Program-made: the position numbers and the translations under genes
Notes under the pieces: model-generated
Told to the model about the DNA's origin: nothing
What the model saw: only the letters and a program-made list of their open reading frames with translations
Database searches by the model: none
Source: an uncultured Chloroflexia bacterium
Lineage (GTDB): Bacteria > Chloroflexota > Limnocylindria > Limnocylindrales > CSP1-4
NCBI GenBank assembly: GCA_963707215.1
Contig: CAVPPB010000002.1
Location: 288,001-352,000 of the forward strand
Length of the DNA stretch: 64,000 nucleotides
Direction: 5' to 3'
In this document: positions 1 to 64,000 of the stretch, piece by piece
How positions within the stretch are numbered: position 1 is the first letter of the stretch
How the letters are laid out: each line of letters starts with the position of its first letter

Positions 1-2
1 AG

Positions 3-464
3 ATCCGGACCTTCAGGCCGGATGCGGTCCTCTGCACCGATCCCGAAGTCATCTTCTACCGCGGCGGTGGGGTCAACCACGCCGATCATCGCGCCGCCGG
101 GATGGCCGCGGTCGATGCCGTGTACCCGGCCGCCCGCAACCCGATGGCCTTTCCTGCCCTCGCCCGCGCCGGGCTCGAGGCCCACATCGTGCGTCGGCTC
201 TACCTGTTCTGGTCGGAGCACCCCACCGCCTGGGTCGACGTGACGGCCACGATGGATCGGAAGCTCGACGCGCTCAGGGCCCACGCCAGCCAGATCCGCG
301 ACCCTGAGCGCCTGATCAGCTGGATCGGCGAGTGGGCCCACGAGGAGGGGGAGGCGATCGGCGTGGCTGCCGGCGAGGCCTTCCGGGTCATCGTCATCGA
401 GGATGACGATGACGAGGGCCCGACCGGCCAGGCGGCGACCGAGCACGACGACGCGGCCGACTGA
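3..464 (+). CDS. PIG-L/LmbE family deacetylase, C-terminal part (truncated by window edge)
   Basis: Frame from position 3 reads IRTFRPDAVLCTDP..NHADHRAAG..WVDVTATMDRKLDALRAHASQ, with the HxDH and K..AL..H.SQ motifs of PIG-L proteins. Confidence 0.85.
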   Translation: MRTFRPDAVLCTDPEVIFYRGGGVNHADHRAAGMAAVDAVYPAARNPMAFPALARAGLEAHIVRRLYLFWSEHPTAWVDVTATMDRKLDALRAHASQIRDPERLISWIGEWAHEEGEAIGVAAGEAFRVIVIEDDDDEGPTGQAATEHDDAAD

Positions 465-516
465 AGGCGGGACCATAGGAGAGCGGTGCCCGCCGAGGGG
501 GCGGTCGCCTGCCGGC

Positions 517-2239
517 TCAGCCGGTCGCCAGGAGCGCCGGACGGACCCGGCCCCAGTCGTTCCAGACCGCGGTCAGACCCTCGGCACGGCGGCCCAGCAG
601 GTCCACCATCTCGCCGAGCCCAAGGTCGCCAGCGGCCTCGATCAGGTAGTCGTCGGCGGCGACGCGGCAGCCGGCGAACAGGTCCGGCATCTCGCGCCTC
701 CGTCGGCCAGATCCGGATGCGCATCGGGTCCTGGCCCGCGTAGCCCACCGCGAGCGAGAGGTCGCGCTGGCTGGGCACCCGACCATCCACGAATGCGCCG
801 AGCCCATCGAAGCGGAAACCGAGGGACGCGAGGGCGGCGGCGATCTCGCGGCGCTCGGCCCCGGTGAACATGCCCCAGAACGGATGATCGTCCGGGAGGT
901 CGAGCAGCGACGCGTCGATGGCCGAGGCCATGATGGCGTCGACCAGACCCGAAAGCGCCAGCTGCCAATCCCTCCGAGCCTCCTGGTCCTCGCCCGCGAG
1001 CTCGGCCACGAGGTCGCTCATCGCCCGGTCGTCCCCCCGAAGGAGCCGAAGGATGCGCGGCGACCCCGCCCCTGCGATCGTCTGCTCCAGCTCCGGCCGG
1101 TCCTCCGGGTAGTCGCCCAGACGCGGCACCGCGACCGGGACCTCGGCGGCCTGGCGGGCCACGGCTTCCCGGCAATCGGCCACCGCCTGCCGAGCCGTGA
1201 GGCAGGCGTCAGCCGCCGACTCGGCCGCGATCCGGGCCGCGTCCGCCTCGACCGTTCGGCGCTCCAGCGTCCCGGCCAGCTCGGCTGCCAGGCCTCGCTC
1301 GCGCTCGATGTCGACCGCGGCCCGCCGTGCCTCCGCGTTGATCCGGTTCACCTCCTCGAGCCAGCCGGCGGCGGCCGCGTCGAGCTCGTCCCGATCAGTC
1401 GCGCCGTCGCGAGCGGCTCGGAAGCGGACGTGGGCCTCTTCCTTGGCCGCCCGGATGAGCCGCGGGTCGGTCCGTCGCTCGGCTTCCTCGGCCCGGACGA
1501 GGTGCTCGTCGTAGGCGCGCCGCGTTTCGCCGAGCGTGGCCGCGGCAGCCTCCGCCGTAGCGCGTGCCCGCTCGGCGACCGAGCAGCGATCCTCGGCGAC
1601 CGCGATCAGCGTGCCACAGGGGTCATCTGACGAGGTCACGTCCTGTCCCTGGGCCGTCGAGGCGTCCCCGGTCGGTACGGGCCAGGCGGAGGCGGCGACC
1701 GGGTCAGCCGCGGCGAGCGCCGTCGCGGCCCCGCCCTGCTCCGTCGCGCTCGCGATCGCCGCACCGGTGCCAGTGAGTGAGGGATCCTCGCTCCACGATG
1801 GCCCGGCCATCGGGACGGGCGACTCGCCCAGCGCGGCTGCGGCCGATCGGGCACCGACGGGATCGGCCACGACGGGAACCGCGACCCATGGGCGACCCTC
1901 CAGCAACGGAACGGGTGTTCGAGACCGCGCGCCCCCGGACGTCGTCGCGACGGCTCCAGCCACGGCGAGCGGCAGGCCCAGCGGCGCACGGGGCGGTGGC
2001 ATCGAGCGGTCCAGCTCGCGTCGATCGGCCGGCCCGCCCCGGGCCGGGCCCTCCACCGCGGCCGCGAAGGGATCGTTGGCGAGCGTGACCCCGCGCCGGG
2101 GCACGCTGTCGGGGGCGACGGTCACCCGCACCTCGCGGGGCGGCAGCGGCCGCGTCCGGTAGACGGCGACGAAGGCCGCGCCGGATGCCACGCCGAGGAC
2201 CAGGCCCAGCGCCAGGAAGGCGAACTCGCCCGCGGTCAC
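517..2239 (-). CDS. Hypothetical membrane-anchored coiled-coil protein (one frameshift near 695)
   Basis: AGGAGG SD then GTG at 2239; N-terminal TM (EFAFLALGLVLGVASGAAFV), Ala/Glu/Arg-rich helical middle; protein-like sequence switches frame near 695 into ORF 517..807 (MPDLFAGCRVAADDYL..RPALLATG). Confidence 0.65.
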
Positions 2240-2426
2240 CGCCGTCGTCCTCCTCTCGCGCCCGGCGACGGGCACCGACCCATCTCCGGACGACCACGAC
2301 CTGCGGCGGAGCGTAGCTGCGCCCGGCGGGGGGGTCAACCCGGACGACGGTCACCAGCTTGGGCCCGATGGTCGGAGGTGCGAACGCGCACCGCCGCGCT
2401 GCGCTTTTGCGCCACGCCTGAGCCGG

Positions 2427-2436
2427 GTGGTAGATT
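2427..2436 (+). promoter_or_regulatory. Extended -10 element (TGgTAGATT) for the oxidoreductase-Rieske/cyt b operon
   Basis: TGnTAnnnT match about 75 nt upstream of the TTG start at 2512, which has a GAGGAAAGG SD. Confidence 0.45.
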
Positions 2437-2511
2437 CGGCCCCGCGTCCCGCCGTCCCTTCCTGCCCCGAGCCTGTCCACTCACGAGCCTCGACGAGGAA
2501 AGGCACGCCTG

Positions 2512-4347
2512 TTGGCCATCGACCCGAACCAGGAGTTCCTCGTCCAGCCGGTCGACGCCTCCTGGCTCCAGTGCAACATCGAGTGCCAGGAAGCCTGCCC
2601 GGTGGGGACGAACTGCCGCGGCTACCTCAACCTGGCCGCCGAGGGGCGCTTCGAGGAGGGCTACATCCTCTCCCGGGAGCCGAACCCGGTCGCGGCGATG
2701 TGCTCGTACGTCTGCTCTGCCCCCTGCGAGCGAGCCTGCCGCCGCGGCGACATCGATCGGCCGCTGGCGATCCGGGCGATGAAGCGCTTCCTGGTCGAAT
2801 GGCACGAGGCGTCCGGCATCCCCGACGTCATGCCGGAGATCACGCCCCGCGACGAGCGGGTCGCCGTCATCGGCGCTGGGCCGGCTGGGCTGGCCGTCGC
2901 CCGGGAGCTCGGCGTCAAGGGCTACCAGGTCACGGTCTTCGACTCCCTCCCGTTCGGCGGCGGGACGATGCTCATCGGCGTCCCGGCGTTCCGGCTGCCG
3001 CGCGAGGCGATCGAGATGGACGTCCGCCTCGTCGAGCGGCTTGGGGTGACCTTCCGCTACAACACGACGATCGGTGCGGACGTCCCGTTCGAGGACCTCC
3101 AGCGCGATTTCGACGCCATCGCCATCACCGCCGGCGCCATGAACGCGGTCGTCCTCGACCTGCCCGGGGCCGAGCTCGAGGGCGTCCAGTACGGCGTCGA
3201 CTTCATGAAGAAGGCCAACCTGGGACAGGAGCTGACGGTCGGCAAGGACGTCGTCGTCATCGGCGGCGGCTACACCGCGATGGACTGCTCGCGGACGAGC
3301 CTCCGTCACGGTGCCGAGCGGGTGACGATCGCCTACCGGCGGACCCGGTCGGAGCTGGTGGTCGACGAGGAGGAGCTCGGCGAGACCGAGCGTGAGGGCG
3401 TCCGGATGGAGTTCCTCGCCAGCCCGGTCGAGATCCTCGGCGAGGACGGCCGGGTCACGGGTGTGAAGTTCGTCCGCAACCGGCTCGGCGAGCCGGATGC
3501 CTCGGGGCGGCGCTCGCCGGTCCCCATCGAGGGCTCCGAGTTCATCGTCCCGGCCGACACGGTCATCCCGGCCGTCTCCCAGGCGGCCGACCTGACCTTC
3601 CTGCCGGTCGAGTCGGACTTCGAGGTCGGTCGTGGCCGGGTCAAGGTCGATCCGGCGACCTACGCGACGAACGTCCGCGGCGTCTTCGCCTGTGGCGACT
3701 TCGTGACCGGCCCGACGACGCTCATCGAGGCGGCCGGGCACGGCAAGAAATGCGCCTACGCGATCGACCGTTACCTGGGCGCCCAGGCGGAGGTCGCCGT
3801 GGCCGCCAACGTCCGCATCACCAGCTCGTGGCGCCACGACATGCCCGAGTTCTACGACGTGCTGCCGCGACAGCACATCCCCATGGTCCCGCTCCAGGCT
3901 CGGATGCCCTCGACCGACCCGGAGGTCAACTTCACGACCCCGGTCGAGCTGGGCTACACGGCGACCCAGGCCGTCGCCGAGTCGACCCGCTGCCTGATGT
4001 GCAACTACAACATCTGGTTCGACCCCTTCCGCTGCGTCCTCTGCGGCGCCTGCGCGGACGTCTGCCCGGAGGGGGTCATCCACATGGTCGACATCAACCA
4101 GCTCAAGACCGAGGGCCTGCTGCCGGAGGTCGAGGAGGCCTACGGCTGGGAGAACGGCGCGGCGATGATCCTCGACGAGGAGCGCTGCATCCGCTGCGCA
4201 CTCTGCGTCAAGCGGTGCCCGTTCGACGCCATTACGATGGAGCGGTTCGAGCTGCAGGAAGTCTCGGACGACGGCCGGCTCTACAAGGAGTCGTACCGTG
4301 ACGCCCAGCTGGCCGGCTGGGCAGGCATCGCAGGAGGGGCCAGGTGA
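2512..4347 (+). CDS. GltD/NfnB/DsrL-like FAD- and NAD(P)H-dependent oxidoreductase with N-terminal Fe-S domain and C-terminal 2[4Fe-4S] ferredoxin domain
   Basis: CQEACP and CSYVCSAPCERAC Fe-S motifs; GAGPAG FAD site; GGGYTAMD and YRR NADP(H) site; C-terminal CVLCGACADVCP and CIRCALCVKRCP; stop overlaps next start (GTGA). Confidence 0.9.
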   Translation: MAIDPNQEFLVQPVDASWLQCNIECQEACPVGTNCRGYLNLAAEGRFEEGYILSREPNPVAAMCSYVCSAPCERACRRGDIDRPLAIRAMKRFLVEWHEASGIPDVMPEITPRDERVAVIGAGPAGLAVARELGVKGYQVTVFDSLPFGGGTMLIGVPAFRLPREAIEMDVRLVERLGVTFRYNTTIGADVPFEDLQRDFDAIAITAGAMNAVVLDLPGAELEGVQYGVDFMKKANLGQELTVGKDVVVIGGGYTAMDCSRTSLRHGAERVTIAYRRTRSELVVDEEELGETEREGVRMEFLASPVEILGEDGRVTGVKFVRNRLGEPDASGRRSPVPIEGSEFIVPADTVIPAVSQAADLTFLPVESDFEVGRGRVKVDPATYATNVRGVFACGDFVTGPTTLIEAAGHGKKCAYAIDRYLGAQAEVAVAANVRITSSWRHDMPEFYDVLPRQHIPMVPLQARMPSTDPEVNFTTPVELGYTATQAVAESTRCLMCNYNIWFDPFRCVLCGACADVCPEGVIHMVDINQLKTEGLLPEVEEAYGWENGAAMILDEERCIRCALCVKRCPFDAITMERFELQEVSDDGRLYKESYRDAQLAGWAGIAGGAR

Positions 4348-5072
4348 GTTTCCTCGAGCGGGTGGACCAGGGCATCCGCCGGAGCGCCGTGTGGCGCTCG
4401 TTGTTCCGCCAGCCGTACCCCAACGACGAGCGGTCGCGGGCGTACGCGGTCATGAACAACGTCTTCCTGCACATCCACCCGGTCCGGGTACGCCAGCACG
4501 CGGTGAAGTTCGCCTACACCTTCTGCCTGGGCGGGTTGTCGTTCTTCCTGTTCCTGGTCCTGACGGTGACCGGCGTCTACCTGATGTTCTACTACGTGCC
4601 GTCGGCGTCCCAGGCCTACGCGAACATCCTGGAGATCCAGAGCGAGGTGACCTTCGGGCTGCTGACCCGGAACATCCACCGCTGGGCCGCCCACCTGATG
4701 GTCTTCTTCGTCTTCCTGCACATGATGCGGGTCTTCTACCACGGGGCCTACAAGCCGCCCCGCGAGTTCAACTGGGTCGTCGGCGTCGTCCTGCTGTTCC
4801 TGACGATCATGCTGAGCTTCACCGGCTATCTCCTGCCGTGGGACCAGATCGCCTACTGGGCCATCACCATCGGCGGCAACATGGCCGGCTACGCCCCGCT
4901 CTTCAACACGCCCTCCAAGCTGCTCCTGCTGGGCAGCCTGGAGGTCAGCCAGAACACCCTGCTCCGCTTCTACGTGCTCCACATCATGGTCTTCCCGCTC
5001 GTCGCAGCCGTCTTCCTCGCGGTCCACTTCTGGCGGATCCGCAAGGACGGCGGGATCAGCGGCCCGCTGTGA
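4344..5072 (+). CDS. petB: Cytochrome b6-type subunit of split Rieske/cytochrome b complex
   Basis: FCLGG (heme ci Cys), HRWAAH..LHMMRVF, TGYLLPWDQ, H-x14-H in helix D, C-terminal GISGPL. Confidence 0.92.
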   Translation: MSFLERVDQGIRRSAVWRSLFRQPYPNDERSRAYAVMNNVFLHIHPVRVRQHAVKFAYTFCLGGLSFFLFLVLTVTGVYLMFYYVPSASQAYANILEIQSEVTFGLLTRNIHRWAAHLMVFFVFLHMMRVFYHGAYKPPREFNWVVGVVLLFLTIMLSFTGYLLPWDQIAYWAITIGGNMAGYAPLFNTPSKLLLLGSLEVSQNTLLRFYVLHIMVFPLVAAVFLAVHFWRIRKDGGISGPL

Positions 5073-5098
5073 TCGTCGCCAGGTAGCGGACGGATCCG

Positions 5099-5701
5099 AT
5101 GACCGACACCAAGTCCCCGCCCGAGCGCCGCGTCGTCCTCCCGGTCGATCCGACCAGGCGGACGGAGATCGACAAGCAGCGCGTGCCGATGGCGGCCCGC
5201 CCGTACCGGCTGCTCGCGCTCGTCAAGCAGGACGCCGTCGTCCGGGTCCAGAAGGAGCCCGACGACACGGTCATGACCTGGCCGCACCTGCTGACGATCG
5301 AGTTCCTGGCGGCGGCCATGATCAGCATCTTCCTGCTTCTCATGGGCCTCTTCATGAACGCCCCGCTCGAAGAGCTGGCGAACCCGAACGTGACGCCGGC
5401 GGTGGCCAAGGCCCCCTGGTACTTCCTGGGCCTCCAGGAGCTCCTGGCTTACTTCCACCCGACCGTCTCGGGCGTCCTGGCGCCGACGTTCGTGCTCGTG
5501 GGTGCCGCCCTGCTGCCGTACGTGGATCGGGGCAACGTGCTGGCCAACCGGCCGTCCGACCGCAAGACGGCGGTCGTGCTGTTCACCCTGCTCTGCATCC
5601 TTGGCCTGACGCTGACCTTCATCGGCGTCTTCTTCCGCGGCCCCGGCTACGCGTTCGCGATCCCATACGTGACCACGGCCGGCTTCCACTTCGCGCTGTG
5701 A
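5099..5701 (+). CDS. petD: Subunit IV of split Rieske/cytochrome b complex
   Basis: WPHLL, ANPNVTP..KAPWYFLGLQELL (PEWY-equivalent region), LPYVDR, three TM helices. Confidence 0.88.
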   Translation: MTDTKSPPERRVVLPVDPTRRTEIDKQRVPMAARPYRLLALVKQDAVVRVQKEPDDTVMTWPHLLTIEFLAAAMISIFLLLMGLFMNAPLEELANPNVTPAVAKAPWYFLGLQELLAYFHPTVSGVLAPTFVLVGAALLPYVDRGNVLANRPSDRKTAVVLFTLLCILGLTLTFIGVFFRGPGYAFAIPYVTTAGFHFAL

Positions 5702-5717
5702 GCCAACGAGACGTCCC

Positions 5718-6392
5718 ATGAGCAACTACCAGGTCGAACCAGCCAGCAAGCCCCAGGCCATCTCGAAGGAGGCCATCAAGGCGCTGCGCCAGGAGCAGGT
5801 CCAGGGCCTCTCGCGGCGCCAGATCCTGCGCGGCTCGATCGCCGGCGCGATGCTCCTCTGGATCGCCGAGGTGTCGGCCGGCTCGATCGGCTTCCTCTGG
5901 CCGAACCTGGCCGGCGGCTTCGGGGGGCGGGTCCGCATCGGTACCATCGACGACGTCAAGCTGGCCAACTCCGAGGTCCCGATCGAGGAGGGCTTCCCCG
6001 GCTACTACCCGGACGCCCGCGCCTACGTCGTCCTGGTCGACCCCGCCGTCCAGCAGTTCCTGCCCGGGACCAGCGAGGACGGCGACGGGACGGCGCTCAA
6101 CGTCCGGGGCCTCTACCAGCGCTGCCCGCATCTCGGCTGCCGGCCGAACCCGTGCGAGCGGAACTTCTGGATGGAGTGCCCCTGCCACGGCTCGCGTTTC
6201 GACCGCCTGGGCATCAAGGTCGCCGGCGAGCAGTACGGCCCGGCGCCGCGGAGCATGGACCGCTTCGCGAGCGAGGTCGACGGTGAGGGGGTCCTGACCC
6301 TCGACACCGGCCGGATCACCCTGGGGCCGCTGCCGATCGCTCTCGGCCAGCCCGGCGTCATCCCACCGAAGGCACCGACCGGATGCATCTGA
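5718..6392 (+). CDS. petC: Rieske [2Fe-2S] protein
   Basis: Tat-like SRRQILR plus TM helix; CPHLGC and CPCHGS boxes; GPAPR motif. Confidence 0.93.
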   Translation: MSNYQVEPASKPQAISKEAIKALRQEQVQGLSRRQILRGSIAGAMLLWIAEVSAGSIGFLWPNLAGGFGGRVRIGTIDDVKLANSEVPIEEGFPGYYPDARAYVVLVDPAVQQFLPGTSEDGDGTALNVRGLYQRCPHLGCRPNPCERNFWMECPCHGSRFDRLGIKVAGEQYGPAPRSMDRFASEVDGEGVLTLDTGRITLGPLPIALGQPGVIPPKAPTGCI

Positions 6393-6432
6393 CCGCCCGC
6401 CCGCCATCGACCGCCGACCTGCGAGGAGATCG

Positions 6433-7509
6433 ATGACCGATCAGCCCGGCCGCGAGCCGGAGCAGCGCCTGCCCGAGCGCCGACCGGAGGCCGAGCCGCC
6501 GAGCGCCGACCGGTTCACCGCGCCGCCTCAGGCGCACAGCTTCGAGCTGACGCCGGAGCGAGCGTCGCGCATCGTCCGGGCCTCCGGTGACTCCCGGCTC
6601 ATCGGCTTCCTCGCCGTCCTCGTCGTCGGGCTCTTCGTGATCGGCTACTACTTCTACGAGCTGGCGCCCTTCGGCCTGACCGAGAGCCGTCTGGACAGCG
6701 AGGCGGCGGCCCAGCAGGTCACCGCGGTCGAGCGGGGCTACAACATCTACCAGGCCAACTGCGCCCGCTGTCACGGCGTGGACGGCGAGGGCGGCATCGG
6801 CCCGGTCCTCAACCGCCAGGACAAGCTGTTCCAGCACCTCGACGAGGCGTACCTGCACACGATCCTGCTCGTCGGCGGGCGCTACGCCTGCGGCGACCCG
6901 AACAGCCTCATGCCCCTCTGGTCGAACGAGGGATCGCCGCCGGGACCGCTCAACTACGAGCAGATCAATGAGCTGATCGAGTTCATCCGGGCGTCCAAGG
7001 ACGAGACCTTCATCGTCCGGGATCCCGAGCTCTTCGAGCCGCTCATCGACCCCGCCACCGGCGAGCCCCGGACCTTCACCGGCTGGGTCGATCCGAACTA
7101 CACGCCGGAGCCGGGCGCGACCCCGTATCCGGATTGCTGGCAGGACGAGTTCGCGGCGCCGCCGCCCGCATCCCCGGGGGCCAGTCCCGAGCCGGGAGCG
7201 TCGGCGGCGCCATCGGAGGCGCCGGGTGACGGTGCCGTCCTCGACATCAGCGCCCAGAACATCGCCTTCGACACCGACACGCTGGAGGCTCCGGCTGACA
7301 CGGCCTTCCAGATCCGCTTCGCCAACAACGACGCCGGCATCCCCCACAACGTGGAGATCCTTGACGAGGCCCGGACGTCGATCTGGAAGGGCGACATCTT
7401 CAATGGCGTCGAGACCCGGGTCTACGACGTGCCGGCCCTGCCGGCGGGCACCTACACGTTCATCTGCACGGTGCATCCGAACATGGTGGGGACCCTCACG
7501 GTCAAGTAG
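6433..7509 (+). CDS. Membrane-anchored monoheme cytochrome c fused to a C-terminal type-1 copper cupredoxin domain
   Basis: TM helix, CARCH heme motif, distal LMPLW Met, Pro/Ala/Ser linker, then HNVEI...CTVHPNM. Confidence 0.88.
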   Translation: MTDQPGREPEQRLPERRPEAEPPSADRFTAPPQAHSFELTPERASRIVRASGDSRLIGFLAVLVVGLFVIGYYFYELAPFGLTESRLDSEAAAQQVTAVERGYNIYQANCARCHGVDGEGGIGPVLNRQDKLFQHLDEAYLHTILLVGGRYACGDPNSLMPLWSNEGSPPGPLNYEQINELIEFIRASKDETFIVRDPELFEPLIDPATGEPRTFTGWVDPNYTPEPGATPYPDCWQDEFAAPPPASPGASPEPGASAAPSEAPGDGAVLDISAQNIAFDTDTLEAPADTAFQIRFANNDAGIPHNVEILDEARTSIWKGDIFNGVETRVYDVPALPAGTYTFICTVHPNMVGTLTVK

Positions 7510-7548
7510 CTCCGGGCCGCCTGGCGGCTCCGGTCGGGATGGAGGACG

Positions 7549-9021
7549 ATGGCCCAGCAGGCACTCGAGAGCGGGGCGACGCGGAAGCGGGTCTTCTTCG
7601 GCCTGCTCGACGCGGACAGCTGGTCATGGGCGGCGGTCAAGGCCGTCTTCTGGCTCATCGTCCTGATCATGATGCTCGGCTACATCCCCGACCGCGCCTA
7701 CTATTTCACGGTATTCAGCACGATCAGCATCGGGCTCGACCCGGCCCAGCCGCCGGCCAGCGCCGTCACGCCGGTCAACCTCTGCCCGGCCGAGAACGGC
7801 GACCTGCCCTGCCCCGTGCCGACCGGCGCGATGCTCCCGTGGGAGCCGTCGCCTGCCGAGGTCGCCCTGCCGGCCGGGCGGACCGACGGCGGGGTCGTCC
7901 AGCTGGGTAGCAAGCTCGTCTACGTCGGTGGGACCGACGGGGCTGGTCCCGTCGCCGACACCTACGTCGCCCGACTCGTCGACGGCAGCACCTTCGACGC
8001 CTGGGAGCCCGGGCCGGCGCTCCCGGAGCCCCGGGCCGGCGCGGCGGTCGTCGCCTTCGGCGGCTCGGCCTACGTCATCGGCGGCTCGGACGCCGGCGGC
8101 GAGCCGACGACGACGGTCTATCGGATGACGGTCGACCTCAACACGGGCGAACTCGGCGAGTGGACCCCCGTCGAGGAGCTCGCGCTGCCCGAGGCCCGGG
8201 CTCGAGCGGCCGTCGCGGTGGCCCCCGACGGCCTGATCCTCGTCGGCGGACAGACGGGCTCAGGCTCCGTGACGTCGGTCTGGAAGAGTGACCTCGATGG
8301 CGACGAGCTGGCTGCCTGGGCGCCGAACGCGGAGATGCCGGAGGCGCGCTACGACCACGGTGCGATCGTCATCGGCGACTACCTCTGGGTCTTCGGCGGC
8401 TCGGGAGCCGACGAGGCGCCGACGGCGACCGTCCTGCGCGGGACCGTGACCGTCCCCGAGGTTCCCGAGGGCTCGCCGCCCGGCGCGACCGCCGACCCGT
8501 CCTTCGTGAGCGACTGGGCGACGAACGCCGATGCGAACCTGCCGGTGGCGCGCACCAACGCGGCGACCTTCACGGCCAACGGGATCGTCTACCTGGTCGG
8601 CGGCAGCGACGGATCGGCCCCGAAGGGCGAGGTCTACTGGGGCGTGCCCGACGGCGACGGCGACATCGACTGGACGACGCTGACGGCGTCCGATCTCCCC
8701 GACCAGGGGCTGGTCGGGGCGGCCGGTGCGGTCTCGGGCTCGACGGCGTTCGTGATCGGGGGCGAGACCCAGGGCGGTGTGCTCGCGTCCTCGGCGCGGG
8801 CCAGCCTGGCGCCCGGCAACCCGTACCTCCAGGTCGGCCTCCTGGGGATCACGATCCCGGCCCTCGGGATCCAGGGCGAGATCGGCCAGCAGATCGGCTA
8901 CCTGAACGCGGCCGGGGTCGGCACGGTCAACTTCATCATCCTGCTCCTGATCGGCGTGGCCTTCGCCCATCCCGAGCGGACGAAGGGCCTGGCCCGGCGG
9001 GTCATCGGGGTCTTCCGCTAG
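7549..9021 (+). CDS. Kelch-repeat beta-propeller protein with N- and C-terminal TM helices
   Basis: Repeated YVIGG/WVFGG/YLVGG...W..LP.AR units; GGAGG SD; same strand, 39 nt after cytochrome c gene. Confidence 0.8.
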   Translation: MAQQALESGATRKRVFFGLLDADSWSWAAVKAVFWLIVLIMMLGYIPDRAYYFTVFSTISIGLDPAQPPASAVTPVNLCPAENGDLPCPVPTGAMLPWEPSPAEVALPAGRTDGGVVQLGSKLVYVGGTDGAGPVADTYVARLVDGSTFDAWEPGPALPEPRAGAAVVAFGGSAYVIGGSDAGGEPTTTVYRMTVDLNTGELGEWTPVEELALPEARARAAVAVAPDGLILVGGQTGSGSVTSVWKSDLDGDELAAWAPNAEMPEARYDHGAIVIGDYLWVFGGSGADEAPTATVLRGTVTVPEVPEGSPPGATADPSFVSDWATNADANLPVARTNAATFTANGIVYLVGGSDGSAPKGEVYWGVPDGDGDIDWTTLTASDLPDQGLVGAAGAVSGSTAFVIGGETQGGVLASSARASLAPGNPYLQVGLLGITIPALGIQGEIGQQIGYLNAAGVGTVNFIILLLIGVAFAHPERTKGLARRVIGVFR

Positions 9022-9032
9022 GCGGCTTCCGG

Positions 9033-9053
9033 CCTGCCGGCCCTGCCGGCAGG
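9033..9053. terminator. GC-rich hairpin between convergent genes
   Basis: CCTGCCGGC-cct-GCCGGCAGG perfect 9-bp inverted repeat; no U-tract. Confidence 0.4.
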
Positions 9054-9069
9054 GTGGTCGCCCGGCGCG

Positions 9070-9426
9070 TCAGGCCGGCAGGTCCCCCTCGCCCGGCCCC
9101 GGGATCCCGGTCGACACCGGCAGCCCGGCCTGGTACCAGGCCACGATGCCCCCGCTGACGTTGGCCACGCGGGGGTAGCCCTGGCGGAGCAGGTACTCGG
9201 TGGCCGAGGCGGACCGCGCACCACTCTTGCAGAGCATCAGCAGTGGCCGGTCGGCCGGCAGCTCGTTGCAGCGGGCGACGAACTCCGAGAGGGGCAGCAG
9301 GACCGACCCGGCGACACGGACCTGGGCGAACTCGTCGGGTTCCCGGACGTCCACGATCAGGGCGCCGCCATCCGCGTGCGTGCTGGCGTCCTGGACGGTG
9401 ACGAAGGGCAGCGACGTCGGATCCAT
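9070..9426 (-). CDS. Single-domain rhodanese (sulfurtransferase)
   Basis: IVDVREPDEF, CKSGARS active-site loop, NVSGGIVAW. Confidence 0.9.
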   Translation of the reverse strand: MDPTSLPFVTVQDASTHADGGALIVDVREPDEFAQVRVAGSVLLPLSEFVARCNELPADRPLLMLCKSGARSASATEYLLRQGYPRVANVSGGIVAWYQAGLPVSTGIPGPGEGDLPA

Positions 9427-9457
9427 CGATCGGGCTCCTGCGGGTCGCTGGCCGTGG

Positions 9458-9910
9458 TCAGCCGAGCTCGGCAAGGGGGCGACGGCCGTCGTAGCCGTCG
9501 TCGTGATCGTGCCACCAGGCGATGTCGCCCTCCCCGAGTCGCCAGCAGAGCCAGACGGGGCGACCGGCGACGAGCGCCGGCAGGTCGACCAGGCCCGTGG
9601 GGATGTCCCGCAGGACGACCTCGACCTCGTCCAGGCGGGTGACGTCGGCCTGCATCTGGTCGATGAGCCCCTGCATCCGCAGGCGGATCCGACGGAGCTC
9701 GGGGTCCCTGGCGGCGAGGTCGGCGAGCGTCTCGTCGTCCAGCGCGCGGCCGGCCGGCGGCCCCGCGGCGGATTGGACCCCGGCGAGACGCTCGACGGCG
9801 AGATCGCGCAGCGCGACGAGCGCCTCGCGCTGGTCGCGCAGGCGCTCCAGGACCTCGCGAAGCTCGGCGATGCGGGCGTTGGCGTCGTCGATGGTGTAGT
9901 AGCGTGTCAC
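9458..9910 (-). CDS. DUF2203-family protein
   Basis: YYTIDDAN N-terminus, LRDIPTGLVDLPA..VWLCWRLGE..WWH..GYDGRRP; TACAAT 7 nt before GTG. Confidence 0.85.
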   Translation of the reverse strand: MTRYYTIDDANARIAELREVLERLRDQREALVALRDLAVERLAGVQSAAGPPAGRALDDETLADLAARDPELRRIRLRMQGLIDQMQADVTRLDEVEVVLRDIPTGLVDLPALVAGRPVWLCWRLGEGDIAWWHDHDDGYDGRRPLAELG

Positions 9911-10050
9911 GAGCAGGATTGTAGAGCCTCGATCCGGATGGTCCGTCGGGCAGGTCCTTCGGCGGCCACTGCTCGGACCCGGCCAGCCGTCACGGGCACC
10001 ACACAGCCCGGCCCGCTGGGGGCCCGGTCGGGTAGAGTCGCCACGGCGAC

Positions 10051-10125
10051 GGGCCCGTAGCTCAGGGGCAGAGCAGGGGACTTTTAATCCTCGTGTCGTG
10101 GGTTCGAATCCCACCGGGCCCTCCA
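10051..10125 (+). tRNA. tRNA-Lys (anticodon UUU)
   Basis: GGGCCCG acceptor stem, TAGCTCAG D-arm, anticodon loop CTTTTAA, GGTTCGAATCC T-arm, encoded CCA. Confidence 0.95.
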
Positions 10126-10401
10126 TGCCCCAGGCCGACGACCACGTCCAGGCGGAGTCAGGAGGACCGACCGCACAGCGCGACGGAGGCTCGCAGCCCA
10201 TCGGACCCTTGGCGATGATGGCCGTACGAACCACGCTGTCCCACGCTGCGCCTCGGCGCGGATCGGACCGGACCGCATCCTGTTCATCCCCCGGATACGC
10301 CATGCTCACGGCGACGGAGCAGGGTCCGGCGCCTGGCGCCGGTCCGTCCGTCGACGGTCCTCCGTCGGAGCATCGCCATCGCCCTTCATGGAGGTCCTCA
10401 G

Positions 10402-11403
10402 ATGGGCTTCGATCTCAGGGACCGCAGCTTCGTCAAGCTGCTTGACTACTCTCCGAAGGAGATCCGCTTCCTGCTTGACCTGGCCGCCGACCTGAAGGCC
10501 GCCAAGTACGCCGGCACCGAGCAGCGGCGGCTGCGGGGCAAGAACATCGCCCTCATCTTCGAGAAGACCTCCACTCGGACCCGGGTGGCCTTCGAGGTGG
10601 CCGCCTACGACCAGGGCGCCCACGTCACCTACCTCGGCCCGAGCGGGACCCAGATCGGCCACAAGGAGTCGATGAAGGACACTGCCCGGGTCCTCGGCCG
10701 CATCTTCGACGGCATCGAGTACCGGGGCTTCGGGCAGGGGATCGTGGAGGAGCTCGCGGCCTACGCCGGCGTCCCGGTCTGGAACGGGCTGACCGACGAA
10801 TTCCACCCGACCCAGATCCTGGCCGACGTGCTGACGATGACCGAGCACAGCGACAAGCCGCTGACGCGCATCTCGTACTGCTACCTGGGCGACGCCCGCA
10901 ACAACATGGGCAACTCGCTGCTGGTCGGCGGGGCGAAGCTGGGGATGGACGTCCGGCTCTGCGCTCCACGGGCGCTCTGGCCCCACGAGGACCTCGTCGA
11001 GACCTGTCGGGGCATCGCCGCCGAGACCGGCGCCCGGATCACCCTGACCGAGGATCCGGCCGAGGGCGTCAAGGACGTCGATTTTCTCTACACGGACGTC
11101 TGGGTCTCCATGGGCGAGGATCCGTCGGTCTGGGAGGAGCGGGTCAGGCTCCTCAAGCCGTACCAGGTCAACGCGGACCTGGTCGCCCTGTCCGGCAACC
11201 CCGGCGTCAAGTTCCTGCACTGCCTGCCGGCCTTCCACGACCGCGAGACGAAGGTCGGCGAGGAGATGTACGAGCGCTTCGGGCTCGACGGCATGGAGGT
11301 CACCAACGACGTGTTCGAGTCAGAGCGCTCGATCGTCTGGGACCAGGCCGAGAACCGGATGCACACGATCAAGGCGGTCATGGTCGCGACGCTCGGCGAC
11401 TGA
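10402..11403 (+). CDS. arcB: Ornithine carbamoyltransferase (probably catabolic)
   Basis: [28 protein letters not shown] motifs; adjacent to arcA. Confidence 0.93.
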
Positions 11404-11540
11404 GCCGATCGGCTCGCTCGACGACCGGGCCTCGTCGACGGCACGGACGGCACGACCACCGTCCCCGCCAGTGGGGCCATGGCAGGATCGGAAACGGGTC
11501 GGCTCGCTGGCCGCCCGGGCCGTTGAAGGAGCGACGTGTC

Positions 11541-12800
11541 ATGACAGGGTTCGGGGTCCACTCCGAGGTCGGCAAGCTGCGCAAGGTCATCGTCCATCGG
11601 CCGGACCTCAGCCTGAGGCGGCTCACGCCCGGCAACCACGACGACCTGCTCTTCGACGACGTCCTGTGGGTCGAGCGGGCCAAGTGGGAGCACGACCAGT
11701 TCGTCGCCCGGATGCGCGAGCGCGGTGTCGAGGTCTTCTACGTCGAGGACCTCCTGACGGAGGCGCTGGCCGAGGACGAGGTCCGGCTCCGCCTGATCGA
11801 GGTCGTGACCCGCGAGCACGTCGTGGGCCCGACCCTCGTGGAGGAGGTCGCTGCGTGTCTGGCCGGATTCCCGCCGGACGTCCTGGCCGCTCACCTCATC
11901 GGGGGCCTGACCGTCGGCGAATCGGGGCTCGACCTGGGCCGCCTTGCCGGCGGCTCACTGATCGCGGCGGCGATCGAAGACGACACGACGTTCATCCTGC
12001 CGCCCCTCCCGAACACGCTCTTCACGCGCGACTCGTCGTGCTGGATCTACGGCGGCGTCTCAGTCAACCCGATGTTCTGGCCGGCTCGTCGTCGCGAGGC
12101 GTTCAACATGGCCGCCATCTACCGCGGCCACCCGATGTTCCGCGAGGCCGACTTCGAGTTCTGGTACCCGACGATGGGGGAGGACGAGCGGGTCCGGGCC
12201 GAGGACTTCGGCATGGCCTCATTGGAGGGCGGCGACGTCGAGGTCCTGGGACGTGGCACGGTGCTCATCGGCCTCTCCGAGCGGACCACCGGTCGGATGA
12301 TCGAGGAGATCGCACTGGCCCTCTTCGCCAGGGAGGCGGCCCAGCGCGTCATCGCCTGTGTGATGACCAGGGACCGGGCCCACATGCATCTCGACACCGT
12401 GTTCACCCTCCTTGACCTGGACAAGGCGACGGCCTATCCCAAGGTCGTCGAGGGGATCCGGGCGATCAGTCTTCGGCCGGGCGAGCGGCCCGGTACCCTC
12501 GACGTCCGGCCCGAGAGGGACCTCCTATCGGCGGTCACGGATGCCCTCGGCGTGCCGAAGCTGCACGTGGTCGAGACCGGCGGTGACGCCTACCAGCAGG
12601 CCCGTGAGCAATGGGACGACGGCAACAACGTCGTCGCCCTCGAGCCTGGCGTCGTCGTCGCTTACGAGCGGAACACGTTCACCATCTCGAAGATGCGCGA
12701 TGCCGGGGTCGAGGTCATCCCGATCGAGGGCTTCGAGCTGGGCAAGGGCCGCGGCGGTGGGCACTGCATGACCTGCCCGATCAGCCGCGACGCTGTCTGA
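11541..12800 (+). CDS. arcA: Arginine deiminase
   Basis: VHSEVGKL, LLFDD, PNTLFTRD, LEGGD, MHLDTV, EQWDDGNN, GRGGGHCMTCP. Confidence 0.95.
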   Translation: MTGFGVHSEVGKLRKVIVHRPDLSLRRLTPGNHDDLLFDDVLWVERAKWEHDQFVARMRERGVEVFYVEDLLTEALAEDEVRLRLIEVVTREHVVGPTLVEEVAACLAGFPPDVLAAHLIGGLTVGESGLDLGRLAGGSLIAAAIEDDTTFILPPLPNTLFTRDSSCWIYGGVSVNPMFWPARRREAFNMAAIYRGHPMFREADFEFWYPTMGEDERVRAEDFGMASLEGGDVEVLGRGTVLIGLSERTTGRMIEEIALALFAREAAQRVIACVMTRDRAHMHLDTVFTLLDLDKATAYPKVVEGIRAISLRPGERPGTLDVRPERDLLSAVTDALGVPKLHVVETGGDAYQQAREQWDDGNNVVALEPGVVVAYERNTFTISKMRDAGVEVIPIEGFELGKGRGGGHCMTCPISRDAV

Positions 12801-12872
12801 GGGAGGGGCGGGTCCCGCACCTCGATCGGGCCGGCTCGTGAGCTGCCGCGTGCCCCTGCGCGGGACGATCGA

Positions 12873-13748
12873 TCAGAACGGCGTCGGGATGTACTTGAGC
12901 GGCAGGTCGGGCGAGGTGTGGCCAGCGCTCACCCTGCGCTTTGGCAGCTCCACCTCGCGAGGCTCGAGCGGCTCGTAGGGGACCTGGCTCAGCAGGTGGC
13001 TGATGATGTTGAGCCGCCCCCGCTTCTTGTCGTCGGTGCGGGCGATCCACCAGGGCGCCCACGGTGTGTCGGTCGCCGCCAGCATGGCGTCCCGGGCCCG
13101 CGAGTAGTCGTCCCAGCGGCCGTACGACTTGAGGTCCATGTCGGTCAACTTCCAGACCTTGCGGGGGTCGTTGATGCGGCCCTCGAGGCGGCGGGTCTGC
13201 TCCTCGGGGCTGACCTCCAGCCAGTACTTGAGGAGGATGATCCCGGACTCGACCATCGCCCTCTCGACGGCCGGTGCCTGCTCGAGGAACTTCTCGGTCT
13301 CCTCGGGAGTGCAGAAGCCCATGACCCGCTCGACCCCGGCCCGGTTGTACCAGCTGCGGTCGAAGATCACGACCTCGCCGCCCGCTGGGAAGTGCGGCAG
13401 GTAGCGCTGGACGTACATCTGGGACTTCTCGCGCTCGGTCGGGGCGGACAGGGCGACGACCTTGAAGACCCGCGGGCTGACCCGCTCGGTGATCCGCTTG
13501 ATGGTGCCGCCCTTGCCGGCGGTGTCCCGGCCCTCGAAGACGATGCAGACCTTGGCCCCGGTCGCCTTGACCCACTCCTGCATCGCCACGAGCTCGCCGT
13601 GGAGGCGGGTCATCTCCCGCTCGTAGTCCTTGGTCTTCATCTTCGGCGGGGGCCCGCCCGGGGACGGCTCGGATTCGCCGCCCGGGACGTCGCGGGGCGC
13701 CTGGTCCTCATGCGGCTTCCGACCCTTCTTGTCCCTCTTCTTGGTCAC
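12873..13748 (-). CDS. ppk2: Polyphosphate kinase 2
   Basis: FEGRDTAGKGG Walker A, FDRSWYNRAGVERVMGF, DDKKRGRLN; GGAGG SD before GTG at 13748. Confidence 0.93.
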   Translation of the reverse strand: MTKKRDKKGRKPHEDQAPRDVPGGESEPSPGGPPPKMKTKDYEREMTRLHGELVAMQEWVKATGAKVCIVFEGRDTAGKGGTIKRITERVSPRVFKVVALSAPTEREKSQMYVQRYLPHFPAGGEVVIFDRSWYNRAGVERVMGFCTPEETEKFLEQAPAVERAMVESGIILLKYWLEVSPEEQTRRLEGRINDPRKVWKLTDMDLKSYGRWDDYSRARDAMLAATDTPWAPWWIARTDDKKRGRLNIISHLLSQVPYEPLEPREVELPKRRVSAGHTSPDLPLKYIPTPF

Positions 13749-13889
13749 GTTCTCGTCCTCCACTCGGCTCGTCGATATCGGATCCGGCTGCGGCACAGCC
13801 AGACACCTGGACGTCCGGGAGCTGGCTCGGCGGCGCCGGCTATGCCGGTCCGCCGCCGCTGCGCGGCTCCGGGACTTCGGTCCGTAGCA

Positions 13890-16652
13890 CTACGCAGTGA
13901 CGGCCACCGCCTCCGGCTCGGCCGCGACCGTCTTCTCCACCGGTTCGACCTGCCAGACGAGCTTGCGGATCTCGGAGACCACGATCACCAGCAGGCCGAC
14001 GACGATGCAGACAGCCCACTGCTCGATGGTCAGGCTGGTCGTGCTCAGCAACCGAGTGAGGACGCCCAGCTCGGTCATCAGCAGGATCGTCGCCATCGAG
14101 GCCAGGCTGGCGAGGATGAACGGGCGGTCCGCCAGGACGCCGAGGCTGAAGGCCGAGTTGCGCTCGTCCTTGGTCGCCAGCGAGAAGGCCAGGTTGCCGA
14201 TCGAGAAGGTGACCATGCCCATGGTCCGGGCGATCGTGTCGTCGTAGGTCTGGCTCGCCCAGTAGATGACGGCCAGCGAGCCCCCGCCCATGACCAGCCC
14301 CATGATGGCGAGCCAGATGAGCATCGGACGGTCGAGGAGCGCTTCCTTGGAAGGCCTCGGCAGGCGCTCCATCAGCCCTGTGGCCGGTTTGCCGAAGCCG
14401 AGGGCGATGGCCTGGAAGACCTGGATGGTGAAGTTCATGAACAGGGTCTGGGCCGGGTAGAACGGGACGCCGCCCAGGACGTTCAGGAGGCTGGAGCCCA
14501 GGAACGTCGCGATGTAGCCGATCAGGACGGCGACCTGGAACCGGATGTACTTCTTGAGGTTGTCGTAGAGGCCGCGCCCCAGCTCGACCGCCTTCACGAT
14601 CGTCGCGAAGTTGTCGTCGGTCAGGATCATGTTGGCGGCTTCCTTGGAGACCTCCGTGCCGGTGATCCCCATGGCCACGCCGATGTCGGCGCGCTTCAGC
14701 GCCGGGGCGTCGTTCACGCCGTCGCCGGTCATGGCCACGATGTGGTCCTTCTTGCGCAGGATGTCGACCAGGTGGACCTTGTCCTCGGGAGCCACCCGGG
14801 CGATGACACCGATGCCGTCGATCTCGCGCATGGCCTCGTCGTCGCTCATCGCCCGGAACTCGGCGCCGGTGATGGCCCGGCCCCGGATGCCGAGCTCGCT
14901 GGCGATCGCCCCCGCCGTCACGGCATGGTCGCCAGTGATCATCCGGACCTGGATGCCGGCGGCGTGGGCCTCCTTGATCGATGCCTTGGCCTCCGTCCGC
15001 GGCGGGTCGACGATGCCGACGAGGGCCAGCAGCGTCATCCCGTCGAGGAGGGGCAGGAGGTCGGCGTCCGGGTCGAAGGTGGACGGGTCGAAGTCCTTGC
15101 GGCCGGTCGCCATCACCCGGAGACCCTTGGCGCCCAGGCGCTCGTTCTCGTCCATGTAGCGCTGGCGGAGGTCGTCGTCCACTAGCCGGGTGCCGGACAG
15201 GTCGGGGGTGACTACCTCCGTGCCACGGGCCAGGAGCTGGTCGGGTGCGCCCTTCACGAAGCAGCGGACGACCTCGTTGCCGGACTCGTCCGTCATCCGG
15301 TGGAAGGTGGCCATCATCTTGTACTCGGCGTCGAACGGCAGCGTCGCGACCCGCGGGTAGGTCTCCCGGGTGGCGACGGTGCTGACCCCGCCCTTCTCGG
15401 CGAGGACCACCAGCGCTCCCTCCGTCGGGTCGCCGATCAGCTCGCCGTCCTTGACGACGGCGTCCGAGGCCAGGACGCAGGGCAGGAGGAACGGGTCGAG
15501 CGGGACGTCGACATCGCCGCCGACCCTGCTGATGGTGCCCTCGAACCCATAGCCCGTGCCCGAGACCGTGTGGCGCCGACCGGGGATCGTCAGCTCGGTG
15601 GCGGTCATCTGGTTGAGGGTCAGGGTGCCGGTCTTGTCCGAGTTGATGGCCGACGTCGACCCGAGGGTCTCGACGGAGCGCAGCTGCTTGACGATGGCGT
15701 GGGCCTTGGCGAGGGTCTGCGTGCCGTACGAGAGGATCGTGGTGATGACGGCCGGCAGGCCCGTCGGGATGGCCGAGACGGCGAAGGCGATGGCGGTGAC
15801 GAACAGGACGTCGAACGGCTGGTCGTACCGGAAGTAGCCGATCGCGATGGAGGCGATGAGGGCGACACCGGCGATGATCAGCAGCTGCTGGGTCAGGACG
15901 TTGATCTGGCGGGTGAGCGGGGTCTCCTCCTCGGGGGCCTCCTGGAGCATCCCGGAGATGTGGCCGACCTCGGTGCTCATGCCCGTCGCGGTGACCAGCA
16001 TCTCCCCGGAGCCGCGGGTGACGTTCGTGTTCATGAAGGCCATGTCGACGCGGTCGCCCAGCGCGGCATCGGCGGCGACCGGAGCGACCTGCTTCGATGC
16101 CGGCAGGCTCTCGCCGGTCAGGGCGGCCTCCTCGAGCTCGACGGTCGCGGCCTTGATGAGCCTTCCGTCAGCGGTGATGACGTCCCCGGCCTCGAAGGCG
16201 ACGATGTCGCCGGGGACCAGCTCCTCGGCCGGGATCTCCACCAACTCGCCGTCGCGACGGACCCGCGCCTTGACGATCATCATCTGCTGGAGGGCGGCCA
16301 CGGCGGCCGCGGCCTTGCCCTCCTGGCTAAGGCCGAGGTAGGCGTTGAAGACCGTCAGCACGATGAGCATCACGCCGGTCGAGACCTGGCCGACCGGCCA
16401 GATGCTGGCGATGCCGGCGACCAGCAGGACGATCTGCATCAGGTCCGCGTACTGGCGCAGGAAGGCCCGCCAGCGCGGCTCGGTCTCCTGCTCGGCGAAC
16501 TTGTTGGGTCCATAGGTCGAGCGTCGCGACGTGACCTCGACGGCGCTCAGGCCCCGCGCAGGATCGACACCCTGCGCTGCGAGCGCCTCCTCCACGGACA
16601 GGGCATGCCAGGCGGTCGTGGGCGCCGCAGGGGCCCCCGGTTGCTCGCTCAT
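13890..16652 (-). CDS. P-type ATPase, type II-like cation transporter with atypical ion-binding residues
   Basis: LTGES, DKTGTLT, GDPTE, KGAPD, MITGD, TGDGVNDAPALK motifs; GGGAG SD before ATG 16652. Confidence 0.92.
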   Translation of the reverse strand: MSEQPGAPAAPTTAWHALSVEEALAAQGVDPARGLSAVEVTSRRSTYGPNKFAEQETEPRWRAFLRQYADLMQIVLLVAGIASIWPVGQVSTGVMLIVLTVFNAYLGLSQEGKAAAAVAALQQMMIVKARVRRDGELVEIPAEELVPGDIVAFEAGDVITADGRLIKAATVELEEAALTGESLPASKQVAPVAADAALGDRVDMAFMNTNVTRGSGEMLVTATGMSTEVGHISGMLQEAPEEETPLTRQINVLTQQLLIIAGVALIASIAIGYFRYDQPFDVLFVTAIAFAVSAIPTGLPAVITTILSYGTQTLAKAHAIVKQLRSVETLGSTSAINSDKTGTLTLNQMTATELTIPGRRHTVSGTGYGFEGTISRVGGDVDVPLDPFLLPCVLASDAVVKDGELIGDPTEGALVVLAEKGGVSTVATRETYPRVATLPFDAEYKMMATFHRMTDESGNEVVRCFVKGAPDQLLARGTEVVTPDLSGTRLVDDDLRQRYMDENERLGAKGLRVMATGRKDFDPSTFDPDADLLPLLDGMTLLALVGIVDPPRTEAKASIKEAHAAGIQVRMITGDHAVTAGAIASELGIRGRAITGAEFRAMSDDEAMREIDGIGVIARVAPEDKVHLVDILRKKDHIVAMTGDGVNDAPALKRADIGVAMGITGTEVSKEAANMILTDDNFATIVKAVELGRGLYDNLKKYIRFQVAVLIGYIATFLGSSLLNVLGGVPFYPAQTLFMNFTIQVFQAIALGFGKPATGLMERLPRPSKEALLDRPMLIWLAIMGLVMGGGSLAVIYWASQTYDDTIARTMGMVTFSIGNLAFSLATKDERNSAFSLGVLADRPFILASLASMATILLMTELGVLTRLLSTTSLTIEQWAVCIVVGLLVIVVSEIRKLVWQVEPVEKTVAAEPEAVAVTA

Positions 16653-16911
16653 CGTCTCCCTCGCTTCATGCGCACCGGCCCCGGCCCCGGGATCGGTCTC
16701 GAGCCAGTGTCCGAAGATGCTACCCCACGGGTCCGGGCCGACTCCGGGCCATGAGGCCCGGACGCCTGTCGCCACTAGACCCGATGGCGCGACGACGCGC
16801 ATCCTCCCTTTGGGGGGGGTATGGGACCGGCCCTGGACGCCGCGTGCGCTCGGGCGGGGCGCGACGCATCCGTCGGTGGGTCGGTCGGCGACCGAACCCG
16901 CCGATCCCCGC

Positions 16912-17715
16912 TCAGCCCAGTGAGAGCCCCTCGCCGTCGCCGAGTGGTCCGACGGGAGGGGCACCGGCCGGCAGCCAGCGGACCGATCCTGGCCCGTGGA
17001 CCCGCCAGGTGCGGCTGCGGTCCCCATCGCGTCCCTCCATCCGCTCCGTCGCTTCGACGACGGGCTCGCGGATGATGCCGGTCGCCTCGTCGAGGCCCAG
17101 CCAGCCCGGTGCATCCCGGCCGGCCGCCGTGGCTACGGAGGCTGCCCAGATGACCTGCCGGCCGCCGTCGAAGTGGGGGACCACGGCCACGCCGGGGATC
17201 AGGCCGAGGGCCCGACGCGGTCCCTCCTGCGTCCACGTCCAGCCGCCCAGGACCATGGCACCGGCACTGGCCCCGGCGACCGCGGCCCCTCGAGCGTGGG
17301 CAGCCAGGATGGCCCTCCACGCGAGGCCCTCCTCGAGGACGTCGAGGAGGTGGCTCGGGTCCCCGCCGACGAGGTAGACGACGTCGGCCCCAGCCAGCCG
17401 GCCGGCCGGGCCGCTCCGATCGGCATCCTCCCGCTCGAGGACGCCGATCCCCTCGACGCGCACGGGGATGCCGGTCTCGCCGGCCGCCTGCTCGAAGGCG
17501 GTCCGTCCGTGGGCGACGGCCAGGTCCGGTCGGCTCCGCGCGGCGGCCGTCGGCACGATCGCGACCCCCAGTCCGTCGGCGTCCCCGGCCGTGCCCACAC
17601 AGGCCCGGTCGCGGGGCCCGCGCGAGGCTGAGGCTGCCTTGAGCAGCGCCCCCAGGAAGCGCCCGTCGTCAGGTCCGAACTCGCCGCCGCCGTGCAGGCC
17701 GATCGGCCCGCTCAC
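16912..17715 (-). CDS. Peptidase S51 / cyanophycinase-like protein
   Basis: LHGGGE N-terminus, IVPTAA, YLVGGDP, GASAGAM nucleophile motif, VPHFD, GLDEATG. Confidence 0.8.
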   Translation of the reverse strand: MSGPIGLHGGGEFGPDDGRFLGALLKAASASRGPRDRACVGTAGDADGLGVAIVPTAAARSRPDLAVAHGRTAFEQAAGETGIPVRVEGIGVLEREDADRSGPAGRLAGADVVYLVGGDPSHLLDVLEEGLAWRAILAAHARGAAVAGASAGAMVLGGWTWTQEGPRRALGLIPGVAVVPHFDGGRQVIWAASVATAAGRDAPGWLGLDEATGIIREPVVEATERMEGRDGDRSRTWRVHGPGSVRWLPAGAPPVGPLGDGEGLSLG

Positions 17716-18089
17716 CGTCCGCGCTTCGGCTCGGTGCCCTCGCCGCCGTCGGATCCCGTGGGCTCCCCGGACGGCTCGGGCCCCTCGGACGGCGGGGTCA
17801 CGTCCTTGATCCTGGGCTGGGCGGGCAGGGGTGGCGATCTGCGCCCGAGGAGCCGGTCCAGGCCCGGACCCAGCGTCACGAACGGGGCCAGGAAGCCGAT
17901 GATGAGGATCGGGACCAGGAAGCGGGCCGGCCCCCGGACCACGGCCGCCGCGACGGCCAGGGTGAGCATCGCCACGTAGTAGGCAAGCAGCGCCTGCTGG
18001 CTCCAGCCGGCCAGGTAGAGGCGGCGGGTCGGGATGACCATGACGAGGGCCAGGATCCCGACGAGCGCGAGCAGGATGAGTGGCGACAC
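17712..18089 (-). CDS. Hypothetical membrane protein
   Basis: Three hydrophobic helices and an IKDVTP tail; TATCAT 7 nt before GTG; stop overlaps next start. Confidence 0.65.
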   Translation of the reverse strand: MSPLILLALVGILALVMVIPTRRLYLAGWSQQALLAYYVAMLTLAVAAAVVRGPARFLVPILIIGFLAPFVTLGPGLDRLLGRRSPPLPAQPRIKDVTPPSEGPEPSGEPTGSDGGEGTEPKRGR

Positions 18090-18307
18090 TTCCCTGATGA
18101 TACGGGCAGGGGGATCGCGGCCGGCGCAGCCGGACGAGCCGGCCGACCGGGCGCCGGAGCGGCGCGGTCGGCCCATCTGGTGGTGACCGTCCGGGGCACC
18201 TCCTGTCACTTGGTCCCTTCCCGGGCGTCTTCACGGTGCTGGGCTACGATGGAGGCGACCGTTCCAGGGCCATCCCGGTGCCATCCCGGGCCGTCGGGGT
18301 CCCGATC

Positions 18308-19678
18308 ATGATCGATACGCTGCTCCGGCGACCGCGGGCGTGGATCGTCCGCTGGCGCCCCGTCCTGCCACTCCTCGCCGCCGAGCTCGTCGTGTGGCTC
18401 GGCTTCGGCGCGCTCCTGCCGGTCCTGCCGCTCTACTTCCGTGACCACGGCGTGGACCTGGCCACGATGGGGATCGTCATCGCCGCCTGGCCGGCGGCGC
18501 GGCTGGCGGCCGAGCCGGCCTTCGGCTGGCTGGCCGACCGGACCCGGCGGGTGCCGCTCATGCTGGCCGGCCTGCTCGTCTTCGCGGCGGCGACCGCCCT
18601 GCCGCTCGTCTTCGTCGGTCCGGCGGCCTTCCTCGTCCTGCGTGCCGTGGCCGGGCTCGCCTCGGCGGCCTACGACCCGGCTGCCCGCGGCTACCTGGCC
18701 GACGCCGTGCCCCTGGAGCGTCGCGCGGAGGCCTTCGGGATCTACGGCGCCGCCCAGATGGGCGGTCTGCTCCTGGGACCCGCGATCGGCGCCCTCGGCG
18801 CCGGGCTCTTCGGCGGCTACGAGTTCGTCTTCGGCTTCTGTGCCGTCGCCGCGGTCGTCGGCGCGATCGGGGTCGGCCTCTTCGTCAAGGAGCTCCGAGC
18901 TCCCCGGACGGCGAGCCATCCGCCCGGAGCGGGGATCGCCGGCCTGCCCATCGACGAGCCGGTCCTCTCCGAGGCGGCCGGCCGCGGCCTGGTCGAGCCG
19001 ATCGCCGAGCTGCCGTCCGATGCCGCGCGACGGCCGCCCAGCCTCCGCAACCGGATCCTCCTGGCGGCTCTCGTCATCCAGTTCGGGAGCCTCTACGCGA
19101 CCGGCGTATACGAGGTGATGTGGAGCCTGTTCCTCGAGTCCCGGGGCGCCGGGCTCGACCTGATCGGGCTGACCTTCATGATGTTCGGCGTCCCGATCCT
19201 GCTCCTCTCGCCGTACGCGGGGCGCCTGGCCGATCGCCGTGGGACCCTCGGCTTCGTCGTTCTCGGCTCGGTCGTGGCGGCGATCGCGGGGGTGCTCTAC
19301 ACGATCGTCCCGGAGGTCTGGATGGTCGTCCCGGTCATCCTGATGGAGTCGGCCGGGATCGCCTTCCTGGGCCCGGCCCTGTTCGCCATCGTGGCCGCGG
19401 GCAGCCCGGTCGGCCGATCGTCGACCGCCCAGGGGATCTTCGGGGCCGCGGGGACGATGGGCACGATCGTTGCCGCCCTGTCGGCCGGGTTCCTCGCGGA
19501 GATCGACCTGCGGCTACCGTTCTGGGCGTTCTCGGCGGTCGTGCTCGTGAGCCTCGCCATCGGCCTCGCCATCGGCGGTCGGTCGATCGCCGCCATCCAA
19601 CCGAACGCAGGCGACCGGGATCCCGCCTCGGCCATTCCCGGGGAGCCCGTCACCGCCGTCGGGGAGGCGCTGCCGTGA
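18308..19678 (+). CDS. MFS transporter
   Basis: About 12 TM helices; GWLADRTRR and GRLADRRG motif A repeats. Confidence 0.9.
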   Translation: MIDTLLRRPRAWIVRWRPVLPLLAAELVVWLGFGALLPVLPLYFRDHGVDLATMGIVIAAWPAARLAAEPAFGWLADRTRRVPLMLAGLLVFAAATALPLVFVGPAAFLVLRAVAGLASAAYDPAARGYLADAVPLERRAEAFGIYGAAQMGGLLLGPAIGALGAGLFGGYEFVFGFCAVAAVVGAIGVGLFVKELRAPRTASHPPGAGIAGLPIDEPVLSEAAGRGLVEPIAELPSDAARRPPSLRNRILLAALVIQFGSLYATGVYEVMWSLFLESRGAGLDLIGLTFMMFGVPILLLSPYAGRLADRRGTLGFVVLGSVVAAIAGVLYTIVPEVWMVVPVILMESAGIAFLGPALFAIVAAGSPVGRSSTAQGIFGAAGTMGTIVAALSAGFLAEIDLRLPFWAFSAVVLVSLAIGLAIGGRSIAAIQPNAGDRDPASAIPGEPVTAVGEALP

Positions 19679-20580
19679 CCCGTCCCTCCGCGCTGGAGCC
19701 GATGCCGGGAGCGGGTCCACGGTCCTGGAGCGACGACCCGATGCGCGTGACCCCGGTCGTCCTCGTCATCGGCGGCTTCCTGTCCTCACCACCGATGCAC
19801 GCCGGCTTCCGCCGACGGCTCCTGGATCGTGGCGCGGCCGACGTCGTCGTGGCCCCGCTCTGGCTGCCGGATTGGCTGCTGGCGGCCTACCGCCACGATG
19901 CCGGCCGGCTCGTGACCCGGGCCGGCCGGGCACTGCTCGAGGCTGGTCGGCGGTCGGGCGCTTCGCCGGCATCCCGTGGCGCCCCGGTCCTCGTCGTCGG
20001 GCACTCGGCCGGTGGCGGTCTGGCCCGGCTGTTGACCTCGCCGGAGCCGTTCGAGGGTCGGCGTCTGGGAGCTGCCGGGAGGATCGGAGCGCTGGTGACC
20101 CTGGGAACGCCCAATCACGTCCACCCGTCCGGCGACTTCGGCGGGCGCCTGTCGACGGTGGCGACGACGTTCCTCGACCGCGTCGCCCCCGGGCCTGCCT
20201 TCGCGCCGACGACCGGATACCTGACGGTGGGCTCGCGTGTGGACGTCGCCCATCGGCACGGGGATCGCGGCGAGCGACGCCAGCACCGCTTCTACGCCGG
20301 GCTCATCGGCCCCGGGGCGCCCGACGAGATCCGTGGCGACGGGGTGGTGCCGCTCGAGTGCGCCCTGCTCCACGACACGCCGGCCATCGTCTTCGACGAC
20401 ATCTACCACGGACCCGGGGGGATCTGGTACGGCAGCCGTCGGGCGCTCGACGGCTGGTGGCCGGCGGCCCTGGAGACCTGGCGGGCCGCGCTCGTCGCCC
20501 GGCTGGAGCGGCCGGCCGCGTCGCTCGATCCGGATGGGCCGCCGCTCCGCGCGTTTGACGGCGCGCCGGTCGGCGGCTAG
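19675..20580 (+). CDS. Alpha/beta-hydrolase (lipase/esterase-like)
   Basis: VIGGFL oxyanion region, VGHSAGG nucleophile elbow, LVTLGTPN, GDGVVP. Confidence 0.8.
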   Translation: MTRPSALEPMPGAGPRSWSDDPMRVTPVVLVIGGFLSSPPMHAGFRRRLLDRGAADVVVAPLWLPDWLLAAYRHDAGRLVTRAGRALLEAGRRSGASPASRGAPVLVVGHSAGGGLARLLTSPEPFEGRRLGAAGRIGALVTLGTPNHVHPSGDFGGRLSTVATTFLDRVAPGPAFAPTTGYLTVGSRVDVAHRHGDRGERRQHRFYAGLIGPGAPDEIRGDGVVPLECALLHDTPAIVFDDIYHGPGGIWYGSRRALDGWWPAALETWRAALVARLERPAASLDPDGPPLRAFDGAPVGG

Positions 20581-20588
20581 GATTCTTT

Positions 20589-20663
20589 CGCGGGGTGGAG
20601 CAGCGGCAGCTCGTTGGGCTCATAACCCAAAGGTCGGCGGTTCGAATCCGCCCCCCGCAACCA
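20589..20663 (+). tRNA. Initiator tRNA-fMet (CAU)
   Basis: C1:A72 mismatch, GGG-CTCATAA-CCC anticodon stem with three G:C pairs, encoded CCA. Confidence 0.95.
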
Positions 20664-20676
20664 ACACGGACGATCA

Positions 20677-20700
20677 AGGACCGGCCCTCGGGCCGGTCCT
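20677..20700. terminator. Hairpin downstream of tRNA-fMet between convergent units
   Basis: AGGACCGGCC-ctcg-GGCCGGTCCT perfect 10-bp stem. Confidence 0.6.
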
Positions 20701-20724
20701 CGTGATTCCAGGGCCCGTCGACGG

Positions 20725-23274
20725 CTAGAGCGCAGCGACGGTCGCCTCGAGCCTGGTGGTCGCGCTCGCCGGGTCCGTCGTGGCGTCGAAACGGATCGGT
20801 TGGCCGACGACGATCTCGACCTCGCCGCGGAGCGGAGCCGGGAGCCGCCGCCGGTCGATGATGCTCATCCGGTGGATGACGACCTTGACCGGGACCACCG
20901 GCGTGGCCCCTTCGACCGCGATCAGGCCGACGCCGGCCTTGAAGGGCTGGAGCGGGCCGCCGACGGTCAGCTTCCCCTCCGGATAGATGAGGACGTTGAA
21001 GCCGGCATCGAGGCGGGTGCCGAGCATCTCGAGGCTCTTCCGGACGGAACCCTCGCGGGCCAGCGGGAAGGCATTCGCGAGGACCGAGGCCAGCACGCCC
21101 TGGACCGGGTTGTCATAGATGGTCTCGGCGGCCGCGGCGACGGACAGCCTCCAGCGGATGCCGAGGGGCAGGCGGCTGAGGATGATCGCGTTGTCCAGGT
21201 GGAGACAGTGGTTGGGCGTGAACAGGACCGGGCCGTCCAGGGCCCCCAGTCGTTCGAGGCCGCTGGTTCGAACGCGGTAGAACAGGGCGACGGTCGGGTA
21301 CATCAGGAGCGTCTGGAAGGCAAGGCCGACCGCCCGGACGCCTGGGCGCAGGGGCCACGACCACGAGCCCGGCTTCCGCCGCTCGCCGCGAGCCACCTCG
21401 ACCAGCGCCTGCAGGTCGCGGACGCTGGCACCGGGCTGGAGCGCGTCGTCGTCCACGTAGACCCCGAGCTCCTCCTCGATCACCCCGAGGAGCTCGACGC
21501 GACGCAGCGAGTCAAGCTCCAGGTCCTCCGACAGACGGGCAGCAGGCGTGATCCGGTCCGGGCCAAGGCCGGCGACCGAGGCGACCACCGCGACGACAGG
21601 GTCGACCGGGGCGTCGTCGGCGCGGGCTGCGATCCGGCGGGTGTCCGGGACCACTGGCGTCTCCGCCCCGTCGAGCTCGGCGAGCCGGGCGAGCACGTCG
21701 GGTTTGCGGATCTTCAGGGTGTGCGTCCGGGGCAGGTCCGGATCCGGCCAGACCGTCGTGCCCCGGATCCGCTGGTGCGGCGCCAGCCGATCGTTGGCGA
21801 CCCGGACGACGTCGTCGGCGACGGCCGGGTCGGCGAGGAGCAGCACCGCGTGGACCCGCAGGTCCGGGCCCGGTGGCCAGCCGACGATGGCCGCGTCCTC
21901 GACCCGCTCGTCCTGGCGCAGGATCGCCTCGACGTCTTCGGCGTAGACCTTCTGGCCGTCGGGCAGGGCCAGCATGTCCTTCTTGCGGCCCCGGAAGACG
22001 AGGAAGCCGTCGGGCGTCATCGCGCCGAGGTCGCCGGAGTGGTACCAGCCATCGGCATCGATGGCCGCAGCGGTCGCCTCCGGGTTGCGCCAGTAGCCCA
22101 TGAAGCGGTTCGGGCCCCGGGCCAGGATCTCGCCGTCAGCGGCCAGCCGGATCTCGACGCCCGGGATCGGCTCGCCGACGGTATCGAGCCGGTTCCGCTC
22201 GGGCCGGGTGAAGGTCGCGACCGGCCCCATCTCCGTCGCCCCGTAGCCCTGGAGCACCTCGATCCCCATGTCCATCCAGCGCTGGGCGACGTCGAGCTCG
22301 ATCGCCGACGCGCCGACGCCGATGGCCTTCAGACGTCCGCCGAACTGCTCGTGGACGGACCGGAAGAGGAGACGGCGGACCCATCGCGGGGATCGTCGCG
22401 CGATGCGGTGCAGGCGCTCCCAGGACGCACGTCGACCGGACTGGTCGACCTTCCGCTCGATGGCGTTGTCGAGGAGCCTGAGCCCCTGGGGCACGATCAG
22501 CAGCAGGGACGCCCGATAGTCGCGGAACGTCCGGAGGATCACGGCCGGTTGGCGGCTCACGGGGTAGACCACGCTTGCGCCCTTGAGCAGCGGCGCGATG
22601 AAGCCCAGGACCTGTTCGTACAGGTGGGACAGCGGCAGGACGGACAGGAGTCGGTCCGACGCCCCGAACGGCAGCAGGGAAGCCATCGAGGCCGCGCAGG
22701 CGAGCAGGTTGCGGTGCGAGAGCATCGCGCCCTTCGGCTCGCCGGTCGTTCCGCTCGTGAACACGATCTCGGCCAGGTCGTCCGGCGCGACCGCGGCCGC
22801 GGGGAGCGGCTCCAGGCGACGGGCGAGGTCGGGGAGCGACTCGACGAGCAGGACCGGCAGCCCGAGTTCGCTGGCTGGGGCCTCGGTCTGGCGGCAGGCG
22901 ACCACCAGGCGGGCCTCGGTTCGGGTGGCGACCTTCCGTCCGAACTCGACCGTGTGGCGGACGTCCAGCGGGACCGAGACTGCTCCGGCGTGGGCGATCG
23001 CCAGGAAGGCCAGCCCCCACTCCGGCCGATTGACCGACCAGATGATGACCCGATCTCCCGGGACGACGCCGGCCTCGACGAACGCCCGGGCCGCCCGCGG
23101 CACCTCCCGGGCCAGATCGCGGTACCGCCAGGTACGTGTCCGGAACGACGGCCGGATGAGCAGCGCCGGCCGCCTGGCGAACCTCTCCCGGCCGACCGTG
23201 ACGAGGTCGACGAGCGTCTCCACGCGGGCTGGATCGGAGCGCGAGCGGCGGGGAGCGGCGCCCGGGTCGGTCAT
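20725..23274 (-). CDS. Acyl-CoA synthetase (AMP-binding) + carrier domain + PlsC-type acyltransferase fusion
   Basis: FTSGTTGEPKG, QGYGATE, SGDLG; LELDSL phosphopantetheine site; NHCLHLD (HX4D) and IYPEG. Confidence 0.88.
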   Translation of the reverse strand: MTDPGAAPRRSRSDPARVETLVDLVTVGRERFARRPALLIRPSFRTRTWRYRDLAREVPRAARAFVEAGVVPGDRVIIWSVNRPEWGLAFLAIAHAGAVSVPLDVRHTVEFGRKVATRTEARLVVACRQTEAPASELGLPVLLVESLPDLARRLEPLPAAAVAPDDLAEIVFTSGTTGEPKGAMLSHRNLLACAASMASLLPFGASDRLLSVLPLSHLYEQVLGFIAPLLKGASVVYPVSRQPAVILRTFRDYRASLLLIVPQGLRLLDNAIERKVDQSGRRASWERLHRIARRSPRWVRRLLFRSVHEQFGGRLKAIGVGASAIELDVAQRWMDMGIEVLQGYGATEMGPVATFTRPERNRLDTVGEPIPGVEIRLAADGEILARGPNRFMGYWRNPEATAAAIDADGWYHSGDLGAMTPDGFLVFRGRKKDMLALPDGQKVYAEDVEAILRQDERVEDAAIVGWPPGPDLRVHAVLLLADPAVADDVVRVANDRLAPHQRIRGTTVWPDPDLPRTHTLKIRKPDVLARLAELDGAETPVVPDTRRIAARADDAPVDPVVAVVASVAGLGPDRITPAARLSEDLELDSLRRVELLGVIEEELGVYVDDDALQPGASVRDLQALVEVARGERRKPGSWSWPLRPGVRAVGLAFQTLLMYPTVALFYRVRTSGLERLGALDGPVLFTPNHCLHLDNAIILSRLPLGIRWRLSVAAAAETIYDNPVQGVLASVLANAFPLAREGSVRKSLEMLGTRLDAGFNVLIYPEGKLTVGGPLQPFKAGVGLIAVEGATPVVPVKVVIHRMSIIDRRRLPAPLRGEVEIVVGQPIRFDATTDPASATTRLEATVAAL

Positions 23275-23942
23275 CCATCGGCCTCCGTCGTCGCGGCCAG
23301 CTCGGCCAGCACCTCGTTGGCGTCCTCGCGCAGGGTCGGGAAGTGGGCGAAGACGATCATCTGGACGTCGAGGCGGGCAAGACGTTGCACGCTCCGACGT
23401 GCGGCAGCGTGGTCGTCGGAGTAGAGCCCGCTGGCGAAGGACACCCGACCTCGTCGTCGTTGGAGGACGTCGCCGGTGAACAGGATGCGGTCACGGATCC
23501 CGTAGAGGCAGATGCTCCCTGGCGTGTGACCGGGCGTGTGGACGACCCGAAGGCCGCCGAGTACCGGAAGGACATCGCCGTCGCCGACGGGCGTCACCGC
23601 TGCCGGCCGCGGCGTCACCGCCGCGAAGAAGCGGCCCCGCGACGGATGGCGGATCGCATCCGCGAGGCCGACCCGCAGTCCCTCGGCGTCAGCCGGATGC
23701 ATGAGCAGCTCGACCCCGCGGCGGGCGAGCTCGCGGGCGCCACCGGCGTGGTCCGGGTGCCCGTGAGTGATGATGACCCGGCGGACCTCGTCGAGCGACC
23801 GCCCGACCCGGGCGAGATAGCGCTCGATGCCACGCCGCGACCCGGGCAGCCCAGCGTCGATCAGGGTGATCTCGTCCTCGAGGATGGCGTGGACGCGGAC
23901 CGACGTCAGATGGATCGCGTGGACGTCCGGGGCGATCTCCAC
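23271..23942 (-). CDS. MBL-fold metallo-hydrolase
   Basis: THGHPDHAG, TPGHTPGS, FTGD motifs. Confidence 0.9.
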   Translation of the reverse strand: MEIAPDVHAIHLTSVRVHAILEDEITLIDAGLPGSRRGIERYLARVGRSLDEVRRVIITHGHPDHAGGARELARRGVELLMHPADAEGLRVGLADAIRHPSRGRFFAAVTPRPAAVTPVGDGDVLPVLGGLRVVHTPGHTPGSICLYGIRDRILFTGDVLQRRRGRVSFASGLYSDDHAAARRSVQRLARLDVQMIVFAHFPTLREDANEVLAELAATTEADG

Positions 23943-24092
23943 GACGCCTCCCGTGGGCCATGGCCTGGCGTCCGCTCCCGGCCGCCGGGCGCGGCTCGGG
24001 ACGGGCGCGCGCGAACGATAGGCTCGTGCCGGCGTCGTGGGAAGGACCGAATGGCGTGCCGGGCCTGGTGGACCCGAGGCCCGACGGGGCGG

Positions 24093-25103
24093 TCAGCCGG
24101 CGGCGTGCGCCGCGGCCAGCCAGGCGTCGATCCGCGCGACCGTGAAGACGTGCGCGGCGATGTCCCGGACCCAGTGCTCCGAGCGAGCCCGGTCCTCTGC
24201 GGAGGCTGACGGGTCGAGAGCTCGCTCCGCGTACCAGGCGACGAGGTTGGCCTGGAAGGCCAGGGTCATGGCGAAGGACGAGCGATCCCGGAGGATCGCC
24301 GGCCCGCCGGCTTGCCCGTAGGCGCGCAGGAAGGCCCGGGTCGCGCTCACATCCGGCACGAATTCGGCGAGCGTCGACGCCAGCTCCTGCTCGGCCGAGG
24401 CCGGGCCCGAGTTCTCCCAGTCGACGACGACCGGGTGTCCCTGCCTGTCGACCAGCACGTTCTCCGGGTTGAAGTCGAGGTGGCAGCGGATCGTCGACTC
24501 GTGGCTCCCGGCCGCGACGATGGCATCGCCCTCGCGGAGCAGCGGCACGAGCCCGCCGAGCGTGTCGGCCCAGCTCGCCCGCGCGGCGCGGGCCGCGGCC
24601 ACGAGCCCCTCCAGGTCCCCGGGTCCCGGCGCGGCCGTGAACCACGGGTCGACCGGCCCACGGGCCGGGAATGCCAGCGCGTGGAGCCGGCCCAGGATCG
24701 CCGCCGCATCCGCGATCGCTGGGCGGACCTCACGTCCGGCCAGGTCGACCCAGGTGTAGACCCGCACCTCGACCCGCCGGTCCGGGGCCGGGACCTCGGA
24801 GATGACCCGGCCGTCGGGAGCCGGGATCGGCCGGGGCATCGGGACGCCCGCGGCGAGGGCCGCCTCCTGGAACGCGACGTCCTCCCGGGCGGCTGTCTCG
24901 TCGGCGGGCCGCAGCAGCTCCTTGACCGCCCATCGCCCGGTCGAGGTCTCCAGGCGCCAGATGCGGCCGAGCTCACCCCGCGCCGCCAGGGCGATCAGTC
25001 CCGTCGGCCGGCCCAGGCCGTAGGCCCTGGCGACCGCGACGGCATCGGGAGGGTCGGCTGGCGCCGGTTCTGGAGGACCCGTCGGAACGCGCGGATCGGC
25101 CAT
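24093..25103 (-). CDS. Aminoglycoside phosphotransferase / kinase-like family protein
   Basis: WAVK, CHLDFNPENVL (Brenner motif), VVDWE; TACCCT 6 nt before ATG. Confidence 0.85.
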   Translation of the reverse strand: MADPRVPTGPPEPAPADPPDAVAVARAYGLGRPTGLIALAARGELGRIWRLETSTGRWAVKELLRPADETAAREDVAFQEAALAAGVPMPRPIPAPDGRVISEVPAPDRRVEVRVYTWVDLAGREVRPAIADAAAILGRLHALAFPARGPVDPWFTAAPGPGDLEGLVAAARAARASWADTLGGLVPLLREGDAIVAAGSHESTIRCHLDFNPENVLVDRQGHPVVVDWENSGPASAEQELASTLAEFVPDVSATRAFLRAYGQAGGPAILRDRSSFAMTLAFQANLVAWYAERALDPSASAEDRARSEHWVRDIAAHVFTVARIDAWLAAAHAAG

Positions 25104-25216
25104 CGGCACAGGGTACCGTCCGCTCGTCGCCGCGATATTTCGAACGCTGGCGCGGCGCCCGGCCCCATAGTGTCTCGGAAGGCGTCCCCGCTGGGCGCCA
25201 GCGAGGGACGGCGCAG

Positions 25217-25768
25217 GTGGATCGCGATCTCGTCGAGGCGGCCCGCGGTGGGGACAGGGAGGCGTATGCCGACCTGGTCCGCAGCCGTGGCGACCGGCTC
25301 TTCGCGATCGCCCAGCGGATCCTGCGCGACGTCGACCGGACCGAGGATGCCGTGCAGGAGGCGCTGGTGATCGCCTGGCGCGACCTGCCCGGGCTCCGCG
25401 ATCCGGACCGGTTCGACGCCTGGCTGCACCGTCTCCTCGTTCGCTCCTGCATCACCGAGGCCAAGCGCGAGCGCCGCCTGGCGGCGAACGTGCGGATCCT
25501 CCCCTTCGACATGCCCGCGGCGGCGGACGACTACCTGTCCGTCGCCGACCGGGACCAGCTCGACCGCGGCTTCCGGCGCCTGCCTCCGGAGCAGCGGGCC
25601 CTGCTGGTCCTCCGCCACTTCGCCGGCCTCGAGCCGACGGAGATCGCCGAGACCCTCGGCATCCCCGCCGGCACGGTCCGATCCCGACTCCACCATGCCC
25701 ACCGGGCGATGCGCGCCGCGCTCGACGCGGATGCCCGCTCGACCACGATCAGGGGAGTCTCGGCGTGA
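25217..25768 (+). CDS. ECF sigma-70 factor
   Basis: EDAVQEAL, FDAWL region 2; EIAETLGIPAGTVRSRLHHA region 4. Confidence 0.92.
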   Translation: MDRDLVEAARGGDREAYADLVRSRGDRLFAIAQRILRDVDRTEDAVQEALVIAWRDLPGLRDPDRFDAWLHRLLVRSCITEAKRERRLAANVRILPFDMPAAADDYLSVADRDQLDRGFRRLPPEQRALLVLRHFAGLEPTEIAETLGIPAGTVRSRLHHAHRAMRAALDADARSTTIRGVSA

Positions 25769-27138
25769 CGCGAGAACGAGACATCGAGCGCGTCCTCGAC
25801 GCCTGGCTCACCGACGGCGCCACGCAGATGCCCGACCGGCTCTACGTGACGGTCCTCGATCGGGTCGACCGGACCCCGCAGCGGCGCCTCGCCCGGCTCA
25901 AGCTGAGGTTCTCCGAGATGCGTCCTGTCATCCGGGTCGCGGCGGTCGCCGCGGTCCTCGTTCTCACCCTGGGGGTAGGGGCGGCGGTCGTCGGGGGTGC
26001 GTTCGACGCGGACGCGCCCGGCCCGACGCCGGAGCCGTCACCCGCCGTCTCGCCCGGCCCCTCTCCGAGCCCGGCGGCCGCGCTGCCGGACGAGCTCGGC
26101 CACATCTGGATCGGCGGCGAGCGACCGCTCGCGGCCCTCGGGATGACCACCCCGGCGCTGGTCGTCCTCGATCTCGATCCGGACGTCGGGACGAGCCCGT
26201 ATGCCGAGCTCAACGTGGACCTTGGATCGCCGATCTTCGCTTCGCATCCATCCCTCCCGGCGGTGGGTCAGCTGCGCTTCGAGACGGCCATCGGCGACGC
26301 CGGCTGCTCCACCGGCGACGTCGGGACCTACGACTACTCGCTGTCACCGAACGGCATGATCCTGTCCCTCCAGACCGTCGAGGATGCCTGCGCGAACCGC
26401 GCCGACGCCTTCAGCGGCGACTGGACCCGGTCGCAGTGCAAGAACCCGGACGACTACTGCCTGGGCGAGGTCCCCGCCGGGACGTACGTCTCGACGTTCC
26501 TCGATCCGTACCGGGCGCCGGGCGGTGAGAGACCGCCCCGCGGCGACTTCGGCCGCCTGCGCTTCACCGTCCCGGACGGCTGGGCCAACAGCGGGGACTG
26601 GCCCCAGGAATACGCCCTCGAGCCGCTCGGAACCGTGGCCGAGAACCCCGCCTCCGGTGACAAGACGACCTGGCACGGCATCTACGTCAACACGCGGGCG
26701 TCCGCCGCGCTCCAGGACGAGCAGTGCAACGACTTCGAGCAGCCCGGCGTGCCCCGGACGCTCGACGCGCTGACGACCTTCCTCCGGGAGCGTCCCGGGC
26801 TGGAGGTCTCGAACCCGGTCGAGCTGACGATCGGCGGTCGCCGGGCCACGATGACCGACATCGCCATCGCCCCGGACTGGACCCAGACCTGCCCCGATGC
26901 GGTCGGCGGCCATCCCGTCGTGACCCTGTTCCGGGAGGCTGACACGGCGGCGGATTCGGGCTGGGGCTGGGGGATCGGCTGGCCCGGGAACACCGAGCGG
27001 CAGCGGGTCATCCTCGTCGAGCTCGAGCCCGCCAACGTCCTGCACATCGCCCTCGACGACACGTCCACGCCGTCGCGCTTCGACGAGCTCGTTGCCGCCG
27101 CGATGCCGACCGTCGAGTCCTTCGAGTTCCCCGAATGA
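25765..27138 (+). CDS. Putative anti-sigma factor (single TM, Cys-containing extracytoplasmic domain)
   Basis: Overlaps ECF stop (GTGA); short cytoplasmic N-terminus, TM helix, Pro/Ser linker, large domain with six Cys. Confidence 0.65.
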   Translation: MTRERDIERVLDAWLTDGATQMPDRLYVTVLDRVDRTPQRRLARLKLRFSEMRPVIRVAAVAAVLVLTLGVGAAVVGGAFDADAPGPTPEPSPAVSPGPSPSPAAALPDELGHIWIGGERPLAALGMTTPALVVLDLDPDVGTSPYAELNVDLGSPIFASHPSLPAVGQLRFETAIGDAGCSTGDVGTYDYSLSPNGMILSLQTVEDACANRADAFSGDWTRSQCKNPDDYCLGEVPAGTYVSTFLDPYRAPGGERPPRGDFGRLRFTVPDGWANSGDWPQEYALEPLGTVAENPASGDKTTWHGIYVNTRASAALQDEQCNDFEQPGVPRTLDALTTFLRERPGLEVSNPVELTIGGRRATMTDIAIAPDWTQTCPDAVGGHPVVTLFREADTAADSGWGWGIGWPGNTERQRVILVELEPANVLHIALDDTSTPSRFDELVAAAMPTVESFEFPE

Positions 27139-27239
27139 ACGGCCCGGTGCGGCAGCGACACCACATCCCATCGGCGATCCGCGGCGTGAGCCGGGCGATG
27201 TCCGCCCGGCCCGCCGGTCGAGACCTGGAGGTCCGTCCC

Positions 27240-27668
27240 ATGCGCGTCCCGTTCCTCCGCCTGGCCGCGGCCGGGCTCCTGGCCCTCGCCTTCGCGATGC
27301 CCGTCGACGCAGGGGGCTCGAAGGTCGAGATCATCCTCTACGTGGACAACGGCTCCGAGACCTTCGATGCCGAAGGGGGCTTCTGCTCGGCCGGCACCGC
27401 GCTCTCGAGCGGCTTCTTCTTCGCCGGCGGCGGCCGGGCCGGCACGTACCACCTCGTCAAGACCCTCGACTGCGCCGACGGCTCGGGCACCCTGGTGATC
27501 AACGTCGACGCCGCCACCGCCAACGGGGCCCCGCAGGACCAGGGCGGCTGGTCGGTCATCGCCGGGACCGGCGATTGGGCCGGTGCTCGAGGCGGCGGCA
27601 ACCTCGTCGGCTACTTCGACCGAGCCGTCGACATCGAGGACCACTACACGGGCGTCATCGTCCGGTAG
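27240..27668 (+). CDS. Secreted hypothetical beta-rich protein
   Basis: GGAGG SD, signal peptide, WSVIAGTGDWAGARGGG motif, two Cys. Confidence 0.7.
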   Translation: MRVPFLRLAAAGLLALAFAMPVDAGGSKVEIILYVDNGSETFDAEGGFCSAGTALSSGFFFAGGGRAGTYHLVKTLDCADGSGTLVINVDAATANGAPQDQGGWSVIAGTGDWAGARGGGNLVGYFDRAVDIEDHYTGVIVR

Positions 27669-27715
27669 CGATCCCCGGGCGCCGCGTCGGCGACGCTCAA
27701 GACGTCCCGCGGATC

Positions 27716-27744
27716 CGGACCCCGGGTGGACCACCCGGGGTCCG
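27716..27744. terminator. Perfect inverted repeat between convergent genes
   Basis: CGGACCCCGGGTGG-a-CCACCCGGGGTCCG, 14-bp arms. Confidence 0.6.
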
Positions 27745-27778
27745 ACCGCGTCCGGCGGGCGTGGGGATGACTTCCGGG

Positions 27779-28285
27779 CTAGGCCCGCTCGTCGTCGGCG
27801 CCGACCAGGCGGCTGCGACGCTCCAGGATGACCACGTCTCGCCAGCGACCGGACGGGTCCTTGCCCAACCGCTCGCGGACCCCGATGACCCGGAAGCCGG
27901 CGTGTCGGTGGAGGGCGAGACTGGCCTCGTTCTCCGGGTGGATGCCGGCCTGGAGCGTCCAGATGCCGACCGCCTCGGACGCCTCGATGAGCGCCGCCAT
28001 GAGGGCTCGCCCCACGCCGCGCCCGCGAGCGTCTTCCGCGACGTACACGGAGACTTCCGCGACGCCCTCGTAGACGCAGCGCCCGGAAGCCGGCGTGAGG
28101 GCGACCCAGCCCAGAACGTGCTCGTCGTCGCGGGCGACGAACCGGCCGTACGGTCGATGCTCCTCGTCCCAGGCCTCCCACGACGGCGCCCCTGCCTCGA
28201 GCGTGGCGTTGCCGGTGGCGATGCCCTGCTCGTAGATGGCCCGGACGGCCGGCCAGTCGGCCGGGGCGAGCGCCTCGATCCTCAT
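27779..28285 (-). CDS. GNAT N-acetyltransferase (phosphinothricin/methionine-sulfoximine acetyltransferase-like)
   Basis: IYEQGI, EVSVYV..ARGRGVG, NEASLALH..GFR, WRDV. Confidence 0.88.
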   Translation of the reverse strand: MRIEALAPADWPAVRAIYEQGIATGNATLEAGAPSWEAWDEEHRPYGRFVARDDEHVLGWVALTPASGRCVYEGVAEVSVYVAEDARGRGVGRALMAALIEASEAVGIWTLQAGIHPENEASLALHRHAGFRVIGVRERLGKDPSGRWRDVVILERRSRLVGADDERA

Positions 28286-28318
28286 GGACCGGGAGTCTAG
28301 CCGGACCGGGTCGGGCGT

Positions 28319-29998
28319 CTAGTCGGGGCGATGCGACCGATCGTGATGGGCGATCCGCTCGCCGGGCATGACCTCGTAGCGGGGCGGGGCAGCGACCCCG
28401 TCGGCCTGCCACGAAGGCGAGTGCCGCTGGTCGCGATCCCGGCGGGTCGGGCGCGCCTGGTCTCGCTGGCCCGGACCCGCCTGTCCATGGCGGCCTGCGT
28501 AGGGCTGACCGCCGTTCCTCGGCGCCGACGGATGTCGGCCGCGGTCCCTGGTCCGATGCTCGACCGTATGGTCCGGGTGGCGGTCGGGCGTTCGGGCGGA
28601 ACGCTGGCCCGGTCCCCGATCGGCACGCTGACCGGGTCCGCCATCCGGGCGGTAGCTGGGCGCACGATCGGGACGTTGGCCGGGCGCACGGTCCTGGCGG
28701 AAGCCGCCACTGCGGTCCTGGCGGAAGCCGCCACTGCGGTCCTGGCGGAAGCCGCCGCCTCGATGCCCGCTCCCACGGACGCCGGCTCGGCCCCGACCGC
28801 GGGATGGCACGCCGCTCACGGGACGGGCCGGCCTGGGCGGGAGCGCCTCGCCTGGTGCGAAGCCGTCAACGACCTCGCTGGCGATCGGTCGCCTCAGGAG
28901 GTCCTCGATGGCCCACAGGAGCGGGGCCTCGTCCGCGCCGACCAGCGAGACGGCGTCGCCTTCCATTCCGGCCCGGCCGGTGCGGCCGATGCGATGGATG
29001 TAGTCCTCGGGCACGTGCGGCAGCTCGAAGTTGACGACGTGGGGCAGGGCGTCGATGTCGAGGCCGCGGGCGGCGATGTCGGTCGCCACGAGGACCGAGA
29101 CACGCCGCGCCTTGAAGTCGCCGAGGGCGCGGATCCGCTGGGACTGGCTCTTGTTGCCGTGGATGGCGGCCGCGGCGATGCCGTCACGGAAGAGTTGCTC
29201 GGCCAGCCGGTCGGCGCCGTGCTTGGTGCGGGTGAAGACCAGCGCATGGTCGATCCGGCCGGAGCGCACGAGGTGGCTCAAGAGGGCTCGCTTGCGCCCT
29301 CGATCGATCGGGTGGACGACCTGGCGGACAAGCTCGGCAGAGCTGTTCCGCGGCGTCACCTGGACCGAGGCGGGCTGATCGAGGAGGCCGTCGGCAAGGC
29401 GCCGGATCTCGTCGGAGAAGGTCGCCGAGAAGAGCAGGTTCTGGCGTCGCGGCGGCAGGACGGCGAGGATCCGCCGGATGTCGTGGATGAAGCCCATGTC
29501 GAGCATCCGGTCGGCCTCGTCGAGGATCAGGACCTCGACCGTCGAGAGGTCGATCGCCCGCTGGTCGAGGTGGTCGAGCAGGCGGCCCGGCGTCGCGACG
29601 ACGACCTCGGCCCCGGCCCGGATGGCCTTGATCTGGGGCCCGTAGGGCACGCCCCCGAAGATCGTCATCGAGCGGACCGGGCGGTGCGCGCCGTAGGTGC
29701 GGACGGATTGCTCGACCTGGATCGCCAGCTCGCGGGTGGGGGTGAGGACCAGCACCCGGACGGGCTGCCGCCGCTTCTCGCGGGGGTCGTGCGGGCGGCG
29801 GGTCGCGTGGAGGTGCTGGATGACCGGCAGCACGAAGGCGGCCGTCTTGCCGGTGCCGGTCTGGGCGCCGGCCAGCAGGTCGCGACCGGCGAGGACGAAG
29901 GGGATCGCCTCGCGCTGGACGGGGGTGGGGTGTTCGTACCCCTGGTCCGCGACAGCGCGGACAAGCTCGGGCGTCAGCCCGAGAGCATCGAAGGACAC
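28319..29998 (-). CDS. rhlE: DEAD-box RNA helicase, RhlE-like
   Basis: Q motif [41 protein letters not shown]; Arg/Gly-rich tail; AGGAG SD before GTG 29998. Confidence 0.9.
28689..28756 (-). repeat. 24-nt tandem repeat (about 2.8 copies) encoding GGFRQDRS in the helicase tail
   Basis: CGGTCCTGGCGGAAGCCGCCACTG repeated exactly, no spacers. Confidence 0.9.
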
Positions 29999-30277
29999 AG
30001 GAAGCTCCTGACGAGGGCCCTCCCGCGAGTCACGGGGCCCGGTCAGGGCGTTGGATGGATCGGGATCGGCGGTGTTCAGGACCGGGGCGCTGACCGGAGC
30101 GCCCATCGAGCACGAGGTGCGAACCATACATGAGAACCGAGGACGGCGCTCGGACCGCACGAGCCGGCCTCGAGTCGCGCTCGGCGGAACGCGACGCAAC
30201 GAGAGCGGATGACCAGCGTCCACCTGCACAGACCGCCGTCGCGCGCCTTCGCGCGCCAGGGGGATCGGAGGTATGCC

Positions 30278-33065
30278 ATGCCCGGACGGACCATCCTCAG
30301 CCGACTCGGTACGTTCCTCTGCGGTGCGGCCGTCGTCATCGCCCTCGCGCTGCCCACGGGCAGCGTCGCGGCCGCCGAGCCTTCAGCCGGGCCCGCCGTC
30401 CAGACCCTCGAGGGCGTCATCGAGACCGCCGCGCCTGCTGGCCGCGTCAACGCGCGAGCTGCGGCGGGGCTGGGCCTCAGGGAGCCCACGAGCGTCGGCC
30501 CGTCACTACCGCTCCCGGCCGGCCCGGTGAGCGCGCTGACGGCCCCGGTCGAGCCCTCGGCGGCACCCCCCGTCGCCACCGTCACTGGGCCGGCGGATCT
30601 CGCGTCCGTCGGCTTCGCCGGACTCGACTCGAGCAGCCTCCCGGCCGGGTGGGCTGAGAACCCCGGGTGGTCGGGCGTCGCCGTCGGCCCGTACGACGTC
30701 GTCCAGACGACGAGCTCCGGGTTCCGTTTCTCGGATCGAGCAGGTCGCGGCGCCTGGGAGGTGACCTACACGGACTTCCTCGGCTCGAGCCAGATCTCGG
30801 TCGCGCTCGACGGGCGAGTCGCCTGGGACGCGGAACATGAGCGCTGGATCGCCGTGGCGACCGCGGTGCGGTGCGGCTGGTGGCCCGAGGGCTACCTCAT
30901 GATCGCGGTCTCCGAGACCACGGACCCACAGTGGTTCTGGTCGTACTGGCTCCTCTCTACCGGGGACATCCCTCCCGATCGTGCCGACGTTGGGCAGCTC
31001 GAGCAACAAGGTGGTCGTCGGCTACTACGGTGCGCCGATCACCGGCTCGGGCTCCTGCTTCGACTGGGCAGGGGACGCACAGCACTAGCCCTCGTCGTGT
31101 GGACTGGTCGTCGCTGATCCCGCCCGGGACCTCGACTTCTACTGAACGGGTCCAGCAGCATCCGGGGGATCGGTGGCCGTGGCGACCGGCCCTGAACGAT
31201 CCGGGCAGCCGGCCGCGCCGGCCTATGCGGTCGCTCGCGACGCCGACGGCATCGAGCTCGCGACGATCACGGGACGGTGGCGTCGGGCATCGTGTGTCGG
31301 TCGACGAGCTCGTGGGGCGTTGCGCCGCCCCGACCCCCGATTGGTCCGGCCCGACCCGACGTCGTTCGGCGGGGAACCGAGCTCTTCATGGTCGCCAGGC
31401 GATCTCTGCGACCCGGCCCTCGACGGGACCGCTCCGTGCGTGCGCATCTCCTCGGTGTCGACGAGCGGCACGAGCTGGCTGCAGGACTTCACGATCGGGA
31501 TCGAGGGTCAGGACGTGTCCCAGGGCGCTGTCGAGGTGGCCGGCGACGGGACGCTGCACGTGACGTTCAGCGCCCGCCCATCGAGCCCGCAGGCTGGCGT
31601 CGGTGCATCGACCTGGGCCGTCCACCAGGCCAAGACCGCGCCGGCCGGGACGGTCAGCCCCCCGACGCTGATCGCTCGGGGTGCCTACCTGCCGTCGGGC
31701 GACGTCCTCGGCGGCGTCAGCAGGCTCGCGCCCGACCCGAGCGACCCACATGCGGTCTGGCAGGCCGACGCCTACGGCGGCCGCCCCGGCGGCGGCTGGT
31801 CGACCTGGGTCTCGCAGCTCCGGACGGGCGTGCCGGAGGCCCCGGCAGGCTTGCTCTCGATCGAGTCCGGGCGACCCACGACCCACGCCCTCGATGTCCG
31901 GCTCTCCGCCGTCCCGGCCAGCGGGTCCCGGATCCTGCTCTCGAGCTCCAACGCCACGGCTGCCGGGAAGCTGTCGCATGCGCTGGACCTCGAGCCGTCG
32001 CCCGACATCCTGTGGGACCTGGCCGACCCGGCCTACGGCGGCTCGACCGCCACGGGCGATCGGCGCGTCTACTTCCAATGGGGTGATGGCGCGGGTGCCT
32101 GGTCGTCCGTCCAGAGTGCCGTGATCCGCTACGCGGGCCCGCCGGCCGTCATCCGCATCTACGGAGCCGACCGCTATGCGACCGCGGCGGCCGTCGCACG
32201 AACGAACTACGCCCCTGGCGTCCCGGCCGTCTACGTCGCCACGGGTCTCAACTTCCCCGACGCCCTGGCAGGTGCCGGGGCAGCCGGCTTCGAGGGCGCC
32301 CCGGTCCTGCTCGTCACCGCCGATCGAATCCCGGCCGCGACGGCCCAGGCGCTCACCTCTCTCAAGCCTGAGCGGATCGTGATCCTGGGCGGCACCGGCG
32401 TCGTGTCAAACCCCGTCCGGACCGCGCTGGCCGCCTACGTTCCCGGTGGGGCGGCCTCGGTGTCGCGGCTGGCTGGACCGGACCGCTACGCGACGGCCGC
32501 GGCGATCTCGGCCGCGACGTATGAGCCCGGCGTCAACGAGGTGCTGATCGCGACCGGGCTCAACTTCCCGGATGCCCTGGCGGGCACCGCCATCGCGGCT
32601 CGAGATGGTGCGCCGTTGCTGCTCGTCACCCGCACGACCGTCCCCAGCGCGACCGCCGCCGAGTTGGCTCGTCTGAAGCCGCACAGGATCGTGATCCTGG
32701 GCGGGGAGGGGGTCGTCGGCCCGGCGTTGGTCAGCGCCCTTCGGAAGTACACCGACGGGGGGATCTTCCGGGTGTCCGGAGCTGACCGATACGAGACGGC
32801 CGCAGCGATCTCGTGGGTGTGGTTCGGCGAGCACCCGGCGGTCGGCTTCGTGGCCACCGGCCTCAATTTCCCGGATGCGCTCGCCGGAGGAGCGCTCGCT
32901 GGGCGACTTGGGAGTCCGCTCGTCCTCGTGCCCGGTATCTCGATCCCGGCTCCGATCGATGAGGTGCTCGAGTTCCTGGCTCCGCCCGAGTTCGACGTCC
33001 TCGGTGGCCCGAGCGTCGTCTCGAACGGGGTCATGACCTCGCTGGCGAGCTACCTCGGGCCCTAG
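30278..33065 (+). CDS. Secreted surface protein with three C-terminal cell-wall-binding repeat 2 (CWB2) domains; frameshifted at about 30980-31400
   Basis: Signal peptide; three copies of R..G.DRY.TA..(I/V)..[23 protein letters not shown]; reading frame broken in the middle. Confidence 0.8.
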
Positions 33066-33119
33066 GGTCCGAGTAGCGAGGAAACCGGCAGTCCCCGGGA
33101 GGTCGGCCGTCCACCGCGC

Positions 33120-33863
33120 CTACTCCCAGCGGAAGGTCCGGGCCGTCAGGAGGGTCGCGCCGACGGCCCAGGCCGCCAGCACGATGAGCGGCTGGGCGGC
33201 ATCGCCGCCGTCCAGCCCGGCCCGCAGCGCCTCGGTGAGGGCCGCGGGTGGCAGCAGCTCCGCGAGGACGGGCACCGCGGCCGGGAGCCGGTCGAGCGGG
33301 ACGATGATCCCGCCGACCAGGAGGCAGGCCAGGAAGAGGCCGTTCGCGGCCGCCATCGTGGCTTCCGGGCGGAGCCGACCGGCCATCGCCAGGCCCAGGG
33401 CCGAGAAGGCGAGGGCGCCCAGGACGAGTGCCGAGAGGACGACGATCGGCGACGTCTCCGGCCCGGGCCGCCAGCCCAGCCCGACCGCCACGGCGACGAG
33501 CAGCGCCGCTTGCAGGGTGACCGTGACGGCGACCGCGATCGCCTTCGCCGTGACGATGCCGCCCCGGGGGAGCGGCGAACCGGCCAGCCGCTTGAGGACC
33601 CCGTAGCCGCGCTCGTACCCGGTCGAGATGGCCAGGCTCACGAGCCCGGTCGCGATGACGGCGAGCGAGATCGTCCCCGGCAGGAGCAGCGCGACCGGAT
33701 CCTCGGCGCCGAGATCGATGACCGGGACCGCGGTGAAGAAGACCAGGATCGCGACCGGGATGATGAGGGTCACGAGGAGGTTCTCGGGCCGGCGCGCGGT
33801 CACCCGCAGCTCCCACGAGGCGAGGGCGCTCACGGCCCCTGGGACCGACGCCGGCCGGCTCAC
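33120..33863 (-). CDS. ABC-2 type exporter permease
   Basis: Six TM helices, YERGYGVLKRL motif; GTGA overlap with ATPase stop. Confidence 0.85.
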   Translation of the reverse strand: MSRPASVPGAVSALASWELRVTARRPENLLVTLIIPVAILVFFTAVPVIDLGAEDPVALLLPGTISLAVIATGLVSLAISTGYERGYGVLKRLAGSPLPRGGIVTAKAIAVAVTVTLQAALLVAVAVGLGWRPGPETSPIVVLSALVLGALAFSALGLAMAGRLRPEATMAAANGLFLACLLVGGIIVPLDRLPAAVPVLAELLPPAALTEALRAGLDGGDAAQPLIVLAAWAVGATLLTARTFRWE

Positions 33864-34882
33864 GGCGTCCACTCCGGCTCGGCCGGGTCGGTGGCCCCGG
33901 GCTCTCCGACCTCGCCGGCGGTCTCGCCACCATCGTTCGCATCAGGACCGACGAGCTCCAGGTAGCGCTCCTCCAGCGATGGGCCGATCGCCCGCAGCTC
34001 GAGGGCGTGGACGTCCTGCTCTGCCAGCCACGTCGCGACCGCAGCCGTGAGGGCCGGGGACGGCTCCACGTCCTCGACGACGAGCGAGCGCGGTTCGTCC
34101 AGGACCGCCACGCGGCTTGCCCCGACCGGTGCGATGGCCGCCTCCAGGGATCCCCGCTCGTCGGCGGAGAGCGGGCGCTCCAGGCGCAGGCGGAGCCGCG
34201 GGCCCGCTCCCGCCAGGAGCTCGGCCGGCGTGCCCGACGCCACCAGCCGACCGTGATCGATGATGGCGATGCGGTCGGCCAGCCGCTCCACGTCGGGTAG
34301 CTCGTGGGACGTCAGGAGGACCGTCGCTCCGGCGTCGCGCAGCGCCCGGAGCCGCTCCCGCGCGGCGACCTTGGCAGCCGGATCCATCCCCGCGGTCGGT
34401 TCGTCGAGGATCAGGAGCTCTGGTCGGCCGACCAGAGCGAGCCCCAGGGACAGGCGCTGGCGCTCGCCGCCCGAGAGGCGTCGCCAGGGGGTCGTGGCGA
34501 CCGCTTCCAGGCCCAGCTCGCTGAGCAGCTGGTCCGGGTCGAGTGGATCGACCCAGAAGCGGGCGTACAGGCGGAGCAGCTCCCGGGGCCTGGCCAGCGG
34601 CTGGACGCCGCCCTCCTGGAGCATCAGACCAAGGCGCTCGCGAAGCGCCCGGCCCTGACCCCACGGGTCGAGGCCCAGGACCATGGCGCTGCCTCCATCG
34701 GCCCGTCGGTAGCCTTCGACGATCTCGACCGTCGTCGTCTTGCCCGCGCCGTTCGGCCCGAGGAGTGCCGTGATCGAGCTCCGCGCCACGGTGAGGTCGA
34801 GGCCGTCGACGACGGCTCGTCCGTCGTACCGCTTGACCAGGCCCTCGATCCGGACAGCCGGCCCCGCGGCCGAGGTCGTCAC
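33860..34882 (-). CDS. ABC transporter ATP-binding protein
   Basis: GPNGAGKTT, LSGGERQR, LILDEPT, TSH. Confidence 0.9.
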   Translation of the reverse strand: MTTSAAGPAVRIEGLVKRYDGRAVVDGLDLTVARSSITALLGPNGAGKTTTVEIVEGYRRADGGSAMVLGLDPWGQGRALRERLGLMLQEGGVQPLARPRELLRLYARFWVDPLDPDQLLSELGLEAVATTPWRRLSGGERQRLSLGLALVGRPELLILDEPTAGMDPAAKVAARERLRALRDAGATVLLTSHELPDVERLADRIAIIDHGRLVASGTPAELLAGAGPRLRLRLERPLSADERGSLEAAIAPVGASRVAVLDEPRSLVVEDVEPSPALTAAVATWLAEQDVHALELRAIGPSLEERYLELVGPDANDGGETAGEVGEPGATDPAEPEWTP

Positions 34883-35424
34883 GGGGCGATCTTCGCCCAC
34901 TGCTGGTCGAAGTCCTCCGGCAGCAGCTCGCCGATGTGGATCCCCTGGACGATCCCGGCGGCATCGATGAAGTAGGTCTGCGGCGGGGCGACGACCCGGT
35001 ACGCTTCGGCGAAGGCATCGTCCGGGTCGTCGACGGTCGGCCAGGTCGCCCCGAACTCGGTCACGAACGCCTGGGCCGGTGCCGGGTCGTCCTTGAACAG
35101 GACCCCGACCAGGGCCATCCCGTCGGCCTCGTGGGCGTCCAGCGCCTCGTCCAGGACCGGGAACTCGTTGCGGCACGGCGTGCACCAGGACGCCCAGAAG
35201 TTGACGACGACGGGTCGTCCGCGCAGGTCCGCCAGGTCGAACGCGGCCCCATCGAGCGTCGAGCCGGCGATGGCGGGGGCCGAGGAGCCGATCGAGCCGC
35301 CCTGGCTCCCGTCGGAGCCGCAGCCGGCAACGACCAGGAGCGACGCCAGGATCGCGGCGAGCAAGCGGGGTCGCGTCACAGCTCGGGAACGAGGAGGGGC
35401 CGCCCGGCCTGGATCGCTGGTCAT
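34879..35424 (-). CDS. TlpA/ResA-family thiol-disulfide oxidoreductase lipoprotein
   Basis: Lipobox VAGC, NFWASWCTPC, PQTYFID. Confidence 0.88.
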   Translation of the reverse strand: MTSDPGRAAPPRSRAVTRPRLLAAILASLLVVAGCGSDGSQGGSIGSSAPAIAGSTLDGAAFDLADLRGRPVVVNFWASWCTPCRNEFPVLDEALDAHEADGMALVGVLFKDDPAPAQAFVTEFGATWPTVDDPDDAFAEAYRVVAPPQTYFIDAAGIVQGIHIGELLPEDFDQQWAKIAP

Positions 35425-35484
35425 CGGTCCATCCTCGTCGCTGGGCCCCGTCGAGGCAACGGCGACGCTGGCAGGTCCGTCGTC

Positions 35485-36621
35485 CTAGCCGCCCGCCGTC
35501 ATCGTCCCGACCATGTTCGGATGGACGGTACAGATGAACGGGTAGGTCCCGGCGGGCAGGGCCGGGACCTCGTAGACCCGGGTCTCGACGCCGTTGAAGA
35601 TGTCGCCGAGGAAGACGGTCGCACCACTCTCGTCCCTGATCTCGACGTTGTGGGGCACGCCGGCGTCGAGATTGACGAAGGCGATGGTGAAGGGCCGGTC
35701 CGCGGGGATCGCCACGTCGGTCTCGAGGAACGCGATGCCCTGGGCCGTGATCGTCACGTCGGCCTGGGGGATCTCGGGGGCGGCGGAGGCTCCCGGTTCG
35801 GCCGAGGCGCCGGGCGCACCCGAGGCGCCGGGCGACGGCGATGCCCCGCCGCCGCCGTCGCCGGCGCTGGCGGGCGGCAGGACGCCGGCGTTGATGGCGA
35901 CGGCGACCACCACCAGCACCGCCGCGGCCGCGAACGAGCCGGTCGGGAACCGTGGGTCGGGACCGTTGTCGAGGTGGCCGGTCCGGTCGGCCTCCACGGT
36001 CGCGTTGTACTCCCGGCGGGCGTCGCGCAGCCACCCCAGCAGCGCCCAGACGACGACGATGAGGCCGGCGACGAGTAGCGCGCCGCCGAAGACGACCCCC
36101 AGGAAGAGGACCGCGGCGGACAGGGCGACGAGGAACGGCCGGTACGACGGCCCGGGGACGTGGACGCCGGGCGGCGGGCCGGACGGCACCACAGCCGGCA
36201 GCTGGGCTGCGCTCGCCTCGTGCTCGTCGGGCGCCGCGTGCTCGTAGTCGGTCATGGCTTCGCGGAGCCAGTACAGGAGCGTCAGGGCCAGCACGCTCAG
36301 GCCGACGATGAGGACCCAGCCGCCCAGGACGAGACCGGCGAACGCGAGGAACGCCCCGAACGCGGCCAGGAACGGCGCCAGCGAGGGCCCGGGCATGTGG
36401 ATCCCCGGCGGCGGCGCCGATGGTCTTCGCTGGTAGCCGCGCCGGGTGGGACCGGCCGACATCCAGCGCCGGGCGAACCAGGCCAGGAAGGCGACGACCA
36501 GGACGAGCAGGATGACCGGGATGAGCGACACCAGCTCGCCCCAGTCGGGCATCACGAAGACCTGGGTCAGCTCGAGGATCGACTCCCAGATCCCCTGGAT
36601 GAACTCCCAGACAGGCTCCAC
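35485..36621 (-). CDS. CtaF (oxidase subunit IV)-like membrane protein with duplicated helical hairpin and C-terminal cupredoxin
   Basis: Two HxPGPS..PF..A-TM-TM-WLR(E/D)A..(D/E)Y repeats; C-terminal HNVEI...CTVHPNM; last structural gene of cox operon. Confidence 0.7.
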   Translation of the reverse strand: MEPVWEFIQGIWESILELTQVFVMPDWGELVSLIPVILLVLVVAFLAWFARRWMSAGPTRRGYQRRPSAPPPGIHMPGPSLAPFLAAFGAFLAFAGLVLGGWVLIVGLSVLALTLLYWLREAMTDYEHAAPDEHEASAAQLPAVVPSGPPPGVHVPGPSYRPFLVALSAAVLFLGVVFGGALLVAGLIVVVWALLGWLRDARREYNATVEADRTGHLDNGPDPRFPTGSFAAAAVLVVVAVAINAGVLPPASAGDGGGGASPSPGASGAPGASAEPGASAAPEIPQADVTITAQGIAFLETDVAIPADRPFTIAFVNLDAGVPHNVEIRDESGATVFLGDIFNGVETRVYEVPALPAGTYPFICTVHPNMVGTMTAGG

Positions 36622-36640
36622 GTCGGGTCCGGCCCTGGAC

Positions 36641-36838
36641 TCAGTCGCCGCGCGGGGAGCCGGCCGCGAGGACGTAGGCCATCAGGCTCATGGCGAGGCC
36701 GAGGGCGAGCAGCATCGTGAAGCCGGCGACGTCGACGACGCCCCCGAAGATGATGGGCACCGCCACGTAGACGACGGCGATGACGGCGAACACGACCCCC
36801 ACGAGGAGCGCGTTCCGAGGGTGGCGCAGGATGTGCAT
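36641..36838 (-). CDS. Small two-TM protein resembling the N-terminal half of actinobacterial CtaF
   Basis: 65 aa MHILRHPRNALLVGVVFAVIAVVY..DVAGFTMLLALGLAMSLMAYVL; TGATG overlap with ctaE stop. Confidence 0.65.
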   Translation of the reverse strand: MHILRHPRNALLVGVVFAVIAVVYVAVPIIFGGVVDVAGFTMLLALGLAMSLMAYVLAAGSPRGD

Positions 36839-37488
36839 CAGGCGCCTCCGCTCGTGCCGGGCAGGATGTAGAGGATCGTGAACAGGGCGATCCAGACGAC
36901 GTCGACGAAGTGCCAGTAGAGGGACGTCGCCTCGACGGCATCGTGGTGGCGGGCTGAGAACTGGCCGGCCATGCCGCGGTAGAGCACGACGCTCAGCATG
37001 ACGACCCCGCCCAGGACGTGGGCGCCGTGGAAGCCGGTCAGCGTGTAGAAGGTGCTGCCGAACGCTCCCGAGTCGAGGGTCACGCCGTCGCTCCAGAGGA
37101 CGATGTAGTCGGTGAACTGGATGACGAGGAAGACGATGCCGAGGGCCAGCGTCACCGCGATGTTGCGGACGAACCCGGTCCGGTCGCCCTTGCGGATCGC
37201 CCAGACCGCGAACTGGCAGGTGAACGAGCTCAGGACCAGCAGGATCGTCGCCGGCCCGGCGAAGGGCAGGACGTGGAGGACGTCGGCGAACTCCGCCGGG
37301 GGCCACTCGGGGGCCGCCGTCCGGACGTTGAAGTAGGCCGCGAACAGGCCCGCGAAGAACATCACCTCGGAGGCGATGAACAGGATCATCCCCAGGATCG
37401 GGTTGCTGATCCCGCCGCGGGTGTCGTGGGCCAGGCCGCCGACCGGGCTGTGCTCGGTCGTGGTCAGGGCCTGCGGTTCGGCGGTCAC
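36838..37488 (-). CDS. ctaE: Heme-copper oxidase subunit III
   Basis: LFIASEVMFFAGLF, FYTLTGFHGAHV, YWHFVDVVW. Confidence 0.93.
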   Translation of the reverse strand: MTAEPQALTTTEHSPVGGLAHDTRGGISNPILGMILFIASEVMFFAGLFAAYFNVRTAAPEWPPAEFADVLHVLPFAGPATILLVLSSFTCQFAVWAIRKGDRTGFVRNIAVTLALGIVFLVIQFTDYIVLWSDGVTLDSGAFGSTFYTLTGFHGAHVLGGVVMLSVVLYRGMAGQFSARHHDAVEATSLYWHFVDVVWIALFTILYILPGTSGGA

Positions 37489-37521
37489 GTCAGATGCTCC
37501 TCCGTCGGTCGTTCGCGCGGG

Positions 37522-39144
37522 TCAGTGGCCGGCGGCCTGGCCGTGCCGGGCATCGAAGACGGGCCGCTCCGAGCGGATCTCCGGCAGGTGGTCGAAGTTG
37601 TAGGCAGGCGGCGGCGAGGCGGTCGCCCACTCGAGGGTGTTGCCCTCCCACGGGTCATCGCCGGCGTGCTTGCCGCCGCGCAGCGAGACGAAGACGTTGA
37701 ACAGGAAGGGCAGGATCCCGAGGGCGATGACGAAGCCGCCGATCGTGGCCACGAGGTTCAGGTCGTTCCAGCCGGCGCTCGCGCTGTAGTCGGCGATGCG
37801 CCGGGGCATCCCGGCCAGGCCCAGCTGGTGCATCGGGAAGAAGGTCAGGTTGAAGCCGATGAACAGCAGGACGAACTGGAACTTGCCCATTGTCTCGTTG
37901 AGCATCCGGCCGGTCATCTTGGGGAACCAGTAGAAGATCCCGGCGAAGACCGCGAAGACGGACCCGCCGAAGAGCACGTAGTGGATGTGGGCCACGACGT
38001 AGTACGTGTCGTGGAGGGCGAAGTCCACCGGCACCGAGGCGTGGAAGGCGCCGTTGATCCCGCCGATGAGGAACATCGTCAGGAAGCCCAGGGCGTAGAG
38101 CATCGGCGTGGTGAAGCTCAGCTGGCCGCGGAACATCGTGGCGATCCAGTTGAACATCTTGACGCCGGTGGGGATGGCGATCAGGAAGGTCATGAACGAG
38201 AAGAACGGCAGGAAGACCGAACCGGTCGTGAACATGTGGTGGGCCCAGACCGAGAAGCCCAGGGCCCCGATGCCCGCGGTCGCGAAGACGAAGGCCTTGT
38301 AGCCGAAGAGGGGTTTGCGGCTGAAGACCGGCAGGACCTCGCTGATGATCCCCATCGCCGGCAGGATCATGATGTAGACGGCCGGGTGCGAGTAGAACCA
38401 GAACACGTTCTGCCACAGCACCGCGCTGCCGCCCAGGGCCGGGTCGAAGAAGTGACCGCCGTAGTTGCGGTCGATGAAGAGCATGATCAGGCCGCTCGTC
38501 AGGACCGGCGTGGCCATGAGGACCAGGACGCTGGTCACCAGGACCGTCCAGACCATGATCGGCATCCGGAAGAGGGTCATGCCCGGCGCCCGCATCTTGA
38601 AGATCGTCACCAGGAAGTTGACGGCGCCCAGGATGGAGCTCGTCCCGATGAGGGTCACGGCCATCAGCCAGAGGTCGACGCCGGTGCCGGAGAAGGCCGC
38701 CCCCGAGAGCGGCGGGTAGGAGGTCCACCCAGCGGCCGCGGCGCCGCCGTCGACGAAGAAGCCGGCGCACATGAGGATGCCGGCCAGCGGCAGCATCCAG
38801 AAGCTCAGGGCGTTGATCCGCGGGAAGGCCATGTCCGGGGCGCCGATCATCAGCGGCACGGCGTAGTTGCCGAAGCCGGCCAGCATCGGGATCACGAACA
38901 GGAAGAGCATCAGGCTCGCGTGCATCGTGAAGGCCTGGTTGTAGGCCTCTTCGCCGAGGATCTGCAGCCCCGGCTGGGCCAGCTCGGCCCGCACCCCCAG
39001 GGCGAGCAGGCCGCCCAGGAAGAAGAAGATGAACGAGTTGATGACGTAGAGGATCCCGATCTTCTTGTGATCGGTCGTCGTCACCCACTCGTAGATGGCG
39101 CTCCGGCGGGCGGGGATGGCGGGATTCAGGGCGGTGGTGGCCAT
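37522..39144 (-). CDS. ctaD: Heme-copper oxidase subunit I, A2 type
   Basis: TTDHKKIG, PDMAFPR, WFYSHPAVY (A2 signature), WAHHM, HDTYYVVAHIHY, GMPRR. Confidence 0.96.
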   Translation of the reverse strand: MATTALNPAIPARRSAIYEWVTTTDHKKIGILYVINSFIFFFLGGLLALGVRAELAQPGLQILGEEAYNQAFTMHASLMLFLFVIPMLAGFGNYAVPLMIGAPDMAFPRINALSFWMLPLAGILMCAGFFVDGGAAAAGWTSYPPLSGAAFSGTGVDLWLMAVTLIGTSSILGAVNFLVTIFKMRAPGMTLFRMPIMVWTVLVTSVLVLMATPVLTSGLIMLFIDRNYGGHFFDPALGGSAVLWQNVFWFYSHPAVYIMILPAMGIISEVLPVFSRKPLFGYKAFVFATAGIGALGFSVWAHHMFTTGSVFLPFFSFMTFLIAIPTGVKMFNWIATMFRGQLSFTTPMLYALGFLTMFLIGGINGAFHASVPVDFALHDTYYVVAHIHYVLFGGSVFAVFAGIFYWFPKMTGRMLNETMGKFQFVLLFIGFNLTFFPMHQLGLAGMPRRIADYSASAGWNDLNLVATIGGFVIALGILPFLFNVFVSLRGGKHAGDDPWEGNTLEWATASPPPAYNFDHLPEIRSERPVFDARHGQAAGH

Positions 39145-39157
39145 CGCGGAGACTCCC

Positions 39158-40342
39158 TTACTCGACCGTCAGGGTGCCGGTCATGTTCGGGTGGACCGTG
39201 CAGACGAAGGTGTAGGTCCCGGCCGGCAGCGCCGGCACGGCGTAGTCGCGGGTGTCGACGCCGTTGAAGATCTCGCCCAGGAAGACCGTCGCACCGGATC
39301 CGTCCTTGATCTCGACGTTGTGGGGGACCCCGGCGTCGTTGTTGGCGAAGCGGATCGTGAACGGCTGGTCGGCGGAGGCCGTCAGCTGGGCGGTGTCGTA
39401 CTCGATGTTCTGGGCCGAGATCTCCAGTACGGCGCCGGAGGGGGCCTGGCTCGGCTGGGGCTCGCCGCTCGGCTGGGGCTGCGCGCTCGGCGCCGGCTCA
39501 CCGCTGGGCTGGGGCTCGGCGCTCGGCTGCGGCGGCGGGGCGTTGGCGATCTGGTCGGCCAGCCAGGCGTCGAACTCGGCCGGGGCGAGCGCCTTGACGG
39601 TGAACTGCATCGCCCAGTGCTGGGCGCCGCAGAGCTCGGCGCACTGGCCGCGGAACGTCTGGCCCGCGAAGTCGGCCGGGATGTCGAACTCGAAGGCGTT
39701 CTCCTTGCCGGGGATCACGTCGCGCTTGAAGAGGAACTGCGGGACGTAGAAGGCGTGGATCACGTCGGGGCTTCGGAGGGTCAGGTGGACCGTCTCGCCG
39801 GCCGGCACGACCATCTCCGGGGCGAACTGGGTGAACTCGACGGTCGAGCCGTCGGCGGTCAGGTACTCGAAGGTCCACTGGTAGCGGGCGCCGATGGCCC
39901 GGATCCGGACCTCGCCCTCATCTGCGGTGGCGGCGTTGACCGAGTTGAGGGTCTGCCAGCTGATGACGAAGAGCGCCGCCACGACGATCGTCGGGATGAC
40001 CGTCCAGATCACCTCCAGCAGGTTGTTCCCGTGGATCTGCGGCGGAAGCTCGCTGTCACCGGGCTTTCGCCGGTAGCGCACGACCGCCCAGATGATCGCC
40101 CCCTCGACCAGGAGGAAGACGATCGCGGCGATGATGAAGATGATCGTGTAGAGATCGTGGATGGCCTTGCCCTGCTCGGTCGTCGGCACCGGCGGGAAGA
40201 AGGACGCCCAGACGACCCCGAGCTGGGCCACGATGTCGTTGCCGCGAAGGGCCAGGATCCCCAGGAAGACCGCGACGGTGGCCACGGCCGCGACCGTCAG
40301 GATGACGGCGGGGGAGAGGCCAGGTCTGCGGGGCGATGTCAT
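39158..40342 (-). CDS. ctaC: Heme-copper oxidase subunit II (CuA) with C-terminal cupredoxin fusion
   Basis: IHGNNLLEVIWT, YQW, DVIHAF, CAELCGAQHWAM CuA motif, PQPS linker, HNVEI...CTVHPNM. Confidence 0.92.
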   Translation of the reverse strand: MTSPRRPGLSPAVILTVAAVATVAVFLGILALRGNDIVAQLGVVWASFFPPVPTTEQGKAIHDLYTIIFIIAAIVFLLVEGAIIWAVVRYRRKPGDSELPPQIHGNNLLEVIWTVIPTIVVAALFVISWQTLNSVNAATADEGEVRIRAIGARYQWTFEYLTADGSTVEFTQFAPEMVVPAGETVHLTLRSPDVIHAFYVPQFLFKRDVIPGKENAFEFDIPADFAGQTFRGQCAELCGAQHWAMQFTVKALAPAEFDAWLADQIANAPPPQPSAEPQPSGEPAPSAQPQPSGEPQPSQAPSGAVLEISAQNIEYDTAQLTASADQPFTIRFANNDAGVPHNVEIKDGSGATVFLGEIFNGVDTRDYAVPALPAGTYTFVCTVHPNMTGTLTVE

Positions 40343-40531
40343 CGACGATCCTCGAGCTGTCGGAGGGTGTCGACCAGCGCCCACGTGGAGGGGCCGCGGC
40401 CGACGGCGTACCTTGAGCCCGTCCGGGACGCGGGGCGGACCCGGCGCATGATAGCCGAACCGGTGGCGGTTTCGTCTACCGAGCAGGTAAGCATTCGATG
40501 GATGCTCCCGTTCCGTGGGACGATTGACGCC

Positions 40532-41677
40532 GTGAGCACCCGGGCCTCCCGATGGCCAGCCGCTCGGCCGCCCGCTTTCACCCGAGGACTGATCGAGCTC
40601 GTGCTCGCCTCGGCAGGCGTGCTGGCGTTCGTTCCGCCTGCGCTTGCCCACGGTGGGCCCAACCCCGACGAGCCGGGTCCGTTCTTCGTCCTGACCGACT
40701 GGTCGTTCGACCCGCTGACCCAGGGTCTGCTGCTCGGGCTCGCCGTCCTCTACCTCCTGGCGGTCCGGGCGGTCGACCGGGCCCATCCCGGCAACCCGGT
40801 CCCCCGCTCCCGGACGCTGGCCTGGCTGGGCGGCATCGTCGCCCTCGAGCTGGCCCTGGCCTCCGGGATCGAGCGCTACGACACGACGCTCTTCTCCGTG
40901 CACATGGTCCAGCACATCCTGCTGACCCTCGTGGCGGCCCCGCTGCTGGTCCTGGGGGCGCCGCTCACCCTCGTCCTGCGGGTCGCCTCACCCGCCGTCC
41001 GGCGACGCTGGATCCTGCCGATCCTCCACAGCCGGCTGGTCCGGTTCCTCGGCCACCCACTCGTGGCCTGGATCCTGTTCACGGCCGTCATGTGGGGGAG
41101 CCACCTGACGCCGCTCTTCGACGCAGCCCTCGAGAGCGAGCCGCTCCATCGGCTCGAGCACGCCCTCTACCTGTCGACGGCGATGCTCTTCTGGTGGCCG
41201 GTCGTCGGCATCGACCCGAGCCCGTACCGGATGTCGTACCCGGCCCGGATCCTCTACCTGCTGCTCCAGATGCCGACCAACACCTTCCTGGCCGTCCTCG
41301 TCTACTCGGCGACCTCGCCCTGGTACCCGCACTACGTCACGAGCGGGCGGACCTGGGGCCCGAGCCCGCTGCTCGACCAGCAGGCCGCCGGGGCGATCAT
41401 GTGGGTATTCGGCGACCTGGTCTTCCTCGTGGCCGGGCTTCTGATGGTCGCCGCCTGGTGGCGCGACGAGGAGCGGCGAGCGGCCAGGACCGAGGGCCGG
41501 CCGGACCCGGCCCTCCAGGCGATCCGGGAGCGCGAGGTCGCCCTGGCCGCTCGGCTGGCGGCGGAGCGGGAGGCCGCGACGAGCGGGACGCCCGATGGGC
41601 GCGATGCGGCCCCCGCTGGTGCCGCCGCCTCCGGGGCCGTTGCAGGTCAGGCCGAGGGGAGCGGGGCTCCGAGGTAG
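40532..41677 (+). CDS. ctaG: CtaG (Caa3_CtaG family) cytochrome c oxidase assembly factor
   Basis: LFSVHMVQHILL..APLLVLG, HRLEH, FWWP, DQQAAGAIMW; divergent from cox operon; start uncertain. Confidence 0.85.
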   Translation: MSTRASRWPAARPPAFTRGLIELVLASAGVLAFVPPALAHGGPNPDEPGPFFVLTDWSFDPLTQGLLLGLAVLYLLAVRAVDRAHPGNPVPRSRTLAWLGGIVALELALASGIERYDTTLFSVHMVQHILLTLVAAPLLVLGAPLTLVLRVASPAVRRRWILPILHSRLVRFLGHPLVAWILFTAVMWGSHLTPLFDAALESEPLHRLEHALYLSTAMLFWWPVVGIDPSPYRMSYPARILYLLLQMPTNTFLAVLVYSATSPWYPHYVTSGRTWGPSPLLDQQAAGAIMWVFGDLVFLVAGLLMVAAWWRDEERRAARTEGRPDPALQAIREREVALAARLAAEREAATSGTPDGRDAAPAGAAASGAVAGQAEGSGAPR

Positions 41678-42652
41678 GCCCGGTAGCGATCAGGGTCCAC
41701 GTTCCCGCCGCTGACCACGGCGACGATCGGTCCGTCGAGGCCGTCCAGTCCGGCCTCAGCGGAGCGGAATCGCAGGGCCGCCACCGTCAGGGCGCCCGAC
41801 GGCTCCACCACGAGCCGGCTCTCCTCCGCTGCGAGCCGCACGCCGGCGGCGATCTCCGCCTCGCTGACCGTGACGACCGTGTCGAGCAGGGCCGAGAGGT
41901 GGGCGAAGGTCCGTCGACCCAGCGATTGGGTCCGGGTCCCGTCGGCGATCGTCCGGGAGACGAGCTCGGCCGGCCACTCGACGATGCGACCGGTCTCCAG
42001 TGACTCCCGGGCATCGGCCGCCAGCTCCGGTTCGACCCCGACGATCCGGGCTCGCGGATGGAGTGCCCGCACGGCGGCCGCCACGCCGCTGGCCAGGCCG
42101 CCGCCGCCGATCGGGACCAGGACGGCGGCGAGGTCCGGCACCGCCTCGCCGATCTCCAGCCCACAGGTTCCCTGGCCGGCGATGATCCGGTCGTCGTCGT
42201 ACGGCGGCACGACGGCCAGGCCGCGCTCGGCGGCGAGCCGTTCGGCGACCATGCGTCGCTCCTCGCTGGCCGGCCCCACGGTGACGATCTCAGCACCGTC
42301 CGCGGCGACCCGAGCCCGCTTGATCGGCGGGTGCGTCGTCGGGCATGACGACCACGCCGGGCACGCCCAGGAGCCGGGCCGCCCGGGCGACGCCCTGAGC
42401 GTGGTTGCCGGACGAGTAGGTGATCAATCCGCGAGCTCGCGCGTCCGGGGGCAGCGTCGCGGCGAGATGGTAGGCCCCACGGATCTTGAAGGCGCCGATC
42501 GGCTGCAGCGACTCGGCCTTCAGGAGCTGCCGTGCCTCGGGTCGCCCGAAGGGCACCAGGGGAGTGACCGCGGCGACGCCGTCGAGGATGCGGCCAGCGG
42601 CCCGGATCGCCTCGAGCCCGACCAGCGGCTCCACCTCGGTGGGCGCGGTCAA
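41647..42652 (-). CDS. PLP-dependent threonine/serine dehydratase (frameshift near 42320)
   Basis: [23 protein letters not shown], then in another frame IAGQGT, PIGGGGL, VEPSGA, SGGN. Confidence 0.85.
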
Positions 42653-42990
42653 CGCCCCGGGCCCAGCCGCCGCTGGCAGTCGATGCAGTGGGCGGCCCAC
42701 GGGAGCGCCTCCAGGCGCTCCTCGGCGATCGGCTGGCCGCACTCGGTGCACGTTCCATAGACCCCGGCGTCGATCCGTTCGAGCGCGGCCCGGATGTCGG
42801 CCAGGTGGTGCTCGGCCTTCTCGCGCAGTGCCAGGTCGCGCTGCTGCTCGAAGACGTGGGTCGCCGCCGCCGCCTGCGAGCCGTAGGTCATCTGACCCGG
42901 CGACTCGATCTCCTCGCTCAGCTCGGCGAGCACCCGGTCCCGCTCGGCCTCGAGAGCGGCGCGGGCGGTGGCCAGGGTCGAGTCGTCCAT
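42649..42990 (-). CDS. TraR/DksA C4-type zinc-finger protein
   Basis: [23 protein letters not shown]; TAGCAT 7 nt before ATG 42990. Confidence 0.88.
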
Positions 42991-43085
42991 GGCGGCCATG
43001 CTAGCGTGCCCGGCGACCTGCTGGAAGCGTCGTCGGTATCCTTGGGCCCACTACGACCTGGATCGAGCACCGAGAGGGAGGCGCC

Positions 43086-43256
43086 ATGGCCATCGAGAAG
43101 GACCCCGTCTGCGGGATGGACGTCGACACTGCCACGTCCCAGCTTTCCTACGAGTACGAGGGCACGACGTACTGGTTCTGCGGCAAGGGCTGCCTGCTGG
43201 AGTTCAAGGACGATCCCGAGAAGTACCTCGATCCCGACTACGTCCCGTCGATGTGA
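43086..43256 (+). CDS. Stand-alone YHS-domain protein (56 aa)
   Basis: GGGAGG SD; MAIEKDPVCGMDV..YEYEGTTYWFCGKGCLLEFKDDPEKY; too short for the ORF track. Confidence 0.88.
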   Translation: MAIEKDPVCGMDVDTATSQLSYEYEGTTYWFCGKGCLLEFKDDPEKYLDPDYVPSM

Positions 43257-43470
43257 TCCGTCCGGTCGGCGAGGCCGCGGCCCGCGCTGCGACTCCGCGC
43301 GTCGGCCCGCTCGCATCTCGTCTCGCGTAAGCGAGCCATAAGCGGAGAAGAACCGATCGACAAGCGCCGGTCGATCAGGGGCGCCTACGGTGGCCCCACG
43401 GCGACGTCGACCGGGGCTCCCGCCGCTCCGAGTCGGTCGCCGACAGGTCGGCGGACGCCGACGGGAGGCG

Positions 43471-43575
43471 ATGATGGACAGGTCCCGACGCTGGCTTCCG
43501 ATCCGGACGGCCCTGACCCTGGTGGCACTCACGGCGATCGCCCTGTCCCTGCAGGCGGGGATGCGCTGGCACTGA
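43471..43575 (+). CDS. 34-aa signal-peptide-like small protein ending LQAGMRWH
   Basis: GGGAGG SD; MMDRSRRWLPIRTALTLVALTAIALSLQAGMRWH; paralog at 54649-54747. Confidence 0.7.
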   Translation: MMDRSRRWLPIRTALTLVALTAIALSLQAGMRWH

Positions 43576-43582
43576 GCTCCGG

Positions 43583-44401
43583 CTAGCCGCGCGCCCCGGC
43601 GACCGCGCCCGAGTCGGCGGTCAGGCGGGTGGCCAGGTACACCGGGATCACCGAGAGCAGGATGGCGATGACGCCGGCCACGTTGACCAGGGGGACCTGG
43701 TTCGCCAGCCGGAAGCTCTGGAAGATCCAGATCGGCAGCGTCTTGACGCCGCCTGCCGTGAAGATCGTCACGATGATCTCGTCGAACGAGAGGGCGAAGG
43801 CCAGGAGGGCTCCGGCCAGCATCGCCGAGCGGAGCGCTGGGAAGGTGATCCGCCGGAAGGTCTGGACAGGTGTGCGCCCCCAGGTCGGCCGAAGCCTCCT
43901 CGAACGAGCGTCGACGTCCGACGCAGGCGGGCGATCGCGTTGTTGTAGACGAGCACGACGCAGAAGGTCGCGTGGCCGACGACGATCGTGAACCAGCCCG
44001 AGGGGGAAGCCGATCGTGGGCGAACGTGGCGCTGAGGGCCATGCCGGTGACGATGCCCGGCAGGGCGATCGGGAAGATGACCACGAACGAGATCGTCTCG
44101 CGACCGAAGAAGCGGTAGCGGGCGACCGCCAGCGCCGCCAGCGATCCGAGCAGGAGGGCGACCAGGGTCGCCCCCAGCGCGACCGTCGAGCGAAGTCAGG
44201 AAGGCCTGCTGGAGGCCGGTGTTGCGCAGCGCGTCTCGGCGAACCAGTCGCAGGGTGAAGCCGGACGGCGGCCAGGCGGCCGTGCCGCCGGGTTGAAGGC
44301 GTAGATGACCAGATCAGGGCGATCGGGAAGTAGATGAACATGAGGATCAGCCCGGTCGCCATCGCGGAGGCGCGATCCGGGTCCCGCGGCTGGCCGTCCA
44401 T
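43583..44401 (-). CDS. potC: Polyamine ABC transporter permease PotC-like (multiple frameshifts)
   Basis: [37 protein letters not shown] fragments in alternating frames. Confidence 0.75.
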
Positions 44402-45312
44402 CAGAGGGCCTCGAACGCGCCGAGCCGCCGCGCGAGCAGCAGGTAGAGCGAGCATGATCGCCAGGGGCACCAGCGACGTAGGCGGCCGCCAGCGGGAAGT
44501 TCCGGCGCCGAAGTTGACGTAGATGAGTTGCCGATGAACTGATCGTCGTCGACACGGTGGTCGGCACGATGTAGTCACCGAGCGTCAGCGAGAAGGTGAA
44601 GATCGATCCGGCGACGACGAGCCGGGAAGGTCAGCGGCAGGATGACCCGCCGGAAGGTGATCCAGGACTGCCCACCGAGGTCGGCCGACGCCTCGAGCAG
44701 CGAGCCGGGGATGCGCTCGAGGCCGGCGATAGACCGGCAGGATCATGTACGGCAGCCAGAGGTAGACGAAGACGAGCCAGACGGCGACGTCGCCGAAGCC
44801 GGGACCGCTCAGGCCGAGCGGCTCGAGGACCCAGTTGAGGACGCCGTCCTCGGCCAGGATCAGCCGCCACGAGTAGACCTTGATGAGGTAGCTCGCCCAG
44901 AGCGGCATCGATGACCGCGACCACCAGGATCGCGTTGCGCATCCGCGGCGAGGCGACCCTGGCCATGTAGTAGGCGATCGGCAGGGCCAGGATCGCGCAG
45001 GTCAGCGGTGACGCGCGATCGGCCATGAGCACGCGTCCGGAGGGTGATCGACGGGGTAGCGGCCGTCTGATCAGCGCGACGAAGTTGTCGAGGGTGAGCT
45101 CGTAGACGATCAGGCCGGTGAAGGGTCCCGCGTCCAGAAGGCGTTGAGGAACAGGATCAGCGAGCGAGCCCGAGGTAGACGATGACGAGCCAACCCATCG
45201 GCAGGCGCCAGCAAGGCTGCCAGCCGGACCGAGGCGTGCCGGTGGAGCCAGCTCGCAAGCCGTCGAGCCGGCGTCGGCCGGGGGCCTGGATCCGGCTCAC
45301 CTGGGTCGTCAT
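44401..45312 (-). CDS. potB: Polyamine ABC transporter permease PotB-like (multiple frameshifts)
   Basis: PLWASYLIKVYSWRLIL, YLWLPYMILP, EASADLG fragments. Confidence 0.72.
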
Positions 45313-45395
45313 CGTCTCCGTGACTCTAGAAGCGTCGGCCCGGGACCCACGGTGCGGGGGCCCCGGCCGACGGCTCTGCTGTGGTCGGGAGGCCG

Positions 45396-46592
45396 TCAGC
45401 CAGCCCTGATCTCGTGCCAGGCTTCTGGATCCAATCGTCGAAGCCCTTGCACTTCACGTCCGTCCGCCCGTCGACGCACTCCGCCACCGGCGTCTGCCAG
45501 TACCAGACGTCCGGTCCAGAACGCGTCTCGCCGCGTGGAAGATGTCGCAGTGGTCGGGGTCGGCGGTGAGCTCGCAGGACTTCGAGTTGCCCGGCGCCTC
45601 GCCGAACCACTCGGCGATCGGACGTTGATCGCGGGCGAGGTCATGTGGTTGACGAAGGCGTAGGCGCAGTTCGGGTTCTTGGTCTTCGAGTTGATCATCC
45701 AGGTGTCGGACCAGCCCGTCGCGCCCTCCTTGGGCTTGACGACCTCGACCGGCACCGTCGGATCCTCGCCCTGGAGGAGGTTCGTGATGACCTGCCAGGT
45801 CGTCCCGAGGATCGTGTTGCCGCTCCGGAACGACGTCCATCTGCTTGGGTAGTCGCGCCCAGTACTCACCGACCGCCGGCTTCTGCTGCTTGAGCAGGTC
45901 GACCGCGGCCGCGAACTGCGTGTCGTCGAGCGCGTACGGGTTCTCGATGCCGAGGTCGGGCTTCGTCGTCATCAGGACGACGGCTGCGTCGGCGATGTAG
46001 ATCGGGGCGTCATAGACGGAGAACTTGCCGTTGTACGGCGAGCCGGGTCGAACATCTCGGACCCAGCTTCGTCGGTGCCGGGCGTGACCTCGTCGGTCCG
46101 CCACATCAGGAGGTTCGAGCTCCGCGGCCGTGCGGGACGCCGTAGTGGACGCCGTCGACCGTGTTGTACGGCTTGTTCTTGAGGTCGCTCGAAGATCTCG
46201 GCGTAGTTCGGGATGAGGTCGACGTTGACCGGCTGGACGAAGCCCGCCGGCGACCGAGCCGAAGGCTGGCGTCGCCCGAGGCGGAGATGACGTCGAACTG
46301 CTCCGGATTGGTCGGGAACAGGCGTGTACGCCTCGTCGGAGGTCCCGAAGATCTGGACGGTGATCGTCGCAGCCGGTCTCCTCTCGAAGGGGGTCACCCA
46401 GTCGACGGCCGGGTCGGTCGAGCCGTCCTCGACGTAGCCCGGCCAGGCCAGCACGTTGATCGCCTGACCCTCGTCCTCGCCGAGCTCGGTGGGCAGGCTC
46501 CGGCGCCGGCGACGGGCTGTGCTTCCGCTGCTGCACGCCGCGACGACGAACGCCGCCGTGGCAGCGATCGTCAGGATCCTGCGGATCGTCAT
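45396..46592 (-). CDS. potD: Polyamine ABC transporter substrate-binding lipoprotein PotD-like (multiple frameshifts)
   Basis: Lipobox [35 protein letters not shown] fragments. Confidence 0.75.
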
Positions 46593-47692
46593 GCCGTTGA
46601 TCTCCTCCTCCGCGTGCTCTGCCCCATCCACGATGGGGAGGCAGTGCTGTCGCTTCCAGATGAGCCGGACCGCCCGGCCCTGCGCGGCGAGCGCCTCGGT
46701 CGAGGACGTGTGCAGGTTCTGCTGGGTCACGACGAGCTCGCCGCCCGCGTCGAGCGCGACGATGTAGCGCGTGTCGGGCCCGACGTAGACGACATCCCGG
46801 ATCCGCCCCGGGCGCCGACGTCGTCCGGCCCCGGCACGCTGTCCTGGATCGCGCCAGGTGGATCTTCTCCGGCCGGACGGTGAACGTCCCGTCGCCGGCC
46901 GACGATCGCTCCCGCGACGTCGCCGATGAGCAGGTTCGACGTCCCGACGAAGCCCGCGACGAACCGCGGTCGCGGCCGCTCGTAGACCTCGGCGGGGCGC
47001 CGACCTGCTCGATCCGGCCCTTGTTGAAGACGGCCAGGCGGTCGCTCATCGTGAGCGCCTCCTCCTGGTCGTGGGTCACGTAGATGAAGGTGATCCCGAC
47101 CTCCTGCTGGATCCGCTTCAGCTCGATCTGCATCTCCTCGCGGAGCTTCAGGTCGAGCGCGCCCAGCGGCTCGTCGAGGAGCAGGACGCGCGGTCGGTTC
47201 ACGAGCGCGCGCGCGAGCGCGACCCGCTGGCGCTGGCCGCCGGACAGCTGCCCTGGCTTGCGGTCCTCGTAGCCCTCCAGCCGGACCATCTCGGAGGGCG
47301 TCGGTCACGCGCGCTGCCGCTCCGGCCTCGGGCACCTTGCGGACCATCAGGCCGTAGCCGACGTTGTCGCCGACGGTCATGTGCGGGAACAGGGCGTAGT
47401 CCTGGAAGACCGTGTTCACGTCGCGGTCGAACGGCGGCACGCTGGTGACGTCCTGGCCGTGGAGCTCGATGCGGCCCTCCGTCGGCAGCTCGAAGCCGGC
47501 GATCATCCGCAGCGTCGTCGTCTTGCCCGATCCCGACGGGCCGAGCATCGAGAAGAACTCGCCGTCGGCGATGTCGAGGTCGATCCCGGCGACCGCCTCG
47601 ACATCGCCGAAGCGCTTCGTGACCGCGATGAGCCGGACCGCCGGCTCGGTCCGGGCGGTCCTCTCGACTGGATCGGCTGCGGTGATCGTCAC
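46589..47692 (-). CDS. potA: Polyamine ABC transporter ATPase PotA-like (multiple frameshifts)
   Basis: [54 protein letters not shown]. Confidence 0.82.
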
Positions 47693-47865
47693 ACAGGTCC
47701 TCGGATCGGGCGGCGGCGCGTTCGGGGGCGGACGGCTCCGCGGTCGGGGACCCGCGCCTCGCGGGCCGCGGGCCGCGGGATGGCGCGCACTGTGACGCTC
47801 CGCGGCCCGCGATGTCAAGGTGGCCGACCCCACCCGGTTCGGTCTCTGCCCGTAGACTCCCGGCC

Positions 47866-48382
47866 GTGCACGTGTCGTCCGCCCGGTCCATCCGTCCCGC
47901 TCATCGCCCTCGTCCTGTTCGGCGCCCTGGTCGCCGGCTGCGAGGCGGGCGAGCCTACGACGACCCCGCGACCGGAGCCGGGCACCACCGAGCGGCCGCG
48001 CGAGGTCAACATCGTCATGCGCGACTACCTGTTCGCGCCCGACCCCGTCGATCTGGTCCCGGGCGAGACGGTCCGCCTCCAGGTGGTGAACGGCGGACTC
48101 GACTGGCACGAGGTCGTCATCGGCGACCAGGCCGTCCAGGACGCCTGGGAGGTCGCCGAGGCGGCAACCGTCGGGGCCCCGCCCGGTCCGACCCCCGCCG
48201 TGAGTGTCCCGCCGGGCACCGGTGGGCTCCGCGTCGTCGTCTCGTCCGGTGGGCGAGCGGACGTCGTCTGGAACGTGCCCAGCGATCCGGCGGAGGTGGC
48301 CCGGCTGATCGTCGGCTGCCACATCCCCGGTCACTACGCCCGCGGGATGAAGGCCGAGGTCCGGGTCGTCTCGGCCCCCTGA
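47866..48382 (+). CDS. Cupredoxin-like lipoprotein (probable 1-nt frameshift near the start)
   Basis: Lipobox [30 protein letters not shown]; TAGACT 7 nt before GTG 47866, which is out of frame with the body. Confidence 0.75.
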
Positions 48383-48518
48383 GCCCGGTCGCATGGCCCC
48401 CGACCGCGGTCGGGACGGACCTCGCGCCCGGCATCCGATTTGCTACGCTGGCGATGGGTTCACCGCTGGGTCCCGGTGACGCCGACGAGACCATCAAGTT
48501 CGCAGGAGAGCAGAAGAC

Positions 48519-48809
<291 letters not shown>

Positions 48810-48952
48810 CGCCGGGCGGCGAGGCTGCCCCGATCTCCCGTCCACGACTCCCGCACCGAGCCCGCGCACCAGGGCGCCGGTCCGGCCCACCCCCGTCGTC
48901 CGTCCGTCGCCTGGATACGGGCGCGTGCAGTCGCACGGCCTAGACTCGCCCC

Positions 48953-49874
48953 ATGCGCATCGTGTCGCTCACGCCGACGGCGACCGAGATCGCGCGCGCC
49001 CTGGGCCTGGGTCCGCGCATCGTCGGGGTGGGTCATCCCGACAGCGCGCCGGCCGCCCGCCCGGTGCGACGCATCGCGAAGCCGGAGCGGCGGCTCGACG
49101 GTCGCCGGAGCCGGACGATCCATCGAGCCTCGACGGCAGCCGTGGCCGCCGGCCGGTCGCTCGTCCGGGTCGACATCCCCGGCCTGGTGGCCCTCCGGCC
49201 CGATCTGATCGTCGGCACCGAGCCGGGGGACCCGCTGGGGCCTGACGTCGACGAGGTCCGGGCCGCGGTCCACCGGGCGGACCGTCGGCCGACGCTGCTC
49301 CAGCTCGATCCCGACCAGCGTCGAGGGCATCCTCCACGCGATCACGACGGTCGGGGCGCATGCCGAGGTGGAGCCGGCGGCGCTGCGCGTCGTCGCCCGG
49401 CTCCGCGGTCGTCTGGGCAGGATCGAGCGCCGGGTCCTGCGGCGCCGCGAGGCCGGCCACCGCCCTCCCCGGGTCGTGATCCTGGAGTGGCTCGATCCGC
49501 TGCGGGCTTCGGGTCGCTGGGTCCCCGAGCTGGTCCGCCGGGCCGGTGGATGGGAGGTGCTCGGGCGGGAGGGCGAGCCGTCCGTCGCGACGACCTGGCG
49601 GGCGGTCGCCGAGGTCGATCCCGAGCTGCTCTTCCTGGCCCCGCGCGGCTTCGACACCCGGGGGGCGGCGGCGGAGTGGGCTCGCATCCGGCGACCGGCG
49701 GCCTGGGGTCGGCTGGAGGCGGTGCGGCGAGGCCAGGTCATGGTCCTCGACTCGCGCCTGCTGGCCCATCCCGGACCGGCGGTCCTCGACGGGATCGAGC
49801 TGCTGGCCGAGATCCTGGACCCGGAGGCCTTCGTCGACGTCGCGTCGCCGGCCGCCTGGGTCCCGGTGGACTAG
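48953..49874 (+). CDS. BtuF/TroA-like (cobalamin/Fe-siderophore type) binding protein without signal peptide; frameshift near 49320
   Basis: MRIVSLTPTATEI..LG, LRPDLI, then LEWLDPL..GRWVPELV..AGG, HPGP. Confidence 0.75.
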
Positions 49875-49884
49875 GCTCGCCGCG

Positions 49885-50838
49885 ATGCCGTTTCGGGAGA
49901 CCTTCGACTGCCTCTGGTGCGGTGCGCCGCATGCGGTCCGCGGACCCGGGGATCTGGAGGGCTGGGCGCAGCTCTGCCCGACCTGCCTGGGGCGCGTGGG
50001 CGACAACCCCTTCCTGCGTTTCCGCCTGCGGACCGCCATCGACGAGCGGGCGGCATCGCGGGCCGCCGACCGACCGGTCGCGGCGCCGAGCCGCGAGGAG
50101 CACGAGGCGTCCGACCTCGCCGCCTACTACGAGGCCCGCGCCGCCGAGTACGACGACTGGTACCTGCGGCGCGGCCGCTACGATCGCGGGCCCATCGCCA
50201 CCGTGGCCTGGCAGGCCGACCTCGACGAAGCGACTCGCTGGCTCGACGGACTCCCGTGGGGCGGGCGGATCGTCGAATTGGCCGCCGGGACCGGCTGGTG
50301 GTCGCCGATCCTCGCCTCCCGAGGTGAGCTGTGGTGCTTCGATGCCGCCGCGGCGCCCCTGGATCGCGCCCGCGACCGACTCCTGGCCCACGGCCTCCGA
50401 GCCCATCTCCACGTCCGCGACGCCTGGGCGGAGCCGGACGAGCCGGCCGACGGCCTGTTCACCGGGTTCTGGCTGAGCCATGTCAGGCCCGACCGCCTGC
50501 CGGCGTTCCTGGCCCTTGCCCGGCGTTGGCTGCGGCCTGGTGGCAGGTACGCCTTCATCGACTCACGGCCGGACCCGGAGTCCGGTGCGCCCGACCAGTC
50601 GCCGCCGGACGCGACCGGGATCTCCACCCGGCGTCTTGCCGACGGGCGGACCTTCCGCATCCCGAAGCTCTACCACGACCCGGAGACCCTGGCCGGGGAG
50701 CTGCGACGGGCCGGTTTCGAGGACGTCGACGTGCGGACGACGAGCCGTTTCTTCGTCCTGGGACGGGCCGGATCGGGCGAGGCCGGCCCGGGCAAGGTCG
50801 AAGCATCCGACGACCGCCGGGATCCTCCCGGGCCGTAG
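49885..50838 (+). CDS. Class I SAM-dependent methyltransferase with N-terminal zinc ribbon
   Basis: CLWC..CPTC N-terminus; YYEARAAEYD, VELAAGTGWW, FWLSHV, LRPGG. Confidence 0.82.
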   Translation: MPFRETFDCLWCGAPHAVRGPGDLEGWAQLCPTCLGRVGDNPFLRFRLRTAIDERAASRAADRPVAAPSREEHEASDLAAYYEARAAEYDDWYLRRGRYDRGPIATVAWQADLDEATRWLDGLPWGGRIVELAAGTGWWSPILASRGELWCFDAAAAPLDRARDRLLAHGLRAHLHVRDAWAEPDEPADGLFTGFWLSHVRPDRLPAFLALARRWLRPGGRYAFIDSRPDPESGAPDQSPPDATGISTRRLADGRTFRIPKLYHDPETLAGELRRAGFEDVDVRTTSRFFVLGRAGSGEAGPGKVEASDDRRDPPGP

Positions 50839-50944
50839 CCCGCAGGAGCACGTGGGCCCGGGTCCAGGTGGCCGCCGTCCCGCGTGCCGGGCCCCCGGGC
50901 CGTGGGTCGCGCCCGGGCCGGGGCCCGCCCGTATACTCCCGGCG

Positions 50945-51826
50945 ATGTCGCCCCTCCAGGACCGGACCATCGCGACGGTCGGCACCGGGGTGATGGCCGA
51001 GGCCATCATCGCGGGGCTCCTGCGCGCCGGCCTCGTCGAGCCGCCGCAGGTGGTCGCCAGCCACGCACGACCCGAGCGGCGCGAGCACCTCGAGCGCGAG
51101 TACGGCATCCGTGCCGTCGGCACCAACGTCGAGGCCGTCGAGGGGGCCGACATCGTCCTCCTCGCCATCAAGCCCCAGATGCTCGTCCGGGTCGGCCGCG
51201 AGATCGGACCGCACCTCCGACGCGGCCAGCTCGTCCTGTCGGTGCTGGCCGGGGCCACGACGGCGGCCATGACCGCGGTCCTGGGTCACGACCAGGTCGT
51301 CCGGAGCATGCCCAACACGCCGGCCCGTCTGGGGCACGGCATGACCGTCTGGTACGCCACGCCGGCGACGACCGCTGAGCAGCGGGCCCAGGCCGCCGCG
51401 TTGCTGCGAGCCTTGGGCGCCGAGCTGGAGGTCGACGACGAGAAGTTCGTGGCGATGGCGACGGCGGTGTCGGGGACCGGCCCGACCTATGTCTTCCTCG
51501 TCATGGAAGCCCTCATCGACGCGGCGGTCCACCTCGGGTTCCCGCGCCACATCGCCCACGACCTGGTCATCGAGACGCTCGAGGGCAGCACGCTCTTCGC
51601 GAAGCAGAGCGGGATGCATCCGGCCGAGCTCCGGAACATGGTCACCTCGCCGGGCGGGACGAGCGCGGCCGCCCTGCACGAGTTGGAGTCCGGCCGCCTT
51701 CGCACGGTCCTCTCCGAGGCCGTCTGGGCCGCCTTCCACCGAACCGTCGAGCTGGGTGACCAGCTCGAGCGCTCGGCCCTTCCGTCGGACGACGAGGCGC
51801 GCGACCCGACGAACCGATCGCGATGA
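50945..51826 (+). CDS. proC: Pyrroline-5-carboxylate reductase
   Basis: GTGVMA, AIKPQ, RSMPNTP, SGTGPTY, VTSPGGTS. Confidence 0.93.
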   Translation: MSPLQDRTIATVGTGVMAEAIIAGLLRAGLVEPPQVVASHARPERREHLEREYGIRAVGTNVEAVEGADIVLLAIKPQMLVRVGREIGPHLRRGQLVLSVLAGATTAAMTAVLGHDQVVRSMPNTPARLGHGMTVWYATPATTAEQRAQAAALLRALGAELEVDDEKFVAMATAVSGTGPTYVFLVMEALIDAAVHLGFPRHIAHDLVIETLEGSTLFAKQSGMHPAELRNMVTSPGGTSAAALHELESGRLRTVLSEAVWAAFHRTVELGDQLERSALPSDDEARDPTNRSR

Positions 51827-52902
51827 CGACCTCCGGCTCGAGCCCTGGGATCGACCTCCGGCGAGCCCCGCTGCAGGTCATCAGGAGCCTCGACCTGCGC
51901 TCTCCCGACCGGGATCTGTGGGCCGACGAGCGAGCCATCTGGGATCGCTTCGCGGCCTCGTGGGCAGGTCTCGACGACGCAGCCTGGCGGCTGGCCGGGG
52001 CGGCCCCGTCGGACGCCGGCGGGCCGGATTGGTCGCTCCTCGATCACGTCGCTCACACGGCGCACTGGCAGGAGGTCGCCATCGGCTACGTCGCCGAGGC
52101 CGAGCGGACCGGTCGGTGGCCATCCGACGAGGACTTCGACGGCGGCGATTTCGACCGCTACAACGAGCGGATGCGGACGCCCTGGGAGGGCCTGTCCCCG
52201 GGCGAGGTCCGGACGCGGCTGATCGCCGGGCACGATCGCCTCCTCGAGGCGGTGCGGCGGCTCGACCCGACGGTGGTCCGCTCCGACGAGGCCTGGGGCT
52301 GGATCTTCATGACCCTCCACGGTCACCAGCTCGACCATCTCGGCATCATCGAGCCGTGGGCGGAGCGCCTCCGCGAGCGACAGGCTGGCCACGACCCCTT
52401 CGTGGCCGACCCGCGGCCCGGCCCCGGCGAGGACCCGCTGGCCGGGTTCCTGGCGGCCGAGGCCTCGGCGATGGCCCTATGGCAGGACCTGCTCGCTGAT
52501 ATCCCGACCGAGCGCTGGACCGAGTCGCCGGTCACGCCGGGCTGGACGCTCCGGGATCACGTCGCCCACCTGGCCGACTGGTTCGCCGAGGGTGCGGCGG
52601 CCATCGAGGACCATCTCCGTGGGAGCCCCTGGCGCGACGGACCCGAGGAGGGCTTCGACGCCTGGAACGAGCGGGCGCTCGAGCGGCACCGGGATGAGAC
52701 GCCGACGGCCGTCCTCGAGCGGTTCTCCGCCTCGCGCCAACGCCTGCTGGAGCTGGTCGCCGCACTACCGACGGAGACCCTGCTGAGCGAGGATGGCTGG
52801 TCCTGGTCCTACGAGTGCCTGCACGGTCATGTCCGATCCCACCTCGCCATGATCGGCCCGTGGTGTGCGCGCATCGACTGGCCACCGGCCGATCCGGCAT
52901 GA
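51823..52902 (+). CDS. Tandem DinB/MDMPI-superfamily protein
   Basis: Two copies of W(S/T)L.DHVAH.A.W..FD..NER..(H)GH...H. Confidence 0.75.
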   Translation: MTTSGSSPGIDLRRAPLQVIRSLDLRSPDRDLWADERAIWDRFAASWAGLDDAAWRLAGAAPSDAGGPDWSLLDHVAHTAHWQEVAIGYVAEAERTGRWPSDEDFDGGDFDRYNERMRTPWEGLSPGEVRTRLIAGHDRLLEAVRRLDPTVVRSDEAWGWIFMTLHGHQLDHLGIIEPWAERLRERQAGHDPFVADPRPGPGEDPLAGFLAAEASAMALWQDLLADIPTERWTESPVTPGWTLRDHVAHLADWFAEGAAAIEDHLRGSPWRDGPEEGFDAWNERALERHRDETPTAVLERFSASRQRLLELVAALPTETLLSEDGWSWSYECLHGHVRSHLAMIGPWCARIDWPPADPA

Positions 52903-53558
52903 CGACGCCCGATCCCGAGCCCGGAGCCAGCGTGCCGGACCCGCGCCTGGAGCTGGACCTGCTGGCCGCCCAGCTCGAGCGGATGCGGGCGATGCTCTTC
53001 GGCTACTCGTCGATGTTCTTCGCCCGGATCCGCGACTGGACGATCGTGTCGATCGCGCTCCTGGTCCTGGGCGGAAGCGGGCTGGTCCCGGCCGCGATCG
53101 CCCCGGTGCCGTTCATCGTGCCGTTCGCCTTCCTCGAGACCGGCTATCTCTTCTACTACACGGTCTTCGCCCGGCGACACGCGGAGCGTCTCGAGCAGGC
53201 CATCAACGATCGGGCCGGCCGCGAGGTCCTCGCTGCCCATCGACTCGAGGCGGCCTACTTCTACGAGCCCGACGCCCCGAAGGTCGCCGCCCTCAGCCTC
53301 CGCCGCCCGTTCGGCTACACGTCGGCGATGACCGTCGGCTACTCGGTCGGCGCGCTACTGCTGTGGGTCGCCGGGATCGTCGGCCTGGCCGACCTCGTCG
53401 GGTCGCTGGTGGAGCCTGGCTTGATGGCCTTCGCCGTGCCGGTGGCCCTCGTCTGGACCGGCGCGATCGTGGCCTACCTCCTCTGGACCTTCCTCCGGCG
53501 GCCCGATGAGCGGCGACTCCTCGACGCCCTCGAGACCAGCTACCGCCTCAAGGCCTGA
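52899..53558 (+). CDS. Hypothetical four-TM membrane protein
   Basis: ATGA overlap with upstream gene; hydrophobic helices; coding-like codon usage. Confidence 0.7.
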   Translation: MTTPDPEPGASVPDPRLELDLLAAQLERMRAMLFGYSSMFFARIRDWTIVSIALLVLGGSGLVPAAIAPVPFIVPFAFLETGYLFYYTVFARRHAERLEQAINDRAGREVLAAHRLEAAYFYEPDAPKVAALSLRRPFGYTSAMTVGYSVGALLLWVAGIVGLADLVGSLVEPGLMAFAVPVALVWTGAIVAYLLWTFLRRPDERRLLDALETSYRLKA

Positions 53559-53560
53559 GC

Positions 53561-54538
53561 GTGCCGTCGAACGGGCTGCCGGCCCTGGCCGAGCGAGGCA
53601 TGCGATCGGCGTTGCTGTCGCTCTCGCGGCGGCGCTCCCTCGGGCGCCTGGCGACGCGGCTGCCGGTGACCCGCGAGATGGTCCGACGTTTCGTGTCGGG
53701 CGAGCGCCTCGAGGAGGCGCTCCCGGCGCTCGAGCGGATCGCCGCCGGTGGCCTCGCCACGACGGTCGACGTGCTCGGTGAATCCGTCGACTCGGCCGAG
53801 GCGGCCGATGCCGCGGCGGACCGGTACATCGTCCTGCTCGAGGCGATCGCCGAGCGCGGGATCGACCCGAACGTGTCGCTGAAGCTGACCCAGATGGGCC
53901 TCGACGTGGACCTGACCGTCTGTCGGGCCAACGTCGAACGGATCTTCCGCCGGGCCGCCGAGCTCGGGGCCTTCGTCCGGATCGACATGGAGGATCACAC
54001 CAGGACCGACGCCACGCTGGCTCTGTGGCGCGATCTGAGGGCGGTAAACCCCGCCAGCGGCGTCGTCGTCCAGTCGGCCCTTCGACGGAGCGCCGACGAT
54101 GTCGACCGGCTCATCGGCGAGGGGGCCCGCGTCCGGCTCTGCAAGGGGGCCTACAAGGAGCCGGCCGCCGTGGCGTTCCAGGAGAAGGCCGAGGTGGACC
54201 GAGCGTACGTCGACCTTATGGACCGCCTCCTCGTCGAGGGGACCTACCCCGCCGTCGCCACCCATGACCCGCGGATCATCCGGCGGGCCATCGCCCTCGC
54301 CGGGCGGGAGGGCATCGGCCCGGAGCGGTTCGAGTTCCAGATGCTCTACGGCGTCCGCCGCGACCTCCAGGAGCGCCTGGTGGCCGACGGCTGGACCGTC
54401 CGCGTGTACGTGCCGTTCGGCCGCGAGTGGTACCCGTACTTCATGCGCCGCCTGGCCGAGCGCCCGGCCAACGTGGCCTTCCTGCTGCGGAGCGTCCTCC
54501 GCGAGGGTCGCGGCGGAGAGGTGGGTCGGCCTGACTGA
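53561..54538 (+). CDS. putB: Monofunctional proline dehydrogenase
   Basis: RRFVSGE, SLKLTQMG, RIDMED, RLCKGAY, ATHD, FQMLYG, YFMRRLAERP. Confidence 0.92.
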   Translation: MPSNGLPALAERGMRSALLSLSRRRSLGRLATRLPVTREMVRRFVSGERLEEALPALERIAAGGLATTVDVLGESVDSAEAADAAADRYIVLLEAIAERGIDPNVSLKLTQMGLDVDLTVCRANVERIFRRAAELGAFVRIDMEDHTRTDATLALWRDLRAVNPASGVVVQSALRRSADDVDRLIGEGARVRLCKGAYKEPAAVAFQEKAEVDRAYVDLMDRLLVEGTYPAVATHDPRIIRRAIALAGREGIGPERFEFQMLYGVRRDLQERLVADGWTVRVYVPFGREWYPYFMRRLAERPANVAFLLRSVLREGRGGEVGRPD

Positions 54539-54648
54539 GCCGACCCATGGCGGTCCGGTCCGGCGGGCAGACGAACGCCGCCGGGGAGGAGGGCCCCAGC
54601 GGCGTTCCGGGTCGGCGAGTGGCGGCCGTCAGGCGGCCACCGGGTGCG

Positions 54649-54747
54649 CTAGAACCAGCGCCGGCCGGCCTCGAGCGCGAGCGCCATCGACGCCAGCGCC
54701 GAGAGGACCAGGACCACCCGGACGGTCTCGAGCTTGATCCGCTTCAT
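54649..54747 (-). CDS. 32-aa signal-peptide-like small protein ending LEAGRRWF
   Basis: GAAGGGAG SD; MKRIKLETVRVVLVLSALASMALALEAGRRWF; high GC3; not in the ORF track; paralog at 43471-43575. Confidence 0.75.
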   Translation of the reverse strand: MKRIKLETVRVVLVLSALASMALALEAGRRWF

Positions 54748-54905
54748 CGTCGCTCCCTTCGGCGCCTCCGTGAGTGGGCACGGTCGGAGGCGCTAGGGGG
54801 ACAACGTACGAGGCGATACGGCATCTGCCCATGGCCCGGAGGTACCGGTACCCCCCAGGACGCAGGTCCGGTGCAGCCGCGCACCGTGACCCGCGGATGG
54901 TCCTG

Positions 54906-55469
54906 TCAGGCGGCCCCGGGGCCGGCCGTGTCGGCTGATGGCTGCCCGCTGGTCGGCTGCCGCATCCCGGCCACGATGGCGACGGCGATGCCGACCCCGA
55001 TGAGCACGTCGCCGACCGAGAACACGTTGGCCAGCGGCAGCCATGACGGCATCGCGAACACGTCGGTGAGGAACCAGAGGGCCGGATCCGCGACGACGAT
55101 GCTGTTGGCGGCGTCCTCGGCCGGTCTGCCGAGCGCCGCCAGGGCGTCCGGGTCGGCCGGCATCGCCCCGCCGTTGGCCAGGATCGCGGCCAGGTTGAGC
55201 CCCGCGCCGACAGCGACGAGGGCAAGCCCGGGGATGCGGACGTTGACCAGCACGACGACGAGAACGAGCGCTGTCGAGCCGACGTAGAGGATCGACACCA
55301 GGTCTTCGACGAGCGACGCGCCGAGATCGCTGAACAGGACCACCTGACCGCCCAGCCCGAGGAGGGCGAGCGGCAACCAGCGGATCCGAAGATCGGCCAA
55401 CCGGCCCAGGCGGCCGCCGGCGAGGCGGCCGGCGATCAGGCCCGCGAGGACCGCGTAGAGGATGAACAC
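54906..55469 (-). CDS. DUF5317-family membrane protein
   Basis: GGRLGRLA N-terminus, LNLAAILANGGAMP, LWFLTDVF, VFSVGDVLI. Confidence 0.8.
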   Translation of the reverse strand: MFILYAVLAGLIAGRLAGGRLGRLADLRIRWLPLALLGLGGQVVLFSDLGASLVEDLVSILYVGSTALVLVVVLVNVRIPGLALVAVGAGLNLAAILANGGAMPADPDALAALGRPAEDAANSIVVADPALWFLTDVFAMPSWLPLANVFSVGDVLIGVGIAVAIVAGMRQPTSGQPSADTAGPGAA

Positions 55470-55546
55470 GGCCGCAGTGTCGCACGGGGCTGCTCCCGTG
55501 GCGCCGGTGGCGCATCATCGACCCGACGCCCAGCCAGGAGGATCCA

Positions 55547-56374
55547 GTGAGCGAGCCGCAAGCGACCATCCACCCATTCGTCGCGGGCCGGAGCCGCATC
55601 CGCCGGCGGGTCCTGGCCGGCGAGACGACCGTCGGAGCCTTCGTCAACCTGGCCGCGCCGATGAGCGCCGAACTGCTGGCCCGGGCGGGCTTCGACTGGC
55701 TGATCGTCGATCTGGAGCACGGCGCCGGGACCGAGGCCGACCTGCTGGGCCAGCTCTACGCGATCGAGTCGACCGGCGACCTGGGCGGGCGTATCACCGC
55801 GGCCCTGGTCCGACCCCAGGAAGGGACCCGCCTGGGCATCGGCCGCGCCCTCGATCTCGGAGCGGAGGGGATCATGGTCCCCCGGCTCGAGACCGTCGAC
55901 GAGGTCCGCCGGGTCGTCTCCTGGCTGCGCTGGCCGCCGGCCGGGGTCCGAGGGCTGGCCCTGGGCACCCGCGGCGCCGAGCAGGGTGAGGTCGCCCACG
56001 GCGGGGTCCGCGACCTGAACGACCGGATCCTCGGTGTCGTCCAGGTGGAGAGCGGCGCCGCCGTCGAGGCGTCCGCCGAGATCGCGGCGATCGACGGGGT
56101 CGACGTCCTCTTCGTGGGACCGACCGACCTGTCCCACGCCCTCGGGGTCCCGGGTCGTTTCGACGACCCGGTCTTCGGCGAGGCGCTGCGGACCGTCGTG
56201 GCCGCCTGCCGGGCCAACGGCAAGGCGCCGGGCATCCTCCTCCGCCGGCTCGGCGATCTCGATCGTTACCTCGCCCTGGGGTTCACCTTCGTGGGGCTCG
56301 GCTCGGACGGCGCCTTCGTCAGCGACGGCGCGGCGACGGCCGTGGCGGCCGCCCGGGAACGCCTGGGCGGCTGA
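55547..56374 (+). CDS. HpcH/HpaI aldolase family protein
   Basis: GFDWLIVDLEHG, ALDLGAEGIMVP, QVES, LFVGPTDLS. Confidence 0.9.
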   Translation: MSEPQATIHPFVAGRSRIRRRVLAGETTVGAFVNLAAPMSAELLARAGFDWLIVDLEHGAGTEADLLGQLYAIESTGDLGGRITAALVRPQEGTRLGIGRALDLGAEGIMVPRLETVDEVRRVVSWLRWPPAGVRGLALGTRGAEQGEVAHGGVRDLNDRILGVVQVESGAAVEASAEIAAIDGVDVLFVGPTDLSHALGVPGRFDDPVFGEALRTVVAACRANGKAPGILLRRLGDLDRYLALGFTFVGLGSDGAFVSDGAATAVAAARERLGG

Positions 56375-56559
56375 GCCGTGCGACCTCGTCGGCTCCGGTC
56401 AGGTCGGGAAGCCGACCGACCCTGGGTCCCTCCCACGGCCCGCCATTCGGCCCTGTCCACGACCGGCCGAGCGGGCGAAGGTACGCGGGTGTCGCGCTGT
56501 GCCCCGGCCGCTGACCGCCACCGCGTCGTACCACTGCAACCGGCATTCGGAGACGGACC

Positions 56560-57501
56560 ATGACCTCGCACCTGCTGGATTGCCGTGACCTGCGGAAGCG
56601 CTTCGGGGACCGCGTCGCCGTCGACGGGGTGAGCTTCCACATCGACGCCGGTGAGACCTACGGCCTGCTCGGGCCCAACGGGGCGGGCAAGACGACCTCG
56701 ATCTCGATGGTCTGCGGCCTGCTGCGCCGGGACGGCGGCGAGGTCACGGTGGACGGGCGGCCGGTGGACATCGGGGCGACCGCGGTCAAGGCGGTCATCG
56801 GCTACGTGCCCCAGGACCTGGCCCTCTACCCAGACCTGTCGGCCCGCGAGAACCTCCGCTTCTTCGGCCGCCTCCAGCGGCTCTCGGGGAAGGACCTCGC
56901 CGGCCGGGTCGCCGAGGTCCTTGAGCTCATCGGCCTCGCGGACCGGGCCAACGACCGCGTCGATTCATTCTCCGGCGGCATGAAGCGCCGCCTGAACATC
57001 GGCATCGGGCTGCTCCACCGACCCAAGCTGCTGGTCCTCGACGAGCCGACCGTAGGCGTCGACCCGCAGAGCCGGAACGCGATCCTCAGCAGCGTCGACG
57101 AACTGGGCCGCGAGGGCCTGGCGATCCTCTACACGACCCACTACATGGAGGAGGCCGAGCGGCTCTGCGACCGCATCGGGATCATCGACCAGGGCCGGAT
57201 CATCGCCGAGGGGACCCGTCGCGAGCTGGTCGGCCTGATCGGCCAGCGGGACCGCCTCACCCTCGTGGCCGGTGGCCCGCTGGGCCCCGTCGCCGAGGCA
57301 CTGGGACGCCTCGAACGGGTCGACGAAGCGACCGCCTCGGACGGTCGGATCGAGCTCGTCGTCAGCGAGGCACGCAGCCTGCTGCCGCTCGTCCTCGAGG
57401 TCGCCGGGGCGACCGGGGCGGAGGTCCGCAGCGTGGAGATCGTCGAGCCTGATCTCGAGGCGGTCTTCCTCCACCTCACCGGCAAGGCCCTGCGGGACTG
57501 A
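56560..57501 (+). CDS. ABC exporter ATP-binding protein
   Basis: GPNGAGKTT, FSGGMKRR, LDEPTVGVDPQSR, YTTHYMEE. Confidence 0.92.
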   Translation: MTSHLLDCRDLRKRFGDRVAVDGVSFHIDAGETYGLLGPNGAGKTTSISMVCGLLRRDGGEVTVDGRPVDIGATAVKAVIGYVPQDLALYPDLSARENLRFFGRLQRLSGKDLAGRVAEVLELIGLADRANDRVDSFSGGMKRRLNIGIGLLHRPKLLVLDEPTVGVDPQSRNAILSSVDELGREGLAILYTTHYMEEAERLCDRIGIIDQGRIIAEGTRRELVGLIGQRDRLTLVAGGPLGPVAEALGRLERVDEATASDGRIELVVSEARSLLPLVLEVAGATGAEVRSVEIVEPDLEAVFLHLTGKALRD

Positions 57502-57509
57502 CCGACGCC

Positions 57510-58694
57510 ATGCGAGCTGCCCTGACCATCGCCGCCAAGGACCTCCGCCTTCGCGTCCGCGACCGCTCCGCGCTCATCGTTTCGCTCGGGGCGCCGCTCA
57601 TCCTGGCGACGATGTTCGCGCTCCTCCTGCCCTCGGAGGACGGCGGCTTCCACGCCGATCTCGCCGTCGTCGACCTCGACGGCGGGCCGGTGGCGGTCGG
57701 CCTCGTCGAGGGGCCGCTGGCCGGCCTGGAGGCGGCGGACGTCGCGACGCTGACGACCGCGACGAGCGCGGCACAGGCCGACTCGATGGTGGCCGACGGG
57801 GAGGTCGACGCGGCCATCGTCATCCCGGCTGGCCTGACCGTCGCCGTGACCGCCGGGCAGGGCGCCGAGATCACCGTCATCGGCACGCCCGAGGCGGCCC
57901 TCTCCGCCCAGCTGGCCCGCTCGGTCGTCGAGGGCTACGCTCACCAGGTCGAGGCGATCCAGCTCTCCGTGACGACCACCCTCGCGGTAACCGGGCTGGC
58001 GCCCGATCCGGCCACCCTGGAGCAGCTCGCCACCCAGGCGATCGCCCTCGAAGCCCCGATCGCCATCCGCGACGAGGCCGCGCAGGCGGCTCGCGAGGCG
58101 TCGAGCGCGACCTACTACGCCGCTGCGATGGCGGTGCTGTTCGTCTTCTTCGCGGCCCAATTCGGCGTGGTCAGCATCCTCGGGGAGCGCCGCGAGGGGA
58201 CCCTGGCCCGGATGCTGGCCGCCCCGATCGCCCCGTCGACGGTGCTCCTCGGGAAGGTCCTCGTCAGCATCGTCATGTGCATCGTCTCGATGACGGTCAT
58301 CGTCGTGGTCTCGACGCTGGCCCTGGGCGCCGAGTGGGGCGACCCGCTTCCGCTGGCCGCCCTCATCGTCGCGATCTCGATCGCCGCCAGTGGGATCTCG
58401 ATGCTCGTCGTCGGCTTCGCCAGGACCGAGGATCAGGCCGGCGGCCTGACGGCCATCGTGGCGATGACCCTGGCCGTCCTGGGCGGCTCGTTCTTCCCGA
58501 TCACCCAGGCCCCCGAGATCCTGACGCGGCTCAGCAACCTGACGCCGCACGCCTGGTTCCTGTCCGGCGTGGCAGAACTGTCGGGCGGGGGCGGCTTCAC
58601 CGCGATCGCGCCCGCGCTCGGAGTCCTCCTGGCCATCGGCCTCGTCACCGGCGGGCTCGGCCTGCTCCGGGCCCGCGCCGTGGTCCGCGGCTGA
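57510..58694 (+). CDS. ABC-2 exporter permease with large extracytoplasmic loop
   Basis: KDLRLRVRDR N-terminus, AVVDLD, ERREGTLARM, six TM helices. Confidence 0.87.
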   Translation: MRAALTIAAKDLRLRVRDRSALIVSLGAPLILATMFALLLPSEDGGFHADLAVVDLDGGPVAVGLVEGPLAGLEAADVATLTTATSAAQADSMVADGEVDAAIVIPAGLTVAVTAGQGAEITVIGTPEAALSAQLARSVVEGYAHQVEAIQLSVTTTLAVTGLAPDPATLEQLATQAIALEAPIAIRDEAAQAAREASSATYYAAAMAVLFVFFAAQFGVVSILGERREGTLARMLAAPIAPSTVLLGKVLVSIVMCIVSMTVIVVVSTLALGAEWGDPLPLAALIVAISIAASGISMLVVGFARTEDQAGGLTAIVAMTLAVLGGSFFPITQAPEILTRLSNLTPHAWFLSGVAELSGGGGFTAIAPALGVLLAIGLVTGGLGLLRARAVVRG

Positions 58695-59857
58695 TGAGCA
58701 CGCTCGAGATCGCCCGCATCGCGGTCGTCCGGCTGACCCGGGATCGCCTCGGCCTGTTCTTCGTGTTCCTCCTGCCGGTCGTCATCATCCTCGTCCTCGG
58801 CCTGATGTACGGCGGACGGACCGCCCCGCGGCTCGGCATCGTCCAGGCCGACGACGGAGCGCTGGCGAGCGATCTCCTCGAGACCATCCGCGCCGGAAGC
58901 CTGGCCCTCGAGGAGCGGTCGTACGAGACACCGGACGAGCTCCGCGACGCCGTCGAGCGCGGCCTCGTCGAGATCGGGCTGGAGATCCCGGCCGACTACA
59001 CCGCGACCGTCGAGCAGAGCGGGACCGCCACCCTGACCGTCCGGGGCCAGGCGACGAGCGTCCTCACCGCCCTGCGCCGGGCCGTCGAGACCGCTGTCGC
59101 CGAGCAGTCCGGGAGGATCCGGGCGGCCCGTCTGGCGCTCGACCACGGGTCCAGCGACTTCGACGAGGCCTATGCCGCTGCCGCGGAAGCCCAGGCCGAA
59201 CTGGCCGGGGTCACGGTCGTCGTCGAGACGGTCGGGGAGGGGATCTTCCCCGAGACGACCGGAGCGTTCTCGATCGGCGCCCAATCGCAGCTCGTCCTCT
59301 TCATGTTCCTGACCTCCATGACCGCAGCGACCCAGCTCATCCTTACCCGCCAGCTGGGCGTCTCGCGGCGGATGCTGGCCGGGCCCACGCCGGTCCGGAC
59401 GATCCTGCTGGGTGAGACCCTGGGCCGGTTCGGCGTGGCCATGGTCCAGGGGCTCTTCATCGTCATCGTCTCGATGGTCGCTTTCGGGGTGGCCTGGGGT
59501 GATCCCCTGGCGGCCAGCCTGCTCGTCGTCGCCTTCGCCCTCGTGGGGACCGGCGCGGCGATGGTCGTCGGGGCGGTGTCGGACAACCCCGACCAGGCCA
59601 GCTCCCTCGGCATCATGGCCGGGATGGCGCTGGGCGCCTTCGGCGGGGCCATGGTCCCGATCGAGATCTTCCCGCCTGTCATGCAGACCCTCGCCCACCT
59701 GTCGCCGCACGCCTGGGCCATCGAGGGCTTCCGCGCGCTCCTCGTTCCGGGCAGCGGGGTCGTCGACGTGCTGCCCCAGATCCTGGTCCTGCTCGCCTTC
59801 GCGGCCGGGCTGCTGACGATCGGGGTCTGGCGGTTCCGGAGCGCCATCACCGCCTGA
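58694..59857 (+). CDS. ABC-2 exporter permease (second)
   Basis: TGATG coupling; RDR..LFF, GGAMVP, SPHAWA, six TM helices. Confidence 0.87.
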   Translation: MSTLEIARIAVVRLTRDRLGLFFVFLLPVVIILVLGLMYGGRTAPRLGIVQADDGALASDLLETIRAGSLALEERSYETPDELRDAVERGLVEIGLEIPADYTATVEQSGTATLTVRGQATSVLTALRRAVETAVAEQSGRIRAARLALDHGSSDFDEAYAAAAEAQAELAGVTVVVETVGEGIFPETTGAFSIGAQSQLVLFMFLTSMTAATQLILTRQLGVSRRMLAGPTPVRTILLGETLGRFGVAMVQGLFIVIVSMVAFGVAWGDPLAASLLVVAFALVGTGAAMVVGAVSDNPDQASSLGIMAGMALGAFGGAMVPIEIFPPVMQTLAHLSPHAWAIEGFRALLVPGSGVVDVLPQILVLLAFAAGLLTIGVWRFRSAITA

Positions 59858-59888
59858 GCGTGCGCTCGTGGTGCAGGGCGTGGGGGCG

Positions 59889-60890
59889 CTACTCGTCGGC
59901 GATGCGGATGCGTGTCCGGAGTGCCCTGACGGCGCCTCGCGGAGAGGTCTGGGCGAGGACGACCGCGGCGAGGATCAACGCCCCGCCGGTCAGCTGGATC
60001 GGGGTCAGGCGCTCGCCGAACAGCATCGCTGCCATGACGGCGGTGTAGACCGGCTCGACGGTCGAGATGAGGGACGCCTGGGCAGCGCCGACCCGCTTGG
60101 CCCCGGCGTAGAAGGTCTGGATCGCCAGGAAGGTCGCGACGACCCCGACCCCCACGAGACCGGGCCAGGCCTCGCCCGGGATCGCCGACGGTAGTGACGG
60201 GGTGGCCGTGGCCGCGGCCATGAGCCAGAAGGATCCAGCGGTCGCGGTCATCATGACCGCCGCCGCAGCGTGGGTGGCGGCTCCCTCGCTACGCTCCGGG
60301 GCGGACCGGTCGCCATCCGCAGGTTCGATGGCACCCCGGCCGGACCGCTCGCCGGAGAGCCGCGCCGCCAGGACGATCCAGACGGCGTAGATGAACGGCG
60401 AGGCGAGGACCAGGAGGAGCCCCGACAGCGGCGGGACCTCGGTCTCGGGTATCCCGCCGACCGCGAGGACGACCCCGACGAGGGCCAGGCCCAGGGCGCC
60501 CCAGGCGCGGCGACCCTCCAGGGGCACCCCGATCCACAGCGACAGGACGGCCACCAGGGCCGGGTAGATGTAGACGATGAGGCCGGCCAGCGAGGCTGGG
60601 ACCGTCTCGAGGGCCGCGAAGTAGGTCGCCGAGTTCCCGACGTAGAGCACGCCGAGGGCGAGGGAGACCCCCAGGGCCCGGCGGTCCATCGCTCTGAGCC
60701 CGCCGCGCCGTGACGCCGAGACCAGCAGCCAGCCCCATGAGAGGGCCGCTCCGATGAGGAACCGCCAGGCCAGGAGCGTCAGCCATCCGACGCCGGTCGC
60801 GTAGACGGGTTTGCCGAAGAGGGCGCCCGATCCGAAGCCGCATGCGGAGACCAGGACGAGGATGACTCCCAGGAGCCGGATGCGGTCCAC
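59889..60890 (-). CDS. DMT/EamA family transporter
   Basis: About 10 TM helices, LAWRF, YIYPALV, STVEPV; TAGCCT 7 nt before GTG 60890. Confidence 0.88.
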   Translation of the reverse strand: MDRIRLLGVILVLVSACGFGSGALFGKPVYATGVGWLTLLAWRFLIGAALSWGWLLVSASRRGGLRAMDRRALGVSLALGVLYVGNSATYFAALETVPASLAGLIVYIYPALVAVLSLWIGVPLEGRRAWGALGLALVGVVLAVGGIPETEVPPLSGLLLVLASPFIYAVWIVLAARLSGERSGRGAIEPADGDRSAPERSEGAATHAAAAVMMTATAGSFWLMAAATATPSLPSAIPGEAWPGLVGVGVVATFLAIQTFYAGAKRVGAAQASLISTVEPVYTAVMAAMLFGERLTPIQLTGGALILAAVVLAQTSPRGAVRALRTRIRIADE

Positions 60891-61000
60891 GGCCGCGAGG
60901 CTAGCAGCGGGCACGGCCGTCCGCCCGGCTGGTCCGCCCTCGGCCGCGTTCGGGCCGTCCGGTCAGGCCGTCGGGGCGCTTCGGTCGTACACTGGCGGTC

Positions 61001-61497
61001 GTGACCACCACTGAGCAGCGACCCGTCGCCGACCGGATGACGACGGTGCTCGCCACCCCGCTCCGGACCCTCGGTCGTCGTGAACCGCTGACCGTCCCGC
61101 CGGGCACCTCGCTCCGCGAGTGCCTCCGGGTGATCAAGCGCTCCGGCACCGGCGACTCGGTGCTCGTCGTGACCCCCGGGGGCCACCTCGTCGGCGTCCT
61201 CACCGAGCGCGACGTGTTCGGCCGCCTCGTCGGGACCGACGCGGAGCTCGACGCTCCGGTCGAGACGATCCTGACGATCGAGCCCCGGACCCTGCGGGCG
61301 GACCAGACCGTCCGCGATGCCATGCTCCTGATGCAGGACGGCCGCTACCGCAACATCCCCCTCCTCGACGAGGACGGCAAGCTGGCCGGGATCGTCCGCC
61401 AGGCCGACGTCATGCGCATCCTGGCCGAGTCCTTCCCGCAGGAGATCCTCAACCTCCCGCCGCGGCCCCACGAGCCCGCCCGCCGGGCGGAGGGGGC

Positions 61498-61501
<4 letters not shown>
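61001..61501 (+). CDS. Tandem CBS-domain protein
   Basis: LVGVLTERD and YRNIPLLD..LAGIV CBS pair; ATGA overlap with korA. Confidence 0.87.
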
Positions 61502-63359
<1,858 letters not shown>

Positions 63360-63363
<4 letters not shown>

Positions 63364-64000
63364 CCGAGACCACCACGAATCCCGAGGTCCAGCCGATCAA
63401 GCTCACCCGCAAGGACTTCGTCTCCGACCAGGACCCGCGCTGGTGCCCCGGCTGCGGGGACTACTCGATCCTGGCGCAGACGCAGAAGGTGATGCCCGAC
63501 TTCGGGTACCCGCGGGAGAACATCGTCTTCATCTCCGGTATCGGCTGCTCCGGGCGGCTCCCGTACTACATGAACACGTACGGGTTCCACTCGATCCACG
63601 GTCGGGCCGCGACGCTGGCGACGGGTCTCAAGGCAGCTCGGCCGGATCTCATGGTCTGGGTCATCACCGGCGACGGCGATGCTCTCTCCATCGGAGGCAA
63701 CCACCTGCTCCACGCGATGCGGCGGAACGTCGACATCAAGATGATCATGTTCAACAACCGCATCTACGGGCTGACCAAGGGCCAGGTGTCGCCGACGTCC
63801 GAGTTCGGCAAACGGACCAAGTCGACGCCGGTCGGCTCCGTCGACCGCCCGATCTCCCCGCTGACGGTGGCGCTCGCGGCCGAGGCCTCGTTCGTGGCCC
63901 GCTCGGTCGATACGCACACCGAGCACCTCCAGGGGACCCTCGATCGAGCCGGCTTCCACCGAGGTTCCGTGTTCGTCGAGGTCCTCCAGAACTGCAACAT
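63360..64000 (+). CDS. korB: 2-oxoacid:ferredoxin oxidoreductase subunit beta (truncated by window end)
   Basis: RWCPGCGDY, SGIGCS, HSIHGR, GDGD TPP motif, NNRIYGLTKGQ. Confidence 0.93.

What the first reader, a model, noticed from the sequence alone, without database searches (positions are those of the whole stretch)
2512..7509. NAD(P)H flavo-Fe-S oxidoreductase translationally coupled to a b6f-type Rieske/cytochrome b complex
Seen: a 611-aa protein with N-terminal Fe-S, FAD, NADPH-type (YRR) and C-terminal 2[4Fe-4S] domains heads the operon, and its stop overlaps the cyt b6 start. Cyt b6 keeps the heme ci Cys. Known: NfnB-family proteins perform flavin-based bifurcation; NAD(P) oxidoreductase genes accompany Rieske/cyt b operons in anammox bacteria; FNR associates with b6f. 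Inference: in this aerobe a cytoplasmic module exchanges electrons between NADPH/ferredoxin and the heme ci/Qi site, potentially combining flavin- and quinone-based bifurcation.
Basis: partly seen in the sequence, partly recalled or inferred. Interest (0 to 1): 0.78.

Follow-up and report, generated by a model that had tools for sequence, protein, structure and literature searches.

The report
NADPH flavoprotein fused onto complex III operon
A soil and freshwater bacterial class (Limnocylindria) always places an NADPH-binding iron-sulfur flavoprotein gene directly in front of its cytochrome b6-type respiratory complex genes, the arrangement already described for anammox bacteria and other b6-type complexes, whose function is still unproven.

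Summary
On the + strand a 611-aa NfnB/GltD-like flavoprotein (two N-terminal [4Fe-4S] sites, FAD, NADPH site, C-terminal 2x[4Fe-4S]) ends in a GTGA overlap with cytochrome b6. Subunit IV, Rieske, a cytochrome c-cupredoxin fusion and a Kelch membrane protein follow. The organism is a Limnocylindria (Chloroflexota).

The linkage is class-wide. The 4-nt overlap is kept in 74 of 80 close loci. In all four sampled families the two genes are adjacent wherever contigs allow.

Orthologous b6 operons of other Chloroflexota classes lack the gene; there its closest homologs stand alone.

The kind is known: anammox Rieske/cyt b complexes with an NAD(P) oxidoreductase, and the reported co-occurrence of such proteins with "subfamily G"/APWY-type short cytochromes b.

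- The haem ci Cys and the LHxHP histidines also occur in operons without the gene.
- In the closest solved homolog (NfnA of NfnABC) the FAD ends a linear Fe-S wire, so it does not bifurcate.

My reading is an n-side NADPH module wired to the low-potential haems and Qi site. Direction is open. The complex prediction gave no verdict. This is a new member of a known kind, of moderate interest.

The parts
2495..2503 (+). Shine-Dalgarno-like GAGGAAAGG, 8 nt before the TTG start of nox
   Evidence: Sequence read.
2512..4347 (+). nox: 611-aa NfnB/GltD-like NADPH flavo-Fe-S protein. It has two N-terminal [4Fe-4S] sites (C21, C25, C29, C35, C64, C68, C72, C76, plus K91), FAD GxGxxG (121-126), an NADPH site (G251-253, Y275-R276-R277), an invariant R493-C494-x2-C497, and a C-terminal 2x[4Fe-4S] domain (C508, 511, 514, 518; C559, 562, 565, 569).
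   Evidence: Pfam. NCBIfam PRK12771 scores 426 bits, below its cut-off of 516. PDB hits. The residue-by-residue alignment to 9bov_A is ungapped over 20-100, so C29, C68, C72 and K91 match Cys108, Cys147, Cys151 and Lys170 of the A7 cluster. Invariant columns.
4332..4347 (+). Coupling junction: AGGAGG (4332-4337) inside the nox 3' end, with the GTG start (4344) overlapping the TGA stop (4345-4347)
   Evidence: The overlap is kept in 74 of 80 relatives and in families f2 and f3.
4344..5072 (+). Cytochrome b6-type subunit (242 aa) with the CxGG haem ci/cn Cys61 and an N-terminal L42-H43-I-H45-P46 motif
   Evidence: Pfam PF00033 at 1.6e-45. NF040969 scores 295.6 bits against a cut-off of 290. Invariant columns.
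5099..5701 (+). Subunit IV (200 aa) with the Qo motif A105-P-W-Y108
   Evidence: Pfam PF00032. KAPWYF is found in 95 of 101 subunit IV orthologs. Invariant columns.
5718..6392 (+). Rieske [2Fe-2S] protein (224 aa) with a twin-arginine anchor and CPHLGC...CPCHGSRF
   Evidence: Pfam PF00355; motif.
6433..7509 (+). Membrane-anchored monohaem cytochrome c fused to a type-1 cupredoxin (358 aa), the high-potential branch
   Evidence: Pfam Cytochrom_C at 99-187 and Cupredoxin_1 at 265-357. The cupredoxin is 58-64% identical to domains fused to the oxidase subunits at about 35.5 and 39.2 kb.
7549..9021 (+). Kelch-repeat membrane protein (490 aa), the last conserved gene of the operon in families f1 and f2; role unknown
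   Evidence: Pfam Kelch. It is syntenic in 64 of 80 loci; the other 16 end earlier. No match was found in the f3 or f4 loci.

Best explanation
The six genes encode an APWY-type (b6c-like, menaquinol-type) Rieske/cytochrome b complex that carries an extra cytoplasmic subunit. That subunit, Nox, binds NADPH at an FAD. It passes single electrons along a linear wire of four [4Fe-4S] clusters, two N-terminal and two C-terminal. The wire leads to the n-side haems (bH/ci) and the Qi pocket of cytochrome b6.

On the p side, Rieske, cytochrome c and cupredoxin deliver electrons to the aa3 oxidase encoded 30 kb away. That oxidase carries homologous cupredoxin domains.

The net direction I think most likely in this aerobe is NADPH oxidation. 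Nox would supply the second electron at centre N, acting as a built-in non-pumping NADPH dehydrogenase. The complex would then work as an NADPH:cytochrome c/cupredoxin oxidoreductase with ordinary Q-cycle proton yield.

Shown here: domain content, cofactor ligands, gene coupling, class-wide synteny and subfamily relationships. Inferred: physical docking, the electron path to the haems, and the direction.
For: 1. The gene structure suggests one translational unit. There is a GTGA overlap with an internal AGGAGG. The overlap is kept in 74 of 80 close loci and in families f2 and f3, with a 3-nt gap in f4.

2. The linkage is class-wide. Searches give identical tallies for cyt b6 and nox: f1 16/23, f2 4/4, f3 16/16, f4 2/2. 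By my reading of the two coordinate tables, the genes are adjacent in 37 of these 38 genomes. In the other (G124) they lie at two contig ends. The same 7 f1 genomes lack both genes.

3. Nox (about 89% identity) is as conserved as cyt b6 (about 89%). It is more conserved than Rieske (about 68%), cyt c-cupredoxin (about 55%) and Kelch (about 48%) across the same loci.

4. An independent minimal unit exists. In L107 (family f78) a nox of the sister clade is followed 79 nt later by a stand-alone cyt b6. No subunit IV or Rieske is present and the next gene is a response regulator. This points to cyt b6 itself as the partner. With no Qo site, downhill NAD(P)H-to-quinone transfer looks like the simplest chemistry there (my inference). 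L112 links a more distant nox to an unsplit cytochrome b.

5. Cofactor ligands match the NADPH-oxidising NfnA of 9BOV, including the Cys3Lys cluster next to FAD and the YRRTR motif.

6. Outside the class, 44 of 45 genomes with a full-length nox-subfamily gene also hold the APWY-type cyt b6 (my reading; G038 is flagged unpublished; kin are not independent).

7. Literature. [quoted passage not shown] AlphaFold3 models of the anammox complexes trace four clusters from FAD to the n-side haems (PMC12954380, passages and section 3.3).

8. Contigs from soil RNA libraries, 85-99% alike, cover nox through subunit IV. One (X3, record 21, 4225-4442) bridges the junction. This is weak evidence: contigs do not show a transcript, and DNA can be present in such libraries.
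Against: No direct evidence of binding exists.

In 32 of 40 sampled cyt b6 loci of the phylum the orthologous b6-subunit IV-Rieske-cyt c operon works without an adjacent nox. In 15 of 15 sampled loci of other classes the closest nox homologs (36-44% identity) are stand-alone genes with unrelated neighbours. Nox-type proteins can therefore exist unlinked and may act as soluble enzymes.

I found no b6, subunit IV or Rieske feature specific to nox-linked operons. LHxHP, CxGG, APWY and CPCHGS are all general in the phylum.

One close locus (L066) loses the cyt b6 match after 29 codons although 2.4 kb follow. In another (L013) only residues from about 105 onward match.

On direction: the genome has a complex I, so a non-pumping NADPH route is not obviously needed. 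The authors of the anammox work argue for the opposite direction. Kao and Hunte associate the APWY motif with reverse operation (passages of PMC4122944).
Confidence: 0.45

Rival explanations
1. Anammox-type use. Quinol oxidation at Qo is bifurcated. The high-potential electron goes via Rieske, cyt c and cupredoxin to O2. The low-potential electron goes via bL, bH/ci and the four clusters to FAD and reduces NADP+. The complex would then be an oxygen-driven NADPH generator.
For: The gene set matches Kuste4569-4574 and Kustd1480-1485, for which this mechanism was proposed and found energetically plausible (PMC12954380, passages). The APWY Qo motif has been linked to unusual or reverse operation (PMC4122944, passages). 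The Rieske carries the Ser of CPCHGS; that this Ser tends to raise the potential is recalled, not tested. Complex I is present for ordinary NADH oxidation.
Against: The same APWY and CPCHGS features occur in all sampled Chloroflexota operons without nox. The two-gene nox-cyt b6 unit in L107 has no Qo site, so no bifurcation could drive NADP+ reduction there. Haem potentials are unknown. A PntB transhydrogenase gene exists, although it is read in four frame pieces.
Confidence: 0.28
2. Nox is a soluble NADPH:ferredoxin (or other acceptor) oxidoreductase. It is merely co-transcribed with the complex, for example to match reductant supply to respiration, and does not dock to it.
For: Closest homologs in other classes are stand-alone genes with no membrane partner nearby in 15 of 15 loci. 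The architecture is widespread: 91 of 150 representative homologs cover residues 30 or earlier to 570 or later. No fusion to cytochrome b was found among the 150 representatives.
Against: The 4-nt overlap is conserved across a whole class. The two genes are lost together in 7 genomes. There are independent nox-cyt b pairs (L107, L112). The literature reports such oxidoreductase-containing cyt b complexes in Kuenenia (passage citing de Almeida 2016, which I did not see).
Confidence: 0.15
3. One reading: the Nox FAD itself bifurcates (NADPH to ferredoxin plus haem ci), stacked on quinone-based bifurcation.
For: Nox is homologous to the bifurcating NfnB/NfnL (4ylf_B at 289 bits, 5jca_L at 266 bits).
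Against: Better-scoring solved homologs (NfnA of NfnABC, StnA) use the module as a terminal NADPH site on a linear wire. The operon has no NfnA/S-like [2Fe-2S]-FAD partner or ferredoxin gene. GltD has the same fold and, as I recall, does not bifurcate.
Confidence: 0.04

Closest known systems
Anammox Rieske/cytochrome b complexes with an NAD(P) oxidoreductase subunit (Kuenenia Kuste4569-4574, Kustd1480-1485)
   Same: Both have a b6-like four-helix cytochrome b with the haem cn motif, a separate subunit IV, a Rieske protein, and an operon-encoded cytoplasmic FAD/NAD(P) protein with four Cys clusters. Both have a His at position 43 of cytochrome b (PMC12954380, compared).
   Different: Here the host is an aerobic Chloroflexota. 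The high-potential subunit is a monohaem c-cupredoxin fusion, not a hexa- or octahaem cytochrome or an HAO-like protein. Subunit IV is 200 aa, against five helices reported for anammox. The gene order has nox first. I could not fetch the anammox sequences, so direct orthology is untested.
'Subfamily G' short cytochromes b (Dibrova et al. 2013/2017) = APWY clade (Kao and Hunte 2014)
   Same: Short cytochrome b with CxGG, the APWY Qo motif, and the reported co-occurrence with large NAD(P)-binding Fe-S oxidoreductases. Chloroflexi are listed in the APWY clade.
   Different: Those papers do not describe Limnocylindria or this operon in the passages I read. That subfamily G and the APWY clade are the same group is my inference.
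NfnA subunit of Bfu-type NfnABC / StnA (PDB 9BOV, 9N5U, 8OH5)
   Same: Best solved homologs: 369, 364 and 316 bits. The NfnB-like module matches, with the Cys3Lys cluster, FAD and YRRTR NADPH site.
   Different: Nox lacks the N-terminal [2Fe-2S] and the formate-dehydrogenase-like domain, and it has no BfuB/C partners in the operon. Its neighbour is a membrane cytochrome.
Cyanobacterial/chloroplast b6f with bound FNR
   Same: The idea is the same: an NADP(H) flavoenzyme on the n side of a haem-ci-containing complex (Zhang et al. 2001, as cited in PMC5600118).
   Different: By recall, FNR is an unrelated fold without Fe-S clusters and is not operon-encoded. No cytochrome f or small Pet subunits were seen here.
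Geobacter ExtP/ExtQ (NCBIfam NF040969/NF040970)
   Same: Cyt b6 scores 295.6 bits against the ExtP equivalog, just over its cut-off of 290.
   Different: Subunit IV scores 53.7 bits against a cut-off of 150 for ExtQ. No Ext neighbours were seen. The name would be an over-annotation.

Membership tests
NfnB/GltD-type NADPH flavo-Fe-S oxidoreductase module | N-terminal domain binding two [4Fe-4S] clusters | tested here: met
   Fer4_20 at 2.9e-16. Eight Cys plus K91 align without gaps to the 9BOV ligands. C29, C68, C72 and C76 are invariant in 60 sequences.
NfnB/GltD-type NADPH flavo-Fe-S oxidoreductase module | FAD and NAD(P)H Rossmann motifs with the YRR NADPH signature | tested here: met
   Pyr_redox_2 at 3.2e-28. 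G121, G123, G126, G251 and R265 are invariant. YRRTR aligns to the same motif in NADPH-oxidising NfnA. Cofactor preference itself was not assayed.
Flavin-based electron-bifurcating NfnSL (NfnAB) | Small-subunit partner ([2Fe-2S] + FAD, NfnA/S) giving a second electron path from the FAD | tested here: not met
   No such gene is in the operon or its flanks. The own-genome paralogs sit in other contexts.
Rieske/cyt b complex with NAD(P) oxidoreductase (anammox type) | Oxidoreductase gene inside the operon of a split b6-type cytochrome b, subunit IV and Rieske | tested here: met
Rieske/cyt b complex with NAD(P) oxidoreductase (anammox type) | Multihaem (hexa- or octahaem) cytochrome c subunit | tested here: not met
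   A single cytochrome c domain plus a cupredoxin.
Rieske/cyt b complex with NAD(P) oxidoreductase (anammox type) | Physical presence of the oxidoreductase in the membrane complex | not testable with these tools
   Needs purification or complexome profiling.
APWY clade / subfamily G cytochrome b | Short cytochrome b with CxGG, and subunit IV with the APWY Qo motif | tested here: met
   C61-L-G-G. K-A-P-W-Y-F is invariant and found in 95 of 101 orthologs.
Photosynthetic cytochrome b6f | Cytochrome f (PetA) and small subunits PetG/L/M/N | tested here: not met
   Pfam and NCBIfam of the operon proteins show no cytochrome f. Small subunits were not searched for specifically.
ExtP (NF040969, selenite/tellurite operon cytochrome b) | Score over the cut-off and the Ext operon context (ExtQ etc.) | tested here: inconclusive
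   ExtP scores 295.6 against 290. ExtQ scores 53.7 against 150, and no other Ext families hit the neighbours.

The most novel reading that the evidence does not exclude
Limnocylindria run an oxygen-linked version of the anammox proposal, or Mitchell's original 'donor d' Q cycle. Complex III would be hard-wired to the NADP(H) pool. Either quinol oxidation by O2 pays for NADPH synthesis, or NADPH supplies the second centre-N electron on every turnover. The same genome also carries an NfnA-like NADPH module in the NuoG position of complex I. Together these would define an NADPH-centred respiratory chain in a globally abundant soil and freshwater class.
Probability: 0.2. Interest if true: 0.85.

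Novelty: new member of a known kind. Interest (0 to 1): 0.45.

Why it matters
The role of NAD(P)-oxidoreductase subunits on Rieske/cytochrome b complexes is unresolved. So far it has been argued mainly from anammox bacteria, which are slow-growing and have a special cell compartment.

This work shows the same module as a strictly conserved, translationally coupled first gene of the aerobic complex III operon of a whole Chloroflexota class. Close relatives offer natural 'minus-module' controls. Minimal nox-cyt b6 pairs also exist. Together these give a comparative framework and a simpler redox context (menaquinol to O2) in which to test direction and mechanism.

It also warns against automatic names such as 'formate dehydrogenase beta subunit', 'glutamate synthase small subunit' and 'ExtP' for these genes.

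Tried and rejected
1. Complex prediction was run with 2x cyt b6, 1x subunit IV and Nox residues 440-611, using my own alignments A2, A3 and A1. ipSAE was 0.26 and 0.13, under the mark of 0.32. The result is no verdict. The design was forced by the 1000-residue limit and left out the second subunit IV, Rieske and all cofactors.

2. The search for related loci on genome contigs returned only Limnocylindria at 87-96% identity.

3. The search for homologous proteins listed only near-identical proteins.

4. The listing of cluster members gave few names: Nitrospinota, Alphaproteobacteria/Rhodospirillaceae and Thermomicrobiales MAG proteins in sister clades, with unknown context.

5. I looked for nox-specific marks in the membrane subunits. 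LHxHP (the proposed ligand of a 'novel haem b' in anammox models), the CxGG Cys, the Rieske CPCHGS box and APWY are all equally present without nox. They were rejected as markers.

6. I looked for Rosetta-stone fusions of nox with cytochrome b among 150 representatives and found none.

7. The argument from absence of a transhydrogenase was dropped, because PntB is present, in four frame pieces.

8. RNA-library contigs had only small word shares (0.05-0.08) and were short contigs of relatives. They cannot show a transcript or rank expression.

Dibrova 2013 (PMC3839093) is not held. Three literature calls failed on term syntax and were re-sent corrected.

10. The Nitrospina paper (PMC3578206, passages) describes a b6-type operon with an octahaem cytochrome but no oxidoreductase subunit in the passages shown.


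Full report
**What is there.** The window is G000:C2:288001-352000, from a 3.26-Mb, 5-contig, about 85% complete genome. Its nearest public relatives are MAGs labelled Limnocylindrales/Limnocylindria, Chloroflexota. On the + strand lie six tightly packed, high-GC3 genes.

- nox, 2512-4347 (611 aa)
- cytochrome b6, 4344-5072 (242 aa)
- subunit IV, 5099-5701 (200 aa)
- Rieske, 5718-6392 (224 aa)
- a membrane-anchored cytochrome c-cupredoxin fusion, 6433-7509 (358 aa)
- a Kelch-repeat membrane protein, 7549-9021 (490 aa)

The nox TGA overlaps the GTG start of cyt b6 (GTGA), and AGGAGG lies 7 nt upstream. Cyt b6 has the CxGG cysteine (C61).

**Conservation of the linkage.**

- In 80 loci at 87-96% nox identity, cyt b6 follows nox in 78. 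The other two end 61 nt or less after nox.
- All six genes are in the same order in 64 of the 80. The other 16 stop at a locus end, except L066, where the b6 match ends after 29 codons although 2.4 kb follow. I did not follow that up.
- The 4-nt overlap is kept in 74 of 80. Three loci abut directly. In one (L013) only the distal part of cyt b6 matches.
- Over 401 Chloroflexota genomes, cyt b6 and nox give identical tallies in the class: f1 16/23, f2 4/4, f3 16/16, f4 2/2.
- Reading the two coordinate tables side by side, the genes are adjacent in 37 of these 38 genomes. In G124 they lie at two contig ends.
- The same seven f1 genomes (genera g5 and g6, 91-95% complete) lack both.
- These tallies include genomes flagged unpublished (G038, G227 and others). 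No fetched locus comes from them.

**Outside the class.**

- I fetched 40 regions around cyt b6 matches from about 30 families.
- nox was adjacent only in the four Limnocylindria loci (L087, L088, L120, L089) and in two others, L107 and L112.
- L107 (family f78) has nox plus a stand-alone cyt b6, then a response regulator.
- L112 (family f13) has a more distant nox, an unsplit 532-aa cytochrome b without the CxGG Cys, a 165-aa ORF and a cytochrome c.
- Thirty-two loci carry b6, subunit IV, Rieske and cyt c without nox. Two (L113, L114) are orphan second copies of b6.
- Many of those other families do hold a full-length nox homolog elsewhere in the genome. All 15 such loci that I fetched (36-44% identity by tblastn) have no cytochrome b within about 7 kb, and their neighbours are unrelated and variable.
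- In trees, the Limnocylindria nox form one clade (SH-like support 98-99).
- Its sister clade (99) contains the L107 pair directly beside 13 of the 15 unlinked homologs. It also contains proteins that sources name as Nitrospinota, Alphaproteobacteria and Thermomicrobiales MAG proteins.
- Linked and unlinked forms therefore interleave within one subfamily. Either linkage is old and was lost, or it arose at least twice.
- By my reading, 44 of 45 non-class genomes with a full-length subfamily member also have the APWY-type cyt b6. Related genomes are not independent.

**What Nox is.**

- The best solved relatives are NfnA of the Bfu-type NfnABC (9bov_A, 369 bits; 9n5u_A, 364 bits, covering residues 20-567 including the C-terminal ferredoxin domain) and 8oh5_C (316 bits).
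- The classical NfnB/NfnL (289 and 266 bits) and GltD (235 bits) score lower.
- The HMMER alignment to 9bov_A is ungapped over residues 20-100. C29, C68, C72 and K91 therefore match Cys108, Cys147, Cys151 and Lys170, the unusual Cys3Lys ligands of the cluster next to FAD. YRRTR is shared.
- For that enzyme the authors state that NADPH binds beside the FAD. [quoted passage not shown]
- Across 60 homologs, R493-C494-x2-C497 and the eight Cys of the C-terminal dicluster domain are invariant or nearly so.
- I therefore read Nox as a plain NADPH dehydrogenase/reductase head with a four-cluster wire, not a bifurcating flavoprotein.

**What the membrane part is.**

- Subunit IV carries APWY (KAPWYF in 95 of 101 orthologs). 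This places the complex in the APWY clade, which lists Chloroflexi, Planctomycetes, delta-Proteobacteria and others, and for which no member had been characterised (PMC4122944, passages).
- The N-terminal LHxHP motif (H43, H45) corresponds in position number to His43 of Kuste4571. That residue is the proposed ligand of a new interfacial haem b in AlphaFold3 models (PMC12954380, section 3.3).
- That motif, the CxGG Cys and the Rieske CPCHGS box occur regardless of nox.
- The same window holds an aa3-type oxidase operon on the - strand (35485-40915). Its COX2 and its subunit IV-like protein are each fused to a cupredoxin that is 58-64% identical to the one on the cytochrome c subunit.
- This supports an aerobic high-potential branch running Rieske, haem c, copper, oxidase.
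- The genome also has a second Rieske/cyt b locus with an unsplit PEWY cytochrome b and a multihaem cytochrome c.

**What is known.** The kind is in print. Dibrova et al. [quoted passage not shown] They state that in some planctomycetes the genes are in the bc operons, that such complexes are expressed at high levels in Kuenenia (citing de Almeida 2016), and that gene proximity is seen 'in many other cases'. Hauser et al. 2025 review the proposal of NAD(P)H generation by bifurcation. I did not see Kartal 2011/2013, Dibrova 2013 or de Almeida 2016 themselves. Term searches of two Limnocylindria-focused papers found no mention of complex III, Rieske, cytochrome b or NADPH in this sense. Supplements were not opened.

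**Mechanism and rivals.**

- Association with cyt b6 is, in my judgement, likely (about 0.75). The grounds are coupling, class-wide synteny, co-loss, high constraint and the independent minimal pair.
- Direction is open. I favour NADPH oxidation feeding centre N (0.45 for the whole statement).
  - The L107-type unit has no Qo site to pay for the uphill reaction.
  - The context is an ordinary aerobic chain.
- The anammox-style NADPH-generating mode is second (0.28).
- Mere co-transcription of a soluble enzyme is third (0.15).
- Double bifurcation is last (0.04).
- The one complex-prediction job gave no verdict and is listed only under Tried and rejected.

**Verdict.** The feature is real and strongly conserved. 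It is a new member of a known but mechanistically unresolved kind, and of moderate interest.

Noticed in passing
L129:7691-10315 (G000:C3, about 1706690-1709314), within the nuo operon L129:1487-14855: An 874-aa NfnA/StnA-like protein sits in the NuoG position of the complex I operon, after NuoA, B, C, D, H, E and F. Its domains are an N-terminal [2Fe-2S], an NfnB-like FAD/NADPH module and 2x[4Fe-4S]. Best PDB hits are 9bov_A (561 bits) and 8oh5_C (480 bits). A complex I carrying an NADPH module may deserve its own study.
   Followed up: partly
window 35485-40915 (-): An aa3-type oxidase operon. COX2 (585 aa) and a subunit IV-like protein (378 aa) each carry a C-terminal cupredoxin domain that is 58-64% identical to the cupredoxin of the cytochrome c subunit at 6433-7509. 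This suggests a copper relay or supercomplex.
   Followed up: partly
L127:8255-11314 (G000:C1, about 856254-859313): A second Rieske/cyt b locus: Rieske (159 aa, CPCHDGRF), an unsplit cytochrome b (365 aa, PEWY, no CxGG Cys) and a 490-aa multihaem cytochrome c, followed by a GAF histidine kinase.
   Followed up: partly
L113:7998-8726 (G349:C3) and L114:7998-8726 (G333:C3): Orphan second copies of cyt b6 (86-87% identical) with no nox, subunit IV or Rieske nearby. In L113 the copy lies next to VKOR and a PCuAC copper chaperone.
   Followed up: partly
window 4344-5072: Cyt b6 passes the NCBIfam equivalog cut-off for 'selenite/tellurite reduction operon cytochrome ExtP' (295.6 against 290) without any Ext context, so there is a risk of automatic misnaming. 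Source names for nox homologs ('formate dehydrogenase beta/major subunit') look equally misleading.
   Followed up: partly
cyt b6 residues 42-46 (window about 4467-4481) and 40 related loci: The LHxHP motif is invariant in 41 Chloroflexota b6 sequences, whether or not nox is linked. Its His43 matches, by number, the proposed ligand of a 'novel haem b' in anammox AlphaFold3 models. If that haem is real, it is not specific to oxidoreductase-bearing complexes.
   Followed up: partly
G000:C2:124625-125995 (-): PntB (proton-translocating transhydrogenase beta) matches in four pieces in different frames. The cause could be frameshifts, assembly errors or a pseudogene.
   Followed up: no
window 5718-6392: The Rieske box II reads CPCHGSRF. 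In 60 of 62 close relatives the same box reads CPCHGSRY.
   Followed up: no
L066 (about 7919 onward) and L013 (7833-8146): These are two close relatives where the cyt b6 match is incomplete despite available sequence. L066 stops after 29 codons. L013 matches only from about residue 105.
   Followed up: no
window 10402-12800 (+), 12873-17114 (-): Downstream genes: ornithine carbamoyltransferase and arginine deiminase (ADI pathway), polyphosphate kinase 2, and a 1074-aa P-type cation ATPase.
   Followed up: no

Follow-up and report, generated by a model that had tools for sequence, protein, structure and literature searches.

A cupredoxin domain of about 95 amino acids forms the C-terminus of three different respiratory-chain proteins encoded in one stretch of DNA from an uncultured Chloroflexota bacterium (Limnocylindria; Limnocylindrales; CSP1-4). 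The most likely function of these domains is that of a tethered type-1 copper relay, which would probably carry electrons from haem c to CuA; the binding of copper and the order of the steps are predicted. The stretch analysed, called the window here, is 64,000 nt long (contig CAVPPB010000002.1 of GCA_963707215.1, positions 288,001 to 352,000, forward strand), and coordinates are counted from its first letter. The three hosts of the domain are a monohaem cytochrome c encoded in a Rieske/cytochrome b6 operon, subunit II of an oxidase, and a subunit-IV (CtaF-like) protein.

The domain is seen in the translations of all three genes and is matched by Pfam Cupredoxin_1 (PF13473) at residues 265-357 of the cytochrome c protein (E 3.9e-11, nt 7225-7503), 297-393 of subunit II (E 1.6e-14, nt 39164-39454), and 284-376 of the CtaF-like protein (E 6.1e-9, nt 35494-35772). 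When one copy of the domain is compared with the whole window by tblastn, three places only are found (E 8e-65, 1e-42, and 2e-36), and the next-best matches have E values of at least 2; thus, the triplet is not a chance occurrence. The other two copies are 70% and 63% identical in protein sequence to the cytochrome c copy, and the DNA identity among the three is 74-77% over the last 270 nt. Each domain is preceded by a linker rich in Pro, Ser, Ala, and Gly, which appears in the models as a segment of low confidence (pLDDT < 50; residues 283-298 of subunit II and 252-280 of the CtaF-like protein). A preliminary description of this DNA had reported a single domain of about 90 amino acids, each time behind a Pro/Ser/Ala-rich linker, at the end of three proteins. 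The translations, Pfam, and tblastn bear this out; the domain limits it gave agree with the Pfam boundaries to within a few codons, and the motif it quoted agrees with the alignment of the three window copies (A1).

From their sequences, the three domains can be identified as type-1 (blue) cupredoxins with a Cys-x2-His-x2-Met loop of amicyanin length, and they are predicted to bind copper. The type-1 ligands, an upstream His followed by the Cys, His, and Met of the C-terminal loop, are invariant in 3/3 window copies (A1) and in all of the homologues aligned: 45/45 for subunit II (A3), 15/15 for the CtaF-like protein (A4), and 19/19 for the cytochrome c (A5). Both Cupredoxin_1 and Copper-bind (PF00127) match the domain, whose model, at pLDDT >90, consists of successive strands, as in the cupredoxin beta-sandwich. 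A profile of the domain matches auracyanin A at 7e-9 and amicyanin (1id2) at 4e-6, and its best fold matches are again auracyanin (6kol) and amicyanin (1id2), with plastocyanin also among the top. Chloroflexus and Roseiflexus, members of the same phylum, possess auracyanins, which are likewise membrane-tethered blue copper carriers; these, however, are proteins on their own, the loop from the Cys to the Met ligand is longer in them, and they are matched in two partial stretches only. Amicyanin, the soluble partner of methylamine dehydrogenase, has a loop of the same length and aligns over the whole domain, both ligand regions included, in accord with the earlier proposal of an amicyanin-type loop. 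The domains nevertheless fall outside the amicyanin family as defined by NCBIfam, since their TIGR02657 scores, 28.8 and 20.3 bits, stay far below the 110.2 bits required. The predicted topology of all three proteins places the domains outside the membrane, the side on which they had been thought to lie. In subunit II the cupredoxin follows the CuA domain with no helix between or after; the cytochrome c protein has its CxxCH motif and no later helix; and the six predicted helices of the CtaF-like protein, together with six Arg residues after TM1, put its C-terminus outside.

The oxidase subunit II-cupredoxin (39158-40342, - strand; 394 aa from the ATG at 40342; translation, Pfam COX2_TM and COX2, A3) consists of a signal/anchor helix, two TM helices, a CuA domain (H...C-x-E-x-C-G-x2-H-x2-M), the linker, and the cupredoxin, whose ligands are H341, C381, H384, and M387. 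It scores 172.5 bits with TIGR02866 (CoxB; cut-off 147.7), and its model (pLDDT 87.9) has as its best fold match chain 2yev_B of the Thermus thermophilus caa3 oxidase (E 2e-17, 34% identity). In that enzyme, too, a carrier domain is fused after CuA. However, the Thermus carrier is a CxxCH cytochrome c, whereas CxxCH is absent from the 394 residues of subunit II, in which a type-1 cupredoxin takes the place of the C-terminal cytochrome c domain; in addition, the oxidase described here has a second carrier domain, on the subunit-IV-like protein. Subunit I (37522-39144, - strand; 540 aa; Pfam COX1 2.5e-163) contains the stretch F-Y-S-H-P-A-V-Y, with YSHP at the place of the channel glutamate of helix VI in A1-type enzymes, a Tyr-Ser replacement that we take to mark an A2-type haem-copper oxidase. 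Subunit III (36838-37488, - strand; 216 aa) is a short form that lacks the first two helices, since Pfam COX3 matches only from position 78 of 258. The gene for the Caa3-type CtaG assembly factor (40448-41677, + strand, start codon approximate; PF09678 2.7e-79) is divergent from that of subunit II, and its frame was picked by codon-position GC; a mechanical ORF at 40552-42003, which has no Pfam match, is an out-of-frame reading of the same gene. Given the YS motif, the adjacent Caa3_CtaG, and the match to 2yev_B, the oxidase can be classed, on these markers, as caa3-like with a cupredoxin at the cytochrome c position. The earlier description of the chain as copper-wired needs one change: the Rieske/b side retains its haem c, and copper does not make up the whole chain. 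A complex prediction for the CuA domain (A3 137-268) and the cupredoxin (A3 299-394) gives a score of 0.02 (mark 0.32), which speaks neither for nor against binding.

After the CtaF-like gene, here and in relatives, lies a gene for a lipoprotein thiol-disulfide oxidoreductase (34879-35424, - strand; ResA/TlpA-like, WCTPC, domain searches), which probably acts in the maturation of CuA or haem c. This gene and ctaG flank the oxidase operon, and some copper chaperones have cupredoxin-like folds, which would fit domains that, instead of carrying electrons, chaperone or store copper for CuA and CuB assembly. Such a role is very improbable, given that the invariant ligand set and the loop are the ones found in type-1 sites that transfer electrons, that one copy sits on the Rieske/b-operon cytochrome c, which has no copper site to assemble, and that a dedicated assembly factor is already encoded.

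The third host, the cytochrome c-cupredoxin subunit (6433-7509, + strand; 358 aa; translation, Pfam, A5), has an N-terminal cytoplasmic segment, one TM helix, a class I cytochrome c domain (Pfam Cytochrom_C, residues 99-187), the linker, and the cupredoxin. Its CxxCH lies at residues 110-114, and Met160 and the copper ligands H305, C345, H348, and M351 are invariant in the 19 homologues of A5. Upstream on the same strand are genes for a GltD-like NAD(P)-binding flavoprotein with Fe-S cluster domains (2512-4347; 611 aa; NF009410, 2e-127), a split-type cytochrome b6 (4344-5072; Pfam Cytochrome_B 1.6e-45), subunit IV, the C-terminal part of cytochrome b, with the Qo motif A-P-W-Y (5099-5701; Pfam and sequence), and a Rieske iron-sulfur protein with a twin-arginine leader and the motif CPHLGC...CPCHGS (5718-6392; domain search and sequence). 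Directly 3' of the cytochrome c-cupredoxin gene, a position conserved in relatives, is the gene for a Kelch-repeat protein with a TM helix at either end (7549-9021, + strand; Pfam). Cytochrome b6 has the CxGG motif as F-C-L-G-G and is assigned by NCBIfam to the ExtP-type b cytochromes (295.6 bits, cut-off 290). One operon thus supplies the parts of a Rieske/cytochrome b complex: cytochrome b6 with subunit IV, the Rieske protein with its 2Fe-2S cluster, and a subunit that bears c-type haem. The earlier label of complex III needs changing, however: given the APWY motif and the genes for the NAD(P)-binding Fe-S flavoprotein and the Kelch membrane protein, the complex is better described as an atypical, uncharacterised APWY-type Rieske/b6 complex. 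For the APWY group, reverse or non-canonical operation has been proposed, according to the part of the source available (PMC4122944).

The flavoprotein, whose stop codon overlaps the start of cytochrome b6, is among the best-conserved products of the operon: it is 80-95% identical and adjoins cytochrome b6 in 19 related loci. All six genes occur in order in 19/21 related loci that hold the N-terminal part of the cytochrome c, the remaining 2 being cut by contig ends. The flavoprotein and cytochrome b6 are probably parts of one operon or complex. This arrangement, together with the APWY and CxGG motifs, would fit an NAD(P)-linked bifurcating complex for which the copper relay would be the high-potential outlet, one electron running downhill to the oxidase by way of haem c and the cupredoxins and the other reaching the flavoprotein, and NAD(P)+, by way of the b haems and the Fe-S clusters. 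Bifurcation of this kind has been proposed in anammox bacteria, for Rieske/b complexes that include an NAD(P) oxidoreductase as a subunit, as stated in the accessible part of PMC12954380. However, gene adjacency is no proof of a complex, an aerobic heterotroph can obtain NAD(P)H more easily by other means, and the flavoprotein could equally feed the quinone pool. Bifurcation is therefore unlikely, and with regard to the domains themselves it is compatible with the tethered relay. If the NAD(P)-binding link to Rieske/b6 is real, it would make the disputed anammox proposal testable in an aerobe.

The three-fusion architecture is conserved across Limnocylindria genomes. Cupredoxin fusions to COX2, to CtaF, and to cytochrome c, whose co-occurrence had been put forward as a check, are all found in the loci of relatives, where the operon order is conserved. 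Among the best 120 relatives listed for each protein, 120/120 of subunit II carry COX2+Cupredoxin_1 and 117/120 of the CtaF-like protein carry Cupredoxin_1. From 71 genome loci in 44 assemblies, 93 cupredoxin ORFs were collected: 23 cytochrome c, 21 subunit II, 19 CtaF-like, 27 lipoproteins, and 3 unclassed. (It should be noted that blastp at first left 40/93 unclassed, mostly lipoproteins, and that frameshifted or cut genes were re-classed by their neighbouring genes.) The class is, to our knowledge, uncultured, and it was met in this work only as metagenome-assembled genomes; its respiration is known only through automatic gene names.

The lipoproteins (27/93 ORFs) constitute a fourth member in relatives, a stand-alone cupredoxin with a long linker. 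All four classes are present in 8/44 assemblies, among the loci kept. In the window, tblastn with the domain copy finds no lipoprotein cupredoxin, and in the 4 loci examined its gene has no respiratory genes as neighbours. In many relatives, copies of the domain that belong to different genes show 98-100% DNA identity over sharply bounded tracts of 275-386 nt, a pattern that indicates gene conversion; such near-identity across different proteins means that the modules are functionally interchangeable. The window's own three copies are not homogenised and, having diverged to 63-70% identity, need not be equivalent.

In the proposed relay, each domain would be an electron-transfer module on the outer face of the membrane, held by a flexible tether of 30-40 residues. 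Quinol electrons would enter at the Rieske cluster; the next stations would be the haem c of the 6433-7509 protein and that protein's own tethered cupredoxin, which would hand the electrons on to the cupredoxins tethered to subunit II, where the domain would replace the cytochrome c of caa3, and to the subunit-IV-like protein; from there they would reach CuA, haem a, and the haem a3-CuB centre. The cell probably has no outer membrane, and tethers would keep the carriers from being lost. Transfer between the tethered cupredoxins might be direct or might proceed via the lipoprotein cupredoxin of the relatives. A lipoprotein-anchored copy means that a laterally diffusing carrier may take part, so the III-IV supercomplex suggested earlier is not required; the two operons are 30 kb apart. 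The fused domains could even be nothing but docking or entry sites for the diffusing lipoprotein or other donors, with no direct wire or supercomplex, much as caa3 oxidases are fed by a separate cytochrome c. The abundance of the long-linkered lipoproteins, their presence beside the other three classes, and the position of their gene away from respiratory genes are consistent with such docking, but the absence of the lipoprotein from the window and tethers on both complexes long enough for direct contact make it, on balance, unlikely. The window is part of a genome, and other c-type cytochromes encoded elsewhere could carry the flux from III to IV. The presence of two tethered domains on one oxidase is not accounted for by the relay.

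A broader reading joins bifurcation to the relay: an APWY Rieske/b6 complex to which an NAD(P)-linked Fe-S flavoprotein is bound, and an interchangeable tethered copper chain to O2, would constitute an undescribed respiratory module of Limnocylindria. One quinol electron would reduce NAD(P)+, and the other would run to O2 along copper domains on the cytochrome c, the lipoprotein, subunit II, and a subunit-III-derived anchor, which gene conversion would keep identical, and hence isopotential, across four genes. The combination is decidedly doubtful. If the tethered relay itself is correct, copper domains integral to both complexes have, in the aerobic chain of Limnocylindria, the part that cytochrome c plays in other bacteria, which would tie the respiration of this class to copper supply. 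The relay would also be a natural case of modular, tethered copper carriers that gene conversion holds identical. Being small, the cupredoxin domains lend themselves well to expression, spectroscopy, and measurements of potential.

The tethered relay is a new form of known ideas, namely those of caa3, the halocyanin-IIa fusions, and auracyanin; no description of the three cupredoxin fusions was found in the literature searched on them. In the Sulfolobus SoxM complex, sulfocyanin provides a blue copper link between a Rieske/b module and a haem-copper oxidase. Plastocyanin-like carriers make the same link in ammonia-oxidising archaea (PMC7785015, PMC9038741). These systems are archaeal and use separate subunits, and they are not known to include a triple fusion. 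In haloarchaeal ba3 oxidases, halocyanin is fused to subunit IIa; there, too, a small membrane-spanning subunit of a haem-copper oxidase bears the blue-copper redox partner (PMC3128077, available part). As given there, that system belongs to archaea and has a B-type oxidase, with one helix and only one fusion, whereas the present one is bacterial and A2-type with three fusions, one of them on the Rieske/b side.

The actinobacterial bcc-aa3 supercomplex, with its CtaF and dihaem cytochrome cc, is a monoderm arrangement that likewise has its carrier built into the complexes, and it provides a close structural match to subunit II; however, its carrier is haem, and the cytochrome b described here is split and of the APWY type. 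Its CtaF bears on the CtaF-like protein (35485-36621, - strand; 378 aa; Pfam Cyt_c_ox_IV PF12270, translation, model), which has six predicted TM helices, with TM1 and TM6 on either side of an 'H-x-P-G-P-S + hairpin' unit that occurs twice, followed by the linker and a cupredoxin with ligands H324, C364, H367, and M370. The CtaF-like identity proposed earlier is supported by PF12270, which matches the protein with 37 bits (cut-off 26.9), 14/14 N-terminal parts of its homologues, and 102/120 of the best relatives listed, and by its position in the oxidase operon after subunit III; a CtaF-like cupredoxin gene also follows in 19/21 subunit II loci, the other 2 being cut by contig ends. Comparison with solved structures does not extend this identity, as profile A6 of the anchor matches no solved CtaF chain and only residues 9-66 of R. 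sphaeroides subunit III (E 3e-4), the first two helices of that protein. This one profile match carries the likeness to subunit III, since phmmer with the N-terminal part gives 0 matches among solved structures, no NCBIfam family matches the protein, and Pfam COX3 does not match the 14 N-terminal parts at E <= 1. A fold search with the whole model returns cupredoxin matches only. The anchor itself is a duplicated two-helix hairpin.

The same cupredoxin domain terminates three different proteins encoded in the window, a claim of the preliminary description that is confirmed, at the coordinates given there, by the open reading frames, their Pfam assignments and a tblastn search. In the cytochrome c-cupredoxin ORF (6433-7509, + strand), a Cytochrom_C host part is followed by Cupredoxin_1 at residues 265-357; the oxidase subunit II-cupredoxin ORF (39158-40342, - strand) joins COX2_TM and COX2 to Cupredoxin_1 at residues 297-393; and the CtaF-like-cupredoxin ORF (35485-36621, - strand) has a Cyt_c_ox_IV host part, with Cupredoxin_1 at residues 284-376. 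When one copy is used as the tblastn query across the window, whose G+C content is ~72%, exactly three places are matched, with E values from 8e-65 to 2e-36; the next matches have E values of at least 2. Relative to the cytochrome c copy, the other two are 70% and 63% identical in protein sequence, and the DNA of the three copies is 74-77% identical over the last 270 nt. The linker ahead of each domain, described earlier as Pro/Ser/Ala-rich, is so indeed; it is rich in Gly as well and is disordered in structure models.

A profile built from all three copies aligns with auracyanin A in two partial stretches (E 7e-9) and with amicyanin over the full length of the domain (E 4e-6), and auracyanin, amicyanin and plastocyanin are the top fold matches of the modelled domain. 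In the profile alignment, the histidine of 'P-H-N-V' and the Cys-x2-His-x2-Met loop align with the ligand regions of amicyanin, and none of the four ligand positions varies in alignments of 45 subunit II, 15 CtaF-like and 19 cytochrome c homologues. At the level of sequence, the whole-domain alignment and the invariant ligands thus support the earlier view of C-x2-H-x2-M as an amicyanin-type loop. The domain is not amicyanin proper, since its score with the NCBIfam amicyanin model (28.8 bits) is below the cut-off of 110.2.

The evidence best supports a reading in which tethered type-1 copper domains form a relay. Electrons would leave haem c of the Rieske/b6 complex for these domains and pass from them to CuA of a caa3-like oxidase, either directly or by way of a lipoprotein copy of the domain present in relatives; we infer copper binding, the order of the steps and any supercomplex. 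The oxidase end of this relay has several caa3-like marks. Subunit I carries 'YSHP', a mark of A2-type enzymes such as the caa3 oxidases. A fold search with subunit II ranks the Thermus caa3 oxidase first (chain B; E 2e-17, 34% identity) and actinobacterial CtaC chains next, and a gene for a Caa3_CtaG assembly factor (40448-41677, + strand; E 2.7e-79) is divergent from the subunit II gene. (The longest mechanical ORF over the CtaG stretch, 40552-42003, was rejected because it is out of frame, an artefact of high G+C.) The CuA site of subunit II is intact, and no CxxCH was found in its sequence. These features bear out the proposal that, whereas caa3 oxidases have a cytochrome c fused to subunit II, a cupredoxin occupies that position here. 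That the cupredoxins are instead copper chaperones is very improbable.

Carrier fusions are already known, both as cytochrome c on caa3 subunit II and, in Actinobacteria, as the dihaem cytochrome cc; SoxM provides a blue-copper carrier between a Rieske/b module and an oxidase in archaea, and auracyanin is known from Chloroflexus. Halocyanin fused to subunit IIa is described for haloarchaeal ba3 oxidases in a passage of PMC3128077, and passages of two further papers give blue-copper carriers between Rieske/b modules and oxidases as known or proposed in archaea (PMC7785015, PMC9038741). A full-text literature search found no description of the present cupredoxin fusions in Chloroflexota, and the words 'cupredoxin', 'copper' and 'plastocyanin' are absent from the main text of a 2026 paper on Limnocylindria (PMC13212565). 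Consequently, the fusions are rated as a variation on a known theme.

The relay also depends on which side of the membrane the domains face. In the structure model of subunit II, the cupredoxin comes after the CuA domain without any later helix, and in the cytochrome c protein it comes after the CxxCH domain. (In the 19 homologues of the latter, C110, C113, H114 and M160 are invariant, as are C153 and C235, which lie outside the haem motif and are candidates for a disulfide bond within the cytochrome c domain.) For the CtaF-like protein, the six predicted helices, the acidic N-terminus and the six arginines following helix 1 argue that both termini are outside. All three cupredoxins are predicted to lie on the outward-facing side of the membrane, instead of on the cytoplasmic side, a location that the preliminary description had raised as counting against its proposal. 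The window also encodes a protein with three CW_binding_2 repeats (31173-33065, + strand; E 5e-57). This module serves in wall anchoring and is typical of bacteria with a single membrane, so that its presence would be in keeping with carriers needing tethers.

The CtaF-like protein passes the PF12270 cut-off, as do 14 of the 14 homologues examined. Its membrane part (35857-36621, - strand) contains an invariant H-x-P-G-P-S motif twice, with a helical hairpin after each. No solved CtaF chain is matched by a profile of this part; the single significant match among solved structures is to residues 9-66 of R. sphaeroides subunit III (E 3e-4). These residues make up the first two helices, exactly those absent from the subunit III of the window, a short form lacking positions 1-77 of the Pfam profile. 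This one profile hit provides a lead, that the CtaF-like anchor may derive from an N-terminal part of subunit III, split off and duplicated.

At the other end of the relay, cytochrome b is split into a b6 part (4344-5072, + strand) and subunit IV (5099-5701, + strand). The b6 protein has a CxGG motif, a possible sign of haem ci, and narrowly exceeds the cut-off of the NCBIfam 'ExtP' model (295.6 against 290 bits); the Qo motif of subunit IV is APWY. In the relevant passages of Kao and Hunte, the 'APWY clade' takes in Chloroflexi, is called biochemically uncharacterised and has a complex that may operate in reverse in Geobacter (PMC4122944). Directly upstream of b6, with its stop overlapping the b6 start, is the gene for a 611-aa GltD-like NAD(P)-binding flavoprotein with Fe-S domains (2512-4347, + strand), which is 80-95% identical in 19 related loci. 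By analogy, this flavoprotein may link the Rieske/b6 complex to NAD(P); for those Rieske/b complexes of anammox bacteria that have an NAD(P) oxidoreductase subunit, a passage of PMC12954380 proposes formation of NAD(P)H by bifurcation, which could also occur here. We consider it unlikely that the operon encodes such an NAD(P)-linked bifurcating complex in place of an ordinary complex III; that reading would be compatible with the copper relay. Downstream, the cytochrome c-cupredoxin gene is directly followed by one for a beta-propeller protein that has Kelch repeats and a TM helix at either end (7549-9021, + strand), an order found in all related loci with enough flank.

A search for COX2 and CtaF joined to cupredoxins, suggested earlier as a check, found COX2 with Cupredoxin_1 in 120/120 of the best subunit II relatives listed. 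The closest of those listed is from 'Candidatus Limnocylindrales bacterium' (88% identity), and they bear only the name 'cytochrome c oxidase subunit II'. Among the best 120 relatives of the CtaF-like membrane part, Cupredoxin_1 is present in 117 and PF12270 in 102; those listed are named 'plastocyanin', 'cupredoxin domain-containing protein' or 'cytochrome c oxidase subunit 4'. A scan for the domain in one genome per species gave 326 encoding stretches, the best 80 of which fall into 71 loci, all in Chloroflexota or Limnocylindria assemblies. Across 44 assemblies, these loci contain 93 cupredoxin ORFs, of which 23 encode fusions to cytochrome c, 21 to subunit II and 19 to CtaF-like proteins; 27 encode stand-alone lipoproteins and 3 are unclassed. 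At least 8 assemblies have all four host classes together. Gene order is kept in both operons: the six-gene Rieske/b6 operon is whole in 19 of the 21 loci holding the cytochrome c part, of the 21 loci with subunit II, 19 have a CtaF-like cupredoxin gene after it, and the rest are cut off at contig ends.

The lipoprotein copy (in related loci L002:5824-6306, L012:5800-6279, L016:5767-6285, L033:5779-6279 and 23 others) combines the same cupredoxin with a lipobox, a conserved P-G-W-T-Y/F-A-P stretch and a long linker of Pro, Ser and Ala. It was not found by tblastn in the 64-kb window, and in four of four loci examined its gene has unrelated neighbours, with no respiratory genes alongside. A relay running solely through this lipoprotein is rather doubtful. 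Three assemblies encode, immediately after this lipoprotein, a further and divergent lipoprotein cupredoxin that is ~28% identical and has the loop C-P-V-H-P-N-M (L025:~6300-6755, L026:6297-6752, L041:6288-6749).

A phylogeny of the domains across relatives, also suggested earlier, groups the copies by genome rather than by host protein. In this quick tree of 96 domains, built on a first host classing, the host label has to change 42 times, against a minimum of 3, and six sets of identical rows cross host classes. Over the last 270 nt, copies from the same genome in different host proteins (85 pairs) have a median DNA identity of 95.6%, with 43 pairs at 95% or above; for copies from different genomes in the same host protein (1022 pairs) the median is 74.1%, with 2 such pairs. 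The nearest relative of 50 of 71 copies lies within its own genome. Near-identical tracts of 275-386 nt, with 98-100% DNA identity between different genes of one genome (for example, loci L007/L025/L028, L032/L036/L050, L034/L037/L039 and L016/L027/L029), are flanked by DNA that is just 50-70% identical. Taken together, the identical tracts, the diverged flanks and the within-genome identity indicate gene conversion restricted to the domain in these relatives, which would imply that the modules are interchangeable. Most of the homogenised cases are from assemblies with one common isolate-name prefix, which leaves room for a pipeline effect; against this, an independent assembly (BPIH) behaves alike, and two cases have all their copies on one contig of several Mb. 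The window copies are not homogenised, each being most similar, at 86-92% identity, to the orthologous copy of the nearest assembly, and this lineage has no sign of concerted evolution of its copies.

Relatives of the domain also occur in other arrangements within a world-wide protein set (P0249-P0398): tandem arrays have 2 to 8 copies per protein, and in one relative the domain is fused to a Ser/Thr protein kinase (examples of the two arrangements are P0346, P0388, P0261, P0257 and P0365).

Follow-up and report, generated by a model that had tools for sequence, protein, structure and literature searches.

Small single-pass membrane proteins such as KdpF, CydX, AcrZ, and MgrB are accessory subunits encoded beside a polytopic partner. 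Other short peptides are precursors of signals. In the AgrD/AgrB pair of Firmicutes, a membrane protein of approximately 190 residues is encoded beside a short peptide with a membrane-associating segment, and the product is an internal part of AgrD. In contrast, in pheromone precursors of the Phr, SHP, and ComS types, the C-terminal residues are the mature signal. To our knowledge, no system of this latter kind has been described in Chloroflexota.

We analyzed a small open reading frame (ORF) at positions 43471..43575 (+) of a 64,000-nucleotide (nt) stretch of DNA, here called the window, from an uncultured Chloroflexia bacterium with a genome of 3.26 Mb in 5 contigs and a GC content of 72%. 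Like KdpF, CydX, AcrZ, and MgrB, the peptides of the family to which this ORF belongs have about 30 residues and one hydrophobic helix, are usually encoded beside the gene of a larger membrane protein, and were overlooked by domain libraries. Unlike those subunits, they carry a C-terminal A-G-x-R-W at the helix end, occur as several dispersed paralogues per genome, and have DUF5317, a family of no assigned function, as the candidate partner; by Pfam and NCBIfam scans, the sole comparison made, there is no sequence relation between the two groups. The AgrD/AgrB pair is resembled in that a membrane protein of similar size stands beside a short peptide with a membrane-associating segment, and at one locus a membrane sensor gene is present. 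However, the conserved part of our family is the extreme C-terminus, no histidine kinase/response regulator pair was seen, the only Pfam match of DUF5317 is PF17248, and DUF5317 has no invariant His or Cys. An AgrB-type peptidase role of DUF5317 was rejected on the last two grounds.

The ORF has two possible start codons, ATG at 43471 and ATG at 43474, and encodes 34 amino acids (aa), or 33 aa from the second ATG. Its last codon is His (43570-43572), followed by a TGA stop (43573-43575). A Shine-Dalgarno-like GGGAGG at 43463..43468 (+), which the first-pass annotation had listed as the ORF's own ribosome-binding site, is separated from the first ATG by 2 nt and from the second by 5 nt, and is also present in the aligned same-genus orthologue. 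The peptide, of no more than 50 residues, is composed of a basic N-terminus, one hydrophobic helix, and the C-terminal L-Q-A-G-M-R-W-H, with about 18-20 unbroken hydrophobic residues between the basic N-terminus and the R-W end, as read from the sequence. The coordinates and the peptide had been reported exactly, as had the partner ORF at 54649-54747. In a protein library, one match (P0129) is identical to the 33-aa form from the second ATG, as called by a gene finder, and another (P0164) is 85% identical to the peptide.

The partner ORF (54649..54747, -) encodes a paralogous 32-aa peptide that ends in L-E-A-G-R-R-W-F. It has the ribosome-binding site AAGGGAG, lies 158 nt downstream of a DUF5317 gene on the same strand, and is the best match in the genome to the family profile described below (E 2.8e-16). 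The two peptides can be aligned over their full length with 44% identity, which is concentrated in A-L-x-L-[QE]-A-G-x-R-W, and their genes are separated by 11,074 nt on opposite strands, in agreement with the approximately 11 kb given previously. This identity, the shared L-[QE]-A-G-x-R-W-x-stop, and 210 profile matches confirm that the 43471 ORF is a second member of one family. A third paralogue is located outside the window (G000:C2:433049-433138, 29 aa, GTG start). Directly after it, at G000:C2:433147-433245 (= L001 5148-5246), follows a non-hydrophobic ORF of 24 aa ending in A-G-H-R-W-S. The genome thus contains three membrane members of the family and one related soluble ORF. The soluble ORF, which ends in G-P-x-[AS]-G-H-R-W-x, is conserved at loci of three other genomes (L011, L016, and L028), showing that selection can act on the C-terminal motif even where there is no membrane helix, and in one library protein (P0248) the soluble 24-aa type is fused to the membrane peptide. 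The four copies in the genome differ at the variable positions and end in M-R-W-H, R-R-W-F, M-R-W-W, and H-R-W-S.

A further, weak profile match was found at G000:C2:20014-20079 (-) with E 0.026 and one TGA inside the match. It corresponds to a hydrophobic ORF of approximately 24 aa ending in L-K-G-F, about 1.7 kb upstream of a gene in which DUF5317 is fused to an MFS transporter. Weak matches resembling it are also present near long-form DUF5317 genes in two other genomes (G013 and G009). Judging from these matches, the ORF may be a diverged fourth type or may have arisen by chance.

At 72% GC, open frames are cheap, and the question of chance therefore matters for an ORF of this length. A six-frame regular-expression search of the whole 3.26 Mb genome for L[QE]AG.[RK]W.stop returned only the 43471 ORF and 54649-54747, whereas none of twelve order-3 Markov genomes contained a match. 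The strict motif is thus more frequent in the genome than in the simulated sequences. A hydrophobic stretch followed by AG.[RK]W was observed three times, against a mean of 0.25 in the 12 simulated genomes. The looser AG.[RK]W.stop had eight matches in the genome, the third paralogue among them, against 5.4 in the simulations, showing that the bare motif alone is not special. Since these expressions were written after the data had been seen, the case for a real gene rests on the comparative evidence.

A profile built from an alignment of 15 peptides was used to search 31 genomes of the same taxonomic family, and matches at E<=1 were obtained in 28 of them, with values below 1e-10 for many. Four genomes had a second match, located 11-13 kb from the DUF5317-linked copy or, in a same-genus genome, on another contig. 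When the window neighbors were used as tblastn queries, three genomes (G001, G018, and G012) showed the same order of genes, namely CtaG-like, threonine-dehydratase-like, DksA-like, YHS, the small ORF, and the end of a potC-like gene; a fourth (G011) showed this order minus YHS. On this gene order, the copies in these four other genera are positional orthologues of the 43471 ORF. Orthologues of the 54649-54747 peptide lie downstream of DUF5317 in relatives, so that both ORFs are conserved in related genomes. In the five aligned orthologues of the 43471 ORF, the codons of the motif differ only synonymously (Ala GCG/GCC/GCA, Gly GGG/GGT/GGC, and Arg CGC/CGA/CGG). Summed over 10 pairs, pN/pS was 0.35 in the final 8 codons, against 0.87 in the 12 helix codons that precede them; the sample is small, and the synonymous sites are close to saturation (pS 0.63). 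Toward the N-terminus, the orthologous peptides vary widely and yet remain basic and then hydrophobic throughout, which agrees with the divergent N-terminus noted previously. By the lower pN/pS of the last codons, selection is concentrated at the C-terminal end. The earlier statement that conservation is restricted to the C-terminal 10 residues was not borne out, because Ser(-11), Ala(-9), Leu(-8), Leu(-6), Ala(-4), and Gly(-3) in the helix, counted from the Trp, are conserved as well. By these comparative data, the ORF is a real, conserved gene of 33-34 residues and a dispersed paralogue with its own conserved position across genera, between the YHS/DksA side and the pot-operon side.

The upstream untranslated stretch (43340..43462, +) contains short blocks conserved among the orthologous loci, an ATAAG box approximately 100 nt upstream of the ORF and a GACCGGG...CCTCGG hairpin. 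This stretch may tentatively be regarded as a promoter and leader belonging to the ORF itself. Folded as a consensus, it has 15 predicted pairs, 4 of them with a compensatory change, and an energy of only -6.8 kcal/mol, some input sequences being shorter than the full region. A promoter scan of 43000-43800 revealed no promoter-like (sigma-70-like) site, and a terminator scan of the same interval revealed one terminator-like site on the minus strand (43378-43353). At the gathering threshold, Rfam detected only two tRNAs in the window and no riboswitch or leader near either peptide. A look-up of sequencing runs listed none of RNA, and the nine DNA runs had small shares (0.16 or less).

Upstream of the ORF, at 39000-43260, lies a block of copper- and respiration-flavored genes that is syntenic in relatives; it encodes a membrane protein resembling CtaG, a protein of 56 aa with a YHS domain (PF04945, E 3e-18), and a zinc-finger protein of the DksA/TraR type. 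Downstream, a convergent potC-like gene belongs to a spermidine/putrescine-type ABC operon (potA/B/C/D-like, 43583-47400, -). The reading frame changes inside genes of this operon, once in the potC-like gene near 43870 and again in the potA/potD-like part; on the sequence, these changes are either indel errors of long-read assembly or marks of pseudogenes. The stops of the ORF and the potC-like gene are 7 nt apart (window 43573-43585), which leaves no space for separate terminators, and the two transcripts therefore probably overlap. The immediate neighbors of the ORF are thus the YHS gene and the end of the potC-like gene, and neither DUF5317 nor another polytopic candidate is adjacent. To this extent the ORF is an orphan, as it had been called; in the genome, however, it is accompanied by a third family member and by three DUF5317 genes, not one as had been proposed.

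A search of 1.84 billion cluster representatives with the 15-peptide profile yielded 210 matches at E<=0.001, 3 of them at E<=1e-10. Among the 150 matches listed, most are proteins of 28-38 aa or longer calls with an over-extended N-terminus, and the match nearly always runs to the end of the protein. In the 150 motif instances of these matches, Ala(-4) and the Trp are present in all, Gly(-3) in 137, and Arg(-1) in 136 (Lys in 13). Within the helix, the same instances have Ser(-11) 113 times, Ala(-9) 117 times, Leu(-8) 134 times, and Leu(-6) 123 times, whereas position -5 is Glu (72) or Gly (51), and position -2 and the last residue are variable. Position-specific conservation thus reaches approximately 12 residues into the hydrophobic helix, which fits helix packing better than a discarded leader. 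The motif ends 0-2 residues from the C-terminus in 131 of the 150 instances; the number of residues after the Trp is 0 (15 instances), 1 (97), 2 (19), 3 (6), 4 (3), or at least 7 (10). Because the tail after the Trp varies, no fixed tetrapeptide is conserved, and the proposal that the precursors yield variant tetrapeptides such as M-R-W-H and R-R-W-F is unsupported.

Neither Pfam nor NCBIfam scans matched a model to the peptides. The only Pfam row was Coa3_cc (E 0.1), with 12.7 bits against a gathering score of 27, and assignment to the Coa3 assembly factors (PF09813) was rejected on this score. Ten library representatives that were looked up were named "hypothetical protein" or had no name, and the ESM Atlas contained only "hypothetical protein" clusters without names (0.88-0.90). 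The names of DUF5317 homologues and of related loci point to Limnocylindrales-like Chloroflexota. By sequence comparison, the peptides are an unannotated family of predicted small single-pass membrane proteins of these bacteria.

The stand-alone DUF5317 gene of the window (54906..55469, -) encodes a membrane protein of 187 aa with five predicted helices (PF17248, E 1.2e-26). It is one of three DUF5317 genes in the genome, two of which are stand-alone, the third being fused in frame to the MFS transporter (G000:C2 about 16300-18400, -). Two of the three membrane paralogues of the peptide lie 158-270 nt downstream of the stand-alone DUF5317 genes, the third paralogue at 270 nt. In relatives, a peptide of one of two types, ...LEAG[RK]RW. 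or ...LGAG.[RK]W., is encoded directly downstream of a stand-alone DUF5317 gene, and in three further genera a third type, ...GAP.RWF, is encoded approximately 200 nt upstream. Among 80 related DUF5317 loci, 36 contained a profile match at E<=0.001, which in 33 was directly downstream on the same strand, 7 of these 33 having two peptides in tandem; the remaining 44 had no family peptide within 4 kb. Gene order thus links members of the family to stand-alone DUF5317 genes. Among 14 longer library matches, no natural fusion of a peptide to DUF5317 was found, and open frames shared by peptide and DUF5317 in four loci were rejected as fusions since they are in a frame other than that of DUF5317.

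Co-occurrence follows the same line. In a hand tally of relatives, which leaves out G044, a peptide match at E<=0.001 was present in 21 of the 24 genomes with a stand-alone DUF5317 gene (the exceptions were G013, G024, and G041), in none of the 4 with only long-form DUF5317, and in neither of the 2 without DUF5317; here an open frame of >600 aa was taken as a proxy for the MFS fusion, which was confirmed only in the genome studied here (G000). On these counts, pairing of the 43471 peptide with the MFS-fused DUF5317 was rejected. Frames of >600 aa at the DUF5317 matches of most relatives suggest that the DUF5317-MFS fusion is widespread in the class. In a phylum-wide sample of 151 genomes, the peptide was found in 6 and DUF5317 in 48, all 6 being among the 48. 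In two genomes (G160 and G151) that belong to a different family within the class, the peptide adjoins DUF5317, and 12 DUF5317 loci (L073-L084) of 11 other distant Chloroflexota genomes contained no peptide with the motif. The relatives are not independent of each other, and such counts overstate the case; we take them as an association and not as a statistic. In one genome (G043), a family member lies beside a proline dehydrogenase gene, approximately 440 kb from the nearest DUF5317 gene.

The second stand-alone DUF5317 paralogue is adjoined by a gene for an 856-aa membrane protein with GAF, GGDEF, and EAL domains (L001 5432-8002; G000:C2:433431-436001). Homologues of this gene adjoin the same DUF5317 paralogue at six loci of relatives (L011, L016, L028, L038, L044, and L048), some of which overlap and come from one genome, and gene order and orientation vary. 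As a recurrent neighbor, the GAF-GGDEF-EAL protein may link DUF5317 to c-di-GMP.

A confident AlphaFold2 model of DUF5317 based on 30 sequences (pLDDT 84, pTM 0.79) consists of five long helices plus a conserved loop of 50 residues (99-151), which by the positive-inside rule would face outward. Residues invariant in the 30 aligned sequences include N99-G100-G101, M103-P104, T135-D136, F138-A139, and P141, as well as P145, N148, S151, and G153-D154-V155; no His or Cys is invariant among them. Two invariant Asp residues, D136 and D154, the latter within S-x-G-D-V where the last helix begins, recall the GxGD intramembrane aspartyl proteases (prepilin peptidase, presenilin, and FlaK). In contrast to these proteases, the first Asp of DUF5317 is placed by the model in a loop and not in a helix, the number of helices differs from the five of DUF5317, and no GxGD protease chain was among the fold-search matches listed. 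Foldseek against the PDB returned nothing at E<=0.001, and in a wide VIA-align search the best match, among unrelated generic helical proteins, had a Z of 8.4 (rmsd 8.1, 102 aligned). The fold searches thus pointed to no known fold of a protease, transporter, or enzyme, although a fold of the GxGD type could have gone unmatched. An NCBIfam scan of DUF5317 found nothing, and a literature search, the scope of which was sources other than subscription journals, found no paper on DUF5317 or PF17248. The proposal that DUF5317 processes the peptide is thus unsupported by the sequence and model comparisons.

Co-folding of the 43471 peptide (64-row alignment) with the DUF5317 protein of the window weakly supported binding, with a score of 0.42, whereas the best of three controls gave 0.00. 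The runs agreed in at least 81% of contacts, with a partner pLDDT of at least 60. Of 80 solved complexes, 58 passed the mark applied, as did 2 of 110 mismatched pairs; a passing score of 0.60 or under was obtained for only 7 of the 80 complexes and for both of these mismatches. Unless a good prior backs it, a pass in this weak class is wrong in more cases than it is right.

What we observed at this locus is the ORF, its conservation, its synteny, coding-type selection, gene linkage, and co-occurrence. Because conservation extends approximately 12 residues into the helix, we favor a stable single-pass partner of the stand-alone DUF5317, with the 43471 copy acting in trans, and consider the chance that this is correct to be about even. 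This reading relies on position-specific conservation in the helix half nearer the C-terminus, the Arg-Trp at the interface, close gene linkage in either order, and the co-occurrence. According to it, the peptide would insert with the N-terminus inside and the C-terminus outside, a topology predicted by the positive-inside rule, and would remain in the membrane. The C-terminal helix half (S..AL.L.AG) and the interfacial Arg-Trp would pack against a polytopic partner, most probably the stand-alone DUF5317, whose large conserved loop (99-151) is likewise predicted to lie on the outside. The peptide could then be a subunit with an accessory or regulatory role, provided in trans. Several findings fit this model poorly: the 43471 copy is not beside any DUF5317 gene, 44 of the 80 related DUF5317 loci and the genomes G013, G024, and G041 gave no peptide match, the member in G043 is far from DUF5317, and a pure helix-packing model leaves unexplained that the soluble 24-aa ORF keeps the motif.

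We weighed four other explanations. That the ORF is a chance, untranslated frame would suit DNA in which open frames are abundant, but it is contradicted by the orthologues at the same place in at least four other genera, by the purely synonymous variation at the invariant residues, by the 210 library matches, and by the absence of the strict motif from the 12 simulated genomes; this explanation is hardly credible. A type I toxin-like hydrophobic peptide restrained by an antisense RNA would have the right size and hydrophobicity, and with the potC-like stop only 7 nt away, an antisense transcript across the ORF is conceivable. However, its long-term positional conservation, the steady linkage of the family to one membrane-protein family, and the presence in a genome of several paralogues that all keep the motif strictly are not what such a toxin would lead one to expect; no repeat or mobile context was seen, and no antisense RNA gene was among the Rfam matches in the window. 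We therefore consider a toxin very improbable. The peptide might also be a small membrane protein with a partner other than DUF5317, such as the GGDEF-EAL sensor, a transporter, or a copper/respiratory assembly factor, the linkage to DUF5317 then reflecting only shared regulation or a conserved neighborhood. Consistent with this, the 43471 ORF stays near YHS and CtaG-like genes across genera, members far from DUF5317 exist in four genomes (G043, G010, G021, and G023), and the peptide has the weak similarity to Coa3_cc. Yet that match is far under the cut-off, and the whole block is syntenic anyway, so that the position of the ORF says little about its function. Moreover, none of the six relatives without a stand-alone DUF5317 gene has a peptide match at E<=0.001, and the peptide gene adjoins DUF5317 whether upstream or downstream. 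Another partner is thus unlikely, although conceivable.

The peptide could, finally, be the precursor of a short exported signal, its basic-hydrophobic part being an export or leader segment. A cut at or near the invariant Ala-Gly would free G-x-R-W-x or x-R-W-x outside the cell, made either by DUF5317, as suggested in the first-pass annotation, or by ordinary signal peptidase I. A receptor in the membrane, for example the GAF-GGDEF-EAL protein beside the other DUF5317 paralogue, could then detect the released product. The peptide is indeed similar to a signal peptide, with a basic n-region, about 15 hydrophobic residues, and, if the cut follows Ala, Leu(-3)/Ala(-1) before the invariant Gly, as in the -3/-1 rule for signal-peptide cleavage. 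As in Phr, SHP, and ComS, a peptide of precursor size carries conserved information in its C-terminal residues, and paralogues differ at few positions, all four copies in the genome being different at the variable ones. The soluble small ORF with the same C-terminal motif, the GAF-GGDEF-EAL gene beside the second DUF5317 paralogue here and at six loci of relatives, and the two invariant Asp residues of DUF5317 can also be cited in support. In contrast to Phr, SHP, and ComS, the hydrophobic segment is conserved position by position, which is unusual for an export segment that is discarded, and no RRNPP-type receptor, oligopeptide importer, or other peptide transporter was identified beside any copy in a non-systematic look. 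In addition, the tail after the Trp varies from 0 to 4 or more residues, and DUF5317 has neither a detectable protease fold nor an invariant His or Cys. No known RiPP enzyme family was found among the scanned neighbors, which are YHS, DksA/TraR zinc finger, DUF5317, HpcH aldolase, and Cation_efflux-like, and, at the third paralogue, MMPL and GAF-GGDEF-EAL. A signal precursor is, in our judgment, distinctly unlikely. Still less probable is the elaborate version, in which the family members would be precursors of (G)-x-R-W-x extracellular peptides freed at the invariant Ala-Gly. In that version, DUF5317 would process, export, or receive the peptides, the GAF-GGDEF-EAL protein would be the output at one locus, and dispersed paralogues such as the 43471 copy would supply variants in trans.

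In GC-rich metagenome-assembled genomes, small proteins systematically escape notice, and the ORF at 43471 is a 33-aa gene validated by comparative evidence alone. Its analysis defines an unannotated family with a sharp C-terminal signature, and this family is the first genomic handle on DUF5317, a widespread family of membrane proteins. If the peptide is processed, it would represent a new peptide-signal system outside Firmicutes, and, should the version with DUF5317 and the GAF-GGDEF-EAL protein be true, a peptide signal wired to c-di-GMP in uncultured Chloroflexota. If, as we favor, the peptide is a subunit, it belongs in any structural or functional work on DUF5317.
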